A stretch of 63,001 nucleotides of DNA, from positions 1 to 63,001 of the forward strand of contig CALCPD010000008.1 of the NCBI GenBank assembly GCA_937897875.1. The letters run 5' to 3'. The first letter of the stretch is position 1, and each line of letters opens with the position of its first letter. Positions 1 to 63,001 of the stretch are shown piece after piece. The stretch comes from an uncultured Nitrosopumilaceae archaeon. Lineage in GTDB: Archaea; Thermoproteota; Nitrososphaeria; Nitrososphaerales; Nitrosopumilaceae. The notes under the pieces are model-generated. The model worked only from the letters and a program-made list of their open reading frames with translations, was not told the DNA's origin and did not search any database. Both the position numbers and the translations under genes were made by a program.

Positions 1-2
1 AA

Positions 3-668
3 GACGCATCTGGAAAACCATTATCAACTTCAATGAAAAGTACAATTGAACGTCTTAGAACTTGGGATAGTAGAAGTAAAGTTAATGCATCATCAGATAA
101 AAATTTGAGACAAGCATTAAGTGAACTTGCAACATTAAAAGATAAACTTTCACTTTCAGATTCAGTTATCGAAAAAGCAGCTTACATTTACAGAAAAGCA
201 TTAGAGAAAGGATTAGTCAAAGGTCGTTCAATTTCTGCATTAATTGCATCTGCATTATATGCAGCTTGTAGAGATACAGAAACACCAAGAACATTGAAAG
301 ATGTTGCAGATGCAGGTAACATTAAGAAAAAAGATATTGCAAGATGTTACAGATTATTACACAGAGAATTAGAATTAAAAATGCCGGTAGTTGATCCAAC
401 ACAATGTGTTGCAAAAATTGCAAGTAAATTACAAATTTCTGAAAAAACAAAACGTTATGGAATTAAAGTTTTAAGAGAAGCACAAGAACATGAAGAATCT
501 GCTGGCAAAGATCCAATGGGACTTGCAGCAGCAGCATTATACCTGTCATGCGTTAAAAATGGAGAAGATAGAACTCAAAGAGACATAGCTGAAGCTGCAA
601 ATGTAACTGAAGTAACAATAAGAAATAGATACAAAGGACTGAGATTAGATCAGAGTATTGAAAGGTAG
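3..668 (+). CDS. tfb: Transcription initiation factor IIB (5'-truncated by window)
   Basis: Two cyclin repeats with GRS, PRTL, GKDPMG and VTEVTIRNRYK motifs; frame is open upstream of the ORF-track start at 33. Confidence 0.95.
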   Translation, partial: DASGKPLSTSMKSTIERLRTWDSRSKVNASSDKNLRQALSELATLKDKLSLSDSVIEKAAYIYRKALEKGLVKGRSISALIASALYAACRDTETPRTLKDVADAGNIKKKDIARCYRLLHRELELKMPVVDPTQCVAKIASKLQISEKTKRYGIKVLREAQEHEESAGKDPMGLAAAALYLSCVKNGEDRTQRDIAEAANVTEVTIRNRYKGLRLDQSIER

Positions 669-679
669 AATGAGATAGG

Positions 680-1240
680 ATGCCACAAACAAAACCAGTC
701 ATTGCAATTGTAAACGTAGTAGCTTCTGCTACAATTGATCAAAAATTAGACCTTGTCGATATTACAAAAAAATTCCCAGATGTAGAATACCATCCTGAGC
801 AATTCCCAGGAGCAGTGTTTAGACTTAAAAATCCAAAAACAGCTACTTTGTTATTTAGTTCAGGCAAAATGGTTTGTACAGGTGCAAAATCACAAGAATT
901 AGCAGAAACAGCAGTATCCAATGTAGTAAAAATTTTAAGAAAAGGTAAAATTAAAATTAAAAAAGATGCCGTAGTTTCAATTCAAAATATTGTTTCTTCA
1001 ATTAACTTGGGCGGCAAAGTCAACTTGGAACAAGCAGCAAGAACATTGCCAAGAAGCATGTACGAACCAGAACAATTCCCAGGTTTGATTCACAGAATGC
1101 TTGACCCAAAAACAGTCATCTTGATTTTTGCATCAGGAAAACTAGTTTGTGTTGGAGCTAAATTAGAAAAAGAAATTCATCGTTCAGTCCACCAAATTCA
1201 CAGTCTATTAGAAGAAAAAGACTTGATGGTATACGATTAA
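680..1240 (+). CDS. tbp: TATA-box binding protein
   Basis: Two repeats of NVVAS/NIVSS...YxPEQFPG...FxSGKxVCxGAK. Confidence 0.97.
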   Translation: MPQTKPVIAIVNVVASATIDQKLDLVDITKKFPDVEYHPEQFPGAVFRLKNPKTATLLFSSGKMVCTGAKSQELAETAVSNVVKILRKGKIKIKKDAVVSIQNIVSSINLGGKVNLEQAARTLPRSMYEPEQFPGLIHRMLDPKTVILIFASGKLVCVGAKLEKEIHRSVHQIHSLLEEKDLMVYD

Positions 1241-1252
1241 TTTTAAAAAAAG

Positions 1253-2524
1253 CTATTCAATTTTTAATGGTATTTCAATAGATCCAAAACTTTCATTGAC
1301 CCTAAAATTATAATTTTTAGAGGAATCATATATGAATTGATTTCCACCATAACCAATATTTGGTCCAAACATCATATTGAAAATAAATGATGTTCCAGGA
1401 CTAATTGGAATTTGACCAGATATAAAGTCCATTCCAGCATACTTGAATGCTTTAGAGCCATCCCAAACATCATAGTTACAAATTGAAGGTCCAGTACATT
1501 TCAGTGAAATAACTTCATTAGAGTTATTTTCAGCCATAATTCTTAAACGAAGCATAGCCTGACCAGAAGAACTTATTTCAAATTCATTTCCAAAATTTCC
1601 AATCCCAGGATAGTAGTAAGTTATAGATCCAACATCATATCTATCAGAAGATTTTTTGAATTCAGTAAATTCAAGATTTTGTTTAATTTCTTTTTCACAA
1701 TTGAGTCTTTTGTAATTAGATTTAATGGATTGACATTCAGATACAATTGAATCAGATACAGATTTTACAGAATTATCACCTACGGATATAATACCAGATT
1801 TTACAAGGTGGTTAATTCCACTCAGAAAATCAGATTCAGTAATTTGGCCATCAGCCCACCATCCTGCGTTGTTTTTGACCCATGTAGGAATTTTATCACT
1901 CTTTTGGGAAAGAGTAGAAGTATCAACTTCAATGATTTTTTCTTTTATTAAAAATTGAATTCCTTGAACAAATGATGAATCATCGATAGAGCCGTCAGCC
2001 CACCATCCTGCGTTGTTTTTAATCCAAACAGGGACTTTTTCAACAGATTTTGACATACGATACTTGGGATCTATTTTATCAAGAAGTGGAGTCATGTTTT
2101 GACCAGAGATTTTAACAATTGCTGCTGAAAAAATGTTAGATGTAGAACCATCAGGCATAGTGAAATCCACATACTTTGCATAAACAGTGTCACCAGGCAT
2201 TGAAACTAGACGATTCTTTGCAGTATCTCCTGAATCAGCAACAAAAACACGTCCTTTGAAAATTCCACTATAAACTCCAGTTTCCACAACTTGTATTTCA
2301 AGCCCATCAGGTGAAGAGTCAGACCAAACAGATATTGTAAATTTATCAGCAAAATTTGGATATTCCTTTTTGTTCATGTCATTATCGTGAACATAGATAT
2401 CTACAAAAGAATTTGAAGAGATAATTTCTTGTTTCCAATAAATTGTACCAATATTGGAAGGTTCTGCAAATGCAACAGGAATTATAAAAATCAGTAAAGG
2501 AAGAATCAAGACAAGTAGGTTCAT
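1253..2524 (-). CDS. Secreted/surface protein with two thaumarchaeal WxKNNAGWWADG modules
   Basis: Signal peptide; two PxWxKNNAGWWADG modules; C-terminal Cys-containing domain shared with 2617-3381. Confidence 0.8.
   Translation of the reverse strand: MNLLVLILPLLIFIIPVAFAEPSNIGTIYWKQEIISSNSFVDIYVHDNDMNKKEYPNFADKFTISVWSDSSPDGLEIQVVETGVYSGIFKGRVFVADSGDTAKNRLVSMPGDTVYAKYVDFTMPDGSTSNIFSAAIVKISGQNMTPLLDKIDPKYRMSKSVEKVPVWIKNNAGWWADGSIDDSSFVQGIQFLIKEKIIEVDTSTLSQKSDKIPTWVKNNAGWWADGQITESDFLSGINHLVKSGIISVGDNSVKSVSDSIVSECQSIKSNYKRLNCEKEIKQNLEFTEFKKSSDRYDVGSITYYYPGIGNFGNEFEISSSGQAMLRLRIMAENNSNEVISLKCTGPSICNYDVWDGSKAFKYAGMDFISGQIPISPGTSFIFNMMFGPNIGYGGNQFIYDSSKNYNFRVNESFGSIEIPLKIE
1952..2032. repeat. 81-nt near-identical dispersed repeat, copy 1 (copy 2 at 17920-18000)
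   Basis: Manual alignment shows 1 mismatch in 81 nt; encodes PVWIKNNAGWWADGSIDDSSFVQGIQF. Confidence 0.85.
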
Positions 2525-2573
2525 AAAAAAATTATTTGGTTTTAATTATATAAAAACTAGAACTAGTGATCAA

Positions 2574-2582
2574 TAGTGCTAA
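2574..2582 (-). promoter_or_regulatory. TTRGCACTA regulon box for the 1253-2524 gene
   Basis: TAGTGCTAA on + strand; 20-nt gap to TATA (TTATATAA, 2546-2553); 50 nt from start codon. Confidence 0.8.
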
Positions 2583-2616
2583 CTAAAAGAATAAAAATAA
2601 AAATAGAAAAAGGAAG

Positions 2617-3381
2617 TTATTCCAGGTCTAGGTGAACATCAAAACTACCAAATGGTTCATTGATTCTAAAGGTATAACTCTTTGAAGAATCATACTCAAA
2701 TTCAGTTCCACCATATCCAATATTTGGACCAAATAAGATATTGAATTCTCTTGCATCACCAGGGTTCATTACGATTTGTCCACTAGTGAAATCCATTCCA
2801 GAATATTTGAATGCCTTTGAGCCATCCCAAACATCGTAGTTACAAATAGCTGGACTAGTACAGTTTATTGCTGTAATTTCAGAACTAGTATTTTCTGCAA
2901 GCATGCGGACTGACAATATTGGTTGTCCAGTTGGAGTGATTTCAAATTCATTTCCTTCAGAACCTACACCAAACCAATGATATGTAATTGGTCCTAGATC
3001 AAAGTGCTCAGCACCTGTTTTGTAGGTATGAACTAAAATCTCTTGTTTAATTGGTTTTTCACAATCAAGTCTTTTGTATGCTTTTACTATTTCTGAACAT
3101 TTTTCAAGTTCAGCCTCTAGTGAAGCAATAACAGGGTCATCGCTTGAAGATGCAGAGGATACAGATTTTTTGGATTCTTGTACTTGTGTAATACTCATGA
3201 TTCCTTCTTTGATCAAGAATTGAATTCCTTGAACAAATGAATCGTCATCAATCGTTCCTTCTGCCCACCAGCCTGCATTGTTCTTAACCCAAGCTGGAAC
3301 ATCAGCGTAAACTGATGATACACTTGAACCAACAAGCAGGAGTACAGCAATTGTAGAAATTGCAGTTAACACGGTTTTCAT
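2617..3381 (-). CDS. Secreted/surface protein, paralog of 1253-2524
   Basis: Signal peptide, WVKNNAGWWAEG module, shared CNYDVWDGSKAFKY...FGPNIGYGG domain. Confidence 0.8.
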   Translation of the reverse strand: MKTVLTAISTIAVLLLVGSSVSSVYADVPAWVKNNAGWWAEGTIDDDSFVQGIQFLIKEGIMSITQVQESKKSVSSASSSDDPVIASLEAELEKCSEIVKAYKRLDCEKPIKQEILVHTYKTGAEHFDLGPITYHWFGVGSEGNEFEITPTGQPILSVRMLAENTSSEITAINCTSPAICNYDVWDGSKAFKYSGMDFTSGQIVMNPGDAREFNILFGPNIGYGGTEFEYDSSKSYTFRINEPFGSFDVHLDLE

Positions 3382-3412
3382 TATTGAGCAAACGAGTTAA
3401 TTGTATTTAAAA

Positions 3413-3473
3413 TGGTGCTAAATTAAATTCTAGTGCTAAAATATTTTGAAATTATGAAAAAATATAGTGCTAA
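3413..3473 (-). promoter_or_regulatory. Three regulon boxes (variant 3413-3421; exact 3431-3439 and 3465-3473) in a divergent promoter region
   Basis: The 3431 box is 20 nt from TATA TTAAATAC (3403-3410) and 50 nt from the 3381 start; the 3465 box is about 21 nt before TTTATA at 3495. Confidence 0.8.
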
Positions 3474-3567
3474 CTAAATTTTAGACAATTCTTGTTTATA
3501 TGCAAATCAAAATGAATTCTCAGGGTATTGAAAAATAATTATTCAAGATCATCAAAAAGGGAGAACT

Positions 3568-4095
3568 ATGCAAGATTATCATAATGAATTAACTGAAAAA
3601 GAGGTTAAACAGTTTGTCAATGAAAGATTCTTAGAAGTAAAAAGTAGTAAAAAAATAAAAGAATTAGTTACATTTCAGGCCATGAACAAATATTTGATAA
3701 TGGCACACAATCAAGAGGAATTACGAGTATTAGGTAGAATTGTTGCCAGTAATAAAAAAAGAAAATTATCAGAAATAATGATTGATTATGAAAATAATCT
3801 AAAATTAGCTTTACAATCAAAGCCAACAATAAAAACACATAGTAATGTATTGATGCATTGTTTTGGATTTTTTTCCAAAGAATTTTCAGATTTAGAAAAA
3901 GAAAAGTTTTTTGATTTATTAACAGATTATAAAAATGAAAAAATAACAATCGGAAAAATACTTGCAGAAATTCACCCAATAGTATACAGGTTTAACAAAA
4001 CATACCTAGCAGGACAAACATATTTTTTACTATATTCAAATCCAGAACAAGGAAATATTTTTAAAATATTGGAAATCGATAAAACAAAAAAATAA
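3568..4095 (+). CDS. YbgA/DUF1722 family protein
   Basis: LVTFQAMNKYLIMAH...LGRIVA...HSNVLMHCFGFF...YLAGQTYF pattern typical of DUF1722. Confidence 0.8.
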   Translation: MQDYHNELTEKEVKQFVNERFLEVKSSKKIKELVTFQAMNKYLIMAHNQEELRVLGRIVASNKKRKLSEIMIDYENNLKLALQSKPTIKTHSNVLMHCFGFFSKEFSDLEKEKFFDLLTDYKNEKITIGKILAEIHPIVYRFNKTYLAGQTYFLLYSNPEQGNIFKILEIDKTKK

Positions 4096-4109
4096 AATTA
4101 ATTTATCAA

Positions 4110-5537
4110 TTAAGAAAAGTCAGTGTTGTATACAGGTCTAGCACCTTCAGGTACTTCAGCTGAAGCAGATTCAGATACAGGTTTTCCCCTAACTTGATAA
4201 ACCCTCACTTTATGAAATACATTGTGTGAGGAAAATATTGCCAATCCAGCAATTGCAGCACCAATGAAATTTCTGATAGTAATTTCCAAACTAGGCTCAG
4301 ATGCAACCAATGAGAGTTCAAATACGACATAAAAGTTATCAAATAACCAAAATGCCAGAGTCACCCAAGCAAGTATTCCACCTATCAAATAACCTAATCT
4401 GGCTTTCTGTTTTACAAATGAAATAGCAAACAAAATGGCAGCGTACCAAATTACGGAACCAATTAACCAAGGAATTTGCCAAACATCATTTCTATCATCC
4501 AACCAATAGTAAGTTGTGCCAATGAAAGCCATGGCACACAAAGTAATTAACAGAATTTTTTGATTCATTTTGTATGAAGTCTTTTCTCCTTCAGATTTAG
4601 AAATAGAATTGAAAGTTTTAGCCTCTTCTCTAGCAATTTGAATTGCTTGAGTCATATGTGCTAATTGGACAGGAATTAATTTTTGTGCAGAGTCATCTTT
4701 TACTACAGAATCATGTACCAGACTATCAACTAGAGGTCTTGCCAAAGAAGCTTTAACTGGAGTAACTAAATCAATCCAATACGAAGAAAGTCTAGGAGTT
4801 AAAAATGGAATTTGAATTACATTCAAGTTTCGATTAAGAATTGAAGAATACAATCTCATCAATTGTTCATATGTCATTACATCAGGTCCACCAATCTCTA
4901 GAATTTTTCCCGTAGTTTCAGGATTTTTCATTGAACCTATCAGATATTCAACAACGTTATCAACTGCAATTGGTTGTGTTTGAGATTTAACCCATTTTGG
5001 ACAAACCATTAGAGGTAATCTTTCAACAAGATATCTAAGCATAGCATAAGAGCCACCTTCAGCACCTACAATAACTGATGCTCTAATTTCAGTCACAGGA
5101 ATAGTTCCACTTGCCAAAATTTTCCCTACATCATGTCTACTTTTCATATGTTTTGATAATTCTAAACCTTCGTTAACCAAACCGCCTAGATAGATAATTC
5201 GCTTTACACCAGAATCAGTAGCAGCCTTTAAGAAATTTTGAGCCTGTTGTTTTTCTCTATTTGCAAATTCAGCCCAATCTTTTTTTGAACCTTCCATTGA
5301 ATGAAGCAAATAATATGCAGTTTCAATGCCTTCGGTAGCAGCAATTAAAGAGTTAACATCAAATGCATCGGCTTGAACACGTTTAACATTTTCAGTGTCA
5401 GGGTATTTTGATCGAGACATTGCAGTAACTGTAAATCCAGAATCAGTTAATTTTTTCAAAAGTTTTTTGCCAATAAAACCACTTGAACCAGTTACCAAAA
5501 TATCATATGGGCTGTTTTGAGAAACTGTGTCAGACAT
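4110..5537 (-). CDS. Atypical SDR NAD(P)-binding oxidoreductase (YbjT-like) with C-terminal membrane domain
   Basis: VTGSSGFIG Rossmann motif, YYLLHSM, IIYLGGL, TQPIAV; about 4 C-terminal TM helices. Confidence 0.8.
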   Translation of the reverse strand: MSDTVSQNSPYDILVTGSSGFIGKKLLKKLTDSGFTVTAMSRSKYPDTENVKRVQADAFDVNSLIAATEGIETAYYLLHSMEGSKKDWAEFANREKQQAQNFLKAATDSGVKRIIYLGGLVNEGLELSKHMKSRHDVGKILASGTIPVTEIRASVIVGAEGGSYAMLRYLVERLPLMVCPKWVKSQTQPIAVDNVVEYLIGSMKNPETTGKILEIGGPDVMTYEQLMRLYSSILNRNLNVIQIPFLTPRLSSYWIDLVTPVKASLARPLVDSLVHDSVVKDDSAQKLIPVQLAHMTQAIQIAREEAKTFNSISKSEGEKTSYKMNQKILLITLCAMAFIGTTYYWLDDRNDVWQIPWLIGSVIWYAAILFAISFVKQKARLGYLIGGILAWVTLAFWLFDNFYVVFELSLVASEPSLEITIRNFIGAAIAGLAIFSSHNVFHKVRVYQVRGKPVSESASAEVPEGARPVYNTDFS

Positions 5538-5539
5538 TG

Positions 5540-5917
5540 TTAAAATTCATCACTCAATTTCTTTAACTTGCGTAAATCGGTGATTTCTATATTACTACTA
5601 AGGGTAATGATTTTTGCAAGTTTAGGATTTGCTTTTTCGCCAAGTTTCAACACAGTATCACCACGTAATCTAACCTCAATAGTAGTTTTTTTCTGTGCCA
5701 AATCTTTTGCAAGTTCTTTAGCTTCAGAAAGTTGTTTTAAGAAACCAGGCATTTTTGTAATTTCAATTGGAATATCAATTATATCAATTATTTTTGTACT
5801 ACCGTCAACATGAAAATTCATTGTAGGGGAATCATTGCAAGTTATGCTTAATTTTCCGGTATCAAGATAAGATAAAAAATTAGCGGGAAGATCAAAGTTT
5901 TTCATTGTCATCCACAC
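5540..5917 (-). CDS. Hypothetical protein
   Basis: Tightly packed middle ORF of the 6112->4110 operon. Confidence 0.6.
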   Translation of the reverse strand: MWMTMKNFDLPANFLSYLDTGKLSITCNDSPTMNFHVDGSTKIIDIIDIPIEITKMPGFLKQLSEAKELAKDLAQKKTTIEVRLRGDTVLKLGEKANPKLAKIITLSSNIEITDLRKLKKLSDEF

Positions 5918-6112
5918 CTATTTTGTTGCTGTAATGGTTAGTTTACCGGTAAGGGAAACTGTACCTGTTGGGACAACTTGCTTGTCTTTCATAATCTTAC
6001 CAGCCATCTCAAGATTATCAAAATGATAAGTGATTGAGGCGTGTTTCTGTGTAAGTTTGTCAAAGATTTCAGCAAGAAGGTTAGCCCATTCTTGTTCTTC
6101 TGTACCTGCCAT
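5918..6112 (-). CDS. Small hypothetical protein, first gene of operon
   Basis: ATG with TATA (6134-6141) and regulon box upstream. Confidence 0.65.
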   Translation of the reverse strand: MAGTEEQEWANLLAEIFDKLTQKHASITYHFDNLEMAGKIMKDKQVVPTGTVSLTGKLTITATK

Positions 6113-6161
6113 AATAGAAAAATTTGATTTATGATATTTAACCGACGAGAAGTTTTTGGAC

Positions 6162-6170
6162 TAGTGCTAA
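6162..6170 (-). promoter_or_regulatory. Regulon box for the 6112->4110 operon
   Basis: TAGTGCTAA; 20-nt gap to TTAAATAT (6134-6141); 50 nt to start. Confidence 0.85.
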
Positions 6171-6192
6171 GAAATCACATTGTTAAAAAAAA

Positions 6193-6201
6193 TTGGCACT
6201 A
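6193..6201 (+). promoter_or_regulatory. Regulon box for the B12-binding regulator gene
   Basis: TTGGCACTA; 20-nt gap to TTAAATAT (6222-6229); 49 nt to start 6250. Confidence 0.85.
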
Positions 6202-6249
6202 GTACAAATGATTACCATTAGTTAAATATCTTAAAAGGATAAAAAATCA

Positions 6250-7104
6250 ATGGTCTACATAAGGGCTAAAAAAGTCAAATCCGATCAATATTTGTATTTA
6301 GTAAAAAGTGTCTGGGATTCTAAAAAAAGTACATCCAAACAAGAGATTGTCAAATATTTAGGAAAAGCATCAGAAGTAGTAAAGGATGACATACCATTAG
6401 AATTTAGAAATAATGCAAAAATTTTATCAGTTCTAGCATCATATAATCCTGAAGACATTCAAAAAAGAGAAGATGCAACAAAAAAATCAAAACAACAATT
6501 ATTTAAAAAATTGACAGACGGAAATATAGAAGAATGTATTAAAATTTACAAAAATTACGTTGAAATATTTAACATAGCAGATTTCTTTGATAGAATTTTA
6601 AGACCAGTGATGTCGAAAATAGGAGAAGATTGGGATAGTGGGAAATTACCAATTGCAACAGAGCATGTAGCAAGTAATGTTGCCCAAACACTAGTAAAAA
6701 TCATCATGGAGCAAGTTTCAGGTACTGGAAATAAAAAGAAAATAATGCTCTGTGTACCAGTTGGAGAAGAACATCATATAGGCTGTGATGTGCTTGAAAC
6801 TTATCTAACAATCAAGGGATTCAAAGTTTTCAATATGGGCACATCAATTCCAACTGAATCAATTATTGAGTTCATAGACATGAAAAAACCAGACATAGTT
6901 TTAATTTCAATTACTATACAAGATAATGTATTAGCTGGACAAAGATTGGCAAAGAGAATCAGAGAAAAAAGTAAAATTCCAATTTTAGTCGGAGGCTATG
7001 CATTGCAAATTGATAATCCACCAAAATTTGAAGGAAATGTAATTGGGGATGCTAGTTTGGAAGATATTCCAAAAATACTAAGAAAAATACCATTAACAAT
7101 TTAG
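6250..7104 (+). CDS. CarH/LitR-like cobalamin-binding (photoreceptor-type) protein with basic N-terminal beta-sheet domain
   Basis: W-x9-EH (WDSGKLPIATEH) in helix bundle, GEEHHIG B12 motif, Rossmann B12 domain (PDIVLIS, ILVGG). Confidence 0.85.
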   Translation: MVYIRAKKVKSDQYLYLVKSVWDSKKSTSKQEIVKYLGKASEVVKDDIPLEFRNNAKILSVLASYNPEDIQKREDATKKSKQQLFKKLTDGNIEECIKIYKNYVEIFNIADFFDRILRPVMSKIGEDWDSGKLPIATEHVASNVAQTLVKIIMEQVSGTGNKKKIMLCVPVGEEHHIGCDVLETYLTIKGFKVFNMGTSIPTESIIEFIDMKKPDIVLISITIQDNVLAGQRLAKRIREKSKIPILVGGYALQIDNPPKFEGNVIGDASLEDIPKILRKIPLTI

Positions 7105-8439
7105 AAAAGATTCAATTTTTGGAGTACATAGAATTGAACTATGTGCAGCAGAATCAGTCCCAATACCATAACTGACTGTAGAGTCTCCAACAAAAAACAA
7201 ACCATCAATTCCAGGAATTACATGAGGCATTTTAGACTTCCAAACTTTTCCAGGTTCCTTTACTACAGATTCAACTAATTTCCATGCCATTGGACGTTCC
7301 CAAAGTAATGAAGAAGTAAATTTTGGATAAATTGAAGATATTTCTTGCTTCATTTTACTTACAATATTTTTAATTTTTTCAGAATCTTCGGTTTCAGAAG
7401 GAAGCACAGGAGTCCCTGCAATAATCAAATGCTCACCAGAAGGAGAAACAGATGGGGTAATATTAGAAATGAAAAAAATACCCTTAGTAACATAATCATC
7501 ACCCACAGGAAAAACAACTTGACGAGTATCTATTTGGGAATTTAATGCAAAATGTACTTCAACAACAGATGTTGTTTTATTTAATTTATCAATTTTTTGT
7601 ACAAATTTTCTGTCAATTACATTTTCTTCAAATAATTGATTTAATGCAGTATATGCAGGATATGAAATTACAACAGAATTTGTAGGGATGAGTTTTTCAG
7701 AATTTGAGGAGTCATTTACAATAACTCCCGTTACTTTAGAATTTTCAATGACTACTTTCTTCACAGATTGTTTCATTTGAATTTCGCCACCTTTCTCTAA
7801 AATATAGTCTCCAAGAACATTACAAATAGAATCATAACCACCGCCATCAGGGTATGCAAACTCACTGGTTCCACCCTTAAACGGATTAGCTCTAATGATG
7901 GTTCTAGCAAATTCACCTAGTGAAATGTGATCAGCAGTATCAGCAAAAGCTAACATGCATACTGCTTCAAAAAATGCGTTTGTGTCAGCATCCAAGTTAT
8001 CGGTAATTTTGGTTAGTGGTATTTCATCCCATAATTCAGTTTTTTCAATAGAGGAAAATGCCAATGGCAATAATAATTTAAGAAGTCTAACTCTACTTTT
8101 GAATGGTATCAAAGATAGTTTCAGTAAATCAATCATACCTTTAGGATAAATATGAAATCCAGTTGTAGCATAGAATGCAATATCATCGACTTTTGCAAGC
8201 TTTAATCTAGATTCAATTCCCAAATTTTTTAAAATAGTGAAAATGGCAGATTTTTTGTAAAAAGGCATTATATGAAATCCGTTATCAAGAACATGATTTC
8301 GATACTTCATCGATGCGGTTCTGCCACCCAATTTACCAGATTTTTCCAATACCATTACTTTGTGACCTTTATTTGCTAGCAAAGCACCAGTTGTCAAACC
8401 ACCTACTCCTGCGCCAATAATGACTGTAGGAGAAGACAT
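7093..8439 (-). CDS. FAD-dependent oxidoreductase, phytoene desaturase (CrtI)/amine oxidase superfamily
   Basis: IIGAGVGGL...LEK...LGGR, DNGFH, YPDGG, C-terminal GLFFVGDS. Confidence 0.8.
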   Translation of the reverse strand: MSSPTVIIGAGVGGLTTGALLANKGHKVMVLEKSGKLGGRTASMKYRNHVLDNGFHIMPFYKKSAIFTILKNLGIESRLKLAKVDDIAFYATTGFHIYPKGMIDLLKLSLIPFKSRVRLLKLLLPLAFSSIEKTELWDEIPLTKITDNLDADTNAFFEAVCMLAFADTADHISLGEFARTIIRANPFKGGTSEFAYPDGGGYDSICNVLGDYILEKGGEIQMKQSVKKVVIENSKVTGVIVNDSSNSEKLIPTNSVVISYPAYTALNQLFEENVIDRKFVQKIDKLNKTTSVVEVHFALNSQIDTRQVVFPVGDDYVTKGIFFISNITPSVSPSGEHLIIAGTPVLPSETEDSEKIKNIVSKMKQEISSIYPKFTSSLLWERPMAWKLVESVVKEPGKVWKSKMPHVIPGIDGLFFVGDSTVSYGIGTDSAAHSSILCTPKIESFLNC

Positions 8440-8487
8440 GAGTAAATTTCTTAATTTTTCTATTTAATTGAGGCTAACTTAATTCTC

Positions 8488-8496
8488 TAGTGCTAA
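8488..8496 (-). promoter_or_regulatory. Regulon box for the CrtI-family gene
   Basis: TAGTGCTAA; 20-nt gap to TTAAATAG (8460-8467); 49 nt to start. Confidence 0.85.
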
Positions 8497-8508
8497 CTAC
8501 TTTTGAAT

Positions 8509-8949
8509 TTAAATTGATTTAGAATAGGATTCAGCACAAACAATGAATTCAGACATTACAGAATTCATTCTTTTTAATAAATAAATTTTCAAAAATGGAA
8601 TTAATCGTAAAATACCATTAAGTTTTAAATCCACAATAATTAAAATTTCAGTTCCAATTGAATTTGAATTATAAGTTTCAATAAAGGAAGTACCTTTAGC
8701 AGGACCACTTAAAATAAACACTTTGTGGATATTGGGTTCAATAATTACATGTTTAGTTTTGATGTCTATTTTTTTACCTAAAAAAATAATTGATTCTAAT
8801 ACAATTTTTTCATTTGAAGAATCACTAATTATTTTTAATGATTTAAAATATTTTGGCATGATTTTATGAAAATTTTCCACATCAGTACTAATTTGAAATA
8901 TTTTATCAGGTTCAAGAGTACTTTTTTGAATTAGATTAAAACTACTCAT
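8509..8949 (-). CDS. SRPBCC/polyketide cyclase-like (START-fold) protein
   Basis: IFQISTDVENFHKIMP...SGPAKG pattern, about 146 aa. Confidence 0.7.
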   Translation of the reverse strand: MSSFNLIQKSTLEPDKIFQISTDVENFHKIMPKYFKSLKIISDSSNEKIVLESIIFLGKKIDIKTKHVIIEPNIHKVFILSGPAKGTSFIETYNSNSIGTEILIIVDLKLNGILRLIPFLKIYLLKRMNSVMSEFIVCAESYSKSI

Positions 8950-9304
8950 TAGTGATCTTTTTAGATAAATAATCCCATAAATTTGATTTTATCACTTTCA
9001 TATCAGGATAAAATTTTTGTATTTCAAAACATAGATTGACCAAAGATTGTTTTACAGCATCAGTTTTAGCAGGATCAGTTAAAGGGTATAATCGAATTGT
9101 TGTTTTTTCTTTACTAGTCATCAGATGAATAAAGAATTCATGGTGGGAATCATCAATTACAACTGCAGACAATAAGGCATTACTACCTCGCGTATCAATA
9201 TACATATCTTGAATTTTAATTAAAGGAGATTTTTGAAATATGGGCTTAAACAAAATTGAAAAATCAAAAAGATTCAAACTTTTATCCAATACAATATGAG
9301 GCAT
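8942..9304 (-). CDS. Hypothetical protein, co-transcribed with the SRPBCC gene
   Basis: ATG at 9304; 8-nt overlap with the downstream gene. Confidence 0.65.
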   Translation of the reverse strand: MPHIVLDKSLNLFDFSILFKPIFQKSPLIKIQDMYIDTRGSNALLSAVVIDDSHHEFFIHLMTSKEKTTIRLYPLTDPAKTDAVKQSLVNLCFEIQKFYPDMKVIKSNLWDYLSKKITNE

Positions 9305-9352
9305 CAACTATTTAGAAAAATAATTTATAAAAACATAATTAAATAAAATTCA

Positions 9353-9428
9353 TAGTGCCAATTAATTTTAAACATTCTAGTGGTAAAAAAATAGTAATTA
9401 AGCTTTATTTTTGACCATTTTAGCACTA
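9353..9428. promoter_or_regulatory. Divergent promoter with regulon boxes at 9353-9361 (-), 9378-9386 (variant) and 9420-9428 (+)
   Basis: Both exact boxes are 49 nt from their starts (9304 and 9477) and 20 nt from TATA elements (9325-9332 and 9449-9456). Confidence 0.85.
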
Positions 9429-9476
9429 GATAAAAAAATTTCAGTCTTTTAAATAAAATAAAAACGTAATCAGACT

Positions 9477-10388
9477 ATGTTAACTGAATTAATTCATCAA
9501 AAAAATTGTAAAAAACATGAAATGATTACAGATATGCACACAGGAGAAATTGCATGCAGTAGTTGTGGAATTGTTTCATTAGAACCAATATTAGATCTGG
9601 GTTCCGAAACTGCAGGTCTTAATGCAAACGATTATCAAAATAATTCAAGAGTAGGATCCAAAAGATCACTAAAAATGATTGACATGGGACTATCCACGCT
9701 AATTGAAGCTAAAGACAAGGATGTAACAGGAAAATCATTATCAATTGAAAATCGAAGAATGTTCTACAGATTAAGAATGTGGGACAGAAACAGTCGTTCT
9801 GCAGTTACTTCAAAATCATTTCAAAAAGCATTTACATTACTTGATGCAATTAGTTCAAAATTAGGACTACCAGAATCAGTAGTTGAAGAGAGTGCATATT
9901 TGTTTAGAAAAATTGCAGCAAGAAAAATTCTTGCAGGTAGATCAACAGCAGCTATGTTATCTGCAACAATTTACATAACATGCAGAATCACAGATACACC
10001 AAGAACATTACAAGATATTTCAGATGCAGGTAACATTAAGAAAAAAGTGCTACAAAGGACATATAGATTTCTTGCAAAAGAAATGGATCTCAGTCCCGAA
10101 GCATACACTCCATCAGAATTTGTTACCAGAATAGCAAAAGGATTGTCTATCTCTGAAAAAACACAAAGATTGACGTTCAAAATATTGGATTTATGTGCAA
10201 AAAAGCATGTTTCAACAAGTAAAAATCCAATGGCAATGGCTGCAGCAGCCATACATTTGGCATCAACAATCAATGCTGAGAAAGTGTCTCAATTGAAGAT
10301 ATCAAAGATTTCAGGTATCAGCGCAGTAACAATCAGAGAAAGAAGAAAAGAGATTATAGAAAAAGTTGGAGAAATAGAAATTGGGTAG
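9477..10388 (+). CDS. tfb: Alternative transcription initiation factor IIB paralog
   Basis: Zn ribbon (CKKH...CSSCG), B-reader/linker (GLST, RLRMWD), two cyclin repeats; divergent C-terminal helix ISAVTIRERRK. Confidence 0.92.
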   Translation: MLTELIHQKNCKKHEMITDMHTGEIACSSCGIVSLEPILDLGSETAGLNANDYQNNSRVGSKRSLKMIDMGLSTLIEAKDKDVTGKSLSIENRRMFYRLRMWDRNSRSAVTSKSFQKAFTLLDAISSKLGLPESVVEESAYLFRKIAARKILAGRSTAAMLSATIYITCRITDTPRTLQDISDAGNIKKKVLQRTYRFLAKEMDLSPEAYTPSEFVTRIAKGLSISEKTQRLTFKILDLCAKKHVSTSKNPMAMAAAAIHLASTINAEKVSQLKISKISGISAVTIRERRKEIIEKVGEIEIG

Positions 10389-10563
10389 AACTTGTAGAAA
10401 TATCTGTAAAAGATATCAAGCAGATCCAGTTCCAAATAAAATCAGATATGAAATTGGACAAAAAAGATGTACATTTTGCGGAATTTTCTTATCTTTAGAT
10501 GATGTAAGATGCATTTGTTGTAAAGCAGTCTTAAGAACAAAACCAAGAAGTAAGAAGAAATAA
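10381..10563 (+). CDS. Small Cys-rich zinc-finger protein
   Basis: CRNIC...KRCTFC...RCICC...LRTKPR; overlaps the TFB stop codon. Confidence 0.75.
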   Translation: MGRTCRNICKRYQADPVPNKIRYEIGQKRCTFCGIFLSLDDVRCICCKAVLRTKPRSKKK

Positions 10564-10568
10564 TTTTT

Positions 10569-11255
10569 TTATTTTCTTCTAAATATTTTATTTCTAAAAA
10601 TAATTAAAAATATCATAGTAGGAAATCCAACCAGTATGGAAATTCCAATTATAAAAGACACATAGTCATTGAAAAATAATTTTGTTTCAAACCAAGCTTT
10701 TGGAAGAGTTGTAAAAAAATCAGACCCAGAGAAATCTTCAATTGTACCTACTGCTAAAGCATATTTTCCACTTTGATTTTTTTCATCAGAAACTAAAATG
10801 AAATATTGTCCATCGGCAGGAATTATTGTTGTAACTTCTTGTCGTTCCCAATAGGTAACTTGTCCAAATGGTTCATAGAATTCGTTTCCAGGGTAATCAC
10901 CCTCATAAAGAAATTTCTGTACACTTGATTCAATATTTGATGAAGTTCCAGCCCCATTAAACAAATCATCGTTCATTAAAATTAAAGATGGGGAATAATT
11001 CTCCAAACCCTCGAGTTTAGGAATAACAATACTTGCATAAAATGAGTCATCCTTTTTGGCATCAAATGTATAAAATTTACTTTCCTCCACGCCTAAATTA
11101 TCATAAATAGCCCAAGAAATTTTATGATCTGGAATAACTAATGCTGATTCAAAATCCCTATGGGAGTCATCATGACTAATTAATTTATGAGCATGTGCAA
11201 AAGGTGAAATTGATAGAACAATTAGAATTAAAAATAAAAATATTACTTTCCTCAC
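10569..11255 (-). CDS. Exported, C-terminally anchored hypothetical protein
   Basis: Signal peptide ending AHA|H, FYEPFGQ motif, C-terminal TM helix. Confidence 0.75.
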   Translation of the reverse strand: MRKVIFLFLILIVLSISPFAHAHKLISHDDSHRDFESALVIPDHKISWAIYDNLGVEESKFYTFDAKKDDSFYASIVIPKLEGLENYSPSLILMNDDLFNGAGTSSNIESSVQKFLYEGDYPGNEFYEPFGQVTYWERQEVTTIIPADGQYFILVSDEKNQSGKYALAVGTIEDFSGSDFFTTLPKAWFETKLFFNDYVSFIIGISILVGFPTMIFLIIFRNKIFRRK

Positions 11256-11306
11256 AACATTTAGTTAAAAAATTAGTATTTTAACAAAAATGCATTTGAT
11301 AAAGTG

Positions 11307-11315
11307 TTAGCACTA
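11307..11315 (+). promoter_or_regulatory. Regulon box upstream of the PPOX-family gene
   Basis: TTAGCACTA in divergent intergenic region; 69 nt to ATG 11384, which has a GGTGA RBS-like site (probably a leadered transcript). Confidence 0.7.
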
Positions 11316-11383
11316 TTAAAAAAAAGTTAATTATTCATATAGATAAAAAATAAAAACATAGAGTTGCAATACAAGGTGAAAAA

Positions 11384-11806
11384 ATGCAATATATAGAAAG
11401 AGAGTTAGCTCCAGATACAAAGATACCAATTAGAATAGGATTCATTAAACCAAATGGAGCACCTTCAATTATTTCATTATGGTATATCGATATTGATGGA
11501 AAAATTTATTGTGCAACACAAAAAACTGCAAAAATCCTCCAGTATTTAGAAAATCAACCAATATGTGGTTTTGAAATTGCAGCAGATAAACCACCTTACA
11601 AAGGTTCACGGGGAGAAGGTAAAGTTAAACTCATACCATCAAAAGGATCAGAAATATTAAAAATTTTAATTAAAAAATATTTAGGAGATAAAGAATCAAC
11701 ATTATCTAAATTTCTATTAAGTCATTGTAAAAATGAAATTGCCATAGAAATTACACCTACAAAAATATTTCATTACGACTATTCAAAACGAATGAAGGGA
11801 ATTTAA
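11384..11806 (+). CDS. Pyridoxamine 5'-phosphate oxidase-like (split-barrel flavin/F420-binding) protein
   Basis: RIGF..NGAP.I.SLWY...IYCATQ..AK...L...P.CGFEI...PYKG.RG.G pattern. Confidence 0.75.
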   Translation: MQYIERELAPDTKIPIRIGFIKPNGAPSIISLWYIDIDGKIYCATQKTAKILQYLENQPICGFEIAADKPPYKGSRGEGKVKLIPSKGSEILKILIKKYLGDKESTLSKFLLSHCKNEIAIEITPTKIFHYDYSKRMKGI

Positions 11807-11809
11807 AAA

Positions 11810-11947
11810 ATGAATGATGATGGATGTCCCACGTGTGGTTCAAAAAATTATGGAACTGTAGAAATGAAGAAAAATAGTGAAGGACTAGTTGCTTGGAAAA
11901 AACAATGTTATAATTGTAAAAAATTTTGGCATGGTTCAGACTTTTAG
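11810..11947 (+). CDS. 45-aa zinc-ribbon protein (not in ORF track)
   Basis: MNDDGCPTCGSK...KQCYNCKKFWHGSDF; starts 3 nt after the PPOX stop. Confidence 0.65.
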   Translation: MNDDGCPTCGSKNYGTVEMKKNSEGLVAWKKQCYNCKKFWHGSDF

Positions 11948-11971
11948 CACTATAATCTATATTTAGCACTA
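11944..11971 (+). promoter_or_regulatory. Tandem regulon boxes (11944-11952, 11963-11971) for the 12002 gene
   Basis: First box is 20 nt from TTTAAATA (11973-11980) and 50 nt from ATG; second box abuts the TATA. Confidence 0.85.
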
Positions 11972-12001
11972 GTTTAAATAAAATATTTCTTAAGATATGG
12001 T

Positions 12002-12322
12002 ATGTTATCACAACAGACAGAACAACAAAAACCACCAGTATTGAAATTTTTAACAATAATTTCAATTGCTACAGCAGTAATCTTGGTGTTTACAATCACA
12101 CCATGGAACATAATCCCAACATCAATTACTGAAGATGTCAAAGTAATTGCTACAACTGAATTAGGTTGTGTGGGGGAATCAGTTTTAGGACACTCAGTTG
12201 TTGTTGAAAACTGCTCAGCTAAAGTGGGGGACACAGTATCGGCCACATTTTACGTTCCAGCATTAGAACAAAATGGATATTATGACAAAATTCATCAAAA
12301 ACTAGAAAAGGTCACCCCTTAA
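12002..12322 (+). CDS. Membrane-anchored hypothetical protein
   Basis: N-terminal TM helix, Cys pair in a small beta-rich domain. Confidence 0.7.
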   Translation: MLSQQTEQQKPPVLKFLTIISIATAVILVFTITPWNIIPTSITEDVKVIATTELGCVGESVLGHSVVVENCSAKVGDTVSATFYVPALEQNGYYDKIHQKLEKVTP

Positions 12323-12383
12323 TTCTACTTTTTATTAAAAAAGTCATCAAAACAAATAAGAACTAAAAAATTATTTCAAAAAC

Positions 12384-12659
12384 ATGTCAAATAAAGTCAA
12401 ATGTTCACACATCTTAGTTGAAAAACAAAGTCAAGCTTTAGAAATATTAGAAGAAATCAAAAAAGGTAAAAAATTTGGTGCAGCAGCCAAAGAAATTTCA
12501 ACATGTCCAAGTAGCAAAAAAGAAGGAGATCTAGGGTATTTTACAAAAGGAATGATGGTAAAAGAATTTGAAGATATTGCATTCACATTACAAATTGGAG
12601 AAATATCACAACCAGTAAAAACAGAATTTGGATATCACATCATTAAGCGATTAGGATAA
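12384..12659 (+). CDS. Parvulin-type peptidyl-prolyl isomerase
   Basis: CSHILV, CPS, GDLGYF, PVKTEFGYHII. Confidence 0.95.
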   Translation: MSNKVKCSHILVEKQSQALEILEEIKKGKKFGAAAKEISTCPSSKKEGDLGYFTKGMMVKEFEDIAFTLQIGEISQPVKTEFGYHIIKRLG

Positions 12660-12673
12660 GAAATTCAATCACA

Positions 12674-12949
12674 ATGACAGTTTTAAGTCACAAAGTATTA
12701 AATGAAATTTTAGATTATTTAGAAAAATCAATTAATAATTTAGCTGCAGATGGGGCAGATAATTTAGAAATTGATGGAGGTACAGAAGGAATGAAAAATT
12801 TTCTAGAAAATCAATTCGACATACGATTAGAAAATTTACTAATTTCAAAAAATAGTAGTATTCATCATTTAGAATCAGGAATGAAAAATTTAGTGATACA
12901 AAAAAAACAAGAAATCATAGAAAAAATTTCAAAACAATTTAATAATTAA
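12674..12949 (+). CDS. Hypothetical protein
   Basis: 91-aa ORF following the parvulin gene. Confidence 0.65.
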   Translation: MTVLSHKVLNEILDYLEKSINNLAADGADNLEIDGGTEGMKNFLENQFDIRLENLLISKNSSIHHLESGMKNLVIQKKQEIIEKISKQFNN

Positions 12950-14451
12950 ATAAAAGCATCCAAACCCGTTTTAACTGAAGGATCCTTATTCTTTTCTAAA
13001 ACTTTAGTCATTTTTGACCCCATGGACTTTGCTGCAGTGATTTTTCTCTTACCAATCCAATAATACGTTTCATCAATAGTATCTTTAGCAATCAGTACAA
13101 CTAATTTTCCAGTATCCTTTCTTCCAGTTCGGCCTCTTCTTTGAATAAATCTAATTGAACTTGGTACATTATCATAAAAAATAACTTGATTCACTTCTGC
13201 AATATCTAAACCTTCTTCACCTACACGAGTAGCAACTAAAACTTGAAATTCACCATCTCGAAATTTTTGGACAACTTCTATTTGCTTTTTTTGTTTCAAT
13301 CCAGTATCACCAGCTTTTCCAATTAAAATCCCAGCAGATATCCCCATTTCATTAAGTTGAGAATGAATCATGTTTACAGAATCACGATAGCTAGTAAAGA
13401 TCAAGGCTTTCCCAGGAACAGAGTTTAAAATTTCTTTTAATTTTGGAATTTTTGAATGTTCAATTCCATTAGATTGTGCTTCTTTTGCTAAAGATAATGC
13501 TTTAGTAAAATTTGGATCAACTTCAAACAAATCTTTCACTCCCACACCCTTTTTTGCTTGTGCTCGCTTACAAAATTCTAAAAAAGGAGTAATACCATGA
13601 GCTTCAAGAATATTTAGAGCATAATGAATTCGAATTCCAGAAAACAAAGGTTTTGCAGATTTTCGACTTTTAGATAAGACAAATGGCCTTAACCGTAGTA
13701 ACGATGAAAGAGATTGTTGGTTATTCAAAGGTAAACCATTTTTTTGAAGTAAATCATATCGTTCATCCAATGCAGATTTTAATAATTTTTGAATAGATTT
13801 TAGTTCTGGAGGAAGTTCAACATTAATCCATTCAGTATTAGTCTCTTGGATGTAAGGTTTTACATCAGGGCTATCTTCATTTCTCTCAGCTACAGTTGAA
13901 ATTTGTAATCGTGTTAAAATTTCAGTTGCTTTTTCTTGTTCACTAGGTAAGGTAGCAGTCATACCCAGAAGACGAGTAGATGAATTTTCAAAATGTTCAG
14001 CTATGCTAGAGTAAGCATAATCACCAGTAGTTCTATGAACTTCATCAAAAATCACAAGATGAAATTGTTGTGATTTTACAACATTATGATTCATATCATT
14101 TCTAGCTACTTCTGGAGTTGCACATATTATTCTGCTACTCCAAAGATCCTTTCGTTTTTCAACAGAATCTTCACCAGTGATTAATACAATGTCATCAAAG
14201 GTTAAATTTTTTTTTAAAAAATCAAAATGTTGGTTAACTAAGACTCTTGTGGGAGCTAAAAAGAGAATTACTCCAGACTCTTTTAACAAAAATTCGGAAA
14301 TCACATGTAATGCAATAGTTGTTTTTCCAAGACCTGTAGGTAAAACAACAATACAGTTTTCATGAATTGCCTGATTAGCAAGATTAATTTGATAATCTCG
14401 TTTTTCAACAGAATTTTTTTGTATGTATTTTTTTTCAATATATTCAATCAA
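12946..14451 (-). CDS. Hef/FANCM-like SF2 helicase (helicase domain only)
   Basis: LPTGLGKT, DEVH, GMTAT, EEGLDI, QRRGRTGR. Confidence 0.9.
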   Translation of the reverse strand: MIEYIEKKYIQKNSVEKRDYQINLANQAIHENCIVVLPTGLGKTTIALHVISEFLLKESGVILFLAPTRVLVNQHFDFLKKNLTFDDIVLITGEDSVEKRKDLWSSRIICATPEVARNDMNHNVVKSQQFHLVIFDEVHRTTGDYAYSSIAEHFENSSTRLLGMTATLPSEQEKATEILTRLQISTVAERNEDSPDVKPYIQETNTEWINVELPPELKSIQKLLKSALDERYDLLQKNGLPLNNQQSLSSLLRLRPFVLSKSRKSAKPLFSGIRIHYALNILEAHGITPFLEFCKRAQAKKGVGVKDLFEVDPNFTKALSLAKEAQSNGIEHSKIPKLKEILNSVPGKALIFTSYRDSVNMIHSQLNEMGISAGILIGKAGDTGLKQKKQIEVVQKFRDGEFQVLVATRVGEEGLDIAEVNQVIFYDNVPSSIRFIQRRGRTGRKDTGKLVVLIAKDTIDETYYWIGKRKITAAKSMGSKMTKVLEKNKDPSVKTGLDAFI

Positions 14452-14612
14452 AGTATAAAGAAAAATGAGAATTTAGGAATTTTATGTTTTCTGTGTGAAA
14501 AATACTATGAACAGATCAACAATTAATTAAAAACTTCTAGGCACAAAAATAAATGGTTTTCACAGTAAAAGTAGCAAGATAAGTTTAGATAATTAGAAAT
14601 TAAAAATTAATT

Positions 14613-14687
14613 ATGATTTCCAAAGGCCTCATAATAGGAATTATTGCAATAATTGTTGGGGCAAGTTTACTGGTGCTAACAACTTAA
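14613..14687 (+). CDS. Possible 24-aa single-TM microprotein
   Basis: MISKGLIIGIIAIIVGASLLVLTT. Confidence 0.35.
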   Translation: MISKGLIIGIIAIIVGASLLVLTT

Positions 14688-14696
14688 AGAAAATAA

Positions 14697-14807
14697 TTAT
14701 TTTAAAAAGGCCAAAATTCCACCAGCTATTAAACCACCAATTACAAGAACAATCATACTTTTTCCAGAAAATACAGAATCAGTGTATTTACTCCAAGGAC
14801 TAGTCAT
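14697..14807 (-). CDS. Probable 36-aa membrane microprotein
   Basis: MTSPWSKYTDSVFSGKSMIVLVIGGLIAGGILAFLK; the longer ORF-track version overlaps the next gene. Confidence 0.5.
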   Translation of the reverse strand: MTSPWSKYTDSVFSGKSMIVLVIGGLIAGGILAFLK

Positions 14808-14905
14808 ATTTTGTAAATAATGATTTGATTCATTAAGTTTGTGAATTACATAAGAGTTCCACATTTCATAACGTGATACAAATAGAAGTAAAAATAGAGA
14901 AAACC

Positions 14906-15142
14906 ATGCCACTATTATGCAAAGAATGTAATGGAAGAAGATTCCCCATTGCATTTCCTGAACAAAGAGATGCGCTATGGCTTTGTGAAAAATGTAAAAA
15001 TTTTGTCGATATTAAAGACGAATTTGTTAGAGAATGGACAGAAGAAGAAATAAATCAAAATAAAACAAAACTTGAAAATTTTCAAAAAGAAGTGACTTCT
15101 GAAAAAACACCTGAAATTAAAAGACGTAGTGGCGTAAATTAG
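14906..15142 (+). CDS. Zinc-ribbon hypothetical protein
   Basis: CKEC...CEKC; ATG at 14906. Confidence 0.7.
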   Translation: MPLLCKECNGRRFPIAFPEQRDALWLCEKCKNFVDIKDEFVREWTEEEINQNKTKLENFQKEVTSEKTPEIKRRSGVN

Positions 15143-15183
15143 AAAATGCATTGGAATAAATAATTTAATTTTTCAAACAAATT

Positions 15184-15378
15184 GTGGTACTTCTAAACAA
15201 AAAGAGTATAATTAGAAATATGATGCTAGTAATCGGAGGAATATTTGCACTAGTTTTTTCTATTTTACTAATTAATGATTTAGAATCAGATACAATTACA
15301 CAATGGACAGTAATGACATCATACTTTATGATAATTTTCCTAATCATTGGGGCAGTACTTAGAATTACTCAAAAATAA
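15184..15378 (+). CDS. Small two-TM protein
   Basis: Two hydrophobic helices. Confidence 0.5.
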   Translation: MVLLNKKSIIRNMMLVIGGIFALVFSILLINDLESDTITQWTVMTSYFMIIFLIIGAVLRITQK

Positions 15379-15381
15379 TGC

Positions 15382-15534
15382 TCAAATATCCTGTCCAGTA
15401 GTTACCCATTCAAGGGTACGAAGTGCACCCTGATAATATTTCATAGCTGCATCAGGGTCAGGTAATTTTGAAACATCGATTAATCTTTGTTCAATAATTT
15501 TTCTAAATATTTCAATATCTTTTTCAGTTTTCAT
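15382..15534 (-). CDS. 50-aa hypothetical protein (not in ORF track)
   Basis: MKTEKDIEIFRKIIEQRL...YYQGALRTLEWV; begins 3 nt after the wHTH stop. Confidence 0.55.
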   Translation of the reverse strand: MKTEKDIEIFRKIIEQRLIDVSKLPDPDAAMKYYQGALRTLEWVTTGQDI

Positions 15535-15537
15535 AAA

Positions 15538-16050
15538 TTAGTTAGAAATTTTTAAAGTATAAATTAATTGATCAAAAAATTCAGGATTTATTTTAAAAAA
15601 TTTCTTTGAATTTCTATATTCAATAAAAACAAGATTGTCTTCAATTAATTTTGAAGCATATGTAGATACTGTAGATGGAGATTTTTGTACTTCCTTTACT
15701 AGAGTCGTAAAAGAGTGATTTTTTTGAATTAATGCCAAAAGAATTTTTTTGGGAGTGATTTGCCTAGAACGTCTAAAAATTTTTTGAGATAATTCAGATG
15801 AAGATAAAGGGTAAAAACAACTTACACGAGGAGTTTTTACTGATTTAATGAATCCATTAGATTCCAATTGGCGTAAATAATGTGAAACCACTCCATTAGC
15901 CAATCCTGTTAAACTCTTTAATTCAAGATAACGTATTCCAGGATTTTGATTTATGAGATTAAGAAAAAGAGATTCTCTACTAGATAAAGTAGAAAAATCA
16001 TATGATTTTTTCATTTGTTTGTTTTGCGTTACTGATTCTAACATAGCCAT
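15538..16050 (-). CDS. Double winged-helix transcriptional regulator (ArsR/MarR-like)
   Basis: NPGIRYLELKSLTGLANGVVSHYLRQLE plus a second HTH KSPSTVSTYASKL. Confidence 0.85.
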   Translation of the reverse strand: MAMLESVTQNKQMKKSYDFSTLSSRESLFLNLINQNPGIRYLELKSLTGLANGVVSHYLRQLESNGFIKSVKTPRVSCFYPLSSSELSQKIFRRSRQITPKKILLALIQKNHSFTTLVKEVQKSPSTVSTYASKLIEDNLVFIEYRNSKKFFKINPEFFDQLIYTLKISN

Positions 16051-16052
16051 TG

Positions 16053-17396
16053 TTAACGTAGTGTTATGTATGGGTATCCAGATGTTACAGATGTAGTTGC
16101 AATGATATCTAATGTGTCAGATTTTGACCATTGTTCACCATTTGGACCAACTGCAGGTAATGTGGTATCAACATACTCAACATAGAGAGTATCACCTTCT
16201 TGAGCATGCAAGTTATCACCATTTGATTCTTCATGGTCTTGTATGTAGAAGAAGTATGGGTTTTTCTGTTTCCAATTACCATCTTGTGTTGCTTCAATTG
16301 TAATTCCTGCCAAGTCACTATCAGACCAAACTCTATAATTCAAATCAACTTTATCTTTAGGCATATCACCCAAGTCTTTTTCATTAAGTTTGAATTGAAC
16401 TTTATTGTATTGATCCAATGGGTATTCATCTTCTAAGAATTCAATAGATGCTACACTCCAACCGTATGTTAGAGTTTTAGTAATTACCTTATTGTCTTCA
16501 GGATTGTATTCCCAATTTACAGTAACTGCGCCATCTCTACCGGTTTCAATTTTTGCATATTCATCAAAAGGAGAATTCTTACAACTGGTTCCACCAAGTT
16601 TTGTGTCCACAATTCCGTCATTATTCATGTCATGATCAGATGCACTGAGTTTTAGACGTCCATAAAACACTCCACTGTTTGGATCTGTTTCAATTAATCC
16701 TTCAGAATCACTGTCATTACAAACACCTAGTTCAGCATTTGAGTTACCATCACCACGTGCAGTAATTGTTAATGCAGAATCAGTAGTAGCGCCAATTCTA
16801 TCTCTTTTTTCAGAATCAACATTCCATCCAGGAGCATATATCATGATAGTTACTTTACCCCACCATTTAGCGTCTCCACTAAGTTCTTTATCAAGACAAG
16901 TTGCTAGATCTTTAGCACTGCCACAAAAGAAAATTTTAGGTTCTGCATTGTAGTTTTTCATAGCATATGAAATTCCATTTTTAGAAGATTTTTCATTGCC
17001 CACAGGAAAAGTAAAATCAATTTGCTGAGTAGATGAATTAACATCAGTTAGCAAAAGATTAACGAGTCCAGGTTCTTCAAATGAAATTGTTTTTGTTAGA
17101 GTTCCAGAAAGAGATGATGTACTATCAGTAATTGTTCCATCTTTTACGATATCAAAATTAAATGATGCATCATCAATATTTTTCTGGCTCATACCTTCAC
17201 GAATCTCAAAATTAAAGAGATATTCAATTCCAGGTTGAAGTGGTCCTGCCGGTTGCCAAGACATACCAATATCATACTGTCCATCAGATGTAATTTTTCT
17301 CAAATTACCATCATCAACTCCAGCATATGCAGATAGAGGTACGAAAGCAACCATTACTGTTGCAAATAAAATCAGTAACGAAGTTTTCCATGTCAT
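16053..17396 (-). CDS. Secreted/surface protein
   Basis: Signal peptide; ETDPNSGVFYG and VWSDSD...GDTLYVEYVD motifs also seen in 1253-2524. Confidence 0.75.
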   Translation of the reverse strand: MTWKTSLLILFATVMVAFVPLSAYAGVDDGNLRKITSDGQYDIGMSWQPAGPLQPGIEYLFNFEIREGMSQKNIDDASFNFDIVKDGTITDSTSSLSGTLTKTISFEEPGLVNLLLTDVNSSTQQIDFTFPVGNEKSSKNGISYAMKNYNAEPKIFFCGSAKDLATCLDKELSGDAKWWGKVTIMIYAPGWNVDSEKRDRIGATTDSALTITARGDGNSNAELGVCNDSDSEGLIETDPNSGVFYGRLKLSASDHDMNNDGIVDTKLGGTSCKNSPFDEYAKIETGRDGAVTVNWEYNPEDNKVITKTLTYGWSVASIEFLEDEYPLDQYNKVQFKLNEKDLGDMPKDKVDLNYRVWSDSDLAGITIEATQDGNWKQKNPYFFYIQDHEESNGDNLHAQEGDTLYVEYVDTTLPAVGPNGEQWSKSDTLDIIATTSVTSGYPYITLR

Positions 17397-17660
17397 TGAA
17401 AAAACATTATGATGTCATCTATTATACCCCCAAGATCATTTTCTCCATAAAATACATTGAGATACAATAAAGAATTATTCTAAATTGCTAGAATATAGAA
17501 GGACATAGAAAATATAGATTTAGGAGGTTAAAAAAAAATCAGATAATCCATATATCATATTTTTGAATTCAAAAAAACAAATCATAGCCTATCTATTACT
17601 AAAACTACAAAGTATTTGATTACAAAATTGCCAAACACTAAATAATTTATCTAAAAATAT

Positions 17661-17882
17661 TTGATCATGGCAATTCCATGTAAATTACCAATTCTAAAAA
17701 ACATTAGTTACCTTAGTGGCATAATGTTTACATTTTCAATATTCATACCTTTAATTTCTGAAACATCATCCACAGTTGACACTAATTCACTAACTATACT
17801 TTCAATAACAGGAATGATAATATCATTTGGAATAGGTATGAGAATTAGAAAAAAATTAGCAAAGAAAACTAGAAAATTTTAA
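17661..17882 (+). CDS. Small two-TM protein
   Basis: Two hydrophobic segments and a basic C-terminus. Confidence 0.5.
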   Translation: MIMAIPCKLPILKNISYLSGIMFTFSIFIPLISETSSTVDTNSLTILSITGMIISFGIGMRIRKKLAKKTRKF

Positions 17883-17883
17883 A

Positions 17884-18438
17884 CTAGTTTGTAATTTTCA
17901 TGAATCCTTCTTGAACTAGAAATTGAATTCCTTGAACAAATGATGAATCATCGATAGAGCCATCAGCCCACCATCCTGCGTTGTTTTTAATCCAAACAGG
18001 AATTTCAGATGTATTAGATTCCATTGTAGGCATATTAGCAGCAGTAATTAGAAAAGAAGAAGTGGTTACAGTTGATTTAGAATTACCATATTGAGACTTT
18101 ACAATATATTTTCCATCAGAAAATTTTTCATTTAGTTGTACAGTGTAAGAAAATTTGCCATAAGTATCAACAGGTGTTTTTTTAGTTATGATTAAATTTT
18201 TACTAGTATCAAAAACAGTAATTCTCAAAGAACGGTCTTCATCATACTTGTTAACAGAACCAGTAAACAGTACAGATTCACCAATTGTATAAGATTCCTG
18301 ATCAGTGTTAATATCTACAGTAAAATTATTTGCACTGTTATTTTCAGGCGGACCACCATATCCAAAAGCAGATTGTCCAACTGCAGTAATTGTAAAAATT
18401 GAAACCATAGTAATAATTAAAAATACATTAAGATTCAT
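17884..18438 (-). CDS. Secreted protein with C-terminal WIKNNAGWWADG module
   Basis: Signal peptide, Ig-like beta region, C-terminal module. Confidence 0.8.
   Translation of the reverse strand: MNLNVFLIITMVSIFTITAVGQSAFGYGGPPENNSANNFTVDINTDQESYTIGESVLFTGSVNKYDEDRSLRITVFDTSKNLIITKKTPVDTYGKFSYTVQLNEKFSDGKYIVKSQYGNSKSTVTTSSFLITAANMPTMESNTSEIPVWIKNNAGWWADGSIDDSSFVQGIQFLVQEGFMKITN
17920..18000. repeat. 81-nt dispersed repeat, copy 2
   Basis: Matches 1952-2032 with one mismatch. Confidence 0.85.
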
Positions 18439-18541
18439 TTCAATATTTGATGTTTTAATTTGAATTTAAAGGTGGGGAATTTGACATATGTTCTAAAAAA
18501 ATATTGATCGCAAATAAAATTGGAATTAACGAGATCCATAT

Positions 18542-19096
18542 ATGGAACATTTAGACACAATTGGTATGAATAATTCTTTTGATAGGCCAAATTGGGATGA
18601 ATATTTTATGCTGCAAGCAGAATTAGCAAAATTAAGGTCTAATTGCATAACCAGACAAGTTGGCGCAGTAATTGTCAGAGATCACAGACAATTAGCAACA
18701 GGATATAACGGAACTCCACCAGGAATCAAAAATTGTTTTGAAGGAGGGTGTAAAAGATGCCAACTTAGAATGGAAGGCAAAATTGAATCAGGTGCATCAT
18801 TAGATCGTTGTTTATGCAATCATGCTGAAGCCAACGCCATAATGCATTGTGCAATTTTAGGAATTGAAGCAGGTGTAAAGGGAGCTATTTTGTATACAAC
18901 ATTTGTTCCATGCCTGGAATGTACTAAGATGGCAATAACAATTGGGATAAAGAAATTTGTTTGTTTAGATAAATATCCAGAAACAGATTATGATTTGTTA
19001 GATGAAGCAGGTGTAGAAATAGTGCATTTAGAAAAATCAAAAATCGAGAAATGGGCCAAAGAATTAGTTAGCAAATATGAAAAAACGAGTGATTAA
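18542..19096 (+). CDS. dCMP deaminase family protein
   Basis: WDEYFM, RSNC..RQVGA, TGYNG, HAEANA, PCLEC. Confidence 0.92.
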   Translation: MEHLDTIGMNNSFDRPNWDEYFMLQAELAKLRSNCITRQVGAVIVRDHRQLATGYNGTPPGIKNCFEGGCKRCQLRMEGKIESGASLDRCLCNHAEANAIMHCAILGIEAGVKGAILYTTFVPCLECTKMAITIGIKKFVCLDKYPETDYDLLDEAGVEIVHLEKSKIEKWAKELVSKYEKTSD

Positions 19097-21652
19097 ATGC
19101 AAGTCAAAGTAGCACAAGTAGAAAAAATAGAAACTATGCTTCCAGCAATGTTAGTTTCTGCAACATATGATGGCATGAGTAAATCAGCTGTTCTAAAATT
19201 TTATGAGCCAACAGAGCAAAAATTATTTTTATGGAAAGATGAAATAGGACATAAACCATATTGTTATTCAAAATTATCTCCAGATGAATTAGATTTTTTA
19301 CAAGAAAGAGATGATGTTTTAGAAATTAAAACAATCAAAAAGCATGATTTGATTCAGGATAAAGAAATTGAAATGTCTAAGATAACAGTAGACAATCCAC
19401 TATCAATTGGAGGAAATTATGGTGAAAGTATAAGAAATCAAATTGAAACATGGGAATCAGATATCAAATATTATGAAACATATTTGTACGATAGACAATT
19501 AGTTGTTGGAAAATATTATGAAATAACAAAAGGATTACTCAAACCACACGATATGGAAATTTCAGATGAAGTAAAACTCGCACTAAAAAGTTTGTTGTGG
19601 GATAAAGTAGATAGTAAAAGCATGATAGATGCTGAAGAATTTAAAGAATTTATTTCAGAGTGGGCAGATTTGCTTAATCAACCAATTCCAAAAATAAAAA
19701 GACTCAGCGTAGACATTGAAGTAGAATTTGATCCAGGAAGATTTCCAGATCCTAAACTTGCAGAAAAAAGAGTTACTGCGATAGGACTCAAAGGAACAGA
19801 TGATTTTGATCAAATATTTGTGCTCAAAACAGAAGGAACCGATAAAGGAAATAATGAATTAAACGACAACATCAAAGTAACATTTTACGAGTTAGATAAA
19901 GAAAAAGAAATGATTGCAGATGCATTTAAGATAATTGAAGAATTTCCATTTGTAGTTACATACAATGGAGATGAATTTGATTTGCCATATTTGTACAATA
20001 GAGCAGAAAGATTAGGAATTACAAATGAAAACAATCCATTATACATGATGAGAGATTCTGCAACCCTAAAACATGGAGTTCATATTGATTTGTATAGAAC
20101 ATTATCAAATCGCTCATTTCAAATCTATGCATTCAGTCAATCATATACAGATTTTTCATTAAACAGTGTATCAAAAGCACTACTAGGAAAAGAGAAAATC
20201 GATTATGGTTTAGATTTTGATAAATTATCGCTTTATCAAACCGCAAATTATTGTTACAATGATGCACAGTTAACTTATGAACTTACAAGTTTTAACAGCG
20301 ACCTGTTGATGAATTTACTTGTAATTATTGCAAGAATTGGAAGAATGCCAATTGATGACATTGCAAGAATGGGAGTTTCGCAATGGATTAGAAGTTTGTT
20401 ATATTATGAACATAGAAAAAGAAATTCACTAATTCCAAAAAGAGAAGAATTACAAAAAAGAACAGAAGGGGTAATGTCAGATGCAGTGATCAAAGATAAA
20501 AAATATCGAGGAGGTTTAGTCGTGGAGCCAAAAGAGGGTATTCATTTTAAAGTCGTTGTGATGGATTTTGCAAGTCTATATCCAAGTATAATTAAAGTTA
20601 GAAATTTATCTTATGAAACAGTTAGATGTGCACACGAAGAATGTAAGAAAAATACAATACCGCAAACGAATCATTGGACATGTTCTAAAAAAAATGGATT
20701 AACAGCATTAATCATCGGATCATTAAGGGATTTACGAGTAAATTATTACAAAAGTCTCTCAAAAAAAGAAACATTAACTGATGAACAAAGACAACAATAC
20801 ACAGTAGTCAGTCAAGCACTCAAAGTAATTTTGAATGCAAGTTATGGTGTAATGGGTGCAGAAATTTTTCCGTTATATTTCCTACCTGCAGCAGAAGCAA
20901 CAACAGCAGTTGGAAGATACACAATTTTAGAGACAATCAAAAAATGTGAAGGTACAGGAATTGAAGTACTATATGGAGATACAGATTCATTATTCATTAA
21001 AAATCCAACAGAAGAACAAATTCAAAAACTAATTGAGCAAGCTAAAAAGGATCATGGGGTAGACTTAGAAATCGACAAGACATACAGATATTGCGTATTA
21101 AGTAACAGAAAGAAAAATTACTTAGGAGTAACAAATTCAGGAAAAGTTGATGTTAAAGGACTAACAGGGAAAAAATCCCATACTCCAGCATTCATTAAAA
21201 AATTATTTTTTGAATTACTGGATGTTTTATCAGTAGTTCAAACAATGGAAGATTTTGTAAAGGCAAAAAAGGAAATTTCTGAGAAAATTGCAATATGTGG
21301 TAAAAAAGTAGAAGGCAAGGAAATTCCTTTAGAAGATTTAACATTTAATGTAATGCTAAGTAAAGCTCCATCAGAATACACAAAAACAATACCACAACAT
21401 ATCAGGGCAGCAAAGCAATTAGAAGGAATAAGAGAAATAAAAAAAGGAGATAAAATTTCATTTATCAAAATACTAAACAAACCAGGAGTAAAACCAGTAG
21501 AGTTAGCAAAAAAAGAAGAAATTGATGCTAAAAAGTATATGGAGTTTTTAGAATCTACATTGGAACAAATAACATCATCAATGGATTTAGATTTTGATAC
21601 AATTTTAGGAAAACCAAAACAAACAGGATTAGACGAATTCTTTTGGAGTTAA
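19097..21652 (+). CDS. polB: Family B DNA polymerase (PolB1)
   Basis: Exo DIE and YNGDEFD; DFASLYPS, KVILNASYG, YGDTDS; C-terminal PIP QTGLDEFF. Confidence 0.97.
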   Translation: MQVKVAQVEKIETMLPAMLVSATYDGMSKSAVLKFYEPTEQKLFLWKDEIGHKPYCYSKLSPDELDFLQERDDVLEIKTIKKHDLIQDKEIEMSKITVDNPLSIGGNYGESIRNQIETWESDIKYYETYLYDRQLVVGKYYEITKGLLKPHDMEISDEVKLALKSLLWDKVDSKSMIDAEEFKEFISEWADLLNQPIPKIKRLSVDIEVEFDPGRFPDPKLAEKRVTAIGLKGTDDFDQIFVLKTEGTDKGNNELNDNIKVTFYELDKEKEMIADAFKIIEEFPFVVTYNGDEFDLPYLYNRAERLGITNENNPLYMMRDSATLKHGVHIDLYRTLSNRSFQIYAFSQSYTDFSLNSVSKALLGKEKIDYGLDFDKLSLYQTANYCYNDAQLTYELTSFNSDLLMNLLVIIARIGRMPIDDIARMGVSQWIRSLLYYEHRKRNSLIPKREELQKRTEGVMSDAVIKDKKYRGGLVVEPKEGIHFKVVVMDFASLYPSIIKVRNLSYETVRCAHEECKKNTIPQTNHWTCSKKNGLTALIIGSLRDLRVNYYKSLSKKETLTDEQRQQYTVVSQALKVILNASYGVMGAEIFPLYFLPAAEATTAVGRYTILETIKKCEGTGIEVLYGDTDSLFIKNPTEEQIQKLIEQAKKDHGVDLEIDKTYRYCVLSNRKKNYLGVTNSGKVDVKGLTGKKSHTPAFIKKLFFELLDVLSVVQTMEDFVKAKKEISEKIAICGKKVEGKEIPLEDLTFNVMLSKAPSEYTKTIPQHIRAAKQLEGIREIKKGDKISFIKILNKPGVKPVELAKKEEIDAKKYMEFLESTLEQITSSMDLDFDTILGKPKQTGLDEFFWS

Positions 21653-21659
21653 AAAAATC

Positions 21660-21944
21660 ATGGAAATAGATCCAATATTATTAACAATTTTAGGAGTGGC
21701 AGCAGGAGTTTTAATTCTAACAGGATGGGTAGATCAAATTTACAAAGGCTACAAATCAAAAAGCCTAAAAGATGTTTCAAGTTTTTTATTGATATTCATA
21801 TCAGCAGGGGCAATATTGTGGCTAATTTATGGCATTATTGTAGTAGACATATTCATCATAGGCACCAATATTGCAGCCATTGTACTGATGTTTATCGTGC
21901 TAGTAATGAAAAAACAATATGATAAAAAAATAGAAACATCGTAG
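21660..21944 (+). CDS. SemiSWEET/PQ-loop-like small transporter
   Basis: Three TM helices, Q..K..KSKS.KDVS, WLIYG, TN. Confidence 0.75.
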   Translation: MEIDPILLTILGVAAGVLILTGWVDQIYKGYKSKSLKDVSSFLLIFISAGAILWLIYGIIVVDIFIIGTNIAAIVLMFIVLVMKKQYDKKIETS

Positions 21945-21987
21945 TTCAATGAAGAATTAAATACAATATAAAAAAATTCAGTAGAAG

Positions 21988-22644
21988 ATGTTCATAATTA
22001 ATTGTAAAAACTATGAAGAAATATCAGGAGATAAAATTAAAAAATTTATAAAAATTGCAGAGCAAGTTTCAAAAAAATATAAGGTAAAAATTGCAATATC
22101 ACCACCACAGCATCTTATTGGATTAGTTGCAAATAGTTCAATTCCAATTTTAGCTCAACATATAGATGATTCAAAGATTGGGAGTACTACAGGCTACATA
22201 ATTCCAGAATTATTAAAAAAATCAAAAGTAAAAGGTTCACTAATCAATCACAGTGAACATAGAATTTCAAGTAAAGAAATTGAAAAACTAGTTTTAAAAT
22301 TAAAAGAATTAAAAATGATTTCAATAGTATGTGTAAAGGATGTAGCAGAAGTAAAAAAATATCTAAAAATTAATCCAGATTTTATTGCAATAGAACCACC
22401 AGAATTAATTGGTTCAGGAAAGGCAATATCTACAGAAAAACCAGATCTAATACAAAAGGCAGCAAGTATTGTAAATGATTCAAAAAATAAAACAAAATTA
22501 CTTTGTGGTGCAGGTATTGTATCAGGGGAAGACGTTGCAAAATCAATAGAATTAGGATCAAAAGGGATCCTAGTAGCTAGTGGCATAATTAAAGCAAAAA
22601 ATTGGAATAAAATAATTTCAGAATTTGCAAAGGCATTAGTTTAA
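21988..22644 (+). CDS. tpiA: Triosephosphate isomerase (archaeal type)
   Basis: INCKNY, NHSEHR, AIEPPELIGSG, LCGAGI. Confidence 0.95.
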   Translation: MFIINCKNYEEISGDKIKKFIKIAEQVSKKYKVKIAISPPQHLIGLVANSSIPILAQHIDDSKIGSTTGYIIPELLKKSKVKGSLINHSEHRISSKEIEKLVLKLKELKMISIVCVKDVAEVKKYLKINPDFIAIEPPELIGSGKAISTEKPDLIQKAASIVNDSKNKTKLLCGAGIVSGEDVAKSIELGSKGILVASGIIKAKNWNKIISEFAKALV

Positions 22645-22671
22645 AAAGCCAAAAAATTTACAAATTTCTGC

Positions 22672-25341
22672 ATGGCAAAAAATAAACCAGTTTATGCATT
22701 TGAAGAAGCAGATAGTAAAAAAAGAATGCTTCTAGGAGGCAAAGGAGCAGGATTAAGTGAAATGACTCGATTAAAACTACCAGTACCTCCAGGATTTACA
22801 ATTACAACGGAAGTTTGTAACAAGTATTACGATAACAATGGAAAACTTCCAAAAGATGTCATGCCAGCAGTAATGAAAAATATTACAAAAATGGAAAAAA
22901 AGACAGGTAAAAAATGGAATTCAACAAAAAATCCATTACTAGTATCTGTTCGTTCGGGAGCAGCAATTTCTATGCCAGGAATGATGGATACAATTTTGAA
23001 TTTAGGGCTAAATGAGAAAACAGTAGAAGGTTTTGCAGAACAAACTAAAAATCCAAGATTTTCATGGGATTCCTATAGAAGATTTATTCAATTATTTGGA
23101 AAAGTGGTATTTGGAGTAAATGATGAAAAATTTGATCATGTATTGGATGATGCAAAAGAAAAACAAGGAGTTACAGATGACAGTAAACTTAGTGTAGAAT
23201 CTTTAAAGTCAATTGTTTCAAAATATAAGAAAATATGTGAAGAACATACAAAAAGAAAATTCCCAGATACGCCAGATGAACAATTAGTATTGTCAATTGA
23301 AGCAGTTTTCAAAAGTTGGATGGGAGAAAGAGCAATAGTTTATCGTGAAAAAAATAACATTACAAAAGATATTGCTAATGGAACTGCAGTAAACGTAGTG
23401 ACAATGGTATTTGGAAACATGGGAGATGATAGTGCAACAGGAGTTGTATTTACAAGAAATGGTCATAACGGTAAAAAAGAGATAGAAGGAGAATATCTAA
23501 TTAATGCACAAGGAGAAGATGTAGTAGCAGGAGTTAGAACTGGAAAAAGCATAGAATTATTGAAAAAAGATATGCCAAAATCACATAAAGAATTAAGTAA
23601 TGCATGTGCAAAATTAGAAAAACATTTCAGAGAACCTCAAGATATTGAATTTACAATTGAACAAGGGAAATTTTACTTGTTACAAACAAGAACTGCAAAG
23701 ATGAGTGCAGCTGCATTAGTAAAAACATCAGTGGACATGGTTAAAGAAAAATTAATCAATAAAGATAAAGCACTTACCAGAATTCCAGCACAACAGTTAG
23801 AAGCATTATTACACAGAACAATGGATGAATCTAAAATTAAAGATTTCAAAAAATTAGCAAAAGGAATTGCAGCATCCCCAGGAGCTGCAAGTGGAATTGT
23901 AGTATTTGATGTTAAAAAGGCAATAGAATTAGGAGATTCAGGTAAAAAAGTCATTTTAGTTAGAAAAGAAACTAAACCAGAAGATGTTCCAGCATTCTTT
24001 TCATCAGAAGGAATTTTGACTAGTCTTGGAGGTAAATCATCTCATGCTGCAATTGTTTCAAGAGGAATGGGAAAACCATGTATCGTAGGATGTCCAGAAT
24101 TAAAAATAGATTATGATAACAACATAGGAACTGCAAATGGAATGACAATCAAAGAAGGAGAAACAATCACCATTGATGGAAGTGAAGGAACTGTCTTTAT
24201 TGGAGAAATTCCAACAGTAGAGCCAAAAGTAACAAAAGACTTTGAGCAAATATTGGCATGGGCACAAAAAACCAAAACATTAGGAATTAGAGCAAATGCA
24301 GATACTCCAGATATGGCAAAACTTGCAAGAAAGTTTGGAGGTCAAGGAATTGGTCTATGTAGAACAGAAAGAATGTTCAATGGCAGTGATAGAATTAACT
24401 TATTTGTAGAAATGATCATGGCAGAGAATATTGAAGATAGAAATAAAATTTTAGAAAAGTTAGGAAAATTACAAAAAAGTGACTTTATTGAAATCCTCAA
24501 AGCTATGGAAGGATACGAAGTAACTATCAGATTACTAGACCCACCATTACATGAGTTCTTGCCTAATCCAGAAGAATTAGTTGAAAAAATACAAAAATTA
24601 GAAGCAGCTGGAAAAACAAATGAAATTTCTGAAGCAAAAGTGGTTCTTAAAAGAGCAAGAGAACTAGCAGAAGTAAATCCAATGATGGGACACAGAGGAG
24701 TCAGAGTTGGTGTAACATATCCAGAAATATATGAAATGCAAATTAAATCAGTATTTGAAGCACTAGTAGAATTAACCAAAAAGAAAGTTAAAGCACATCC
24801 ACAAATCATGATTCCACAAATCAGCAGTATTGCGGAATTAAATCACATCAAATCAATCTACGATAGAATTAAGAAAGAAACAGAAACAAAACATAAAATG
24901 AAATTAAAAATAAACTTTGGAACTATGATCGAAGTAGTAAGAGCTGCATTAACTGCAAATGAACTTGCAAGTACTGCAGAATTTTTCAGTTTTGGAACAA
25001 ATGATCTAACTCAAGGAACATTTAGTTTCAGTAGAGAAGATGTAGAAGGTAAATTCTTACCAGAATATATGGAAAAAGAACTACTAGAAAGAAATCCATT
25101 TCAATCAATTGATGTTAACGGAGTAGGTAGTTTAATCAAAATTGGAATTGCAGCTGGTAGAGGAGTTAGAAAGAATATGGAAGTAGGAATATGTGGAGAG
25201 CATGGAGGAGATCCGAGTTCAATCAAATTCTGTCATGGAGAAGGTCTAAGTTATGTTAGTGCATCACCACATAGAATTCCAATAGCAATAGTTGCAGCAG
25301 CACAAGCAGCAATAGAACAGCCAAAAAAGAAGAAGAAATAA
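22672..25341 (+). CDS. ppdK: Pyruvate, phosphate dikinase
   Basis: LLGGKGAGL, SVRSGA..SMPGMMDT, GGKSSHAA, GLCRTE, FSFGTNDLTQ, GICGEHGG. Confidence 0.97.
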   Translation: MAKNKPVYAFEEADSKKRMLLGGKGAGLSEMTRLKLPVPPGFTITTEVCNKYYDNNGKLPKDVMPAVMKNITKMEKKTGKKWNSTKNPLLVSVRSGAAISMPGMMDTILNLGLNEKTVEGFAEQTKNPRFSWDSYRRFIQLFGKVVFGVNDEKFDHVLDDAKEKQGVTDDSKLSVESLKSIVSKYKKICEEHTKRKFPDTPDEQLVLSIEAVFKSWMGERAIVYREKNNITKDIANGTAVNVVTMVFGNMGDDSATGVVFTRNGHNGKKEIEGEYLINAQGEDVVAGVRTGKSIELLKKDMPKSHKELSNACAKLEKHFREPQDIEFTIEQGKFYLLQTRTAKMSAAALVKTSVDMVKEKLINKDKALTRIPAQQLEALLHRTMDESKIKDFKKLAKGIAASPGAASGIVVFDVKKAIELGDSGKKVILVRKETKPEDVPAFFSSEGILTSLGGKSSHAAIVSRGMGKPCIVGCPELKIDYDNNIGTANGMTIKEGETITIDGSEGTVFIGEIPTVEPKVTKDFEQILAWAQKTKTLGIRANADTPDMAKLARKFGGQGIGLCRTERMFNGSDRINLFVEMIMAENIEDRNKILEKLGKLQKSDFIEILKAMEGYEVTIRLLDPPLHEFLPNPEELVEKIQKLEAAGKTNEISEAKVVLKRARELAEVNPMMGHRGVRVGVTYPEIYEMQIKSVFEALVELTKKKVKAHPQIMIPQISSIAELNHIKSIYDRIKKETETKHKMKLKINFGTMIEVVRAALTANELASTAEFFSFGTNDLTQGTFSFSREDVEGKFLPEYMEKELLERNPFQSIDVNGVGSLIKIGIAAGRGVRKNMEVGICGEHGGDPSSIKFCHGEGLSYVSASPHRIPIAIVAAAQAAIEQPKKKKK

Positions 25342-25378
25342 CATAATTTAAAACCAAATAGAACACATCATATTTCAA

Positions 25379-25936
25379 ATGCTTCCAAGAATTGATTCAA
25401 TTAAACAAATTAGATTGAAAATTGGCATTACTCAAAAAAAACTTGCAATAATGACAGGAGTGAGTACATCAATGATTAATCAAATTGAATCAGGAAGAAG
25501 TCAACCAAGTTATGATACAGCAAAAAAAATATTTGAAAATCTTGCAAAATTAGAAGGAGAATCATCATCACATACAGCAGGGGATTTTTGTAGTAAAGAC
25601 ATCATAAAATTAAAACCTTCAAACACACTACATGACGCCATTAAAAAAATGCATGAATTATCAATTAGTCAAATTCCAGTTTTTGCTAATTCAGAAATTA
25701 TGGGTGTGGTGTCAGAAGATGGAATTGTTAGACATTTAGCAGATTTAGGAGAAGCAGAATTAAAAAAAGCAAAGTTAGCAGATACAATGGATGCAATCCC
25801 ACCAATTGTAGATTTTGATACACCTGCAAATGTATTAGTGCCGTTGATCAGATATTCAAAATGCATCCTAGTATCAAAAAAATCAAAAATCATAGGAATC
25901 ATTACAGCTTCAGATACATTGAAGATGATGGAATAA
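25379..25936 (+). CDS. XRE-family HTH plus CBS-pair regulator
   Basis: ITQKKLA..TGVSTSMINQIESGRSQPS and two CBS motifs. Confidence 0.9.
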   Translation: MLPRIDSIKQIRLKIGITQKKLAIMTGVSTSMINQIESGRSQPSYDTAKKIFENLAKLEGESSSHTAGDFCSKDIIKLKPSNTLHDAIKKMHELSISQIPVFANSEIMGVVSEDGIVRHLADLGEAELKKAKLADTMDAIPPIVDFDTPANVLVPLIRYSKCILVSKKSKIIGIITASDTLKMME

Positions 25937-26063
25937 GATTAAAGTAAATTTAATTTTAAAATAATTAAATAAAAAATATTTTATGCATAAAAAAATTAGG
26001 ACAGTCTAATTAGTACAGTCTAATTTTAACAGCATTTAATAGAATTAGAAAGTAATTCAACGT

Positions 26064-26342
26064 ATGAATCCGTGGAATAAATTTTGGAATTGGTATGAAA
26101 ACAAAATACTAGGTAGTATCGTAATCATTGCAATAATACAGTTTATTCAAATACCGCATATGGTATGGAATGCAGACATTATGCTTGAAGCAGGAATTAT
26201 TTCAAGAGTTCATCCAATAATTGACTGGTTCCTATACGGTGTCGATTTAATTGAAATTATTTCAATTATCAATGTAGGAATGATCATGTTTAGTTTGGTT
26301 AAAAAAAGAAGAGCAGATAAAAAACAATCTAAAATGACCTAG
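26064..26342 (+). CDS. Small membrane protein
   Basis: Two TM helices, QIPH motif. Confidence 0.7.
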   Translation: MNPWNKFWNWYENKILGSIVIIAIIQFIQIPHMVWNADIMLEAGIISRVHPIIDWFLYGVDLIEIISIINVGMIMFSLVKKRRADKKQSKMT

Positions 26343-27163
26343 TCTTTTCCAGTCCAAATTACTCTTTGTGGGAAAGGGATTTCAATTCCAGACTTATCAA
26401 GAGCACGTTTAACGGTAGTTAGTAGAATGGGTTGAGCTTGGCTCCAATCATCTCTAGGATGCCAAACAAATACATGAATATTCACACTAGAATCACCTAA
26501 TTCCTCAACTCTAAATTCAGGTTCAGGAATTTGAAGCACAAATGGCATAGTTTGTTGAATTTCATTTTTTATTGCAAGAATTGCACCATCAATATCAGAT
26601 TCATAAGAAATTCCAACAGAGACATCTGCACGTCTCACAGTGGAAAGTGTTAGTGAACGAATATTGGATGTAAAGAATTTTTCATTAGGTATTCTAGTTA
26701 CAGTTCCATCAAATTTTCTCACTTTACTTGAGAAAGTTCCAATATCAAGAAGAGTTCCAGAAATACCCATGTCTGGAAGTTCAATAGTATCGCCATGTTT
26801 TGCAGGTTTTTCAACAATTAAAAATAATCCTGAAATCAAATTTGAGACAACAGATTGAGTTGCAAATCCAATCACTACAGCAAATATTCCACCTGCAACC
26901 ATAATTCCAGATAAGTCAATACCTTGGCTAGAGGTAAATCCTAAAAATGAAATTACTAAGATTCCAAAATAAATTAATTTACTAATATTTTGTGCAGTAT
27001 CTTTAGGTAATGACGGAGCATAATATTTGTGAAATAGTAATTTTGCAATTTTAGCAATAATCACACCCCCGGCCATGATAATACCACCAATCAGTAAAGA
27101 TAGAACAGTTAATTCTCCAACAAGTTGCATTTCAGATAGACCTTGAAGAAATTCTAAAACCAT
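26339..27163 (-). CDS. Small-conductance mechanosensitive channel (MscS family)
   Basis: GFATQSVVSNLISG, IPNEKF, IEIPFPQR. Confidence 0.92.
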   Translation of the reverse strand: MVLEFLQGLSEMQLVGELTVLSLLIGGIIMAGGVIIAKIAKLLFHKYYAPSLPKDTAQNISKLIYFGILVISFLGFTSSQGIDLSGIMVAGGIFAVVIGFATQSVVSNLISGLFLIVEKPAKHGDTIELPDMGISGTLLDIGTFSSKVRKFDGTVTRIPNEKFFTSNIRSLTLSTVRRADVSVGISYESDIDGAILAIKNEIQQTMPFVLQIPEPEFRVEELGDSSVNIHVFVWHPRDDWSQAQPILLTTVKRALDKSGIEIPFPQRVIWTGKD

Positions 27164-27924
27164 TATTCCAAGCCCATCTCCATATGAGTACTTACAATTT
27201 TATCTTCCCAGGTAGGAGACATAGACCAATCAGTTTGAAGAGAAGTAGTTTTAACATCAGCAATATTCACAGCAGCACGTTTTTTCATAGTAATTTTTAT
27301 TCCATCAATAATTGTTTTTGAGTCTTGGTAGTATAGGGCATTATCAGTTATTTGAAATACAATTTTGCTTATGGATTGCCCAAAAGACAAAGTGTTTTCA
27401 ACAACAATTTGCATTACACCTTCCAAATAGGAATTAGAATCAGTATAATCTGTAGCCAATGAAACTTTTGCATATTTACATAATTTTCCAGTGTCAGGAG
27501 AACCATACAGACCGAACCTAGAATTTAAAGAATTGCAAGTAATCCAATCAAGAGAATCACGAGTAGATTCGTGAACTAAAAAAATACCTATTTCAATTGG
27601 GCAATGGACAAAAATACTTGCTGCTGAATTTTCACTAAGATAAATATCCTTATCAAATTGTAAGAACATATGACTAGTTCGTCTTGCAGGATGATTAAGA
27701 GGTCTAATCGGAGCCAATTCAATTTTAAGATTATTAGATTTAATTGGAATTATTTTTTCAACTATCATACCTTCATAGTTTTTTCGAAAATATGAAAAAG
27801 CATTATCACTTATTCTATGAAATTTGATAGTAGTGTTTGGCAAGAAAAATTCAAGATCAGATTCTAAATCATATACCCCATAATTTGAAAAAGTTATTTC
27901 AGAATTATCACTCATTATTTTCAT
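27163..27924 (-). CDS. DUF432-like hypothetical protein
   Basis: PIRPLNHP, PIEIG, LYGSPDTG.LC motifs; adjacent to MscS as in other archaea. Confidence 0.65.
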   Translation of the reverse strand: MKIMSDNSEITFSNYGVYDLESDLEFFLPNTTIKFHRISDNAFSYFRKNYEGMIVEKIIPIKSNNLKIELAPIRPLNHPARRTSHMFLQFDKDIYLSENSAASIFVHCPIEIGIFLVHESTRDSLDWITCNSLNSRFGLYGSPDTGKLCKYAKVSLATDYTDSNSYLEGVMQIVVENTLSFGQSISKIVFQITDNALYYQDSKTIIDGIKITMKKRAAVNIADVKTTSLQTDWSMSPTWEDKIVSTHMEMGLE

Positions 27925-28012
27925 TTTATAATAGATAATCAGGATAGAATTGATTGATTAACAACTTTCATTGTCAATGTCATTAGAAATCATAGACAAA
28001 AAAAGAACATAA

Positions 28013-28213
28013 TTAGCTTCTAGTTCTCTTCTTAATAGTTGCAATTTTCTTTGACGATCTAGATTCTTTTGCTTTTGAAGTGGATTTGGTTACTTTTCCC
28101 TCAGTTTTCATACTTTTACCACTTCTTCTAGCAGCACGGGATTGTTCTGCTCTTGTTTTTTGTTCTTTCTTTGATTTTTCTTTTTGTTTTTCAGTTAATT
28201 TTGCTCTAACCAT
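28013..28213 (-). CDS. Small highly basic protein
   Basis: MVRAKLTEKQKEK..., K/R/S-rich. Confidence 0.6.
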   Translation of the reverse strand: MVRAKLTEKQKEKSKKEQKTRAEQSRAARRSGKSMKTEGKVTKSTSKAKESRSSKKIATIKKRTRS

Positions 28214-28250
28214 GTATAATCTGGGTATTTTATCATAAATAAAGGAATTC

Positions 28251-29174
28251 TTAAGAAATATGAGAAAACGAACCAACAGATACAGTCAGATCCTTAAATT
28301 TATCAGGTTGAATAATTTTTGCTAAAATTTCCAATCCTTCAACAGTACGAATACTAGGTTTGCTAAAAAATGAATTTGCATCTACAGCAAATACTTGATT
28401 ATTTTTTACAGCATTAAGAGAATTCCAGTCAGAGTTATTCCTTAAAATGGCATCATATTCAGACAGGGTGCGAATAGTATCAAACCCACATGGCATTAAA
28501 ATTATTATGTCAGGATTAGATTTTTTTACTTCCTGCATATCCATACGTCTTGAATGTTCACCAATTTTACTGATCAAATTAATTCCTCCGGCAAGTTCAA
28601 TCATTTCAGGTACCCAATGACCTGCAGTAAAAAAGGGTTCAATCCATTCAATTGCAAGAACAGTAGGTATTTTTTCATTTTTGGAATTTTGAATATTTTC
28701 AATACGTTGTCGTAAGGAATGCACAATTTCTAATGCCTTTTTTTCTTTTTGTAAAATTTTTCCTAATTTTGTAACAGATTGAATTATCTCATTTAGATTA
28801 TGAGGGTCCATTGAATATAATTCAGGTTTTTTTGGTAAAATTTCCAATGCAGTTTTAACTTCAGTAGTGTATGCGGCGCAAACTTCACATGTTTCTTGTG
28901 AAATAATTAAATCAGGATTAGCGTCAAGAAGATTTTTGTTATCTAACTCAAAAATATTTTTCCCATCACGAAGTAGAGTGCAAGTGATAGTGTTAATTTC
29001 ATTACTAGTTAATTCATCAGAATTAATTACAGATGAAATTACTTGTGGTTTTAATTTAGCATTTTCAGGGTATTTGCATTCATGTGTAACCCCAAATAAT
29101 TTTTCTTCAACTCCAAATTCATAAAGTAATTCAGTAGCACTTGGCAAAAAAGAAACTATTCGATCAATAGGCAT
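28251..29174 (-). CDS. Periplasmic-binding-protein type III (BtuF/cobalamin-iron family)
   Basis: RIVSFLPSATE, GVTHEC, QETCEVCA, EWIEP...GHWVPEM, FSKPSIR. Confidence 0.85.
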   Translation of the reverse strand: MPIDRIVSFLPSATELLYEFGVEEKLFGVTHECKYPENAKLKPQVISSVINSDELTSNEINTITCTLLRDGKNIFELDNKNLLDANPDLIISQETCEVCAAYTTEVKTALEILPKKPELYSMDPHNLNEIIQSVTKLGKILQKEKKALEIVHSLRQRIENIQNSKNEKIPTVLAIEWIEPFFTAGHWVPEMIELAGGINLISKIGEHSRRMDMQEVKKSNPDIIILMPCGFDTIRTLSEYDAILRNNSDWNSLNAVKNNQVFAVDANSFFSKPSIRTVEGLEILAKIIQPDKFKDLTVSVGSFSHIS

Positions 29175-29275
29175 ATTTGAAAGAGAATTCTACAAACATT
29201 AAACATTTTAGATTAGCTAAGCATTAATTATTGAAATTAGTCAACTTAATAGACATATTTTAGGCATAAATAACA

Positions 29276-30433
29276 ATGCAGACAGACTCTCAAGAGATAC
29301 GACGATCAATTTTATCAAAATGGAATGAATCATTATCAAAATACGGAAATTTATTTTCATCAGATTCTATAAGTGGAACAAGTCCACCATCAGTATTTGT
29401 TGGATCATATAATTATCCAAAAGTTTTTGTCGGTCCAATGGTTCCCCCAGTTCACGGAAATACAGAACTATTGGACAACCCAGAAAAATGGAAAGGAAAA
29501 ACACTAGAAGAAATAATTAATTTTCGTTTAAAATTAGTTAGAGGAATTCAACAGATGCCAATAGAGCAAACAGAAGGAAGGTACATTGAGAATTTGCAAG
29601 AAGTTACAATGTCATCAAAACCAACAGATTTAGATTTAATATTTAATAAAAAAATATCATCAAATGTGTCCATAGATGGAGAAAGTGCACCTTTTGGTCC
29701 AATTGGAGAAATAAAATCGGCAAAATTTTCAGGAAGTACATCCACCAAACCAATTGAAAAAATATTTTATGATAAAGATATGAAAGCACAAGATGCAGTT
29801 TTAAAATTATATAATTCAGGAATTGAAATTTCAAAAATACAGAAATGTTTCAGTATTGGAATGATGGGCCAAAAAAGGAAATTAGTCCCAACAAAGTGGA
29901 GTATTACTGCAACAGATGATATCATATCAAAATCAATTGTTAATGAAATTTTGGAAAATAATTTAATTGATATATCTAAAGTTTTTACATATGAACATCT
30001 AGGGAATATTTTTTCAGTGATTTTGTTCCCACATAGATGGATTTTTGAGATGGTTGAAGCATGGTATTCAAATGGTATTTTGGGATTTGGTTCAGATAAC
30101 GAGAATGTACGAGGAATAGCCCATCCACCACAAATTGCAGGGGCATACTTTGCTGCAAAATTAGCTGTATCAGAATACCTTTTAAAAAATAAAATTCAAG
30201 CAGGAGTCTTAATTTTTAGGGAAATTAGACCAGAGTATGCTATACCAGTAGGAGTATGGCAAGTACGTGAAGGAATAAGAGAGGCAATGAAGCAAAAACC
30301 ACAAAATATTACAAAATTTAATGATGCACTAGAAATTGCAGCAGCAAAAACCAGTGTTAGTAAAAATGAATGGATTAAAAATGGTAAAATTATAGATATG
30401 ATTAGACAAAAAACACTCTTAGATTATTTTTAA
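29276..30433 (+). CDS. nreA: Nre family DNA repair protein
   Basis: SPPSVFVG..YPKV, LVPTKWSITATD, GAYFAAKL, PVGVWQVRE; C-terminal PIP QKTLLDYF. Confidence 0.9.
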   Translation: MQTDSQEIRRSILSKWNESLSKYGNLFSSDSISGTSPPSVFVGSYNYPKVFVGPMVPPVHGNTELLDNPEKWKGKTLEEIINFRLKLVRGIQQMPIEQTEGRYIENLQEVTMSSKPTDLDLIFNKKISSNVSIDGESAPFGPIGEIKSAKFSGSTSTKPIEKIFYDKDMKAQDAVLKLYNSGIEISKIQKCFSIGMMGQKRKLVPTKWSITATDDIISKSIVNEILENNLIDISKVFTYEHLGNIFSVILFPHRWIFEMVEAWYSNGILGFGSDNENVRGIAHPPQIAGAYFAAKLAVSEYLLKNKIQAGVLIFREIRPEYAIPVGVWQVREGIREAMKQKPQNITKFNDALEIAAAKTSVSKNEWIKNGKIIDMIRQKTLLDYF

Positions 30434-30473
30434 AATTAATTTATAATTATTTTATTTTTATCAAAATATCATA

Positions 30474-30555
30474 CGCCGGGAAAGGGATTCGAACCCCTGC
30501 ACGCTTTCACGTAGCTGTTTTCGAGACAGCCGCCTTACCACTTGGCTACCCCGGC
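30474..30555 (-). tRNA. tRNA-Ser (anticodon CGA)
   Basis: Reverse complement GCCGGGG...GCTGT CT CGA AA ACAGC, long variable arm, GGTTCGAATCC, TCCCGGCG. Confidence 0.93.
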
Positions 30556-30598
30556 AATAAATCTAGAATAATCTTCATAATAAAACAAATGGATAAAG

Positions 30599-30868
30599 CT
30601 ACAATTTATGATCAATATCAAAAAGTTCATTTTGAAATCTCTTTTTAATTTGATTTTTTGTTTTATTCCATTCATCATCAGTTACTGTATCAGTAAAAAT
30701 AGAATGAAATTCAGAAAAAGTAGTGAAGTTTAACAGAGAACTAAAACTTTGACGTTCAAATTCAGATAAGGGGAAATAAGAAATAATCTTAAAAATAGAG
30801 GCATCAGAATTAAATTTAATTTCAAAAATTTTATCTTCGATCTCAGAAGGGATATTGAGTTTTTTCAA
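30599..30868 (-). CDS. Hypothetical protein
   Basis: 89-aa ORF divergent from fen. Confidence 0.6.
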   Translation of the reverse strand: MKKLNIPSEIEDKIFEIKFNSDASIFKIISYFPLSEFERQSFSSLLNFTTFSEFHSIFTDTVTDDEWNKTKNQIKKRFQNELFDIDHKL

Positions 30869-30971
30869 GATAAATTATGTAAAAACTAAACATATTAAAT
30901 TAATTCTTAATAGAAAAATAGATCCATTTTAAAAGATAAAGACAAAATACCACAAAATATTCAACTAACTA

Positions 30972-31994
30972 ATGGGATTAAACCTAAAAGAATTAGTTGT
31001 AAGAGAGAAAACAACTCTGGAAGCATTTTCAAACAAAGTAGTCGCAATTGACGCATATAATGCAATTTATCAATTTCTAGCAAGTATCAGAGGTCCAGAT
31101 GGATTACAATTAACAGATGGAGAAGGACGAATTACAAGTCACCTCAGCGGATTACTTTATAGAAACGTAAATTTTCTATCATTAGGCATTCAACCAGTTT
31201 ACGTATTTGATGGAAAGCCACCATCACTCAAAACAGCTGAAATTGAGCGCAGAAAACAGATTAAAAAAGATGCAACAGTAAAATATGAAAAAGCAATTTC
31301 TGAAGGAAATATGCAAGATGCAAGAAAATATGCACAACAAACTACCAGTATGAAAGATGGAATGGTAAAAGAATCAAAAGAATTTTTAACATTTTTTGGA
31401 ATACCATATATCGAAGCACCATCAGAAGGAGAAGCTACTGCAGCACATCTAACAAACACAGGACAAGCATATGCATCTGCAAGTCAAGATTATGATTCAA
31501 TTCTATGTGGAGCAAAAAAGCTAGTAAGAAATTTTACAAGTAGCGGAAGAAGAAAAATTCCAAACAGGAATACATACATCGATGTTCTTCCAGAAATAAT
31601 TGAAACACAAAAAACACTTGATTCAATTCAAATGACTAGAGAAGAATTAATTGATGCAGGAATTTTAATTGGTACAGATTTTAATCCAAATGGATTTGAG
31701 AGAATAGGTCCAAAAACTGCAATGAAATTAATCAAACAACACAAAAGATTAGAAGACATCCCACAAATTCAAGAACAGTTAGGAGAGATAGAGTATGAAA
31801 AAATTAGACAGATATTTCTAAATCCAGATGTGGCAGATGTGGATGAAATCATATTCAAAGAAGTGGATTATGATGGAATTTTGAATTATTTAGTCAAAGA
31901 AAGGAGTTTTTCAGAGGACAGAATACAATCAACCCTAAATAGATTAAAAAAGGCACTTGAGAAAAAAAGTCAAAATTTAGATCAATGGTTTTAA
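30972..31994 (+). CDS. fen: Flap endonuclease 1
   Basis: AIDAYN.IYQFL, VFDGKPP, APSEGEA, SQDYD, GTDFN..G...IGPKTA. Confidence 0.97.
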
Positions 31995-32034
31995 AAATAT
32001 TTCAATTTAATAACTAGTTAGTTTAATTTTAGAA

Positions 32035-32562
32035 ATGCCTCAAACTGAAGCAAGAAAAATACTAAAAGATGCACCAATTATGTGGAGACGAATCAACTCC
32101 ATAGGCATAATTTTGGACTGTAATTCAACATATGCATCAAATTTAGGATATGCAAAGTCAGAGATATTAGGAAAGCCCATTTTTGAACATGTCCCAAAAG
32201 AATCATGGGAAACAATGAATGATTCTTTAAAAATATGGTTTGAGACAGGAAAAGTTACGGATAGAAAAATCATATTTATCAGAGAAGATAAAAGTACATT
32301 TTCGGTATTATTGCAAGCAACTAGTCTGTATGATGAAAATAAAAATTTGATTGGAAGTAATACAGTAATTTTTAATTTATCACAAATGAGTGATGAAAAT
32401 ATAGAAAAATACGAAGAATTTTTTAATGAATCAAATCAGAAATTAGATGAAATTAAAAAAGAGGGATATGACAAACTTGACAAAAATTCAAAATCAGAAT
32501 ATGACGGATTAAAAGAAATGTTTCAAATGTTATCAGAAATAGATTTAAAACAATTAAAATAA
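32035..32562 (+). CDS. Stand-alone PAS-domain protein
   Basis: ILDCN......LGY.KSEILGK...REDKS.F.V.....LYDENKNLIG. Confidence 0.8.
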   Translation: MPQTEARKILKDAPIMWRRINSIGIILDCNSTYASNLGYAKSEILGKPIFEHVPKESWETMNDSLKIWFETGKVTDRKIIFIREDKSTFSVLLQATSLYDENKNLIGSNTVIFNLSQMSDENIEKYEEFFNESNQKLDEIKKEGYDKLDKNSKSEYDGLKEMFQMLSEIDLKQLK

Positions 32563-32563
32563 A

Positions 32564-34465
32564 TTATTTAGTTTTTTCTTTAACAATATTTTGAATTTCA
32601 GTTACAGCAGAAACATCATCTAATGTACTAGTATCTCCAATTGTTTCACCATTAGCAATAGATTTTAGTAATCGCCGCATAATTTTTCCACTACGAGTTT
32701 TTGGTAATTTTGAAACAAAGTAGATTTGTTTGGGAGTAGCAATAGCCCCAACATCATTTCTAATTTTATTATAAAGATTTTTTTCTAGAATACTTTTATC
32801 AATTGTAACTCCATTTTTTAAAACAACATACGCTATGATGACCTCACCTTTAACATCATCAGGAATTCCACATACAGCAGATTCTGCAACATAATCATCA
32901 GATACAATACAACTCTCAAGTTCAGCAGTTCCAATTCTGTGACCTGCAATCTTTAAAACATCATCAGCACGTCCAAGTAGCCACAAATAGCCATCATCAT
33001 CTTTTAAAGCATAATCACCAGGATAATACGAATTAGGATATTTTGACCAGTAGACAGATTTGTATTTCTCATCATCACCCCATAAAGTCAAAAGCATTCC
33101 AGGCCAAGGGTTTCGTATAATCAAATAGCCCTTTGTATTAGGAGGAACTTCGGTTCCAAATTCATCAACTACTGTAATATCAGTACCAGGGATAGGCAAA
33201 GTTCCAGAGCCAGGCTTCAAAGGAATGGTTTCCACTCCAGGTAAAGCAGATATCATCATACCACCAGTTTCTGTTTGCCACCAAGTATCAATAATAGGGC
33301 ATTTCTCTTTTCCAATAATTTTGTAATACCATTTCCAGACTTCAGGATTAATTGGCTCCCCAACAGTTCCAAGTAAACGTAAAGAAGAAAGATCAAATGA
33401 GTTTGGAACATCATCACCAAATTTCATAAACATTCGAAGTGCAGTTGGAGTAGTGTAGAAGATAGTAGTTTTGTATTTTTGTAAGATATCCCACATTCTT
33501 GATACATCAGGAAAATCAGGTGCACCCTCATACATTATCTGAGTTGCACCATGAAGTAGTGGAGCATAAACTACATAGCTATGTCCAGTCACCCAACCAA
33601 TATCAGCAGTACAAAAAAATATATCTGAATCTTTAATGTCAAATGCCCATTTGAAAGTGGAATAAAGATGTGTCAGATATCCACCTGTTCCATGTAAAAC
33701 ACCCTTAGGCTTTCCAGTAGTTCCAGAAGTGTATAAAATGTAAAGAGGATGATCACTAGGTAATTTTTCAGCATTACAAGAATCTGAAATACTTTCCATC
33801 AAATCTGTCCATAGTTTGTCTTTAGAGGATAAAGAAATTTGATTTTTTGTTCTTTCTAAAACTATCACATGTTTTACAAATTCAAAACCCTTAATCGCAT
33901 CATCAATTACTTCTTTTAATTTAACAATTTTTCCTCTCCTATAACCACCATCAGCTGTAATCACAATTTTAGATTTGGAATCATCAATTCTGTCTTTGAT
34001 GGATGCAGCACTAAATCCAGAAAATATAACAGTATGAACAGCACCAATTCTTGCACATGCAAGCATTGCAATTGGTAATTCAGGAACCATCGGAAGATAA
34101 ATTGTAACTCGATCTCCCTGTTTTACTCCAAGTGATTTTAAGACATTAGCAAATTTTTGGACTTCAACGAATAAATCACCATAAGTGTATGTTTTAGAAT
34201 CACCATTTTCACCTTCCCATAAAATAGCAGGTTTTTGAGATTTTGTTGTCTGATGAATATCAAGGGCATTGTATGAAGCGTTGATTTTACCGCCTACAAA
34301 CCATTTAGCAAAAGGAGGATTCCAATCAAGAGTCTTCTCCCAAGGACTAAACCAACTTAAATTATGAGCCTGTTCATCCCAAAAAGAAACATAGTCAGAA
34401 TCAGCTTTTTTACGTATAGTGGCATCATTGTTGCCTAATCCAACACCATATTTTTCAGACATCAA
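32564..34465 (-). CDS. acs: Acetyl-CoA synthetase (acetate-CoA ligase)
   Basis: [40 protein letters not shown]. Confidence 0.93.
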
Positions 34466-34517
34466 AAAGTGTATGAAGTTAGATCTTTCTAAATGTTAAA
34501 AAAATAAATTAAAAAAA

Positions 34518-35396
34518 TTATTGTGCTTCCATTCTAGCAAGCCAATCATTATCGTTGTCGTCATTAGATGTTTCTGATTTCACCTGTTGTGGTGGTTCTG
34601 GGAATGCAAATGTCACTTCAGATTCAGTTGGGGGCTCTGGCATATTATGTGCTTGAGCTTCAATTGCTTCTGAAGGTATTACGATTGGTTCTGTTGGTGC
34701 TTCTGGAAGTATTGTTTGAACTACTTGTTGTTGTTCAGGTGTCTCCAGATATGAAACGGCAGATTCTTGAATTTTTGCTTCTGCGGGTGTAGTTATCTCT
34801 TGCACTTCCAATTCTAAATCAGCAATTCTACTCTTTACATTTGAAATTTCAGATTGTTCGTGTGTTACATGCTCAATTACCTCAGTTGTGCATGATTTCA
34901 CAGTTTCAAATGTTGCCTCAGAGATTTCATTACTTTTGAATTGTACTTTGGCATCAAACGATAACATTTTTGCAGATTTCATTTGTGTATCTAACTCAAT
35001 TAATCTTCCTTCAAGCTTAGATTTGATTTCAGATTCCATCTCATCTAAAGATGCAAGTTTGAATTTGTATTTTTCATGAATGATTTCAGCGTCTGCTTTC
35101 ATATCATCATTTTCTGAAACAATATCCATCATTGCTTTTAGACGACGTAGAGTTAGTTGTTTTTCACGAATGAGTCTTTGAGAGTCGAGTCTCCATTTGG
35201 GAATGAAGATTACAGATTCACCTTGGACTACTAGTTGCTCAAATTGGATTTGCTGTAATCCTTGAGAACCGCAATCAATACCAACGGATTGTATACTTCC
35301 ATCAATTTCAGTGATTGTTCCTACGACTTTACCCATGAATGTTCCGTACATGTCTTTGACGTTTTTACCGATTATTTCGATATCGTCGTTTGTCAT
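34518..35396 (-). CDS. cdvA: Cell division protein CdvA
   Basis: N-terminal PRC barrel (IGKNVKDMYG), coiled coil, acidic Pro-rich tail; likely ATG at 35396. Confidence 0.85.
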   Translation of the reverse strand: MTNDDIEIIGKNVKDMYGTFMGKVVGTITEIDGSIQSVGIDCGSQGLQQIQFEQLVVQGESVIFIPKWRLDSQRLIREKQLTLRRLKAMMDIVSENDDMKADAEIIHEKYKFKLASLDEMESEIKSKLEGRLIELDTQMKSAKMLSFDAKVQFKSNEISEATFETVKSCTTEVIEHVTHEQSEISNVKSRIADLELEVQEITTPAEAKIQESAVSYLETPEQQQVVQTILPEAPTEPIVIPSEAIEAQAHNMPEPPTESEVTFAFPEPPQQVKSETSNDDNDNDWLARMEAQ

Positions 35397-35529
35397 GGTA
35401 ATGACTAATGAGATTTGTATAACCGACAAAGTGTAAGAAATGTTTTTAGTTTTAGTAAGATTAAATTCACAAAGTTTCAATCCTGGGCTCAAGAGTAATT
35501 TTAAAATTTAGAGTTTTTTCATTAAAATC

Positions 35530-35823
35530 ATGATTCAAAAAGAAGAACTCAGTCAAATTCTAAATTTTGTGGCAAGTAGATGGGATGCAACTGTAAAAGA
35601 ACCAGAAAATAAAGCAATGGAAGGATTACCAAATGACTTTTGGATGAATTCAATTGGCGGCAAAACAGCTAAAGGAGGATTTTGGGTTACGACAATTATG
35701 TATACAGAAAACGAAGCTGATGCTGCAGGATTCAAAGAAGTATTGCTAAGATGGCAAGCAAAAGGAAATGACAAAAATAAAGATAAAGGACCCGATCTAA
35801 TTCAGATTGGAAAAAAGAAATAG
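35530..35823 (+). CDS. Hypothetical protein
   Basis: 97-aa ORF. Confidence 0.65.
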   Translation: MIQKEELSQILNFVASRWDATVKEPENKAMEGLPNDFWMNSIGGKTAKGGFWVTTIMYTENEADAAGFKEVLLRWQAKGNDKNKDKGPDLIQIGKKK

Positions 35824-35854
35824 AGTATTATAATTGTGAAATAAATTATTCATA

Positions 35855-37474
35855 TTGTCAGAATTTTCAAGTAAAGAAAAAAAGACTTTATCAGATCATT
35901 TTTCAAATACTGAAGATAATGTATTTGCAATTATTACTCCAAGACAAGTAGATCGCGGAGCATTGATGTCAAGATATAGTAGAACCGATAAAAGTATGAG
36001 AAGAATTTTTCTAGATGAATTTTTAAAAAATAAAAACAGAGGAGAGGAATTTTACGACAGAGTTCTACTAGAATACGGAGACGATTCAGTTGCAGAATTA
36101 GGTGAAGCGCAAATTGCAATCGAGGGGTTATCAAATATTGCAGTAAAAAAAATAGAAGATAGAAGAATAGGATTATCATATTTAGAAAAATCTTCAAGAT
36201 ATGTTACATGGAATAAAAAAGAAAATGGAAAGTATCGGTTTTATAGAGATGAAAAAATCATGAGTTCAAAATTTGCAAACATGTATGAAGATAGTTGTAA
36301 TCTTTCATTTGATATTTATTCCAAAAATATTGAACCAATGGTAAATTACATTAGAGAAAAATATCCAATTGAAAAATATAGTTTCAAAGATTCAACAGAT
36401 GGAAAAGAAAAACTATTTGACAAATTAAAAAATGAAATTGATATTAAATCTGCAAATATGATTTACAAGGGTTCAACTAAAGCAAAAGCATTAGATATTC
36501 TACGAGGATTGCTGCCAGCCTCAACTTTAACAAATGTAGGCATTACAGGAAATGGTAGAGCATTTGAATACCTTTTGACAGTATTAGGCTCATCTGAACT
36601 AGATGAAGAGCAGAAATTAGCCTCAAAAATTAAAAATGAATTAGATACTACAATCAAATCATTTGTAAGAAGGGCAGATGATAAGTATGGAAAAGCATTT
36701 CAAAAATATCTCAAAGATGTAAAAAATAAAGCAAAAGTAGTAACAAAAAAAGAAATAGAATCGAATCCAGTTAAAGGTACAATTACAAAATTAACAGATT
36801 ATGAATCAGAAAAACAAGCACTTGACACAATCATCACATGCATAATGTATGAACAATCACCAAGTACATCATATCAAAACATAATGCAACAAGTTAAGAA
36901 AATACCAACTAAAAGAAAGATTGAGATCATTGATGAGTTTACAAAAATAAGAACAAATAGAAGGCATAGGCCATCCCGAGCATTTGAAAATACATACTAT
37001 ACATTTGATTTGTGCAATAATTTTGGAATGTTTAGGGATTTTCATAGACATAGAGCACTAACATTAGAAAGACAACTACTTACAACAGATCATGGATATG
37101 TACTACCTAAAGAAATAGAAACAGTAGGATTACAAAAAGATTTCAAAGAATGTATGAATAATTCAAAATTAACTTTTGAAAAAATTAGAAAAAAATTACC
37201 AGAGCAAAGTCAGTATGTTGTTAATTTTGCATATAATTATCCATATTTTATGAAATTAAATTTAAGGGAAGCATGTCATTTAATTGAATTACGAACAATA
37301 CCACAAGGGCATATTGATTATAGACGTGTCGCACAAGAAATGTATAAACAAATTAACAAAGTACATCCAAACATATCTAAGATTATGAAATTTGTTGATT
37401 TAAAAGAATATGATTTAGAAAGATTTGAATCTGAAAAAAGAACAGAAGAAAAAAGAAAAAAGATAAAAAAATAG
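35855..37474 (+). CDS. thyX: FAD-dependent thymidylate synthase (tandem ThyX domains)
   Basis: [31 protein letters not shown]. Confidence 0.88.
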
Positions 37475-37510
37475 AACAATATTCTAATAGCAAGAAACTC
37501 ATGATAGATT

Positions 37511-37900
37511 ATGTCAGATAAAGATCCAAAAGAATGGAAGGAACAATTGACACCAGAGCAATACGAAGTTTGTATCAATCATGGAACAGAACCACCATTT
37601 TCAGGAAAATATAATGACAGTAAATTAGAAGGTTCATTCAAATGCATATGTTGTGGGGAAGAGTTATTCTCATCAAATTCAAAATTTGATTCAGGATCAG
37701 GCTGGCCAAGTTTTTGGGAACCAATATCAGAAGATAGCATAGAATATGTATCAGATACAGATTATGGAATGGTACGCACAGAAGTAAATTGTAAAAAATG
37801 TGGCTCACATTTAGGACATGTATTTGATGATGGACCAAAGCCTACAAATCAAAGATATTGCATTAATTCAGTTTCATTAAAACATGAAAATGACAAATAA
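37511..37900 (+). CDS. msrB: Peptide-methionine (R)-S-oxide reductase
   Basis: [33 protein letters not shown]. Confidence 0.97.
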
Positions 37901-38038
37901 TTGTAAGAAGAGGTGAAAGCCTTGTTTGTCATACAATAACGTAAAATTGAAAAATTATTAATAAAACACAATTAAGGATAAGAAATCAAAGGGAAATAAA
38001 ATGAATCATACACACATAATCAAAAAGGACGAAACAGC

Positions 38039-39049
38039 ATGAGGATCATATTATGTGGTTTTGGGGTTGTGGCCCAAAGTTTAGTTAAATTATTTGAATC
38101 AAGAGAAGATGAACTATATGCAAAGTATGGATTAAAGCCAAGATTACTAGCTGTGTTTGACAGCAAAGGTAGTGCAGTGGATCAATCAGGATTAAAACTA
38201 GACAAATTAATAGAAACAAAGGAAAAACATGGAACAGTAAAAAATTATTCAGATAAAAATAACAACATGACAGGTTCCGATATTTTAAAAAATATTGAAG
38301 CTGATGTTTTAATTGAAACTACAGCTAGTAATTATAAAGATGCAGAACCAGGAATGACACACATAACAACTGCAATGAAAAAAGGCCTACACGTAATTTC
38401 AGTAAATAAAGGTCCATTAGCATTAGCATTTCCATCATTAATGGAATTGGCAACATACAACCAAGTTATGTTCAAATTCAGCGGTACTGTTGGGGGAGGA
38501 ACACCAATTTTAGATTATGCCAAAAATAGTCTAAGTGGAGAAAAAATCACATCGTTTGCAGGAATACTCAATGGTACAACAAATTACATTTTATCAAATA
38601 TGACCACCGGCCTATCATTTGAAGAAGCATTAAAGGATGCAAAAGACAAAGGATATGTTGAAGCAGATGAAGCACTGGACTTAGACGGGTTAGATGCAGC
38701 TGCAAAATTAGTAATTCTTGCAAACTGGATTATGGGAATGAAAGTGACAATGCCAGACATAAAATGTGTAGGAATAAGAAAAGTGACAATTGAGGATATC
38801 AAAAAAGCTGAAAAAAATAATTCTGTTTTAAAATTAATTGCATCTTGTGATAAAGAACTAGTGGTAAGTCCAAAAGAAATACCAAAAGATGATCCATTAG
38901 GAGTCAATGGTACATTGAATGCAATTGCATTTACATCAGAACATTCTGGAACTCAAACAATTATCGGAAAAGGTGCAGGGGGAACTGAAACTGCAAGTTC
39001 AATCCTAAGAGATCTTTTAGACATAAGACAAGAGATTGCAAAGAATTGA
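38039..39049 (+). CDS. hom: Homoserine dehydrogenase
   Basis: GFGVV, NKGP, TVGGGTP, GILNGTTNYIL, DLDGLDAAAK, GAGG.ETAS. Confidence 0.95.
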   Translation: MRIILCGFGVVAQSLVKLFESREDELYAKYGLKPRLLAVFDSKGSAVDQSGLKLDKLIETKEKHGTVKNYSDKNNNMTGSDILKNIEADVLIETTASNYKDAEPGMTHITTAMKKGLHVISVNKGPLALAFPSLMELATYNQVMFKFSGTVGGGTPILDYAKNSLSGEKITSFAGILNGTTNYILSNMTTGLSFEEALKDAKDKGYVEADEALDLDGLDAAAKLVILANWIMGMKVTMPDIKCVGIRKVTIEDIKKAEKNNSVLKLIASCDKELVVSPKEIPKDDPLGVNGTLNAIAFTSEHSGTQTIIGKGAGGTETASSILRDLLDIRQEIAKN

Positions 39050-39522
39050 AATCTAATTTAATTTCAAAAAGTGAAACAACAACATTACTAAAAAAAGTGT
39101 CAGAACATTGGGGAATTGAATTTCCCAAAATGAAGAATGTTAAAGTACATCAAATTTTAGATGATGCTCAAATAATCACAGGTGAAGGATTAAAAATATT
39201 AAAAATTAATGAAGATTACCTACCATTTTTATCAGAAACAGAAATTCTAAAAAAATTTCCTAATGTCGAGGTAGATATGGGTGCAGTCAAATTCATGTGC
39301 AAGGGTGCCAATTTAATGAGACCTGGAATTAAGAAATTTACAGAATTTGAAAAAGAAAAACTAGTGTGTATTGTTGAAGAAACACATCATAAATTTCTAG
39401 CAGTGGGTAAAGCAATGGTATCAAGTATAGAATTAGAAACTATGGAAAAAGGCGAAGTAATACAAAATATGCACTATATTTCAGATAAATTCTGGGAAAC
39501 AGGTAAAACGATTTACGATTAA
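39046..39522 (+). CDS. PUA-domain RNA-binding protein
   Basis: VDMGAVKF..KGANLMRPGI...H.I.D. Confidence 0.88.
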   Translation: MKSNLISKSETTTLLKKVSEHWGIEFPKMKNVKVHQILDDAQIITGEGLKILKINEDYLPFLSETEILKKFPNVEVDMGAVKFMCKGANLMRPGIKKFTEFEKEKLVCIVEETHHKFLAVGKAMVSSIELETMEKGEVIQNMHYISDKFWETGKTIYD

Positions 39523-39530
39523 TTAAGAAA

Positions 39531-40127
39531 TTATTTAATACTTTCAGTAAATTCTTCTGTGCCATCTTTAGTAATGACAAGTACATCCAATCCATCACCA
39601 CTTGCAGAATCTCTAAGTGCGGCTGCACGAACTGCGTGTTTTGCTAAATTGATAGCTTCATCTTTTGTCATATTAGGTTTGAATTGTGGATCTAAAACAC
39701 CTAATGCCATTTCAGCACCAGTACCAACTGCAGCATATTCATCAGGAAGTACAGAACCTAAAGGATCAAGTGTATACATAACTGGTTTATCAACAACACC
39801 ACCAACAATTACTTGTGTAAGTAATGGGAAGTATCTTCTTTCATACATCATATTGGACATCATTTTAGCAACAGTGTTAGGAGGAACATCTCTTTTAATG
39901 TCCATTTTTCTAATTTTTGCAAGAGCTGAAATTTGTAAAGTTAAAATTTGCATATCAGCAACAAGACCAGCACAAGTTGCACCAACTTTATCAGTTATAG
40001 AGAAAGTCTTCTTAGTAGTTTTACTTACAAGGAAATTACCAAAGGCGATTCTTTTCTCACTAGCAAAAACTACACCACCATCAAAAGTAATTCCAACAGC
40101 AGTTGCTCCCGGCATGTACATTGACAT
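39531..40127 (-). CDS. psmB: Proteasome beta subunit
   Basis: GATAVG, GLVADMQ, DPLGS, GTGA, RDSASGDG; likely ATG at 40127. Confidence 0.93.
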   Translation of the reverse strand: MSMYMPGATAVGITFDGGVVFASEKRIAFGNFLVSKTTKKTFSITDKVGATCAGLVADMQILTLQISALAKIRKMDIKRDVPPNTVAKMMSNMMYERRYFPLLTQVIVGGVVDKPVMYTLDPLGSVLPDEYAAVGTGAEMALGVLDPQFKPNMTKDEAINLAKHAVRAAALRDSASGDGLDVLVITKDGTEEFTESIK

Positions 40128-40292
40128 ATTTAAAATAATTTTGTCACATAATAAAGGGCTTTCTACAATAGAGATCAAATTTGTGGCTAAAATTTAAAAA
40201 TAATGGATCAGAAAGATCATGAAATAACAAAATTGTGTAGTACAAAGGTAGAACAAACCATATCTTTTTTATGAGAATAATGAGAATTAAGA

Positions 40293-40721
40293 TTGGATAA
40301 ATTGGCCACCAGTGAAATTAAAGAAAAAATCTTGAATGATACAGTATTTCTCGGATTAAGATTAGTAATGGGAGTAATTTTCATCGTTCACGGATATAGT
40401 AAATTTGGTAATGAAGGGTTTGTAGGTTGGATATCATCAATGGGAATTCCAGGAGAATTAGCCATAATTATAGCATTAGCAGAAGTGATCCCAGGAATAT
40501 TACTAATCATAGGAGTATTGAATAGAATATCAGCATCAGTCATTTCTATAATTATGGTAGGAGCAATATTTCACGTTAAAGGCGCTCAAAGTATTACAGG
40601 AGACAAAGGAATTGAATTTGATTTAATTCTACTTGCAGTAGCATTAGTAATTATTGTAGCAGGTCCAGGAAGAATATCATTATCACAAGTAATTAAAAAA
40701 ATTCCCAGATGTCTTCATTAA
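40293..40721 (+). CDS. DoxX family membrane protein
   Basis: LRLVMG.IF..HG..K, E...G, GPGRISL. Confidence 0.9.
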   Translation: MDKLATSEIKEKILNDTVFLGLRLVMGVIFIVHGYSKFGNEGFVGWISSMGIPGELAIIIALAEVIPGILLIIGVLNRISASVISIIMVGAIFHVKGAQSITGDKGIEFDLILLAVALVIIVAGPGRISLSQVIKKIPRCLH

Positions 40722-42079
40722 ATTTTTCCAAAATTTTCCATTATCAAACAAATGCACTTAGTAGTTTTCTTTAACAAATCAATTCTAGCAAATTCATTAG
40801 GAGAATGAATTCTTGAAAACATGTAAGTACTTCCAATTGAAATGCATGGAGATTTTAAAATATCAACAAAAGGATACATTGGACCAGTACCAGCATTTGA
40901 AACATTCAAAATGGAATTTCCAAAAGTTTTGTCAGCTGCATTCTTTACTTGAGATACAAAGGGATGTGAAGAGTCAGTCCTAGCTGCAGCTTCACCATGA
41001 AAAATTTTAATTTTTACATCATTAAATCCATGGGATTTTAGATGTTTTTTCAATCTAATAATTTGTTTTTTAGGATCCATTTTAGGAATCAATCTAAAAT
41101 CAATTTTCACTAAAGCTTCGGCAGGAAGAACAGTTTTAGCTCCATCTCCAGTATAACCAGAAACAAATCCTGCAATATTGCATGTAGCGTCACCAACTAA
41201 AGCCTTTTTTGCATCAAGATTTTTTTTATTACCTACAAAAGAATTAATTCCAAATTCTTTTTTGAATACATTTTGATCAAATGGTTCTTTCTTAATTAAT
41301 TCTAAATCTTTTTTAGAAAATGGAGTTACTTCCTTATACCAATCTTTGATAAGAATTTCCCCATTAGAATCTCTTAATGTCTTTACTGCATCAATTAATC
41401 TCCATGCAGGATTTTTAATCAATACAGCCAAACTAGAATGTGCATCCCTTACAGATTCCTTTACAGATAATTCAACAAATAGTAATCCCTTCATTCCAAG
41501 CCCAATGATAGGCCTATTTTTTGCATCAACATATCCAAATTCCCAAATTACACCATCGTTAGAGAATTTCTTTTTGTATTTTTGCAAATATTGCTCAATA
41601 TGGGCACTACCGGTTTCTTCTTCGCCTTCAATTAGAAATTTTATGTTACAAGGAACATCTCCAGTGGTAGCCAAACAAGCCTCAACTGCTTTAATTCTAG
41701 TAATTAATTCACCCTTATCATCAGTTGAGCCTCTTCCAAAAATTTTATTTCCTTTTCTCACTCCACTAAAGGGAGGATCATCCCACAAATCAAATGGTTC
41801 CACAGGTTGAACATCGTAGTGATTGTAAAACATCAAAGTTTTGTTAGGATTAGATTTTGATTTAATTTCAGCAAAGACAATTGGAGCTACACCTTTTTTT
41901 AATCTTAAAATTTCAGATTTAAGACCAGATGTTTTCAATAAGGATTTAACTAATTTTGCACATTCTTCAATACCTTCATTTTTTGCAGATATACTTGGTT
42001 GTTGTATCAGCTTTTGTAAATCAGAAATAAGATTATCCATGTGATGATCTACATGTTTTAATGCATTCATTCCAATCAC
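40718..42079 (-). CDS. M20 family metallopeptidase/deacylase
   Basis: YNHYDVQP, GRGSTDDKG, EGEEETGS, HSPNE. Confidence 0.92.
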   Translation of the reverse strand: MIGMNALKHVDHHMDNLISDLQKLIQQPSISAKNEGIEECAKLVKSLLKTSGLKSEILRLKKGVAPIVFAEIKSKSNPNKTLMFYNHYDVQPVEPFDLWDDPPFSGVRKGNKIFGRGSTDDKGELITRIKAVEACLATTGDVPCNIKFLIEGEEETGSAHIEQYLQKYKKKFSNDGVIWEFGYVDAKNRPIIGLGMKGLLFVELSVKESVRDAHSSLAVLIKNPAWRLIDAVKTLRDSNGEILIKDWYKEVTPFSKKDLELIKKEPFDQNVFKKEFGINSFVGNKKNLDAKKALVGDATCNIAGFVSGYTGDGAKTVLPAEALVKIDFRLIPKMDPKKQIIRLKKHLKSHGFNDVKIKIFHGEAAARTDSSHPFVSQVKNAADKTFGNSILNVSNAGTGPMYPFVDILKSPCISIGSTYMFSRIHSPNEFARIDLLKKTTKCICLIMENFGKI

Positions 42080-42951
42080 ACGATTTTATCAAAAGGTTTC
42101 ATTACATTTGGAATAAAATCAATTAAATCCATAGAAGTCATATGTAATCCTAATTTTTCTTGAACTTCTTTTCCAGCTAGACCACAAATAAAACTAGCAG
42201 ATGCTGCAGACTCCAAACTATTCCTATTCTTAGACAACAATCCAGCAACCAATCCAGACAATACATCACCAGTGCCCCCAACAGTCATTGCAGGAGTATT
42301 TTTTTCACAAAGGTATGTGTCAGTACCATTTGAAATAATGTCAGTAGTACCTTTTAACAAAATTGTTACAGCATGATCAAGTGCATGTTTTTCAACCAAC
42401 TGTATACGTTCATTTTTAGAATCTGATGGAATATCCCCAAATAATCGCTTAAATTCTCCAGCATGAGGAGTTACTACAACATTTTTGTTAGCTAAAAGGG
42501 GTAAAACTTCAGGAATTAAGGCGCTAGCATCTAATGACAATCTAACATCCCTATCCAACAAAGATTCAACAAGATAAAGTAAAGAATTTTTTTCTTGTAT
42601 TGCAAGACCCATTCCAATTGTTGCAGAATGTAATTTACGAGGTAACGCTCCAACAAGTTTCTTAACAGCACCAAGAGTCAATTTTTGATCAACTAAAGGA
42701 ATTACAATTAGATTGGGAGAGATTGCGCGAGTTGGAGTTACGTTGATTTTTGGAACAGAAGTATAAACTAAATCAGTTCCACATCTAAGTGCAGCAAGGG
42801 AAGACAGTATAGGAGCCCCATGGTAAATGTAACTTCCACCAATAACAAGTACAATTCCATTATCGCCTTTTCTAGATGCAGATTTTCTTGCAGGTATAAA
42901 ATTTTGAACTATTGAAGAAGAAAGAATTTGCGGTTCCAACATACTACCCAA
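42076..42951 (-). CDS. nnrD: ADP-dependent NAD(P)H-hydrate dehydratase
   Basis: KGDNG.VLVIGGS..YHGAP, TPHAGEF, GGTGDVLSG. Confidence 0.92.
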   Translation of the reverse strand: MGSMLEPQILSSSIVQNFIPARKSASRKGDNGIVLVIGGSYIYHGAPILSSLAALRCGTDLVYTSVPKINVTPTRAISPNLIVIPLVDQKLTLGAVKKLVGALPRKLHSATIGMGLAIQEKNSLLYLVESLLDRDVRLSLDASALIPEVLPLLANKNVVVTPHAGEFKRLFGDIPSDSKNERIQLVEKHALDHAVTILLKGTTDIISNGTDTYLCEKNTPAMTVGGTGDVLSGLVAGLLSKNRNSLESAASASFICGLAGKEVQEKLGLHMTSMDLIDFIPNVMKPFDKIV

Positions 42952-42997
42952 TTATTACATGAATAAATATTGTTTTCAAGTGTAAATAGAGATTAAA

Positions 42998-43888
42998 CTA
43001 TTTTTTTGTTATTTTTCGAGTAGTTTTTGCTTTAGTTGCAGTTTTTGCTTTAGTTGCAGTTTTTGCTTTAGTTGCAGTTTTTGCTTTAGTTGCAGTTTTT
43101 GCTCTACGTGTTCCAAAAAATGCTTTTCTTGCAAAACACAAGTAAGTAGTATGACCAATTCCTTGGAAAGAATGTCTTGTTTTTCCCTCTCTAGCCTCAA
43201 TTGTTCTTATGATATGTTCAGTGGATTCAATATCAGTGAATTCATTCTCGACTAATGCCATAGTCAATTTTTCTAATTGATTCATGGTTGGACATATTGC
43301 AAAAATAGAACCACTACCCTTCAACATCTGTCTCACTTTAGGAATAACAATCCAAGGATCACCAAGATCAATTAATGCAACATCCATATCAGTAACTGGA
43401 GTGTCTTTAGAAGTTTTCAAATCCAAATTATGTTGACTGACATATTTAGAAACACCAGCTCTGCGAATATTTTTTTCTGCAATTTTCATAAATTTTTCAT
43501 CAACATCAAAAGTGTAAACATGTCCACGAGGTTTTACAATACTTGCAACAAAAGAAGTCAGTGAACCACTTCCAGTTCCAATTTCAAGTATTTTTTGACC
43601 ATCTTGAATTCCTGCACGTGCAGCAATATAGCCAAGATCCTTTGGATAAACAATTTGAGTACCATGTTGAATTTTCATAATATAATCATACATTGTGGGT
43701 TCAAGCAAGTACACGTACTTGTCTTTATTTGTCATTAATCTAGAACCATATTCTTTTCCAATGGCATCAGCGTGTTTAAGAACACCAATGTGAGTATGAA
43801 GTGACTCTTTTTTTGAAATATTCATTAACCATTTTTTAGAATTATTATAGAAAAATAAAACAGGAGATTTATTTTTAATTATTGCCAT
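42998..43888 (-). CDS. trmI: tRNA (adenine-N1)-methyltransferase
   Basis: TQIVYPKD, EIGTGSGSLT, D..PW, GHT.YL; KTATKA repeat tail. Confidence 0.92.
   Translation of the reverse strand: MAIIKNKSPVLFFYNNSKKWLMNISKKESLHTHIGVLKHADAIGKEYGSRLMTNKDKYVYLLEPTMYDYIMKIQHGTQIVYPKDLGYIAARAGIQDGQKILEIGTGSGSLTSFVASIVKPRGHVYTFDVDEKFMKIAEKNIRRAGVSKYVSQHNLDLKTSKDTPVTDMDVALIDLGDPWIVIPKVRQMLKGSGSIFAICPTMNQLEKLTMALVENEFTDIESTEHIIRTIEAREGKTRHSFQGIGHTTYLCFARKAFFGTRRAKTATKAKTATKAKTATKAKTATKAKTTRKITKK
43022..43103. repeat. 18-nt tandem repeat (about 4.5 copies) encoding AKTATK
   Basis: AGTTTTTGCTTTAGTTGC repeated perfectly four times plus a partial copy. Confidence 0.9.
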
Positions 43889-43943
43889 ATGAATTTTCTA
43901 AAAATTTAAGATAAGAATCTTTGTCCACAACTAGAAGAATAGA

Positions 43944-44090
43944 CTATGCAGTTATCCAATTAATCATTTTTTCACTTATTGATTGGATTGTAGGCATTAT
44001 TGCATCATTAATGGTTTGAGCAACTTCAGGAAATGCGACTGAAAATATTATTCCAATAATTATTCCAATTATTACAGAAATCTTACCCAT
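43944..44090 (-). CDS. 48-aa single-TM protein (not in ORF track)
   Basis: MGKISVIIGIIIGIIFSVAFPEVAQTINDAIMP... Confidence 0.5.
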   Translation of the reverse strand: MGKISVIIGIIIGIIFSVAFPEVAQTINDAIMPTIQSISEKMINWITA

Positions 44091-44156
44091 AATACAGGAT
44101 TAAGGGGATGTGAAATAATAGTATATGTGACTGGTGTCAACAGCATACTGAAAAAA

Positions 44157-44393
44157 TTATCTGCTTCTTTTAATTGAAATAATTCCACTAAGCAAAATTA
44201 TTGATCCAAAAATTGTCAAAAATAAAGTAAGTAGTCCAACAAAGGACAAAGTGCCAACAACAGGAAGATGAATCCAGGGCTCATGCATAGTAGGATCATT
44301 TAATGATTCAGATGGAAACAATCCTGAAAATAATAAAACATCTAAAATTAGAATTACAGAACCAAAAAATAGTAAATTACCACCTAGACTCAT
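44157..44393 (-). CDS. Small two-TM protein
   Basis: Two hydrophobic helices. Confidence 0.55.
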   Translation of the reverse strand: MSLGGNLLFFGSVILILDVLLFSGLFPSESLNDPTMHEPWIHLPVVGTLSFVGLLTLFLTIFGSIILLSGIISIKRSR

Positions 44394-44603
44394 TACAACA
44401 TATCATGAATTAGTTAGGTTGATTAACTTTTTTGATAAAAATTTGAATAAAACCAACAAACATCAATTCAGATAAAAATAAAAAGAATGAAAAAATAATT
44501 GCATTATGGATACGTTAGATTATTTGATTAAGCAAGATGACCAAATATCCCAATCAATGCCAGAATGTGAAAATATTAACAGAGATGGGGAAGAAGAAGA
44601 TAA

Positions 44604-45350
44604 TTAAACTAAATTATAAAAATCAATTTTAGGTGTAAAAATTACAAATTCTTTCACCATATTAAATAGAAATATTTCAGAATCAACTTTAGTTCCAAAC
44701 ATCAAAGGATACTTTTGCATATGATCTAAAAGAATTTTTTTTTCAACAGATAATTCATCATCTCCTCGTATTTCTTTAAAAATATCAATTAATTTTTCTT
44801 TTTTATTATTAAGAGGATGAGGTCGCCCATAGGCATCTTTAGTCAATAGGCTATGATCAATTTTAGGAACATCCAACCCAAGAAATTCAAAAGATCGTTT
44901 ATCAATTCCTTGTTTAATTAATTCTTGATTTATCCTAGTAGAAAATGAAATTAAATCTTTTTTATGATTTACAGGTAAATTAGATAATTCGATCAAATCT
45001 AATAATTTTTTTCTATCAATTAATGCAACATTCTTGATTTTGGCCAATTGTTTTGCTGAAGAAATAAATTTGTTATTAGTTACAACTATAGCTAATTGTG
45101 CATGATATTTTTTTAAAGAATCTAATGCTCTTTGAACAGATGTGAAATTTAATTCAGATTCAGAACGTTTAGCTTGAACTGCAATTCGATGTTCGCCTTG
45201 TTGTAACATCATGTCACAACCATGATCTTTTGAACGATTAGTTATAGTTGTAGAATAACCTAATTTTTCAAATAATTCCACCATAAATATTTCAAATTCA
45301 CGTCCAGTGGTATTATCAATTAGAGATAAATCACATGAAATTTCAACCAT
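44604..45350 (-). CDS. Mrr-like restriction endonuclease domain protein
   Basis: GREFE......LGY.......DHGCD......AVQAKR...VTN..F...A. Confidence 0.85.
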   Translation of the reverse strand: MVEISCDLSLIDNTTGREFEIFMVELFEKLGYSTTITNRSKDHGCDMMLQQGEHRIAVQAKRSESELNFTSVQRALDSLKKYHAQLAIVVTNNKFISSAKQLAKIKNVALIDRKKLLDLIELSNLPVNHKKDLISFSTRINQELIKQGIDKRSFEFLGLDVPKIDHSLLTKDAYGRPHPLNNKKEKLIDIFKEIRGDDELSVEKKILLDHMQKYPLMFGTKVDSEIFLFNMVKEFVIFTPKIDFYNLV

Positions 45351-45420
45351 ATTCTGAATTTATCTATCGGGTATTAATTTCATTTTGACTTATTAATAGC
45401 AAATAAAAAACATAATCAAG

Positions 45421-45741
45421 TTGACAGAAATTCAATTAGCTGGTTCAGGAGGATGGGTTAATGCAGATTTAACAGATGAACAGGTAACTAAATCAAAACT
45501 TGTTCCAAATATGGATAAACATTTTTTAGCATCACTCGAAAAACTAGATACTGCAAAAATGAAAAAGCATTTTTGTAAACAATGTAATTCAGAATTTGAA
45601 GGTCCAACCAAAATACAGGTTGAAGAGAGTCCAAACGAGGCAGTTGCAGATGGATTAACTTTGATTGAAAGAGGACAATACACATGTCACCAATGCAATT
45701 CAATCATTGGAGAATATCGTGTTTTTCAAAAAAGTGAGTAA
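45421..45741 (+). CDS. Zinc-ribbon hypothetical protein
   Basis: FCKQC...YTCHQC. Confidence 0.75.
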   Translation: MTEIQLAGSGGWVNADLTDEQVTKSKLVPNMDKHFLASLEKLDTAKMKKHFCKQCNSEFEGPTKIQVEESPNEAVADGLTLIERGQYTCHQCNSIIGEYRVFQKSE

Positions 45742-45819
45742 CTAACATTACTAAAAAAATACTCACAAGTTTCAAAATCAAATCGTATTCAATAAATACC
45801 GCAATTTTTTAGCAATATT

Positions 45820-45957
45820 ATGGCAAATATGAAATGCGTATCATGTGGAATTGGTTTTTTCTCACCAACAGGTTCAGAAAAATGTTCTAAATGTGCAGGA
45901 AAAGAATCTCAAGGTAGTGAAGGTCACGATTCTTGCGGCTGTGGACACAGTCATTAA
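45820..45957 (+). CDS. 45-aa Cys/His-rich metal-binding protein (not in ORF track)
   Basis: MANMKCVSCG...KCSKCAG...GHDSCGCGHSH. Confidence 0.7.
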   Translation: MANMKCVSCGIGFFSPTGSEKCSKCAGKESQGSEGHDSCGCGHSH

Positions 45958-46004
45958 TTATTTTTTTTTAATCAAAAATATAACTAGTAAAAAAAAGACA
46001 AATT

Positions 46005-46517
46005 ATGACAAAAACATCACTAGAAATGAAAAAATTAGTTGAAGAATTTATCAAAATTACTAATGTAAAATATGAAGATCAAACAGATAAAATCAAAGAA
46101 AAAAGCGATTTAATTGATTGGCAATTTCATGTGGGTACAAATGTAATTTTCAGTAAGAATGCAAATAGAGAAGACAGAATACATGTTAATGTCAACATGA
46201 GATTTCCTCCAGAAGATTCAAAATTACTAGTTAGTAAAAATCCATCATTTTCAAAAGCAGTTATGGAAATTAGTGAAATTTGTGCAATTTGTAATATTGG
46301 TCATCAATGGATTAAAAATGGGGAAACAATAGCAGGTTTGGCAATATTTTCACATATAGACGAAGATAACTTAAACAGAGTTTCAGTTCACAATGTTTGG
46401 GATAACGTAGCTAGAGTTTCAGTACATGTTCAAAAAATCCTACGATCAAATTTTAGTAATTTCTCATCTAAAAACAACTTATCAGATGAAACAATGGATA
46501 AATCCATGTATAGATAA
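46005..46517 (+). CDS. Hypothetical protein (possibly DUF2299-like)
   Basis: 170-aa ORF ending in MYR, similar to archaeal DUF2299 proteins. Confidence 0.6.
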   Translation: MTKTSLEMKKLVEEFIKITNVKYEDQTDKIKEKSDLIDWQFHVGTNVIFSKNANREDRIHVNVNMRFPPEDSKLLVSKNPSFSKAVMEISEICAICNIGHQWIKNGETIAGLAIFSHIDEDNLNRVSVHNVWDNVARVSVHVQKILRSNFSNFSSKNNLSDETMDKSMYR

Positions 46518-46586
46518 AATATAAAAAATGAGATTTTTAAAACATACCAAAATATACATACACGAGTTTAATGAGGAATAAGTGAA

Positions 46587-46886
46587 ATGATTTCATTTGA
46601 ACATAGAGTAGTAAGTGAATATAAAATAAAAATATCAAAAGTAGATACATTAGCTAAATCCATTATGAACCACAGAGAACCTAAAAGTACTGAAGCAAAA
46701 GAAGCATCAGAATTTTTAGATGTGTTAGTTAACGAAATAGATGGATTCTATAAAGAACACAGTGAGATTTTATCAAAGAATGGTAAAAGACCACATGCAC
46801 GCTCTCGTTTACCTGAAACTAAACAATGGGTTGATAACATTGAAAGATTTTATGAATTAAATCCACGAAGAAGACCCAGAAAATAA
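46587..46886 (+). CDS. Hypothetical protein
   Basis: 99 aa; GKRPHARS and NPRRRP motifs. Confidence 0.7.
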   Translation: MISFEHRVVSEYKIKISKVDTLAKSIMNHREPKSTEAKEASEFLDVLVNEIDGFYKEHSEILSKNGKRPHARSRLPETKQWVDNIERFYELNPRRRPRK

Positions 46887-46895
46887 TCCAAGGTT

Positions 46896-47051
46896 TTATG
46901 AAGGTAATAACTGCCAGTCATTTTTTCCACATTTACACTGTTTCCCATATGCGATTATGTAATCCATGTATTCTAAATCAGTACAAGGCCCTTGATCAGG
47001 AATTATGACTTTTGAAGTGCATTTCCTACATTTTGCAATAAAACTATCCAT
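46896..47051 (-). CDS. 51-aa zinc-finger protein (not in ORF track)
   Basis: MDSFIAKCRKC...QCKCGKNDW. Confidence 0.6.
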   Translation of the reverse strand: MDSFIAKCRKCTSKVIIPDQGPCTDLEYMDYIIAYGKQCKCGKNDWQLLPS

Positions 47052-47090
47052 AATAATAAACATAAAATCAATAATTAAAATTTAAGAGAA

Positions 47091-47492
47091 TCAAAAATTT
47101 TGAGATTCAACAAATTCAACGATTGAAAGGATCTCCCCCATTTCTACAAGATGACCATAACTTGTATTTTTTGCATTTTTCATAGGTTTGTTACTAACAC
47201 TAATGAAAAGCATATTGCCATCAGAAAGTGGAATAGTAATTCTTTTAATTTTTGCATAGGATGTTATTGAATACATGCCATTACCAATATGTTCAACAGC
47301 AGAACTATAGTTATCCCATTCAGATCTTGAACGAGACATAGTATTCTTTGTTTTTTCTATAGGAACAATGTTTGAAACACCATTTCTTTGGCTATTCCAT
47401 AATAATTGACCACTTCCATCAGATACAGCTGCAAAGCGAACAGATTCATTAAAATCCATTATCATATTCAAAAGTTGTTCGTATTTATCCAT
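47091..47492 (-). CDS. Roadblock/profilin-like small domain protein, paralog 1
   Basis: VRFAAVSD.SG.LLW...G...Y.ITSY.KIKRITIPL. Confidence 0.65.
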   Translation of the reverse strand: MDKYEQLLNMIMDFNESVRFAAVSDGSGQLLWNSQRNGVSNIVPIEKTKNTMSRSRSEWDNYSSAVEHIGNGMYSITSYAKIKRITIPLSDGNMLFISVSNKPMKNAKNTSYGHLVEMGEILSIVEFVESQNF

Positions 47493-47542
47493 CAATTGTC
47501 TAAAGAGATTTTACTTAATATAATATTCGAAATTTAAAATTC

Positions 47543-47551
47543 TAGTGCCAA
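47543..47551 (-). promoter_or_regulatory. Regulon box for the 47091-47492 gene
   Basis: TAGTGCCAA; about 19 nt from TTATATTA (47516-47523); 51 nt from ATG. Confidence 0.8.
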
Positions 47552-47570
47552 ATAATTTATCAAAAAAGAG

Positions 47571-47978
47571 TTACTCTTCAAAAGTATTTACAAAGTCAAC
47601 AATAGACATAATTTTACCCATTTCTACATAACGACCATAGCTTTTTGTTTTTGTTTTCTTAAGCGGAGTGTTATCAACATATACCATTAACAAATGAAAT
47701 GCATCAAGGGGAACTGTAACTTGTTTGATTTTTTCAAATGATGCTATATGATAAAAGGCACGACCAAGGTCATCAGAATCTTCAATTTTACACCTAGTAA
47801 TCCAGTCAGCAGATTCACGAACCAAGGTTTTTTTAATTTCAGGTAAAGGAACTTGGACTTTAGAATCATCACGAATAGTATTCCATAAAATATTTCCAGA
47901 AGTATCACTAATAGCAGTGAACATAATTGTTTGATCATAATCCATCAACATATGAAGAAGTTTTTCGTATCTTGACAT
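47571..47978 (-). CDS. Roadblock/profilin-like small domain protein, paralog 2
   Basis: Aligns with 47091-47492, including C-terminal SYG..VEMG.I.SIV.FV. Confidence 0.65.
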   Translation of the reverse strand: MSRYEKLLHMLMDYDQTIMFTAISDTSGNILWNTIRDDSKVQVPLPEIKKTLVRESADWITRCKIEDSDDLGRAFYHIASFEKIKQVTVPLDAFHLLMVYVDNTPLKKTKTKSYGRYVEMGKIMSIVDFVNTFEE

Positions 47979-48031
47979 ATCATAAATACCATATTTCTAG
48001 AATAAAAACAATTGTTTAGATTAAAAAATAA

Positions 48032-48040
48032 TTGGCACTA
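48032..48040 (+). promoter_or_regulatory. Regulon box for the DICT-photolyase operon
   Basis: TTGGCACTA; 20-nt gap to TTTATAAC (48061); 51 nt to ATG 48091. Confidence 0.85.
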
Positions 48041-48090
48041 GATTTTCTCAATAAAATTAATTTATAACTGATTTCATAATCATATACATC

Positions 48091-48645
48091 ATGGATAACC
48101 CCTATGGAGATTTTGTACATGAAGTGTGGGAAGAATTCCCACAACTAGCAGAATGGCATAATTTAGATAATGACATTTTACCAATTTGGAAACTAGAGCA
48201 ATTCATTGAAGCTGGTTATCATAATTTTGATGCAGACAGAAAACCACTTTATCATCTCAGTAGAATGATTGAAAATTATGCACAAGAGCACAAGGAACCA
48301 CTGTTAGCTACATTTGAAAAAATTGCAAAATTCTCTTATGTTAAAGAAAGATATCAGAAGATGGTCAAGGATATGCCAAAAGTGTGGATAATTGCGGATT
48401 TTGATGACGAGGTAATACCTACGGATGTAGTAATACCAAACTCAGAATTTCTAAGCTGCAGTAATACCAATTTAGCAAATGTATGGACAGTTATCACAAG
48501 AGGACCATATGGACCATTTGGCTTAATCGCAGAAGAATATGAGGATGGTAAATTTAGAGGATTCTTCACACTTAATTCCAATGTATGCAGATACGCACTA
48601 AAAGTAATGGGAACAACATTGGACTCCAAATTTGATATTCAATAA
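48091..48645 (+). CDS. Stand-alone DICT sensory domain protein 1
   Basis: LYHLSRMIENYA...LLATFE...ERY...W.VI..GP..LIAE matches the DICT pattern. Confidence 0.7.
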   Translation: MDNPYGDFVHEVWEEFPQLAEWHNLDNDILPIWKLEQFIEAGYHNFDADRKPLYHLSRMIENYAQEHKEPLLATFEKIAKFSYVKERYQKMVKDMPKVWIIADFDDEVIPTDVVIPNSEFLSCSNTNLANVWTVITRGPYGPFGLIAEEYEDGKFRGFFTLNSNVCRYALKVMGTTLDSKFDIQ

Positions 48646-48667
48646 TTTTTAGAAATAAAAATACCTA

Positions 48668-50014
48668 ATGTATAAAAAATCATTATTCATTTTCCGTAGA
48701 GATTTAAGATTAGAAGATAACATAGGGTTGATTGAATCACTGCAAAATTCTATAGAAGTAATTCCATGTTTTATCTATGATGAAAATCTAATTAATAATT
48801 TAAAAGATTCAAAATTTAGATGGAATTTTCTTAATGAATCATTAACAGATTTAGATGTAGAATTAAAGAAAAAAGGAACAAGATTACAATTACTAGAAGG
48901 TAAGCCAGAGAAAGTAATAGAGAAAATAATTAAAAAACATAAAGTGGAAGCAATATTTTTAAATACAGATTTTACAAATTATTCACAAAAACGAGATGAG
49001 AAAATATATCAAACTTGTAAGAAAAATGAAATATCATTTCATAGTACATTAGACTTTTTACTTCATAATCCAAATGAAATAAAAACAAATGAAGGGTCAC
49101 CATACACAATTTATTCATTTTTCTATAAAAAAGCTAAGCAATTTCCAATCAGAAAGATTTCTAAAAATATTAAAAAGAATTATTCAAAAGAAATTATTTC
49201 TAACAGCGAAATAAGAAAAAATGAAATAAAAAATAATGAAATAATTGGTGGGCGAAAAGAGGCATTAAAAATTTTAAAACATCTAGACAAATTCAGAAAT
49301 TATGATAAAGTAAGAGATTTTCCAGAATTAAATCAAACAACAATGCTTGCAGCACATAACAAATTTGGAACAGTATCAATAAGAGAAGTTCATAACAAAA
49401 TAAAAGAAGAATTAGGCGTAGATCACACAATAATGGGGGAGATATACTGGCGAGAATTTTTCAGCTATATTTTATTCCATTTTCCATATTCACAAAAAAA
49501 ATCATTTAGAAAAAAATTTCAAAAAATACCATGGGCAAAATCAGAAGAATTATTCAAAAAATGGTGTGAAGGGAAAACAGGCTTTCCTATTGTTGATGCA
49601 GGAATGAGACAATTAAACAAAACAGGGTTCATGCACAATAGAGTCAGAATGATTGTGGCATCATTTCTAACAAAAGATCTACATATGGACTGGAAATTAG
49701 GGGAAAAATATTTTGGAGAAAAATTAATTGATTATGATCCTGCAGTTAATTCTGGAAATTGGCAATGGGCAGCGTCAACAGGATGTGATTCAGTACCATA
49801 TTTTCGAATTTTTAATCCGTGGAGACAACAAGAAAGATTTGATTTAGATTGTAAGTATATTAAAAAATGGGTTCCAGAATTGCAAAAAATGAAATCAAAA
49901 ACTATCCATGAATTATGGAAAGAATTTCCAGGTAATTTAGAGTATCCAAAACCAATACTAATACATAAAATCGAAGCAGATAAAACAAAATTAATTTTTA
50001 AGTTACAAAAATAA
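48668..50014 (+). CDS. phr: Deoxyribodipyrimidine photolyase (class I CPD photolyase/cryptochrome family)
   Basis: FRRDLRLEDN, WREFF, TGFPIVDAGMRQL..TGFMHNRVRM, DYDPAVNSGNWQW, FRIFNP. Confidence 0.95.
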   Translation: MYKKSLFIFRRDLRLEDNIGLIESLQNSIEVIPCFIYDENLINNLKDSKFRWNFLNESLTDLDVELKKKGTRLQLLEGKPEKVIEKIIKKHKVEAIFLNTDFTNYSQKRDEKIYQTCKKNEISFHSTLDFLLHNPNEIKTNEGSPYTIYSFFYKKAKQFPIRKISKNIKKNYSKEIISNSEIRKNEIKNNEIIGGRKEALKILKHLDKFRNYDKVRDFPELNQTTMLAAHNKFGTVSIREVHNKIKEELGVDHTIMGEIYWREFFSYILFHFPYSQKKSFRKKFQKIPWAKSEELFKKWCEGKTGFPIVDAGMRQLNKTGFMHNRVRMIVASFLTKDLHMDWKLGEKYFGEKLIDYDPAVNSGNWQWAASTGCDSVPYFRIFNPWRQQERFDLDCKYIKKWVPELQKMKSKTIHELWKEFPGNLEYPKPILIHKIEADKTKLIFKLQK

Positions 50015-50024
50015 ATGATTATAG

Positions 50025-50033
50025 TTGGCACTA
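50025..50033 (+). promoter_or_regulatory. Regulon box for DICT protein 2
   Basis: TTGGCACTA; 21 nt to TTATATAC (50055); 50 nt to ATG 50083. Confidence 0.85.
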
Positions 50034-50082
50034 TTTTAAAAAATTATCAGTGGATTATATACTCAGAGAAAAATAATCTAGT

Positions 50083-50634
50083 ATGACGGAACATTTTGTA
50101 AGTTTCATCGATGACATATGGAACAAATTTCCAAAATTTAAAGAAGTTAAAAATACAGACCTTACTGATCACAACATTCTGTGGACATTAGAAGAATACA
50201 GAAAAATAAATTATGTGAATTTTCAAACAGGTAAAAAGGAATTATACAGATTAAGCATATTAATAGAAAATTATGCAGTTAAACACAACACTCCATTATT
50301 AGCAACTTTTGAAACTGAAGCAAGATACAAGTATGTAGAAGAAAGATACAGAGAAATCCTAGATAAAATTTCAAAGGCATGGATAATTGGTAATTTTAAT
50401 AATCCAGATTTAGCTCCACACCCACCACCATCTGCAGAAGTAGTTAGTTGTGATGGAACAAATATTTCCCCAATGTGGATTGTAGTTACAAAAGGAGAAA
50501 ACGGACCATTCGGATTAGTAGCTGAAGATCTAGGAGACAGTGAATACAGAGGTTTCTTTACATCAAATACAAGTATTTTAGAAAAAGTAATTGAAGATAT
50601 TAACGAGCAATTAAAAATTAAAATTACAATGTAA
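50083..50634 (+). CDS. Stand-alone DICT sensory domain protein 2
   Basis: Clear paralog of 48091-48645 (LLATFE, GPFGL.AE, RGFFT). Confidence 0.7.
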   Translation: MTEHFVSFIDDIWNKFPKFKEVKNTDLTDHNILWTLEEYRKINYVNFQTGKKELYRLSILIENYAVKHNTPLLATFETEARYKYVEERYREILDKISKAWIIGNFNNPDLAPHPPPSAEVVSCDGTNISPMWIVVTKGENGPFGLVAEDLGDSEYRGFFTSNTSILEKVIEDINEQLKIKITM

Positions 50635-50746
50635 AATAGAATAAAAAAATCAAATATTTATCAAATTTATTGAAAAAATATTAAAAATAATGAATTAATA
50701 GTTGTTTTATACTATATTTAGTAAAAATTAAGATAGGAATTTTAGT

Positions 50747-52150
50747 ATGGATCAAATATCTGTAACGTCAACACTGGAGAGAATTCAGGAATTAATAGAT
50801 AAAAATTCAGGGGACACAGGGAGATTAAATCACATAATAGATTTCATAAATAACGAAAAGCCACTATACAAAACAGATAGAATTTACTTAGAAAATAAAT
50901 TAAATCACCAAGTCATAATTACACCCAAAAAAATAATTCCTGAAGAAGATAGTTCATCAAAAAAAATTAAAAAATTATTGAAAATGGGTAAAGGAGATCC
51001 AGGAAGATTAGAACATATTTTGATAATGTTAGAAAAAGACAAAAAACTGTATAATTCAGATAAACAATATTTAGTAAATAATTTTGGAATATCAATTATT
51101 GAAAGTCAAAAAATAGAAAATAATGTAAAAATAGAAAAAAATAATGAATTAAAGGAAAAAATTAAAGTAGTAATGCCTAAAAATTGGAAGGCAGAAAAAA
51201 AGGAACCAGAATTACAAAAAATATTTAAAAAAATAGAAAAAGAAGAAAAAAAAATAAATATGAAAAATAAAAATTCAAAAGAAATCAATATTAAAAAAAA
51301 TGAATTAAATAATTTAATTATAGAACGAAAAGATAATGAGGGTAAAATTAATGAAGAAAGAAAATTTATAGAAGACAAAATTAATGCTGAAAGAAAATTA
51401 ATTCAAAAACAAACACAGTTAACTAAAGAAGTGAATTTACAAAAAAATGAATTATCAAATCTCAAGGAAGAAAGAAATTCAATATTAAAAAATATTGAAT
51501 TACAAAAAAGTACAACAATGAAAGATCTAGTTGTTCAGAAAAAACAATTAATTCAAGCACAAAAAGAGCAAACAAAAATAGAATCACAAGTTAATGCAGA
51601 AAAAACAAGATTATCTAAAATGGTTAAAGAACAAAAAGACAGATTAATCGAACAAGCAAAAATTGCTCAAGAAATCAAGGAAAAACAAGTAGAATTAGAT
51701 AGAACAAAACAGGATTATAATACAATTTGTACACAAGTTAATGCAGAAAAAAAGGAAATAAAACAATCAGAAAAATTAAAAATAGAGATCAAAGTAATGG
51801 AGCAAGAACTAAAAAAATCAGTAAAAGATAGATTAAAAATTTCAAAAATCATCATTAAAGAAAAAAACGCAATTACGATTAAAGCAAAACAAGAGAAGAA
51901 AAGACACAAGCAACAAGAAATAGGTAGAAAACAATTCAAAAAAGAGCAGAAAATTTTGGAATTATTAGAAACAAAGAATAAAAAAATAGAACAAAAAATA
52001 AAAGAAAATAATCAAAAATTGAAGCAGAAGCAGATAAAAATTAAAAACAAGATGGAAAAAAAGAACAAAGTCCTTCAAACATTAGTAAAACAAAAGAAGC
52101 CTGTGAAAAAAATGTATAAAAATACAACTAAAAGGCAATTAAAAAAGTAA
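50747..52150 (+). CDS. K/E/Q-rich coiled-coil protein with duplicated N-terminal GDxGRL motif
   Basis: GDTGRLNHI...LYKTD..YL and GDPGRLEHI...LYNSD..YL, then a long heptad-rich region. Confidence 0.7.
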   Translation: MDQISVTSTLERIQELIDKNSGDTGRLNHIIDFINNEKPLYKTDRIYLENKLNHQVIITPKKIIPEEDSSSKKIKKLLKMGKGDPGRLEHILIMLEKDKKLYNSDKQYLVNNFGISIIESQKIENNVKIEKNNELKEKIKVVMPKNWKAEKKEPELQKIFKKIEKEEKKINMKNKNSKEINIKKNELNNLIIERKDNEGKINEERKFIEDKINAERKLIQKQTQLTKEVNLQKNELSNLKEERNSILKNIELQKSTTMKDLVVQKKQLIQAQKEQTKIESQVNAEKTRLSKMVKEQKDRLIEQAKIAQEIKEKQVELDRTKQDYNTICTQVNAEKKEIKQSEKLKIEIKVMEQELKKSVKDRLKISKIIIKEKNAITIKAKQEKKRHKQQEIGRKQFKKEQKILELLETKNKKIEQKIKENNQKLKQKQIKIKNKMEKKNKVLQTLVKQKKPVKKMYKNTTKRQLKK

Positions 52151-52155
52151 AATAT

Positions 52156-53016
52156 CTATACAGTTGGAATAATTTCAGGTTTCTTAGATTGTATTAATTT
52201 TAAAATTTTTGTAATGGATAGATTTTGTCCAATAGAACCCCAATTTACAGAGTCATCTTTCACTGCTTGGCCGCCAACAATAATTGGAATGGCATATTGA
52301 TCATTTATTTTTTGAATCATTCTTTTAGCAGATAAAATATTTTCGTCAAGTGTAATTGAAACAAAAATGCAGTCAGGGTTGTTATTTTCAATAGATTCCA
52401 TAATAGAAGAAACAGGAGTAAATGGGGATAGGTTGTAAACAGTATTTCCTTTGGTGAGAAGTTGAGATTCAAGTACTTTTGTACCAAAAACATGTTGTTC
52501 ACCATAAGGTACGCAGATTAAGATTTTTTTCTTAGTCATGTTGGTGGAATTATTTTCTAAAATTAGATTCATTAAATCCTGTACTGCATTATAACAAGTT
52601 GTTTGAGTACCTAAATCAATTTTTTTACTACTTCCCAATAATTCAATATCATCAATTAGAGGAATTAAAACATCGTTAAGGAAGGATTCAAAGCCATAAA
52701 TTGTTTGATAGGATTCAACCAATGAATTTGCTTCAACATAGTCGCCATTTTTGAATGTAGAGAGCAAATCCTTTTGAAGTTTTTGAGTAATTTCAGTTTG
52801 AATATTAGGTTGAAAATATTTTTGATTCATAAAATAATCAGATATTTTTTTTGAATCACGGTAGTCTTCAGGAATATCATTAATAGATACGTCAGATTCT
52901 ATGCCCAAATATTTGATAATAGTCTGTTTTGATGTCTTTTTTTTAGCATCCCATGTGCTTTTTACAAGATAAAGATATTTTTGTCCACGAATGGATTTAA
53001 TTCTCAAATATGCCAA
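52156..53016 (-). CDS. Second cobalamin-binding regulator paralog (degenerate photoreceptor motif)
   Basis: Same N-terminal domain and GEQHVFG motif as 6250-7104; TTG start. Confidence 0.82.
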   Translation of the reverse strand: MAYLRIKSIRGQKYLYLVKSTWDAKKKTSKQTIIKYLGIESDVSINDIPEDYRDSKKISDYFMNQKYFQPNIQTEITQKLQKDLLSTFKNGDYVEANSLVESYQTIYGFESFLNDVLIPLIDDIELLGSSKKIDLGTQTTCYNAVQDLMNLILENNSTNMTKKKILICVPYGEQHVFGTKVLESQLLTKGNTVYNLSPFTPVSSIMESIENNNPDCIFVSITLDENILSAKRMIQKINDQYAIPIIVGGQAVKDDSVNWGSIGQNLSITKILKLIQSKKPEIIPTV

Positions 53017-53062
53017 TGAATAAAGTATGATTTTAGTATTTAATCCGATTACGCACCTAGAT

Positions 53063-53143
53063 GAGTACCAAGATAGCAGCAGAAGAAATTTAGATAAAAT
53101 ATTTTAAAAATGGTTCATATATGAAACAAAATGTGTGGCACCA
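53063..53143. promoter_or_regulatory. Degenerate regulon boxes: 53063-53071 (TTGGTACTC on -) and 53135-53143 (GTGGCACCA on +)
   Basis: Two mismatches each, but 19-20 nt from TATA-like elements (53036-53043; 53164-53170). Confidence 0.45.
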
Positions 53144-53197
53144 ATAGTCCATATCACAAACTCTTAAAAGCAGAAAATATTTAAAAAAAATATCAAA

Positions 53198-53758
53198 ATG
53201 AGCTATACAGAAGTTAGTCATGAACATTTGGAATCAATGGACAATACACACATCTTGTTATTTCACGAAGAACAAAAAAAAGCTGAAGAGATAGAATTTA
53301 GTTTTATTAAAACGGGTTTAGAGAATAAGCAAACTTGCTTCTATACAACAAATGATCCTGAAAAATTAAAAGAAAATATGAAAAAATTTGGAATTGATGT
53401 TGATACCAGCATTAAAAATGGATTGCTAAATATTGTTAAAATTCCAAAAGAGTTCGAAGATTACGAAAAAATGATCATGGATAAAGTAAAGTCACTTCCA
53501 CAAGATGGAAAAATCAGAGTTGTTTCAACTCATTATTTTGATTTCAATAAAGAAGCCAAAACAGAATCAATGGAAGAAATAGAGCAATGTGTAGATGATA
53601 GATTCCATAAAATCCCAGGAAATTTCATCTGTTCATTTCACGTACCCAGTGTAAACAAAGAATTAGCACCAAAATTTATGAAGAATTTGCTTGATTCACA
53701 TCATGAAATATTATTCCTTACAAAAGAGGATCAAATAGAAAAATTCAGTTTTGTTTAA
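53198..53758 (+). CDS. MEDS-like sensory domain protein
   Basis: HILLFHE......FSFIKTGLE....C.Y...ICSF...LL..H pattern. Confidence 0.7.
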   Translation: MSYTEVSHEHLESMDNTHILLFHEEQKKAEEIEFSFIKTGLENKQTCFYTTNDPEKLKENMKKFGIDVDTSIKNGLLNIVKIPKEFEDYEKMIMDKVKSLPQDGKIRVVSTHYFDFNKEAKTESMEEIEQCVDDRFHKIPGNFICSFHVPSVNKELAPKFMKNLLDSHHEILFLTKEDQIEKFSFV

Positions 53759-54030
53759 GTTAATCTTTGAGTAATTTCATTAATTAAATCATTTACATTA
53801 GAATAATCCTGATAGAATTTATTTCCTAACTCAGTAGTATCGATTTCATTTTCCATTTTAATTAATCCTTTTTCATTCATTTCATCAAGATATTTTAATA
53901 ATTTATCATATGAAGTGTTTGATTTGTGTTGAAGCCGTGTTTTAGAAATTTCTTCATTATCTTGTTTTTCAATTAAAATTGCAGAGAAAACATCAAAATA
54001 GATTTGTAATTTACTTCGTTTGTCCCTCAT
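53755..54030 (-). CDS. Small winged-helix DNA-binding protein
   Basis: KRSKLQIY.D...SKTRL....NTSY..L.KYL..M..KGLI...TELG. Confidence 0.85.
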   Translation of the reverse strand: MRDKRSKLQIYFDVFSAILIEKQDNEEISKTRLQHKSNTSYDKLLKYLDEMNEKGLIKMENEIDTTELGNKFYQDYSNVNDLINEITQRLT

Positions 54031-54302
54031 ATTGACTTCATTTTAAAATTAATTTGTGCTCATTAAAAAATCATACCTACATCCTACGATAGTCATTACA
54101 AGTAGAAATGGTTTTAAATTAAAAGTTAAGGGGTTGCAGTCATGGGTTTTGGAACACGTAGTAATCCCACAGCAAACATACTAGGGAAAAGGATGACTAG
54201 AATTAAGATCTGTACATAGCCAAAAATTATAAGGAATTTGAACTAATTTCAATCAAATAGTATCTTGAAAACAAACCTATTTCTAAAACTAGAAAAGTCA
54301 AG

Positions 54303-54399
54303 GATCAGGTTTGCACGCCTGAGATTATATGGTAAGTGATTTAGATTGCTGATCATAAAAGTCTCCAGTGGTAACTTCGGTTGCCACTGACATATTTTT
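54303..54399 (+). ncRNA. Candidate structured RNA or terminator (two hairpins, cUUCGg tetraloop)
   Basis: TCAGGT-TTGCAC-GCCTGA (54305-54322) and CAGTGGTAAC-TTCG-GTTGCCACTG (54366-54389), then a T-run. Confidence 0.35.
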
Positions 54400-54429
54400 G
54401 ATAGTAATTGAATTTTTATTTTAATTAAA

Positions 54430-54648
54430 TTAATTTTTTGAATCCAAATTATCCTGAACTTTCTTTTGAATCACAATTATACACTGATGACAAATTATGG
54501 ATTTATCAGACATGTTAGATATAATATCATTATTTTGAAAATCAGAATCATATGTTATACCAATTACCAATTTATTAGACCACACTTCAAAATCTTGTTT
54601 TTCTTTTCCACAAACAAAACAATTCATGGGATTAATAGATTCAATCAT
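54430..54648 (-). CDS. Small zinc-finger protein
   Basis: CFVC...ICHQC. Confidence 0.65.
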   Translation of the reverse strand: MIESINPMNCFVCGKEKQDFEVWSNKLVIGITYDSDFQNNDIISNMSDKSIICHQCIIVIQKKVQDNLDSKN

Positions 54649-54683
54649 AACTTAAGGGTGGCGATAAAATAAGAATTGTTCAA

Positions 54684-54812
54684 TCAACACAATACATCCT
54701 TACAATGAGGCATTAGAAAAGACATTATAATGAATCCCCCAAATACAGTGATTCCCAATGTAAGAGACAATCCAAGTAACAATGTTTTCTTATCATCTAA
54801 TTTCATTACCAT
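54684..54812 (-). CDS. 42-aa single-TM protein (not in ORF track)
   Basis: MVMKLDDKKTLLLGLSLTLGITVFGGFIIMSFLMPHCKDVLC; variant box 49 nt upstream. Confidence 0.6.
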   Translation of the reverse strand: MVMKLDDKKTLLLGLSLTLGITVFGGFIIMSFLMPHCKDVLC

Positions 54813-54860
54813 GATGCAATTTTAAAAAGAAAGTATATCAAGAATATTAATAAAAATTGC

Positions 54861-54869
54861 TAGTGGTAA
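54861..54869 (-). promoter_or_regulatory. Variant regulon box (TTACCACTA)
   Basis: TAGTGGTAA on + strand; 49 nt from ATG 54812; about 19-20 nt from TTGATATA. Confidence 0.6.
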
Positions 54870-54877
54870 AATTGAAT

Positions 54878-55072
54878 TTATGGATTAGATAAAGAATTAT
54901 CATTTAAACAATTTACAAGTTTATCACTATAGTGACCATATTGTTCCATACATGAAACAATCATACTTTCTAATTCATGTTGTTGTACATATTCATTATA
55001 GTATTCAGACCCAACAGTTCCAATCGCAATACTCACTAAAGCAATTATAAGAATAATGAAAACAAATTGCAT
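54878..55072 (-). CDS. Small membrane-anchored protein
   Basis: N-terminal TM helix, Cys pair. Confidence 0.55.
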   Translation of the reverse strand: MQFVFIILIIALVSIAIGTVGSEYYNEYVQQHELESMIVSCMEQYGHYSDKLVNCLNDNSLSNP

Positions 55073-55175
55073 AATTTTTTACAAAATTTTAAACTTAAGA
55101 AGATTATCTAATTTTAAAAATATCATCATTTAAAGGCAGAATTTGATGAAGATGTAGGCATAAAAATACATAAAA

Positions 55176-57062
55176 CTACATTTTATTTGGAGCAGAAATT
55201 CCAAGCAAATCTAATGCTTTCTCCAAAGTGAGATTAAAGGAATTAACTAAACAAATTCGAGCTGATTTTAAAGCATCATTATCAGAATCTAAAACTTTTA
55301 CATGTTCATAAAATGAATTAAACGAAACTGCGAGATCATGGCAATATCTAGCAACCACTTTAGGAGCAAAATTATTTGCAGCATCACGAACTTGTAAGTT
55401 AAAAAGACCAATGGTTTTAACTAAATCAAGTTCAGATTTTTCTTGAAGCAATGAAAAATCAACATCAATGTTTGGTTTGATTCCAGATTTTTCTAATATT
55501 CTTGATGCTCTTGCATATGCATATTGAATGTATGGTGCAGTATCACCTTCCAAACTAAGTGATTTTGCCAAATCAAAAGTAATTATTTTATCCAAATCCT
55601 GTTTGATCATTTCATAACGTAAAGTACCAATGGAAACAGATTGTGCAATTTTATCAATTTCAGCATCACTCATTTCAGAATGTCGTTTTTTAGTTTCCTC
55701 AATAATTTTTTGCTTTAATAATTCACAAACAGAATCAGCACTCACATACAACCCCTTTCTACCAGACATTTGAGCTTGTTTCCCATCAGTTTCCAATCCA
55801 AGAGTTTTTGCAGTATCAGAACTTAATGTAACGGACTCATATCCAAGATGAACATAACTATTTGGGGTTGAATTGAATTTTTCCATTAATGTTGTAATAA
55901 TTTTTTGTAATCGCTCTTGACGTGAATCAATTACAGTTACCACTTTCTGAGCAGTAAAATTTTGAGGAGTATTAGATTCATCAGTCAAACTAGTTTGCCA
56001 GAGATTTTTACAATTAGGCTGATGGGCATCATATTTTTGATAGTAAAAAGGGTCATCCAATAATCCTAATTTCCATGCAGCATAGGGAATATCCTTGGCA
56101 ATATAGGTAGCAGTACCATTACTTCTAACAATCACCTTGTCTTCTTCCTTGCCATCCCCACGAATTACCCAACATTGAGCATTTTTACCCTGATTTTCAA
56201 ATTCTATGAGATCCATTTCTTTGAGTTTTTTAAAGATTTTTGACCATAATCCTGAGCGAATTATTTGAGACTCAAAATTAAGACAATCGTAAGAAACATT
56301 GAGATTCCAGCAAGTTTGTAATTGACCAGATAGAACTTTTCTAGTAATAATATCCCCAAATGCTGCAGTTTCAGAATCACCATCTTCAAGTTCTTTTAAA
56401 GTATTTTTTCTAATTTCTTCAAGAGAAGAATCAAGTTCATATTTTTGAGTAGTTTTAACATAAACATCATCACCACAATAATGGTCAAATTTCTTTCCGT
56501 TTGGAGGTTCTTCATCAAATCCAAAATGTTTGAATCCTACAATAATATCAGCAACTTGTAATCCAGAATCATCAATATAATTAAGAACATTAACTTTGTA
56601 ATTTGCCTTGGTTAAAATTCTAGAAATAGTATCACCAACAACAATATTTCTAATATGACCAATGTGTAATGCTTTGTTAGGATTAACACTGGTATGTTCT
56701 ACTACAATGTTTGAATTATTTCCAATATTAACATCTCCAAAGGTATCAAGATAAGATTGAGATAAAATCAATTTACTTAGTTTTGTCCAATTAGCAAAAA
56801 AGTTAAGATAACCAGAAGGATGTGCCTCAGTCTTCAAAACAAGCACGCTATCACATTTAGAATATGCATCAGATAAAATTTGAGTAATTTCTTTAGGACT
56901 TTTTTTCATTTCTTTTGCAAGTAAAAATGCAATGTTAGAACTAACATCACCAAATCCAGGCTTTGCAACATCTACAGAAAAAGATATGTCAGAAAGAGAT
57001 AGATCATGAATGATTTTTTTTAGATTACTTTGAATTTCATCAATTATAGTTTGAAATGTCAT
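55176..57062 (-). CDS. argS: Arginyl-tRNA synthetase
   Basis: EHTSVNPNKALHIGH, RSNGTATY, MSGRKG, PYIQYAYAR. Confidence 0.96.
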   Translation of the reverse strand: MTFQTIIDEIQSNLKKIIHDLSLSDISFSVDVAKPGFGDVSSNIAFLLAKEMKKSPKEITQILSDAYSKCDSVLVLKTEAHPSGYLNFFANWTKLSKLILSQSYLDTFGDVNIGNNSNIVVEHTSVNPNKALHIGHIRNIVVGDTISRILTKANYKVNVLNYIDDSGLQVADIIVGFKHFGFDEEPPNGKKFDHYCGDDVYVKTTQKYELDSSLEEIRKNTLKELEDGDSETAAFGDIITRKVLSGQLQTCWNLNVSYDCLNFESQIIRSGLWSKIFKKLKEMDLIEFENQGKNAQCWVIRGDGKEEDKVIVRSNGTATYIAKDIPYAAWKLGLLDDPFYYQKYDAHQPNCKNLWQTSLTDESNTPQNFTAQKVVTVIDSRQERLQKIITTLMEKFNSTPNSYVHLGYESVTLSSDTAKTLGLETDGKQAQMSGRKGLYVSADSVCELLKQKIIEETKKRHSEMSDAEIDKIAQSVSIGTLRYEMIKQDLDKIITFDLAKSLSLEGDTAPYIQYAYARASRILEKSGIKPNIDVDFSLLQEKSELDLVKTIGLFNLQVRDAANNFAPKVVARYCHDLAVSFNSFYEHVKVLDSDNDALKSARICLVNSFNLTLEKALDLLGISAPNKM

Positions 57063-57063
57063 A

Positions 57064-57759
57064 CTATATCTCAGATAATTTAGGTGCTAATTTATCTAGT
57101 GCTTCAAGAACCCCATCACCACTACTACCAGATACAGTCATAGTAGCCTCAGATCTCACAATTTCAGATGCATTACCTAAAGCAATACTAGTTTTTGCAA
57201 CTTTAAACAAAGGAATATCAGTGGCACTATCACCGATTGCAATTACATCATCTTTTACAATATTATATTTATTCATTAATTCTGTAAATCCAGATCCTTT
57301 GTCAATTCCTTTAGAATTAATGTGAATTGCATATTGACTATCAGATAAATTAACATCAAGATTATTTTCAGAAAGAATTTTTCGGGCATCATCCATATCA
57401 AAAGTTCTTTCTAAAACAACTTCAGTTAATCTTGGAAAAACAGGTTTTTTTGTAACGTCATCCAAATTATTTTTAATTAAATCAAATGCCCTATTGCAGA
57501 CTTCAATATCCCCTAACAAAATATGATTATCAGCATCTAAAGCAATACACCCACCATTTTCACCAACAGCAATTTTTCGTGTTCCACCAAATACTGACAG
57601 CAGGTATGCTTCAACAGAAGATCTACCGGTTACATAGATTACATCATGACCCATGTTAGTTAATCGCCTTAATGCCTCCAATGCATCAAGATGAATCCTA
57701 CCACCACCATTTTCAGTAATAGTTCCATCAATATCAACTGCAAAAGTTTTCTTTTTCAT
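57064..57759 (-). CDS. Archaeal phosphoglycolate phosphatase (HAD IIB)
   Basis: DIDGTIT, TGR, ENGG, DKG, IGDS.TD. Confidence 0.88.
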   Translation of the reverse strand: MKKKTFAVDIDGTITENGGGRIHLDALEALRRLTNMGHDVIYVTGRSSVEAYLLSVFGGTRKIAVGENGGCIALDADNHILLGDIEVCNRAFDLIKNNLDDVTKKPVFPRLTEVVLERTFDMDDARKILSENNLDVNLSDSQYAIHINSKGIDKGSGFTELMNKYNIVKDDVIAIGDSATDIPLFKVAKTSIALGNASEIVRSEATMTVSGSSGDGVLEALDKLAPKLSEI

Positions 57760-57907
57760 AAAAATTAATTTTTGTTACTAAATAATAATTGTATCAGAAG
57801 TACACCAAATAATTTATCAAATACAACCATCAGGACAACAATACATTTTGTTATTTTTAGAATACGGTAAACTCATTTAACTAACGATTTTGTAAATCAA
57901 ATCTATA

Positions 57908-58468
57908 TTGACAACTAAGTATGATGATTTGATTCTAAAAAATACATCTAATTGGCGATCCACAAGTGACATTACAAGAAAAGTGGGAGGAGACAAATCG
58001 GCAATAATTCAGGCATGTGAAAGATTAGTAGAAATGGATTATCTACAAACAAATCCAAATAAAAATAAAATAATGTATAAACGAAAAGACACACTACAAA
58101 GTGAATTTAATTTTCTTTTAATGATGGATAAATTTGAAATGAATCAGAAAACCGAAATGAATCGTTTAAAGCAAATTCCCACTTTAATGATGACAGACGG
58201 TAAAAGATTCAGATCTAAGGGAATCGAATTACTGGAGCATATTTTAGAGGAGGTGGATAGAGCTTACAGAGTCAAAATAAGATTAGATTATCAAAAAAAT
58301 GAATCATTAATTTCTTCAGAAATTGCAAATGATAGAATTAAGAAATTAGATAAATATATTGAAAAAATTATGAATGAAGTAATGAATAAGCATGAAGAAG
58401 AAAACACCATCAAAGCAATTAGAGAATACTTTCAAAATCATGCCACTAAATTTGAATTAAAAATTTAA
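57908..58468 (+). CDS. Hypothetical protein with possible N-terminal winged helix
   Basis: STSDITRKVGGDKSAIIQACERLVEMDYL. Confidence 0.6.
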   Translation: MTTKYDDLILKNTSNWRSTSDITRKVGGDKSAIIQACERLVEMDYLQTNPNKNKIMYKRKDTLQSEFNFLLMMDKFEMNQKTEMNRLKQIPTLMMTDGKRFRSKGIELLEHILEEVDRAYRVKIRLDYQKNESLISSEIANDRIKKLDKYIEKIMNEVMNKHEEENTIKAIREYFQNHATKFELKI

Positions 58469-58586
58469 TTGTATTTTGAAATTTGAATAATCCATATAAA
58501 TTTTAAAATGATTCAGGTTATTTTATCAGTAAACGCATAACAGAAAATTAAAAAAAATTAAGCAAGAGTAATCTAATACCAAGATT

Positions 58587-58721
58587 ATGGATAAAATTGT
58601 GAAAATTATTATTGGATTTATTGTAATTGGAACAATAATACATTTTGTAGTTAATGATGACCCATTAAATTTTGATTGGGCTTTTGAATGTAAAAAAACA
58701 TTAGCAACAGTTGGATGTTAA
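58587..58721 (+). CDS. 44-aa single-TM protein (not in ORF track)
   Basis: MDKIVKIIIGFIVIGTIIHFVV...ECKKTLATVGC. Confidence 0.5.
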   Translation: MDKIVKIIIGFIVIGTIIHFVVNDDPLNFDWAFECKKTLATVGC

Positions 58722-58769
58722 GTCAAAACATGAAAAAGTCTTAAGACGGTAAGTGAAATAGAAGATCTA

Positions 58770-59249
58770 GTGAAGAAAAATACCCTCTTAGGATTAACAA
58801 TAATTAGTTGTATTGGAGTTATTTTTGCAGTAATTTTTGATGATAAAATGGAAGAAGTAGAAAATCCAACAGACAGTGAAGAAAAAATATCAGAGTATGA
58901 AAAAATTACAACAGAGGCACAAAGAGTAAATTTAGATGTAAAACAGAGAGTAAATGAATTACAATTACAATATGATGAAATTATTGAATATTCATGTATG
59001 GAGTCAAGACCTCAATCATATTTTGAAATTATATTAGAAGAAAGAATCCTAGAAGCAGAGCACAGGTTAAGGTATCTATCAGAACAACAATCAGAAATTG
59101 AAAATATTAAAAATGAAATTCAAATTATAAATAAAAATAATCCAGAATCAAGCAAGGAATCATTTGAATTATTTGAATGGGAATGCGTAAATCAGAAATT
59201 TTGGATTGATGAGTATCCACATTTAGAGGAAATTCTAACTAAACGTTAG
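58770..59249 (+). CDS. Membrane-anchored coiled-coil protein
   Basis: N-terminal TM helix, acidic helical region. Confidence 0.6.
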   Translation: MKKNTLLGLTIISCIGVIFAVIFDDKMEEVENPTDSEEKISEYEKITTEAQRVNLDVKQRVNELQLQYDEIIEYSCMESRPQSYFEIILEERILEAEHRLRYLSEQQSEIENIKNEIQIINKNNPESSKESFELFEWECVNQKFWIDEYPHLEEILTKR

Positions 59250-59554
59250 ACACAGGTAATGGAATGACGTAAATTCCAAAAAATCAAGACATAGTGATAA
59301 AAGATCTCTAATTTAGTTCCAGTATATGAAACTCAGTATCATAAATTTATAAAAATAAAATACATTGTTTAAAATCCAAAGTATAAAGTAGTAATGTATG
59401 TATGAAAAGAAACTTCTACAAGATCAAAAAGAGCGTTCAGTTCTTTTTGTAGGATTTCTAGTTATTGTGGGAATATCAATTATGTTGATCCCATAATTAT
59501 TTCTTTTTTGTGAATTTAATATAAAAAAATGAAATAATAAGTTCAAATAAAAAA

Positions 59555-60640
59555 TTAAGTCATTAGTATTTTTTTGGAAAGATTAACAGACAATACCATG
59601 CCTAGAATACCCATAATTATTGCAGGGATTATGGTGTACACCAAGACAGTTTGAATTAATTCAAAATAAACAAAATAAATTAAACTAGGGGAGACCAATT
59701 TACCCAATAAAATTTCATTAAAAGTATACATCACATAAGGATAATAGACCAAATAAAATATTGAACCTAGCAATCCACCTACAAAAAATCTAGATAATTT
59801 AGATCTATTCATTTTAAGAAATATATCAGCAATAACAAATGGAATTAAATTTAATGAGTAAAATTGAATAGTATCAAACATTGCAAAATTAGGAATTATT
59901 GCAGTTGAACTATAAATTAATAAAAATAATCCACCCAGAACACTCATAATTCCAAATTGATGATTAGACAATCTAAAAATCAAAGTTAACGAAAGTGAAA
60001 TCAAAAAAGGATATGCCAAAGATGCGATAATGAAAGCAATAGTAGGTTCAGGATTAAATTCAAAAAAATCTGTACTAGAGAAAGGCAAAGACAGGGAAGA
60101 AATTATTCCAGATGCAGATAACCAAACAGGAATTACAGCCAAAATCAACAAATATTTTACAATAGAAGTGGAATCATTAAATTTCAAATATCTTGAGATT
60201 CCAATCATCCCACCAACACTACACAGAAACATTCCAATAATCAAAGTAAAATGAGGAGGACTGAGCAATCCATCTAAACCAAAATAAGAATGCCAAACAA
60301 AATCCAAAGGTCCAGCACCAGTAAGTAACCCTATTCCAATTAATTTAATTTTTAATGGTAGAAAATAGTTGTGCTTAAATTTTTGTAAATTTTTCCAACC
60401 AACAAAAGTTAAAACTACACCAACCAAAGATATAGCCACACCAGAATACATTAAAGCGTGAGGCGGGGAGAAAAAAGTTTCAGGTTTACTAAGTAAATGA
60501 TTTGTGATATCCCAACTTCCACCCACAGTTACTAAAAGAATACCAAGACTAGTAAGAATACTACCGAATAAAAAAATAATTTCAGAGTTAGATTTTAGAA
60601 AAATTTGAGATGATTTTGTAGTCATAGTACTAATTAACAT
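59555..60640 (-). CDS. Polytopic membrane protein with two D-x3-H-x12-H motifs
   Basis: WDITNHLLSKPETFFSPPH and LDFVWHSYFGLDGLLSPPH; about 10 TM helices. Confidence 0.75.
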   Translation of the reverse strand: MLISTMTTKSSQIFLKSNSEIIFLFGSILTSLGILLVTVGGSWDITNHLLSKPETFFSPPHALMYSGVAISLVGVVLTFVGWKNLQKFKHNYFLPLKIKLIGIGLLTGAGPLDFVWHSYFGLDGLLSPPHFTLIIGMFLCSVGGMIGISRYLKFNDSTSIVKYLLILAVIPVWLSASGIISSLSLPFSSTDFFEFNPEPTIAFIIASLAYPFLISLSLTLIFRLSNHQFGIMSVLGGLFLLIYSSTAIIPNFAMFDTIQFYSLNLIPFVIADIFLKMNRSKLSRFFVGGLLGSIFYLVYYPYVMYTFNEILLGKLVSPSLIYFVYFELIQTVLVYTIIPAIIMGILGMVLSVNLSKKILMT

Positions 60641-60650
60641 TCACAAAATA

Positions 60651-61232
60651 TTAGGGATTTACAGTTACCGAATAAACCAAAACATGTTCATTCTGATGAT
60701 CCAGTGTTCCAGAATGAGGATAATGTGAAAGATCACTAGAATGAGGAATACCAATTGATTTTACATAGACATCAAAAATTCCAGACTTTTTTGGAGTCAC
60801 AACAACATCAAAATAAGTCTCAACATCAGATTTTAGAGGTCTACTCATAGCTTCAATCGAAGGATATTCAGCAAAAGTGGTTTCAACACCTCCACTATAA
60901 TTTGAACCAATTTTTTCGCCAACTGAAATGTAAGATGGAGACAATGTAAAATCATATGTAGCAATTTTTACAACGTCATCAATTTCAATTAGATCGGGAA
61001 ACGCTATAGAAACAATATGAATATCAGCATAATCACCAATATTTTCAGAAACAATAGAAAGCCGAAATGAATCACCCACATCAATATTAGTTTCAGACAG
61101 TACAGCTTCAAAAACAGGTTGTGGAACTAATTGTTCAGTCAATAAGAATTCAGAAGGAAAAACAAAGATAGTCAAAATAAAGTATAAAGATAAAATCGTA
61201 AAACAACTCAAATAAATTAAAAATTTATTCAT
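60651..61232 (-). CDS. Membrane-anchored exported beta-rich protein
   Basis: N-terminal TM helix; His-containing C-terminus (HSSDLSHYPHSGTLDHQNEH). Confidence 0.7.
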   Translation of the reverse strand: MNKFLIYLSCFTILSLYFILTIFVFPSEFLLTEQLVPQPVFEAVLSETNIDVGDSFRLSIVSENIGDYADIHIVSIAFPDLIEIDDVVKIATYDFTLSPSYISVGEKIGSNYSGGVETTFAEYPSIEAMSRPLKSDVETYFDVVVTPKKSGIFDVYVKSIGIPHSSDLSHYPHSGTLDHQNEHVLVYSVTVNP

Positions 61233-61391
61233 ACAAATTCACATTAATTTACCACTAAAAAATGAAACACGACACATCAATTACAAATAAGATAACTCAC
61301 CATAAACGAGATTATATTTTACCATACCTAGCAAAAAATTACAAAGTGCTACGGTTTTAATGGAAAAGAATAATGTAAGAAATGAACAACG

Positions 61392-62507
61392 TTGGGAATT
61401 CCTGAAAAAATTAAATCCATTCAAGATGAAATGGCAAAAACTCAGATCAATAAGGCAACAGAACACCACATAGGATTACTAAAAGCAAAAATTGCAAAAT
61501 TAAAAAGAGAGCAGGAAGCAGAAGTTACCAAAAAATCAGGAATGAAACAAGATGGATTCGATGTTAGACGTAGTGGAGATGCCACAGTTGTATTCATAGG
61601 ATTACCAAGTGTTGGAAAATCAACATTGCTAAATAAAATGACAGGTGCAAATTCTACAATAGGTGCATTTCAGTTTACCACATTAACAGTGGTTCCAGGA
61701 ATGATGGATTATAGAGGTGCAAAAATTCAAGTTTTAGATCTTCCAGGAATTATCAAAGGGGCATCATCAGGTAAAGGTTTAGGAAAAAGAATTCTATCAG
61801 TTGCAAGAACAGCAGATTTAGTTTTACTGGTATTAGATGTGTTTCAACCATATCACGAAGATGTATTAACAAATGAATTAGGTAATATAGGAATCAGACT
61901 AAATCAATTACCGCCAAACATTACAATTGAAAAAGCATCAATGGGAGGAATTGCAATTGCACAACAAACTAAGCTTACAAAAATTACAGAAAAACATCTT
62001 AAAGATATTTTACATTTGTATGGATTAGTGAGTGCACGAGTGGTAGTAAGAGAAGATATCACATCAGAACAAATAGCAGATCACATAGCAGGAAATATCA
62101 GTTATTCAAAAGCAATTACAGTTTTAAATAAAATTGATCTAGTAGACAAGAAATTTCTAACAGATTTAAAATCGAAATTAAAAACAGATGTTGTAGAAGT
62201 TTCTGCAAATGCAGATATTAACATTGAAGAATTAAAAGAGAAAATTTATGGAAAATTAAAATTCATAAGAATATACATGCGTCCTAAAGGCGGAGAAACA
62301 GATTTCAAAGAACCATTTATTTCAAGAGAAGGAGACACTGTAGAAGATGTTTGTAACAAATTACATAGAAGATTAAAAAGAGAATTCAGATACGGATTAG
62401 TTTGGGGTAAAAGTGTGAAATTTGGTGGGCAAAGAGTTGGTTTAACCCACATCATGCAAGATGAAGATGTCTTAACAATAATCAAAAGAAAAGGCATGGG
62501 ATTTTAG
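61392..62507 (+). CDS. DRG/OBG-family GTPase with TGS domain
   Basis: NKATEHH, GLPSVGKST, FTTLT, DLPG, NKID, GQRVG..H...DEDV. Confidence 0.95.
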   Translation: MGIPEKIKSIQDEMAKTQINKATEHHIGLLKAKIAKLKREQEAEVTKKSGMKQDGFDVRRSGDATVVFIGLPSVGKSTLLNKMTGANSTIGAFQFTTLTVVPGMMDYRGAKIQVLDLPGIIKGASSGKGLGKRILSVARTADLVLLVLDVFQPYHEDVLTNELGNIGIRLNQLPPNITIEKASMGGIAIAQQTKLTKITEKHLKDILHLYGLVSARVVVREDITSEQIADHIAGNISYSKAITVLNKIDLVDKKFLTDLKSKLKTDVVEVSANADINIEELKEKIYGKLKFIRIYMRPKGGETDFKEPFISREGDTVEDVCNKLHRRLKREFRYGLVWGKSVKFGGQRVGLTHIMQDEDVLTIIKRKGMGF

Positions 62508-62769
62508 TAAAATAGATCAGAAAAAAGAAAAAGAAAACGTACAAAAAAAGATGGAAAAATTTTAAAATAATCAATTGTATGCGTAAAATTTTGAAAAATA
62601 GACAGACGATCAAAACAATGTAAGAAAAAAAGAAAAGTAAACACAAAAGAAAAAGAAAATTACGATCAAAAATTATTTACATCAATAAAATTACTTCACT
62701 AATTGTAATCAAATTGTGTAAATTTTTTTAGTTTAACCACTGAAAAACAATGAAAATATCGATTTTAGC

Positions 62770-63001
62770 ATGGCTACAAAAAGAAAAGCTGCAACTAAAC
62801 GTAGATCAACTACAAAAGCAGCTCCAAAAAGAAAAGCTACTAAAAAAACTGCAACTAGAAAAGCAGCTCCAAAGAGAAAAGCAGCTCCAAAGAGAAAGGC
62901 AGCAGCAAAACGCAAAGCCGCTCCAAAGAGAAAAACTGCAGCAAAACGCAAAGCAGCTCCAAAGAGAAAAGCAGCTCCAAAGAGAAAGGCAGCAGCAAAA
63001 C
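62770..63001 (+). CDS. Lys/Ala/Arg-rich histone H1-like protein (3'-truncated by window)
   Basis: MATKRKAATKRRSTTKAAPKRKATKK...(KRKAAP)n, open to window end. Confidence 0.75.
   Translation, partial: MATKRKAATKRRSTTKAAPKRKATKKTATRKAAPKRKAAPKRKAAAKRKAAPKRKTAAKRKAAPKRKAAPKRKAAAK

Follow-up and report, generated by a model that had tools for sequence, protein, structure and literature searches.

The window analysed here is the whole 63,001-nucleotide stretch of contig CALCPD010000008.1 from an uncultured Nitrosopumilaceae archaeon. It contains two gene clusters led by copies of a 10-bp promoter box, TTRGCACTAK, scored below by the number of its ten positions matched. In the first cluster, a secreted protein of 423 aa with no Pfam family (1253..2524, minus strand) has a single-box promoter with box 1 at 2573..2582 (minus, 10 of 10). 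A secreted protein of 254 aa (2617..3381, minus), referred to below as the core target, has box 1 at 3430..3439 and a second copy, box 2 (9 of 10, displaced by +18), at 3412..3421 abutting the TATA, both on the minus strand. An extra upstream box (3464..3473, minus) is found 34 nt before the 3431 copy, in the gap shared with a DUF1722 (YbgA-like) gene (3568..4095, plus), a conserved neighbour without its own box. The run encoding a 64-aa protein, a 125-aa protein and an NAD-dependent SDR oxidoreductase (4110..6112, minus) has box 1 at 6161..6170 (minus). Regulator A (6250..7104, plus), the candidate binder of the box, comprises a predicted beta head, a CarH-type four-helix bundle and a B12 Rossmann domain. 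Its own promoter has box 1 at 6193..6202 and box 2 (8 of 10, +19) at 6212..6221, on the BRE position, both plus, with the TATA from 6222. An FAD oxidoreductase (7093..8439, minus; box 1 at 8487..8496, minus) belongs to the phytoene desaturase/HpnE-like superfamily and scored under all NCBIfam family cut-offs. Single-box promoters precede a 121-aa and 146-aa pair (8509..9307, minus; box 9352..9361, minus), the 146-aa protein giving a faint polyketide-cyclase/SRPBCC match (E 0.23), and a TFB paralog with a 60-aa cysteine-rich protein (9477..10563, plus; box 9420..9429, plus). Box 1 at 11307..11316 (plus), ahead of a PNPOx/F420-like gene, is not kept in orthologs, and a 106-aa membrane protein is preceded by box 1 and a perfect box 2 (+19) at 11944..11972 (plus).

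In the second cluster, box 1 at 47542..47551 (minus) lies ahead of 47091-47495, encoding a 134-aa protein that is a paralog of 47571-47978. The stretch 48091..50634 (plus) encodes DICT-like protein 1, a CPD photolyase 23 nt behind it and DICT-like protein 2 (faint DICT match, E 0.093); box 1 copies at 48032..48041 and 50025..50034 (both plus) precede the first and second DICT-like genes. Regulator paralog B (52156..53016, minus) shares the beta head and the lower B12 motif with regulator A but has lost Wx9EH. A MEDS-domain gene (plus) and an HTH_45 winged-helix gene (minus) converge at 53198..54030. RNA evidence, consisting of assembled contigs and so uninformative on transcript starts, levels and light state, covered many box-led genes. 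Contigs bridging neighbours were found at 48306-48716 (DICT-like 1 and photolyase), 9901-10478, 5726-6088 and 5373-5732.

Copies and form of the box

The sequence-only reading had listed 14 exact copies of the 9-mer TTRGCACTA in the window, and every one proved to be an exact match. It had estimated roughly one chance copy; 100 dinucleotide shuffles gave 0.58 expected and a maximum of 2. The whole genome (1.22 Mb) has 36 exact copies, and the window contig holds 14 of them against 1.86 expected under a uniform spread. Since the genome-wide total is not unusual (60 permuted 9-mers gave a median of 15, range 0-67), the signal lies in clustering and position. An origin by chance or AT-bias was ruled out by the shuffles, the position and a reversed-pattern control.

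Eleven of the 14 copies had been said to share one geometry. This was borne out, as 11 lie on the sense strand, 57-59 nt from first base to start codon (a gap of 48-50 nt between box and start), and are followed at +28 to +30 by a TATA-like word. Leaderless transcription is compatible with this arrangement. The 11963 copy is the second copy (+19) of the 11944 promoter, and the 11944 copy does overlap the stop of a small ORF as reported (45 aa, 11810-11947). At the 11307 copy the TATA-like word keeps its usual spacing, but the start codon follows only after 77 nt.

Variants at 54861, 53063 and 53135 had been placed at the same TATA offset. The 54861 variant (54860..54869, minus, 9 of 10) stands; it is conserved in L132 and L133 and lies 57 nt ahead of an ORF of 42 aa (54684-54812). 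The 53135 variant (53135..53144, plus) is weak (7 of 10), lies ahead of the MEDS gene with a TATA-like word at 53164, and its core is kept before that gene in L132, L134 and L135. The 53063 candidate (7 of 10) was rejected as a box copy; it is part of a different element of the paralog B promoter, a palindrome of 14 bp (53052..53065) with the consensus CTCACCWWGGTGMG. The CTCACCWWGGTGMG palindrome is not a genome-wide motif, with at most one intergenic site per genome, and it is this element, not the box, that the HTH_45 gene tracks.

Alignment of 264 promoters gave the 10-bp form, position 10 being G or T in 264/264. The core TAG-NN-CTA had been described as palindromic. The box instead acts as an oriented direct repeat: 27% of the aligned sites read TTGG, and a strict TATA was found at +28 to +30 in 227 cases against 6 or fewer at the mirror position. 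As positional evidence against a chance origin, 16/28 exact 10-mers vs 9/284 one-mismatch sites were followed by a TATA-like word 28 to 30 nt on.

Regulator A and its co-occurrence with the box

The head of regulator A (residues 2-39) is predicted to be a three-stranded beta structure with strands at 2-9, 12-23 and 28-39. The four-helix bundle carries W128-x9-E138-H139 and the Rossmann domain E173-x-H175-xx-G178-x41-S220-x-T222-x25-GG. These motifs are as defined for CarH/LitR proteins in PMC9304148, where Wx9EH is described as capping the adenosyl group and as crucial to photoreceptor activity. Wx9EH was present in 79/79 regulator orthologs and the full B12 motif, D/ExHx2G/P-x41-SxT/V-x22-27-GG, in 78/79. 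The His after Trp, which in TtCarH serves as ligand in the light state, was present in 0/79. The best Foldseek match of regulator A was T. thermophilus CarH (5C8A, E 1.3e-12). The NCBIfam CarH model NF052513, whose cut-off is 400 bits, scored 54 bits over residues 79-227 only, and neither a MerR-type winged helix or RxWERRY motif nor a Pfam match to one was found in the protein. Cobalamin synthase CobS and cob(I)alamin adenosyltransferase are encoded in the genome.

The head contains the most conserved residues of the regulator protein and is covered by no Pfam family. It aligned with the N-terminal end of a 526-aa DDE_Tnp_1 protein, P0241, over 41 columns at 41% identity (hhalign probability 97.4%), and is also common to HNH proteins; the DDE transposases sharing it may be IS1634-like. 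Fold searches (nothing under E 0.9 with Foldseek; best Z 4.0 with VIA-align) do not establish that the fold is new or that it differs. The head was found in 0/213 genomes of other families of the phylum, a search of limited reach since Ca. Nitrosocaldus and Thermoplasmatota have named relatives. Scanning metagenomes with a distant homolog yielded five loci, two with the regulator architecture; L179 has no box and L181 has two near-copies in another geometry.

The presence of box promoters was compared in 131 genomes of the family, 68 with the regulator and 63 without. Carriers had a mean of 4.5 box promoters, with at least 3 in 41 genomes, and non-carriers a mean of 0.24, with at least 3 in none, although these counts overstate independence because the genomes are related to one another, regulator-linked loci served to refine the pattern, and targets disappear along with the cluster. 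The reversed-pattern control gave 8 and 10 matches in total. Box promoters were commoner in carriers in 12 of the 13 genera holding both kinds of genome; the strict form of the box pattern had no match in 5 carriers and one or two matches in 12/63 non-carriers. The box (at most one mismatch) precedes 79/82 regulator-family genes, and 62/62 regulator-linked copies of the core target have a box that matches at least 9 of 10 positions. Among 16 testable core-target homologs in regulator-less genomes one had a box, without a TATA at +29; many of the 16 are distant paralogs (25-29% identity), and the 6 at 40-58% identity all lack the box. At loci of 58-62% GC the box, box 2 and TATA are unchanged.

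These results suggest that the box is very probably bound by regulator A. The sequence-only reading had favoured a Ptr2/Lrp-type protein binding a palindrome, and this found no support: the site is oriented, no Lrp/AsnC match was found among the 69 window proteins, and the protein tracking the box is a CarH-type B12-binding one with a beta-sheet head. Its wider proposal, that one site fixed to the TATA in an activator-type position coordinates both clusters, is supported by positional bias and promoter conservation. Of the three refuting conditions set for it, two were checked and neither applied: the spacing to the TATA is fixed in one orientation, and the box is kept in orthologous promoters of relatives.

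Candidate target genes and possible modes of action

The C-terminal domain of the core target was found in 67/68 regulator-positive genomes. It has no PDB or Pfam family, and its Atlas matches to DUF4352/DUF5067 score below 0.9 and are leads only. The FAD oxidoreductase is present in 40 genomes, 38 of them carriers. The window photolyase type is present in 20/131 genomes, 19 of them carriers, and 49/68 carriers have no match to it; of the 19 other photolyase loci, 14 adjoin a box-led gene or regulator homolog. No photolyase gene in the 80 loci has its own box (0/10), nor is one found at C40, the second photolyase of the genome.

The box-to-TATA spacing is 29 nt in 166/209 promoters and 27-30 nt in 207/209, leaving 19 nt between the end of box 1 and the TATA. 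A weaker box 2 (at least 8 of 10, at +18 to +20) occupies the BRE position in 152/264 promoters. It is found mainly at the regulator's own promoter (73/78 at 8 of 10 or better) and those of secreted proteins, and in 0/31 TFB and 0/32 121-aa promoters. Sites without box 2 keep the TATA at +29 (59/68 strict TATA matches; 66 at 28-30). In the aligned box promoters the second copy was seen at +18/+19 only and never at 11 or 22 nt. A purine-rich BRE is absent from box promoters and equally from 55 background promoters, which have no clear BRE consensus.

Our main reading, to which we give a probability of about one half, is that TTRGCACTAK is the operator of regulator A and that a light-switched form of the protein activates a photoprotection regulon. 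Light sensing by regulator A via AdoCbl appears likely from its motifs, and activation from box 1 is modestly favoured by the promoter geometry. In archaea, activators typically bind upstream of the BRE, whereas repressors cover it or lie further downstream (PMC5512572), and the single-box promoters, including that of the TFB paralog, keep the box-TATA spacing, which favours activation. In outline, light-switched regulator A at box 1 would activate the photoprotection genes, the induced TFB paralog would widen the response, and box 2 on the BRE, occupied once the protein is abundant or reached by a bridging oligomer, would shut the promoter. Double-box promoters, including the regulator's own, suggest self-limiting feedback. 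The complete scheme, an archaeal B12 photoreceptor with a transposase-related head instead of MerR acting as a light-switched activator, with a cascade that runs via an alternative TFB and through a paralog lacking photoactivity, activated single-box and self-limited double-box promoters, is more tentative and has slightly less than even odds. Activation in light also needs an inverted logic because every characterised CarH is a repressor that occupies its DNA in the dark (PMC9304148, PMC10979010). Further points against the main reading are the missing His after Trp, the many carriers without the window photolyase, the photolyase genes that have no box of their own and a near-universal target that is a secreted protein.

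The same protein and site could instead follow that classic logic, a dark AdoCbl oligomer anchored on box 1 reaching box 2 or non-specific DNA and so blocking TFB at the BRE until light releases it. The uniform behaviour of characterised CarH proteins and the exact placing of box 2 on the BRE position in so many promoters are in its favour, and light induction of the photolyase would follow without any inversion. However, the families that never have box 2 keep the 29-nt, one-orientation lock, which is tighter than steric blocking should need, and no 11-bp repeat periodicity was seen. We regard this logic as rather unlikely.

Regulator A might also bind the box but chiefly report cobalamin supply or redox/ligation state, the secreted core target serving cobalamin or surface physiology and the photolyase being a later recruit. 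The regulator is indeed more widespread (68/131 genomes) than the window photolyase (20), paralog B has lost Wx9EH, and in the 58-62% GC loci (L203, which also has DUF1722, and L205) the regulon genes within 16 kb are the regulator and secreted protein only. Against this, Wx9EH is invariant in the orthologs, the box-led families include no cobalamin synthesis or transport gene and photolyases repeatedly adjoin the cluster, making such a role improbable. Least probable is another co-inherited binder (60-aa cysteine-rich protein, TFB paralog, HTH_45 or a Lrp/Ptr2-type protein) with the B12 protein as an AerR-like co-regulator: the 60-aa protein occurs in 52/80 loci and the TFB paralog, whose last helix is altered (ISAVTIR.R..E vs VTEVTIRNR..G), in 61/80, and DNA binding by the regulator head is a prediction, but L203-L205 and L207 keep box and regulator without the 60-aa protein, TFB paralog or HTH_45 nearby, HTH_45 goes with a different palindrome, the box is not palindromic in use and the head is the best conserved part of the regulator. 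A complex prediction for regulator A and the TFB paralog scored 0.00, which counts neither for nor against.

If the complete scheme is true, regulator A would be the light-sensing switch of ammonia-oxidising archaea. The system would also bring a DNA-binding domain not described before, for which the site is known, and might supply optogenetics with an activating B12 photoswitch. Light inhibition of archaeal ammonia oxidation has been invoked to explain where nitrification occurs in sunlit water (PMC9891703), and photolyases mark surface-adapted strains (PMC4839502). In the literature searched we found neither a light sensor or light regulon of these archaea nor a description of the box/regulator system, and the main text of a dRNA-seq paper (PMC5069720) contained no thaumarchaeal promoter data. 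A named candidate protein, an exact putative operator and a target list are amenable to in vitro work without genetics.

Comparison with known systems

Regulator A shares the four-helix Wx9EH and Rossmann B12 motifs, at exact spacing, with the CarH/LitR proteins (T. thermophilus CarH, PDB 5C8A/5C8D/5C8E; Myxococcus; Bacillus megaterium), as well as an N-terminal output domain, a site in its own promoter and a link to photolyase and desaturase-like genes. Paralog B lacks the Wx9EH signature of that family. Regulator A differs in having a predicted three-stranded sheet in place of the MerR winged helix. CarH/LitR operators span the core promoter with nnnnTnnACAn repeats of 11 bp in tandem, whereas here a 10-bp box with a copy at 18-19 bp is found, the main box lies upstream of the core promoter, and the promoters are archaeal TBP/TFB ones.

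Archaeal upstream activators (Ptr2, EarA, the ara-box factor and GvpE) likewise bind upstream of BRE/TATA, with a set distance between site and promoter element (PMC5512572). In contrast to these, the candidate binder is not an Lrp/HTH protein and has a B12 sensor module attached, the box is oriented and asymmetric, and roughly half of the promoters have a further site overlapping the BRE.

The B12-binding module of regulator A also matched AerR of Rhodobacter capsulatus (PDB 7TE2, E 4e-4), which sets the precedent that a B12 photoreceptor can promote activation in its light-loaded form (PMC6199135). AerR acts through the separate transcription factor CrtJ/PpsR, whereas in regulator A the B12 module and a candidate DNA-binding head form one protein, although a partner factor may also take part. 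That head is held in common with the N-terminal domain of DDE transposase and HNH proteins, and in regulator A it is fused to a B12 sensor.

The promoter element and the genes it precedes

The sequence-only reading had proposed that TTRGCACTA, placed at a fixed distance from the start codon, defines a regulon across two gene clusters of the window. The 14 copies counted there are real, against 0.58 expected by chance from shuffled sequence, and the shared geometry was borne out, with 11 of the 14 lying on the sense strand 57-59 nt upstream of a start codon (distances are counted from the first base of the box). The copy at 11963 is a second copy inside the 11944 promoter, that at 3465 is an additional copy farther upstream, and the leader following 11307 is longer than in the other box promoters. 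The genome contains 36 exact copies, 14 of them on the contig of the window. Outside the window, the full geometry was found on contig C6 before a 321-aa gene, on C87 before two genes (one of 122 aa, the other a third DICT-like gene), on C26 before a cysteine-rich ORF of 32 aa, and on C66 at a single site that no ORF follows. The C26 ORF is unlisted (15659-15814 with its promoter), and several relatives have a promoter like it, among them G128, a genome lacking the regulator described below. An exact box at C6 21280 is aimed at the 3' end of a 168-aa opposite-strand gene, ferritin-like by sequence reading; the site is retained in the related genomes G010 and G022 with a poor TATA and no conserved ORF, and an antisense transcript is possible.

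Statistics for the element were drawn from 80 loci around orthologs of the regulator. These contain 472 exact 9-mers, 264 of them 55-60 nt upstream of a start and 219 of those at 57 or 58 nt. Position 10 is G or T without exception in the aligned promoters and the box is therefore written TTRGCACTAK. Measured from the first base of the box, the TATA starts at 29 nt in 166/209 promoters and within 27-30 nt in 207. Relative to the TATA the site is used in one orientation, with 227 cases versus at most 6 in the mirrored arrangement. A weaker second copy, box 2 (at least 8/10 match), is present at +18 to +20 in 152/264 promoters; it ends where the TATA starts and hence lies over the BRE position. 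A search of the box promoters for a repeat spacing of 11 or 22 found none. Promoters with both boxes are those of the regulator (73/78), a secreted protein (60/72), the SDR (11/12) and the FAD oxidoreductase (30/51). Box 2 is absent from those of the TFB paralog (0/31), the 121-aa gene (0/32) and the 134-aa pair (0/5), and the TATA lock is retained at such single-box sites (59/68 strict matches at +29). Since the TATA precedes the start codon by about 28 nt and archaeal TATA boxes are described as centred 26-27 bp upstream of the start site (PMC5512572), the arrangement fits predicted leaderless transcripts.

Besides the regulator, cluster 1 comprises two secreted proteins, a run of 64-aa, 125-aa and SDR genes, a desaturase-superfamily FAD oxidoreductase, a pair of 121 and 146 aa, a TFB paralog accompanied by a cysteine-rich protein of 60 aa, a PNPOx-like gene and a membrane protein of 106 aa. 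Cluster 2 comprises a 134-aa protein, DICT-like 1 followed 23 nt downstream by a CPD photolyase, and DICT-like 2, with weaker sites ahead of a MEDS gene and ahead of an ORF of 42 aa; in G010 and G016 this cluster carries the same boxes. The constant member of the regulon is the secreted protein of 254 aa (2617..3381, minus strand). The cluster 2 photolyase occurs in 20/131 genomes, 19 of which carry the regulator, and is missing from most carriers; where found it is repeatedly inside the cluster in varying arrangements, at locus L127 directly downstream of the regulator.

Several neighbouring features may be recorded. The last helix of the box-led TFB paralog (9477-10388) is altered in orthologs relative to the TFB at 33-668, and the paralog may read a different BRE. 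Downstream of DICT-like 2, and in the same place in G010, is a 467-aa lysine-rich coiled-coil-like protein (50747-52150) for which a family search gave no match. An Mrr-type restriction endonuclease (44604-45350) lies just beyond cluster 2, likewise in G010. The 42-aa ORF (54684-54812) is of membrane type, has a 9/10 box at 57 nt, is kept at two other loci (L132, L133) and is spanned together with the following ORF by one RNA-library contig.

The candidate regulator and its co-occurrence with the box

Regulator A (6250-7104), the likely binder of the box, is encoded in the middle of cluster 1 behind a box-bearing promoter of its own. Two B12-binding Pfam domains cover residues 82-255, with W128-x9-E138-H139 and a full lower-ligand motif, the two signatures used for calling CarH in PMC9304148; among orthologs they are present in 79/79 and 78/79, respectively. 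The closest structural match of the model is T. thermophilus CarH and the top PDB matches by sequence profile are photocobilins. CobS and a cobalamin adenosyltransferase are encoded in the genome. The regulator is up to 92% identical to that of the nearest named relatives, by which the organism is a marine Nitrosopumilus-type ammonia oxidiser.

The first 40 residues, the head, are not of MerR type; the model (pLDDT about 88 here) gives them three long strands with many Lys, Arg and Tyr residues, and Pfam and solved-fold searches with the head gave no match. A profile search returned 343 relatives; of the top 150, those of greater length were mostly the same head-plus-B12 fusion. As the head also occurs in HNH proteins and in a DDE transposase, we infer that it binds DNA. 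Atlas clusters with the fused architecture are all archaeal where origin is recorded; Ca. Nitrosocaldus and a Thermoplasmatota MAG are among the named members, one member being automatically labelled in one source as a light-induced MerR regulator.

A box within one mismatch lies 55-60 nt upstream of 79/82 regulator-family genes. Co-occurrence was surveyed across the family in 131 genomes of 92% completeness or more, scored as carriers if the head matched at E <1e-10; three weak matches (E 2e-4 to 8e-4) were scored negative and a frameshifted copy in G073 positive. Mean box-TATA-start matches were 4.5 in the 68 carriers versus 0.24 in the 63 others, the genomes being kin and a few sites being counted twice through variable gaps. 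At least three matches were found in 41 carriers and 0 non-carriers, and a reversed pattern gave totals of 8 and 10 in the two groups. Within mixed genera carriers were higher in 12/13, with one tie. The entire promoter design is maintained in loci of 58-62% GC.

Because other targets vanish together with the cluster, the secreted protein served as the persisting test gene, its domain being present in 67/68 carriers and 19/63 non-carriers. All regulator-linked copies (62/62) have a box of at least 9/10, versus 1/16 testable non-carrier homologs, that one without a TATA; 3/19 were left out because the copy was cut short or ran up against a contig end. Carrier G062 also has a distant paralog with a box at 59 nt, and the counterparts of this paralog in non-carriers of the same genus, G083 and G100, are boxless. 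Counter-cases are five carriers without a strict match and the single-contig non-carrier G165, which retains two box promoters. Two loci exemplify natural loss: in G073 (L202) the regulator is frameshifted and truncated with boxes intact, and in G165 (L200) there is no regulator match, the two promoters are kept and the target is truncated. At L181, a distant homolog, 23% identical over 128 aa, adjoins a homolog of the window gene 10569-11255; its intergenic region (586-635) holds two identical near-copies of the box, spaced by 45 nt, with a different TATA spacing.

Paralog B and a second palindrome

Paralog B (52156-53016) keeps the head and the lower B12 motif and has lost Wx9EH, resembling CarA, which is described as lacking the Trp (PMC9304148). 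Its promoter lacks the box, one of the three exceptions in the regulator family. The site at 53063, taken in the sequence-only reading for a variant box, belongs instead to a 14-bp palindrome, CTCACCWWGGTGMG, at 53052-53065, which is conserved ahead of paralog B at L043, L132, L134, L135 and L136 and adjoins a MEDS/HTH_45 pair at L191-L194. We infer that it is a candidate site of the adjacent winged-helix (HTH_45) protein, in a second layer. Paralog B, the MEDS gene and the HTH_45 gene with its palindrome form a module (52156-54030). As MEDS and HTH_45 immediately adjoin regulator A in other genomes (L151, L192, L193), this module may act within the same system as a second tier of signalling. 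Extra regulator-like ORFs matching the B12 part only lie beside photolyases or paralog B at L121, L125 and L136; those at L121 and L136 resemble stand-alone B12 domains and that at L125 is possibly cut by the locus edge.

Proposed mechanism and relation to CarH

Most likely, box 1 is read by the head, whose activity would be set by light through the B12 module. Binding at box 1 would activate the promoter, and occupation of box 2 would provide feedback, which fits its position. Activation fits box 1 because its phase and orientation are fixed, it clears the BRE and it is kept even without box 2. The same site could anchor an oligomer that represses in the dark, a serious rival, and activation carries the cost of inverting the logic of CarH, for which AerR (PMC6199135) is a loose precedent. 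Cobalamin sensing, in which the B12 module would report the cofactor, is a lesser rival to sensing of light.

A literature search, scant on subscription journals, found neither the operator nor the head nor the regulon described; the presence of AerR-like receptors in Archaea has already been remarked in PMC6199135. As the MerR head and the 11-bp repeats, two defining features of CarH, are missing here, the system is not filed as a CarH member, although its sensor would work in a CarH-like manner.

Follow-up and report, generated by a model that had tools for sequence, protein, structure and literature searches.

A Putative Cobalamin-Dependent Light Regulator with a Transposase-Related Head and a Predicted Operator in Ammonia-Oxidizing Archaea

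Introduction

An uncultured Nitrosopumilaceae archaeon encodes a protein that is probably an adenosylcobalamin (AdoCbl)-dependent light-sensing repressor, which would be bound to its DNA in the dark and released from it by light; on comparative grounds we give this reading a probability of about 0.68. The gene (6250..7104, + strand) specifies 284 amino acids (P0001), arranged, as judged from the open reading frame, Pfam matches, and a structural model, as a beta-meander head, a helical linker, and a CarH-type cobalamin module. The window, that is, the whole stretch of 63,001 nucleotides that was analyzed, corresponds to contig C8 of a genome of 1.22 Mb that is 93% complete.

Whether light limits nitrification in the surface waters of the ocean, and by what means, has long been asked (PMC4177112). 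The photolyases of ammonia-oxidizing archaea (AOA) are known, and the sections consulted of the papers that describe them (PMC4839502, PMC13591554) name no B12 regulator, light sensor, or regulator. A CarH-like regulator in archaea, or a TTRGCACTA operator, was not the subject of any paper that our literature search returned, and a prior mention is possible. Archaea are not mentioned in the text and one supplement of the SignatureFinder study (PMC11796333), whose network of 1561 signature proteins may include archaeal members, and in the part consulted of a diel sponge metatranscriptome paper no Nitrosopumilus passage was found. A regulator of the B12 photoreceptor type whose head is new and whose operator is archaeal, as predicted here from sequence, is likely to be undescribed.

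The Cobalamin-Sensor Module

Two Pfam domains, both above their cut-offs, make up the sensor part of the protein: a four-helix cap (B12-binding_2, residues 82–152; 6493..6705, + strand) and a Rossmann B12-binding domain (residues 165–255; 6742..7014, + strand). The cap contains the adenosyl-capping signature G125xxW128-x9-E138H139 (6622..6666, + strand), with an Asp at residue 129 and with GEDWDSGKLPIATEH as its W-x9-EH stretch. The Rossmann domain holds the complete ExHx2Gx41SxTx25GG motif between residues 173 and 249 (E173xH175x2G178x41S220xT222x25GG249), together with G197xxxP201. Both the W-x9-EH and the E-x-H reported in the first-pass annotation are accordingly found, as W128-x9-E138H139 and E173-x-H175. 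W-x9-EH and the ExH...GG motif together define CarH homologs, MetH being without W-x9-EH (PMC8156234). The experimentally validated light signature GxxW/EH/GxxH/GxxxP (PMC11796333) is matched as well, by G125xxW128, E138H139, G172xxH175, and G197xxxP201. All of 80 GTDB orthologs keep W-x9-EH, and 79 of them keep the base-off/His-on motif ExHx2Gx41Sx[TV]x22-27GG, so that the two main CarH motifs occur together in 79/80.

An AlphaFold model of the protein (pLDDT 82.5) had the B12 domains of TtCarH and photocobilin as its top Foldseek matches, and with the family profile the solved photoreceptors 8jbs, 8j2x/8j2w, 3whp, and 5c8d scored above methionine synthase. When the single sequence was used in the search, photoreceptors and methionine synthase were not clearly separated, and corrinoid-protein matches were similar in strength. 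The NCBIfam CarH model reached 54 bits against a cut-off of 400 and matched only from residue 79; the corrinoid-protein models also fell far under their cut-offs (TIGR02370, 55 vs 215 bits; MtbC, 41 vs 350 bits). The GERH and GPDTP of TtCarH align to GEEH and GTSIP in the P0001 family. The Foldseek and family-profile comparisons support the assignment of P0001 as a CarH-like AdoCbl sensor module. Since the genome encodes both a methylmalonyl-CoA mutase and a cobalamin adenosyltransferase, AdoCbl should be available to it.

It had been claimed that these motifs would give the protein the bis-His switch of CarH, and this claim is not supported. The bis-His state in CarH uses the His adjoining the Trp (PMC8156234); in P0001 this position is Asp129, and a His occurs there in 0/80 orthologs and in 2/37 distant representatives. 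Similarly, E174 and S199 occupy the positions of the Arg/Asp dimer pair named for TtCarH (PMC9304148). Because the bis-His histidine and the dimer pair are both absent, the light state of P0001 must differ from that of TtCarH. The H132A variant of TtCarH is unable to monomerize, and proteins with Arg, Gln, or Tyr at the bis-His position are still light-responsive (PMC11796333); dimeric CarH exists (PMC9304148).

A paralog, P0002 (52156..53016, − strand), is 35% identical to P0001 and has the same head and ExH motif, with no W-x9-EH and no operator box upstream. It belongs in our tree to a separate clade of paralogs that lack W-x9-EH; since the tree was made by a quick method and midpoint-rooted, with no bacterial outgroup, we claim no direction of transfer. 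By analogy, P0002 may be CarA-like.

Records of Nitrosopumilus and of marine group I are the named relatives, at 88–92% identity. Some sources name members of the family “methanogenic corrinoid protein MtbC1,” and the automatic IMG label for some of them is “light-induced transcriptional regulator.” In four metatranscriptome runs there are contigs that span parts of the regulator gene; as they give no indication of transcript level, of strand or start site, or of the light at sampling, they were not counted as evidence.

The N-Terminal Head and Its Transposase Kinship

Pfam returned no MerR family match for P0001 and no match of any kind for its N-terminus, which the models build from three beta-strands, and its original description as non-MerR therefore stands. 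The strands are antiparallel (E2-9, E12-23, E28-39), are followed by short helices, and were modeled with a pLDDT of about 88. This module (residues 1–39; 6250..6366, + strand), delimited by models and profile search, is a predicted DNA-binding head. It is the best conserved part of the family (80% mean column identity), Y3, R5, K7, Y14, Y16, W22, K35, and Y36 are invariant among 16 heads, and residues 1–45 carry a net charge of +7.

A profile of residues 1–62 matched 367 proteins among 1.84 billion representatives; among the 150 of these matches that were listed, 44 proteins have at least 250 residues, and 37 of those carry both B12 signatures. One match, P0248, is an IS1634 transposase (NF033559: 215 bits, cut-off 100). 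In 19/19 transposases retrieved from the P0248 family the best match of the head profile was to the N-terminus, at 19.8 bits or more in 14 of them, and a reversed profile comparison used as a control gave −1.8 bits. The resemblance to transposases proposed in the first-pass annotation is thus borne out as homology, by profile comparison, between residues 1–39 and the N-terminus of IS1634-type transposases. No match to the DDE catalytic domain (PF01609 / NF033559) was found in P0001; searches for residues 1–45 among longer proteins and for the head among plasmids found none, and a literature search on the IS1634 N-terminus returned no documented DNA-binding role for that segment. That the head binds DNA we infer from its charge, the conservation of its aromatic residues, and its correlation with the operator described below.

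The proposal that residues 1–45 form a beta-strand module agrees with the AlphaFold model, but Foldseek supplied no solved fold to match it. Neither PDB nor BFVD contained a fold match to the head at E<=0.001, the best VIA Z of the 62-residue model against solved structures was 3.9, and an Atlas structure search returned only unnamed clusters at 0.81–0.82. A missing fold match does not show that the fold is new. Beta-sheet folds that bind DNA are known, among them AP2, Tn916 Int, and WRKY/GCM.

The Predicted Operator and Its Promoter Geometry

Repeat analysis located, upstream of the regulator gene, a 19-bp direct repeat (6193..6220, + strand) made up of TTGGCACTA (6193–6201), 10 nt, and TTACCATTA (6212–6220); one base past the second half-site is a TATA-like box, TTAAATAT (6222..6229, + strand). 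The first-pass annotation had credited the gene with a box of its own, which does lie in its promoter, at 6193–6201, although the whole element is the direct repeat and this box is one half of it. A reading of the box as a palindrome centered on CTAG was rejected, since a spacing of 19 bp dominates: in 30 upstream regions (the gene's own and those of 29 orthologs) it occurs in 44 pairs of half-sites, the next commonest spacing in 8. TTRGCACTA-N10-TTRGCAYTA stands upstream of 28 of the 29 orthologs, with a TATA-like box one base later in 27, and at 72 of 80 named loci a box lies 42–56 nt upstream of the regulator gene.

TTRGCACTA is present in 14 copies in the window against 0.58 expected (the largest count in 100 shuffles was 2), and these 14 are part of a genome-wide total of 36. 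Ten of the 14 window boxes lie 20–21 nt before TTWWAW and 11 lie 45–50 nt before a start codon; most window promoters have one good half-site 20 nt before the TATA and a second half that is degenerate. The repeat is the predicted operator of P0001. In archaeal promoters the place beside the TATA where the second half-site falls is the position of the BRE.

Such an arrangement could also be that of an activator or a dual regulator, in which the same AdoCbl light sensor, placed on the upstream half-site of the same box, would bring in TFB, whether in light or in darkness, and would repress only where the second half covers the BRE. The conservation of the upstream half-site 20–21 nt from the TATA in 10/14 window boxes, alongside a mostly degenerate second half, is what this reading would expect, and archaeal activators such as Ptr2 bind just upstream of the BRE; moreover, with the bis-His histidine and the Arg/Asp pair missing, the light state may stay oligomeric. 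Against it, the strongest and most conserved sites, those of the regulator's own promoter (28/29), cover the BRE position; in the Thermoplasmatota the box is 10–11 nt from the TATA and has a second copy downstream, and a high-GC clade has its own-promoter box in inverted orientation. Geometry as variable as this is more in keeping with steric blocking than with a fixed TFB contact, and we regard activation as unlikely.

Boxed Genes and the Extent of the Regulon

Many boxes of the window lie close to the regulator gene. A divergent promoter has its box at 6162..6170 (− strand), 20 nt before the TATA, and heads 5918–6112, 5540–5917, and an NAD(P)-binding epimerase-like gene (4110–5537). Two exported-looking WxKNNAGWW proteins are encoded on the − strand, at 1253–2524 behind a box at 2574..2582, and at 2617–3381 behind boxes (3431..3473) at 3431–3439, 20 nt before the TATA, and 3465–3473; the latter intergenic region is common to a divergent DUF1722 gene (3568–4095). 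On the other side of the regulator, a flavin oxidoreductase gene (7093–8439), whose matches to the HpnE/CrtI family are weak and all under cut-off, is preceded by a box (8488..8496, − strand) with a second half-site (TTAGCCTCA), and a box at 9353..9361 (− strand) precedes 8942–9307 and 8509–8949. On the + strand, boxes are found at 9420..9428, before a TFB paralog (9477–10388), and at 11307..11315, which is off the 20-nt-to-TATA geometry and lies 68 nt before 11384–11806 (PPOX-like, weak). A perfect direct repeat, TTAGCACTA-N10-TTAGCACTA (11944..11971, + strand), precedes 12002–12322.

Farther along the contig, a box at 47543..47551 (− strand) precedes 47091–47495. A unit at 48032..50014 (+ strand) consists of a box (48032–48040), a DICT-like gene (48091–48645), and a DNA photolyase gene (48668–50014), and a second DICT-like gene (50083–50634) follows another box (50025–50033; together 50025..50634, + strand). 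The DICT assignment is weak (6/15 DICT-like members match, best E 0.0056), and no solved relative was found for these genes. The idea that they represent a “split photocobilin” was rejected, as the bilin domain of photocobilin is globin-like, no solved relative exists, and DICT is itself a weak match. The genome also has a boxed gene of the RudS type (a tRNA thiouridine eraser), a family reported from light-responsive operons (PMC11417400).

Across the 80 named loci the box precedes the regulator in 72/80, the exported-looking protein in 53/59, and the flavin oxidoreductase in 49/54. A pyrimidine-dimer glycosylase gene adjoins regulator homologs at three loci (L081, L176, and L210); no crtB was found adjoining the AOA regulator gene. 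Genome-wide, 14 of 56 TTRSCACTA sites have a TATA at the geometry described above, which points to a regulon of about 14 promoters. The term “master regulator,” used in the first-pass annotation, is too strong for a regulon of this size and for a gene that went undetected in 19 of 61 genomes of the family.

Distribution of Gene and Box among the Archaea

From these 61 Nitrosopumilaceae genomes a phylum-wide search recovered 41 with full-length orthologs and one, G059, with a fragment; the other 19 gave no ortholog. Sites with box and TATA averaged 5.8 in the 41 genomes with the gene (at least 3 in 30/41) and 0.58, with a maximum of 2, in the 19 without it, counts in which one site may appear twice owing to the variable gap; the reversed pattern, as a control, gave 0.9 and 1.4, respectively. 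The contrast persists inside genera, with 4–14 sites in 16/17 genomes with the gene vs 0–2 in 9 without it (genus g1), and 5–11 in 4 vs 1–2 in 3 (genus g4); genomes and metagenome loci are related, these counts overstate independence, and they carry no p-value. Two gene-carrying genomes have a count of 0: G122, and G176, in which a variant repeat precedes the gene that lies one position upstream of the regulator gene. The expectation that the box would be confined to genomes with the gene is correct as to the low mean in gene-less genomes, but not absolutely, as up to 2 sites are kept there and G059 keeps 4 boxes beside its frameshifted, truncated regulator gene.

Photolyase (PF03441) genes occur in 12/41 genomes with the regulator vs 0/19 without it, in many cases only a few kb from the regulator gene, and are absent from 29/41; a box is found upstream in 7/12 photolyase loci, in the roughly 700 nt of upstream sequence examined. 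The DICT-like proteins are likewise present in 12/41 gene-carrying and 0/19 gene-less genomes. The suggested co-occurrence of gene, box, and photolyase is thereby upheld.

In the order as a whole a profile search found the family in 97/251 genomes, distributed over five families; it is present in 39/74 genomes of family f3, which we count against the light reading, and in 0/47 of f67. The exact repeat occurs in 17/26 further gene-carrying genomes of four families vs 0/5 without the gene (control 0/31), and it stands directly before the gene even in a locus of 59% GC. Ca. Nitrosocaldus and Thermoplasmatota are among the named members of the regulator family.

Carotenoid-Linked Homologs in Marine Thermoplasmatota

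A metagenome scan with distant members of the family returned 80 loci. Fifty of these are low-GC marine loci whose neighboring genes group with proteins labeled Marine Group III euryarchaeote or Ca. Thermoplasmatota; they are redundant samples of few lineages, in a lineage independent of the AOA. All 50 regulators keep GxxW-x9-EH, and one of them is 29% identical to P0001 over 265 residues, head included. The regulator is adjoined by crtI in 46 loci and crtB in 42, and a photolyase is present in 9. The CrtI-family desaturase is above its family cut-off; the crtB-like gene scores under cut-off and is named phytoene synthase by the sources. TAGGCAC[TC]A lies 10–11 nt before a TATA in 48/50 loci (shuffles, 0.2), TAGGCACTA boxes flank the TATA, and for 52/75 boxes a second GCACTA follows 31–33 bp on, beyond the TATA. 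A third, high-GC clade has the same box core in 7/13 own promoters vs 0.15 expected, the box being inverted there, and fasciclin and TspO genes lie near its regulators. In the L125-L132 clade no box was found directly upstream of the gene.

These boxed homologs flanked by crtI and crtB would form a classic CarH regulon, and they are the strongest evidence in support of the light reading. One may nevertheless ask whether the protein reports cobalamin or redox status on the same box and is not switched by light in vivo, so that the regulon would answer oxidative stress or B12 supply. The missing bis-His histidine, the presence of the gene in many genomes without photolyase, the many boxed genes that are oxidoreductases or exported proteins without an assigned role, and the existence of B12-independent, redox-linked relatives among CarH-like proteins (CarA) all fit such a sensor. 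But W-x9-EH is kept in 80/80 orthologs and 50/50 Thermoplasmatota homologs, and its loss marks the separate paralog clade; furthermore, the neighbors are crtI/crtB, photolyase, pyrimidine-dimer glycosylase, RudS, TspO, and fasciclin genes, not genes for cobalamin synthesis or uptake. We consider a non-photic sensor quite improbable.

The Thermoplasmatota bear equally on whether the box belongs to another factor, such as the boxed TFB paralog reading a special BRE; P0001 would then be just one of the proteins under its control, perhaps a corrinoid carrier. The second half-site lies at the BRE position, the TFB paralog is boxed in 30 of the 62 named loci that contain a TFB-like gene, sources use the name MtbC1, and the head has no structural match to a DNA-binding fold. 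Yet a second phylum has the box along with the protein, at 10–11 instead of 20–21 nt from the TATA, and the loci inspected there contain no TFB; corrinoid-protein models score far under cut-off, and the head is basic, aromatic, and more conserved than any other part of the protein. From a CarH-like light regulator one would expect just such a combination, a head and an operator core common to two phyla and an operon for carotenoids and photolyase; neither a basal factor nor a corrinoid carrier accounts for it. An operator belonging to another factor is thus a very remote prospect.

Proposed Mechanism and Significance

For a light-sensing repressor we envisage the following cycle. AdoCbl would bind base-off on His175, its adenosyl group capped by W128, E138, and H139, and the dark holo-form would be an oligomer, most simply a dimer, with its two heads on the two half-sites. 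The second half-site would cover the BRE position (in the Thermoplasmatota, the two boxes would flank the TATA), and TFB/TBP would be blocked. Visible light would then break the Co-C bond and move the cap, and DNA binding would be lost without formation of a bis-His adduct. The genes derepressed would be those for photolyase, the DICT-like proteins, the RudS-type eraser, the flavin and NAD oxidoreductases, the TFB paralog, and the exported proteins, while the autoregulated gene would supply fresh apo-protein and so reset the switch. Comparative evidence supports a predicted photoprotection regulon in a second archaeal lineage.

A broader scheme, which we offer tentatively and at somewhat less than even odds, is an archaea-specific family that arose by fusion of a CarH sensor to a domesticated IS1634 head, is present in Nitrososphaerota and Thermoplasmatota, uses one conserved GCACTA operator, and dispenses with bis-His; in surface-dwelling Nitrosopumilus the signal might be relayed through the boxed TFB and a light-blind paralog that competes for the same sites. 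In that case AOA would have their first direct light sensor and a gene-level predictor of sunlight-tolerant lineages.

The protein, its predicted operator, and the list of boxed genes lend themselves to testing in culture, with strains that carry the gene and strains that lack it. If the proposal is true, B12 photoreception would be extended to archaeal TATA/BRE transcription. A transposase domain would have been domesticated as the head of a regulator, a small DNA-binding module of a new kind whose target sequence is known would be defined, and optogenetics would gain a compact green-light switch with different photochemistry.

Comparison with Known Systems

The two-subdomain B12 fold of P0001 is the same as that of the MetH cap, MtbC, and MtaC, proteins that have neither W-x9-EH nor the N-terminal head. 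The IS1634 transposases (P0248 and 18 relatives) have homologous residues 1–39, whereas P0001 lacks a DDE domain and bears no mark of a mobile element. P0002 recalls CarA of Myxococcus xanthus, the B12-independent paralog of CarH, in that ExH is kept, W-x9-EH is lost, and the head is like that of its partner.

The best solved-structure matches of the family profile are CtMerR (8JBS/8JBT) and the photocobilin SasPcob (8J2W/8J2X), light-responsive AdoCbl domains that are likewise without the bis-His histidine (PMC11796333). CtMerR differs in having a MerR head and photocobilins in having a fused biliverdin domain, globin-like in fold, where P0001 ends after the Rossmann domain; neither has the P0001 head or an archaeal operator.

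The closest parallel is with CarH, or class I LitR (Thermus thermophilus 5C8A/5C8D/5C8E/5C8F, 3WHP; Myxococcus, Bacillus), which has in common with P0001 the four-helix cap and Rossmann domain, W-x9-EH, and ExH...GG. Also alike are an N-terminal effector domain, a direct-repeat operator on core promoters including its own (predicted for P0001), and crtI/crtB/photolyase neighbors, found here in the Thermoplasmatota homologs, with a boxed DICT-photolyase unit in the AOA window. In contrast to CarH, the P0001 head is a 39-residue beta-meander and not a MerR winged helix, the promoters are of the archaeal TATA/BRE type, and the three or four 11-bp repeats are replaced by 9-bp half-sites at 19 bp (20–21 or 33 bp in other clades); the His after the Trp, present in TtCarH and in many, though not all, CarH homologs, is missing, and the Arg/Asp pair is E/S. 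P0001, without the MerR domain and with 54 of the 400 bits of the CarH model, is not a member of CarH but a protein that probably works like it.

Boxed Genes of the Genome

The stand-alone DICT-like proteins of this genome comprise three paralogs, two in the window (48091-48645 and 50083-50634) and one on another contig (G000:C87:14128-14691), and the box, the putative operator half-site TTRGCACTA, precedes each of them. Such proteins, which carry a CxxT motif with an invariant cysteine, are encoded in 12 of the 41 family genomes that have the regulator gene, whereas none of the 19 genomes without it encodes them. The neighbors that are boxed most consistently (53 of 59 loci) are the exported-looking WxKNNAGWW proteins, found in the window at 1253-2524 and 2617-3381; the product of the latter gave no match in Pfam or NCBIfam. 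A RudS-type gene, in which a 2-thiouracil desulfurase is joined to DUF1722, is also boxed (G000:C6:18636-19601, minus strand), and a stand-alone DUF1722 gene lies within the cluster (3568-4095). There is a second photolyase gene (G000:C40:247-1602), and the 246 nt of contig upstream of it contain no box.

At two sites, G000:C66:800 (minus strand) and C26:15659 (plus strand), the box and its TATA element have no ORF of at least 50 aa right behind them. Similar sites remain in some genomes without the regulator gene, and small ORFs or RNAs could possibly lie behind them. At its far end (62733-63001) the window holds a repetitive Lys/Ala/Arg-rich ORF with histone H1-like repeats that runs off the contig.

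Homologs and Relatives of the Regulator

In marine Thermoplasmatota, which the cluster names would place in Marine Group III, the regulator homolog is part of an operon, TIGR01777-crtI-regulator-crtB(-phr), found at L142, L156, L175, L195 and 46 similar loci. Its start codon appears to be an ATA that overlaps the end of crtI, and gene callers therefore truncate the head of the protein. Among the high-GC homologs (L133-L170, GC 59-71%), the box in the homolog's own promoter is inverted (exact in 7 of 13, with 0.15 expected), 21-bp repeats precede fasciclin and other neighboring genes, and in L145 TspO lies nearby. In the L125-L132 clade an MMPL-family transporter gene precedes the homolog, which has no box immediately upstream.

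The head is a mobile and promiscuous module for which Pfam has no model. Its other fusion partners, seen in P0246, P0247, P0250, P0257 and others, are HNH-like nuclease domains, unknown proteins of about 170 aa and a 362-aa protein that gave no NCBIfam match. A degraded regulator copy in G059 (L213:10070-10451) is frameshifted and truncated and has lost its B12 module, with its operator still intact.

The window itself contains a second regulator copy (52156-53016, minus strand) that lacks both the W-x9-EH motif and a box. Paralogs of this type occur in just one further genome, G334, of the 61 in the family, and the copies without W-x9-EH group as a single clade (SH-aLRT 93). By analogy with CarA, the B12-independent CarH paralog of Myxococcus xanthus, this second copy may possibly be a light-blind partner of the regulator.

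Follow-up and report, generated by a model that had tools for sequence, protein, structure and literature searches.

The window, that is, the whole 63,001-nt stretch of DNA analysed here, is contig C8 of a 1.22-Mb genome with 31% GC (G000), whose relatives are ammonia-oxidising archaea (AOA) of the Nitrosopumilus type. It encodes a full-length TFB paralog, hereafter the alternative TFB, which is preceded by a short oriented sequence (the box) and followed by the gene of a small Cys-rich protein (the Zn gene). A CarH-like B12-binding regulator is encoded in the same cluster, and other box-bearing units lie around it and farther along the contig (Table 1). The gene had been described in the initial annotation as a second TFB; it is a TFB paralog, but one of at least four in this genome (two on C8 and one each on C70 and C26), which also has at least two TBP genes. 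Mesophilic AOA genomes are reported to contain 4–11 TFB paralogs (PMC7554672, in the part available). The conventional TFBs at the start of the window and on C70 are 78% identical over their shared part and have the same starting sequence at the contig ends, and an N-terminal TFB half on C73 could belong to either of them.

Table 1. Genes and promoter elements in the window, with their positions
Feature	Position	Strand	Remarks
TFB of the conventional VTEVTIRNRYK clade	3..668	+	Comparison gene; ORF truncated at its 5' end by the contig start; helix VTEVTIRNRYK at 603-635
TBP	680-1240		Directly after the preceding TFB
Predicted secreted protein	1253-2524	-	Box; PxWxKNNAGWW repeat, related to the next
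Predicted secreted protein	2617-3381	-	Box; PxWxKNNAGWW repeat; abundant in RNA-library contigs
DUF1722 protein	3568-4095	+	Conserved cluster member
NAD(P)-binding protein	4110-5537	-	Conserved cluster member
Regulator promoter, class II	6193..6221	+	Distal box 6193-6201; second box 6212-6221 abutting TATA
CarH-like B12-binding regulator	6250..7104	+	Both B12-binding Pfam domains; putative binder of the box
Phytoene-desaturase-like FAD oxidoreductase	7093-8439	-	Conserved cluster member
Box of the divergent unit 8942-9307 / 8509-8949	9353..9361	-
Regulon box of the alternative TFB, TTAGCACTA(G)	9420..9429	+	Single distal copy, class I promoter; 9-nt core TTAGCACTA at 9420-9428
BRE zone	9439..9448	+	Pyrimidine-rich, without a second box
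TATA box, TTAAATA	9449..9455	+	28 nt before the ATG at 9477
Alternative TFB, 303 aa	9477..10388	+	Full-length; variant Zn ribbon, degenerate B-reader, two cyclin repeats, C-terminal HTH
B-reader region, aa 34-57	9576..9647	+	E44 kept, W and R of PEWR lost; fastest-changing part
Recognition helix ISAVTIRERRK, aa 281-291	10317..10349	+	Clade-fixed changes S282 and A283
Zn gene (60-aa Cys-rich protein, unnamed archaeal family)	10381..10563	+	TTG start; 8-nt overlap with the TFB end
Weakly PPOX-like protein	11384-11806	+	Conserved cluster member
Second regulon island	47091-50634		A pair of small paralogs, two weakly DICT-like genes, photolyase; boxes at 47543, 48032 and 50025
Class I box, small gene (48091-48645) and photolyase (48668-50014)	48032..50014	+	Direct box target
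Second regulator paralog	52156-53016	-	37% identical; without Wx9EH; no box upstream

The alternative TFB contains two PF00382 repeats (E 1e-32), i.e., cyclin-like repeats with a C-terminal HTH, and matches 1d3u_B both in sequence (E 1e-37) and by Foldseek (199 columns, rmsd 3.7), the latter with a predicted model of modest quality (pLDDT 67, pTM 0.39). Its score against PF08271 (20.9 bits) is below the cut-off of 29, and that against NCBIfam PRK00423 (249.9 bits) is below the threshold of 384. In the Zn ribbon, C11, C27 and C30 are conserved and position 14 has no conserved ligand; H7, found in 50 of the 54 sequences of the clade, may be the fourth Zn ligand through an H-for-C swap. A PEWR-type motif is missing from the B-reader, in that the equivalents of W45 and R46 are absent from all 54 clade sequences while present in 49 and 50, respectively, of 55 other TFBs; E44 and R58 are conserved, as are the linker and the cysteines of the ribbon. 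The WR motif has also been lost in other AOA TFB clades (the C26 TFB of G000, G174 and G105). The protein falls in a separate clade, in a TFB tree from a single search with midpoint root and several long branches, where the positions of G080/G121 and of the C26 TFB are unreliable. The clade is under purifying selection, with dN/dS of about 0.06–0.10 (seven pairs; dN 0.05–0.10, dS 0.67–1.21). A more basic DNA face was considered as a mark of the clade and proved not to be distinctive, the net charge of the core being +14.9 against +15.2 and +9.5 in the two conventional clades.

The recognition helices of the alternative and the conventional TFB had been quoted correctly, but the argument built on their difference (ERRK against NRYK) is not supported, as Q272, V284 and R287 are unchanged and the ERRK sites vary inside the clade. 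Q272, V284, T285 and R287 are invariant in all 54 clade sequences, and the Q, V and R are common to 55, 53 and 55 of 55 other TFBs. The trio aligns to Q169, V181 and R184 of 1d3u_B, which we take to be the BRE contacts Q268/V280/R283 of P. woesei. Position 288 is D in 34, E in 12, N in 7 and S in 1 of the clade sequences, while T, R, S and A all occur at position 290. The changes fixed in the clade are T to S282 (54/54), E to A283 (51/54), D to K274 (47/54), A/S to Q193 (51/54) and also I281. A shift in promoter preference is therefore possible, although the quoted residues are no sign of it.

The placement of the box upstream of this gene was confirmed: 20 nt separate it from the TATA box, and 48 nt lie between the box and the ATG (49 nt counted from end to start). 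The transcript is likely to be leaderless, since the TATA box stands so close to the start codon (28 nt). The genome has 14 sites with a box and TATA at 19–21 nt, whereas 200 letter-permuted boxes gave 0.095 such sites on average and 2 at most. In 42 orthologous promoters, the purine fraction of the BRE zone falls to 0.02–0.07 at positions -1, -2, -4, -8 and -10, against 0.40–0.62 in a background of 87 promoters, which is a crude set; this zone is likely to be a weak BRE, judging from its composition. No second box signal was detected in 39 alternative TFB promoters. The box itself was ruled out as a TFB site, as it lies 20 nt away from TATA and persists where the alternative TFB is absent.

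Among 79 loci compared, a few of them from the same assembly, 46 have an ortholog with more than 55% identity, and the consensus TT[AG][GC]CACTA is found 20 nt before TATA in 42 of these. Its distance to the TFB start is 57–63 nt in 30 loci, 206–215 nt in 9 and 125–134 nt in 3. As for the other four, a variant box occupies this place in L001, and no upstream DNA could be read in L029, L042 and L044. In 6 of the 9 loci at 206–215 nt, an intact Zn-ribbon-like ORF of 50–53 aa separates the box from the TFB; such CxxC..CxxC ORFs occur at L035:7847-7996, L045:6468-6626, L026, L033, L039, L040, G094, G062 and G144, and are missing in the window. None of 47 other TFB paralogs has a box within 150 nt. 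A second box-bearing TFB copy, 52–56% identical, occurs in L040 (minus strand), G168 and G144 and, with a frameshift, in G192; the copy in G094 is more distant. These duplicated or relocated copies have kept the oriented box with no Zn gene behind them, which indicates that the box serves the TFB itself. A photolyase gene is often adjacent to members of this second box-bearing subclade (L040:602-1513 on the minus strand, L105, L104, L108 and L100). In another family, two divergent TFBs near the regulator (G080 and G121) have no box within 400 nt; a very divergent TFB with the helix NINIMTLRKR and no box was observed in another family a few kilobases from the regulator (L092:5095 and L094:12480).

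The coupling of the TFB to the gene behind it, proposed in the initial annotation, is borne out as a conserved arrangement. Of 46 loci, 45 have the Zn gene directly behind the TFB (the contig ends in the remaining one); the two genes overlap by 8 nt in 40, and 43 of the 45 show an SD-like sequence. This sequence sits in the last codons of the TFB and fits the 16S tail found in G000; together with the overlap, it makes translational coupling plausible. The Cys-rich protein has no match in Pfam, NCBIfam or PHROG, and its Atlas clusters consist of archaeal hypothetical proteins. The Zn gene is found in the regulon without the TFB as well. In G165, G123, G168 and G192, the box and the Zn gene are retained together with an upstream start that is fused to the last codons of the TFB, a layout that reads as an internal deletion of the TFB. 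The scars are seen at L107:10337-10439 (G165), L106 (G123), L105 (G168), L108 (G192), L109 and L110; a similar and less clear pattern occurs in G098 and G114. At least three deletion events are suggested because the scar junctions differ. An intact alternative TFB remains in 13 of 20 close regulator-positive genomes, which, together with the repeated deletion, indicates that the factor is optional. Contigs from RNA libraries span the TFB gene in all four runs compared and cross the TFB–Zn junction in at least two, which attests presence only, as these contigs were chosen for holding positions 5900-10600 and can neither rank genes nor show induction. In the stretch 44500-58000, 6–25 RNA contigs were found per run against 74–386 for the former; the photolyase had hardly any coverage, and this proves nothing.

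The regulator has the GxxW, EH, GxxH and GxxxP signature described for light-responsive B12 domains (PMC11796333, as far as this source was available). G125, W128, E138, H139, H175 and P201 are invariant in 40 of 40 regulator sequences, Wx9EH is present in 68 of 70 homologs, and the best Foldseek matches are the B12 domains of CarH. The score with the NCBIfam CarH model was 54 bits, where the cut-off is 400, and the match was confined to aa 79-227. The N-terminus is not a MerR-type HTH; three beta strands are predicted in aa 2-39, and this domain has no Pfam match. Structure searches with the full model were filled by the B12 domain, and only Atlas leads of 0.80–0.81 were obtained for the N-terminal fold. 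The regulator with its twin-box promoter occurs in several families of the order, and its predicted non-MerR beta-sheet N-terminus together with the twin boxes is likely to be the more novel part of the system. The paralog encoded further along the window (Table 1) could be a light-blind partner, by analogy with CarA and CarH.

Among 53 genomes of the family including G000, 35 have a full-length regulator and 18 do not, and the mean number of box+TATA sites is 5.0 in the former and 0.39 in the latter. On this co-occurrence, we infer that the regulator binds the box. The alternative TFB clade is present in 15 of the 35 regulator-positive and in none of the 18 regulator-negative genomes, and did not turn up in the 168 further genomes of the order that were searched, with at most ten candidates scored per genome. 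A DNA search of 52 relatives agreed on this distribution for close copies. Such counts overstate the association because kin are not independent, and they are descriptions, not tests. Among the close genomes, the mean number of boxes is 8.7 in the 13 with the alternative TFB and 5.6 in the 7 without. In other families of the order, too, the regulator gene is preceded by boxes. At L117 (G078), a stop breaks the regulator gene and three box+TATA sites remain, which is possibly a decaying regulon. The conservation of the box, the restriction of the clade to genomes with the regulator and the retention of the box by duplicated, relocated copies support regulon membership well, and the alternative TFB very probably belongs to the regulon of the B12 regulator.

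The box promoters are of two classes. In class I there is one distal box, as in the alternative TFB, the divergent unit and the photolyase unit. In class II, an extra copy of the box lies 18–20 nt further on, abutting TATA over the BRE, as in the regulator (36 of 36 promoters), the FAD oxidoreductase and others. This second copy was considered as the BRE of the alternative TFB and ruled out, because it is missing from the promoter of the alternative TFB (39 promoters) and present in genomes without this TFB and in other families. Four class I promoters with a pyrimidine-rich BRE zone were found in TFB-less genomes, so that promoters of this kind do not need the alternative TFB. Genes of protective type own the box directly, on the window contig and on C87. 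The regulon reaches beyond the window contig, since box+TATA promoters occur at C87:13655, C87:14741 and C66:792 and, with one mismatch, at C53:5137, C59:3165 and C90:4263. Photolyase is present in 9 of 52 relatives, all nine regulator-positive; it is found in 6 of 14 relatives with the alternative TFB and absent in 8, making the link to UV repair a loose one.

We favour, with a probability of roughly 0.45, the reading that the regulator induces this full-length TFB, probably in light, and that the TFB, which is optional, then feeds forward to boost this response. The regulator would bind the box and, at single-box promoters, act as an activator that helps to load TBP and TFB on a weak BRE; twin-box promoters might in addition be repressed through the copy over the BRE. 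The fixed spacing, single orientation and poor BRE would fit an activator site by analogy with CopR. This would depart from the family, since CarH and LitR proteins are described as repressors in the parts of the reports available (PMC6739363, PMC12809767). The signal would be light sensed by adenosyl-B12, which we hold to be a reasonable assumption with somewhat more for it than against it. The induced TFB, with its base-reading residues kept, neighbouring helix residues changed and the W and R of the B-reader lost, would mainly serve box promoters jointly with the regulator, in the manner of TFB3 and Orc1-2 in Sulfolobus, rather than a separate promoter class.

The initial annotation went further and proposed a cascade from B12 sensor to alternative TFB to a wider response. 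Its first half is supported, in that this TFB bears the box and is conserved as part of the regulon (box in 42 of 46 loci against 0 of 47 paralogs, clade in 15 of 35 against 0 of 18 genomes); the wider second tier is less likely, as protective genes have their own box, no promoter class of the alternative TFB was found with the one BRE pattern tried and the TFB was repeatedly deleted. A sigma-like tier, in which the induced TFB would read a different BRE and turn on a larger set of box-less genes, is doubtful. S282, A283, K274 and Q193 are indeed fixed in the clade at or beside DNA-facing helices, the gene's own promoter has a conserved pyrimidine pattern, TFB-bearing close genomes are richer in boxes, and TFB paralogs with distinct targets are described in the available parts of two reports (PMC3261711; bioRxiv 10.64898/2026.09.06.749720). 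However, the presumed base-reading trio is unchanged and the ERRK sites are variable, and the second box at the BRE position persists without the TFB and hence is not its BRE. A weak test of one candidate pattern on 31 genomes gave no support to a second-tier class defined by the pyrimidine BRE: pyrimidine BRE+TATA was matched 21 times in the 13 genomes that have the TFB and 18 times in the 18 that lack it, i.e., without enrichment, and the total of 39 was below the 185 of a backwards control. A true two-tier light cascade also appears unlikely; in it, the B12 photoreceptor would bind DNA through a beta-sheet domain of a new kind and, as a light-switched activator, would induce a dedicated TFB for box-less genes.

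If the promoter alone were specialised, the protein might be a non-specific stand-in that raises TFB dosage under light or oxidative stress. The conserved base-reading and TBP-facing positions, the altered ligand pattern of the Zn ribbon (H7 in 50 of 54 sequences) and the dispensability of the gene would suit this, and a promoter change alone can specialise TFB paralogs according to the available part of one report (PMC3261711); but the many clade-fixed substitutions and the loss of W and R under strong purifying selection suggest a changed protein function, and some genomes retain a second, diverged box-bearing copy, so that we find it quite unlikely. The degenerate B-reader, with W45/R46 equivalents missing throughout the clade and a faster rate of change than any other part, beside a conserved DNA- and TBP-binding core, might instead point to a damper that binds TBP–TATA, initiates poorly and lowers global transcription in light stress or ends the response. 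This is very improbable, given the conservation of E44, R58, the linker and the cysteines of the ribbon, and given that the WR motif is missing in other AOA TFB clades as well. A TFB without a normal B-reader, Pyrococcus TFB2, can reportedly still work. Scarcely credible is a passenger role, in which the box is kept for the Zn gene and the position of the TFB has no regulatory meaning: TFB-deleted relatives do retain box, start, SD and Zn gene, but copies without a Zn gene retain the oriented box, dN/dS is low and no genome searched has the clade but lacks the regulator.

Among known systems, the DNA-damage circuit of Sulfolobus Orc1-2 and TFB3 comes closest: a tfb paralog and effector genes are likewise preceded by a short non-palindromic motif, which Orc1-2 binds (PMC6061795, PMC6101591), Orc1-2 being the primary regulator and TFB3 a downstream factor in dual control of the targets (PMC6061795, in the part available). 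As for TFB3, the motif is in the TFB gene's own promoter, with binding of the regulator deduced from co-occurrence. TFB3 is described as truncated, without B-finger and HTH (PMC6101591), whereas the alternative TFB is full-length with an HTH, and the putative upstream factor here is B12-binding and not an Orc1/Cdc6 protein. The comparison with Streptomyces LitR, the ECF sigma factor LitS and crt, made in the initial annotation, is apt in that a regulator of B12 photoreceptor type has its site at its own promoter and at that of an initiation factor, and imperfect in that LitR is a MerR-type repressor, while the N-terminal domain here is non-MerR and the box keeps a fixed distance, as an activator site would; the promoter driven by LitS, crtEp, is a separate one, while the effector genes here own the box (PMC12809767, as available). 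CopR also has a motif at a fixed place just upstream of BRE–TATA, and is reported to activate targets and to repress its own gene; it is an octamer of the Lrp family with a semi-palindromic site, in contrast to the oriented, non-palindromic box of 9–10 bp (PMC7830388, in part). Haloarchaea and AOA have expanded TFB families, with several paralogs per genome (eight in N. maritimus) and condition-dependent expression (PMC3261711, PMC7554672, PMC12448741); the covered parts of this literature assign no upstream regulator or operator to an AOA TFB paralog, whereas here one clade is tied to a box and a sensor. Sulfolobus TFB2 is a full-length paralog, too, with its own targets though its TATA and BRE resemble those of TFB1 (bioRxiv 10.64898/2026.09.06.749720, in the part available), so that a conserved helix is compatible with a distinct regulon. 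It is essential and cell-cycle driven, unlike the alternative TFB, which has a patchy distribution and was lost repeatedly. The literature searched, which included few subscription papers and no supplements, yielded no account of such a circuit in AOA.

AOA with 4–11 TFB paralogs have none assigned to a signal or an upstream regulator in the parts of the literature covered, and for the clade described here the operator is defined, a sensor can be proposed and strains with natural deletions exist, making its role directly testable. The promoter layout suggests that a CarH-type sensor may act as an activator, opposite to the bacterial examples. A two-tier cascade, if true, would give a molecular handle on the light control of marine nitrifiers, the TFB being duplicated in some lineages. 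Marine ammonia oxidation is inhibited by light; if light is the signal, the system would offer a route into light sensing by AOA that bears on this inhibition.
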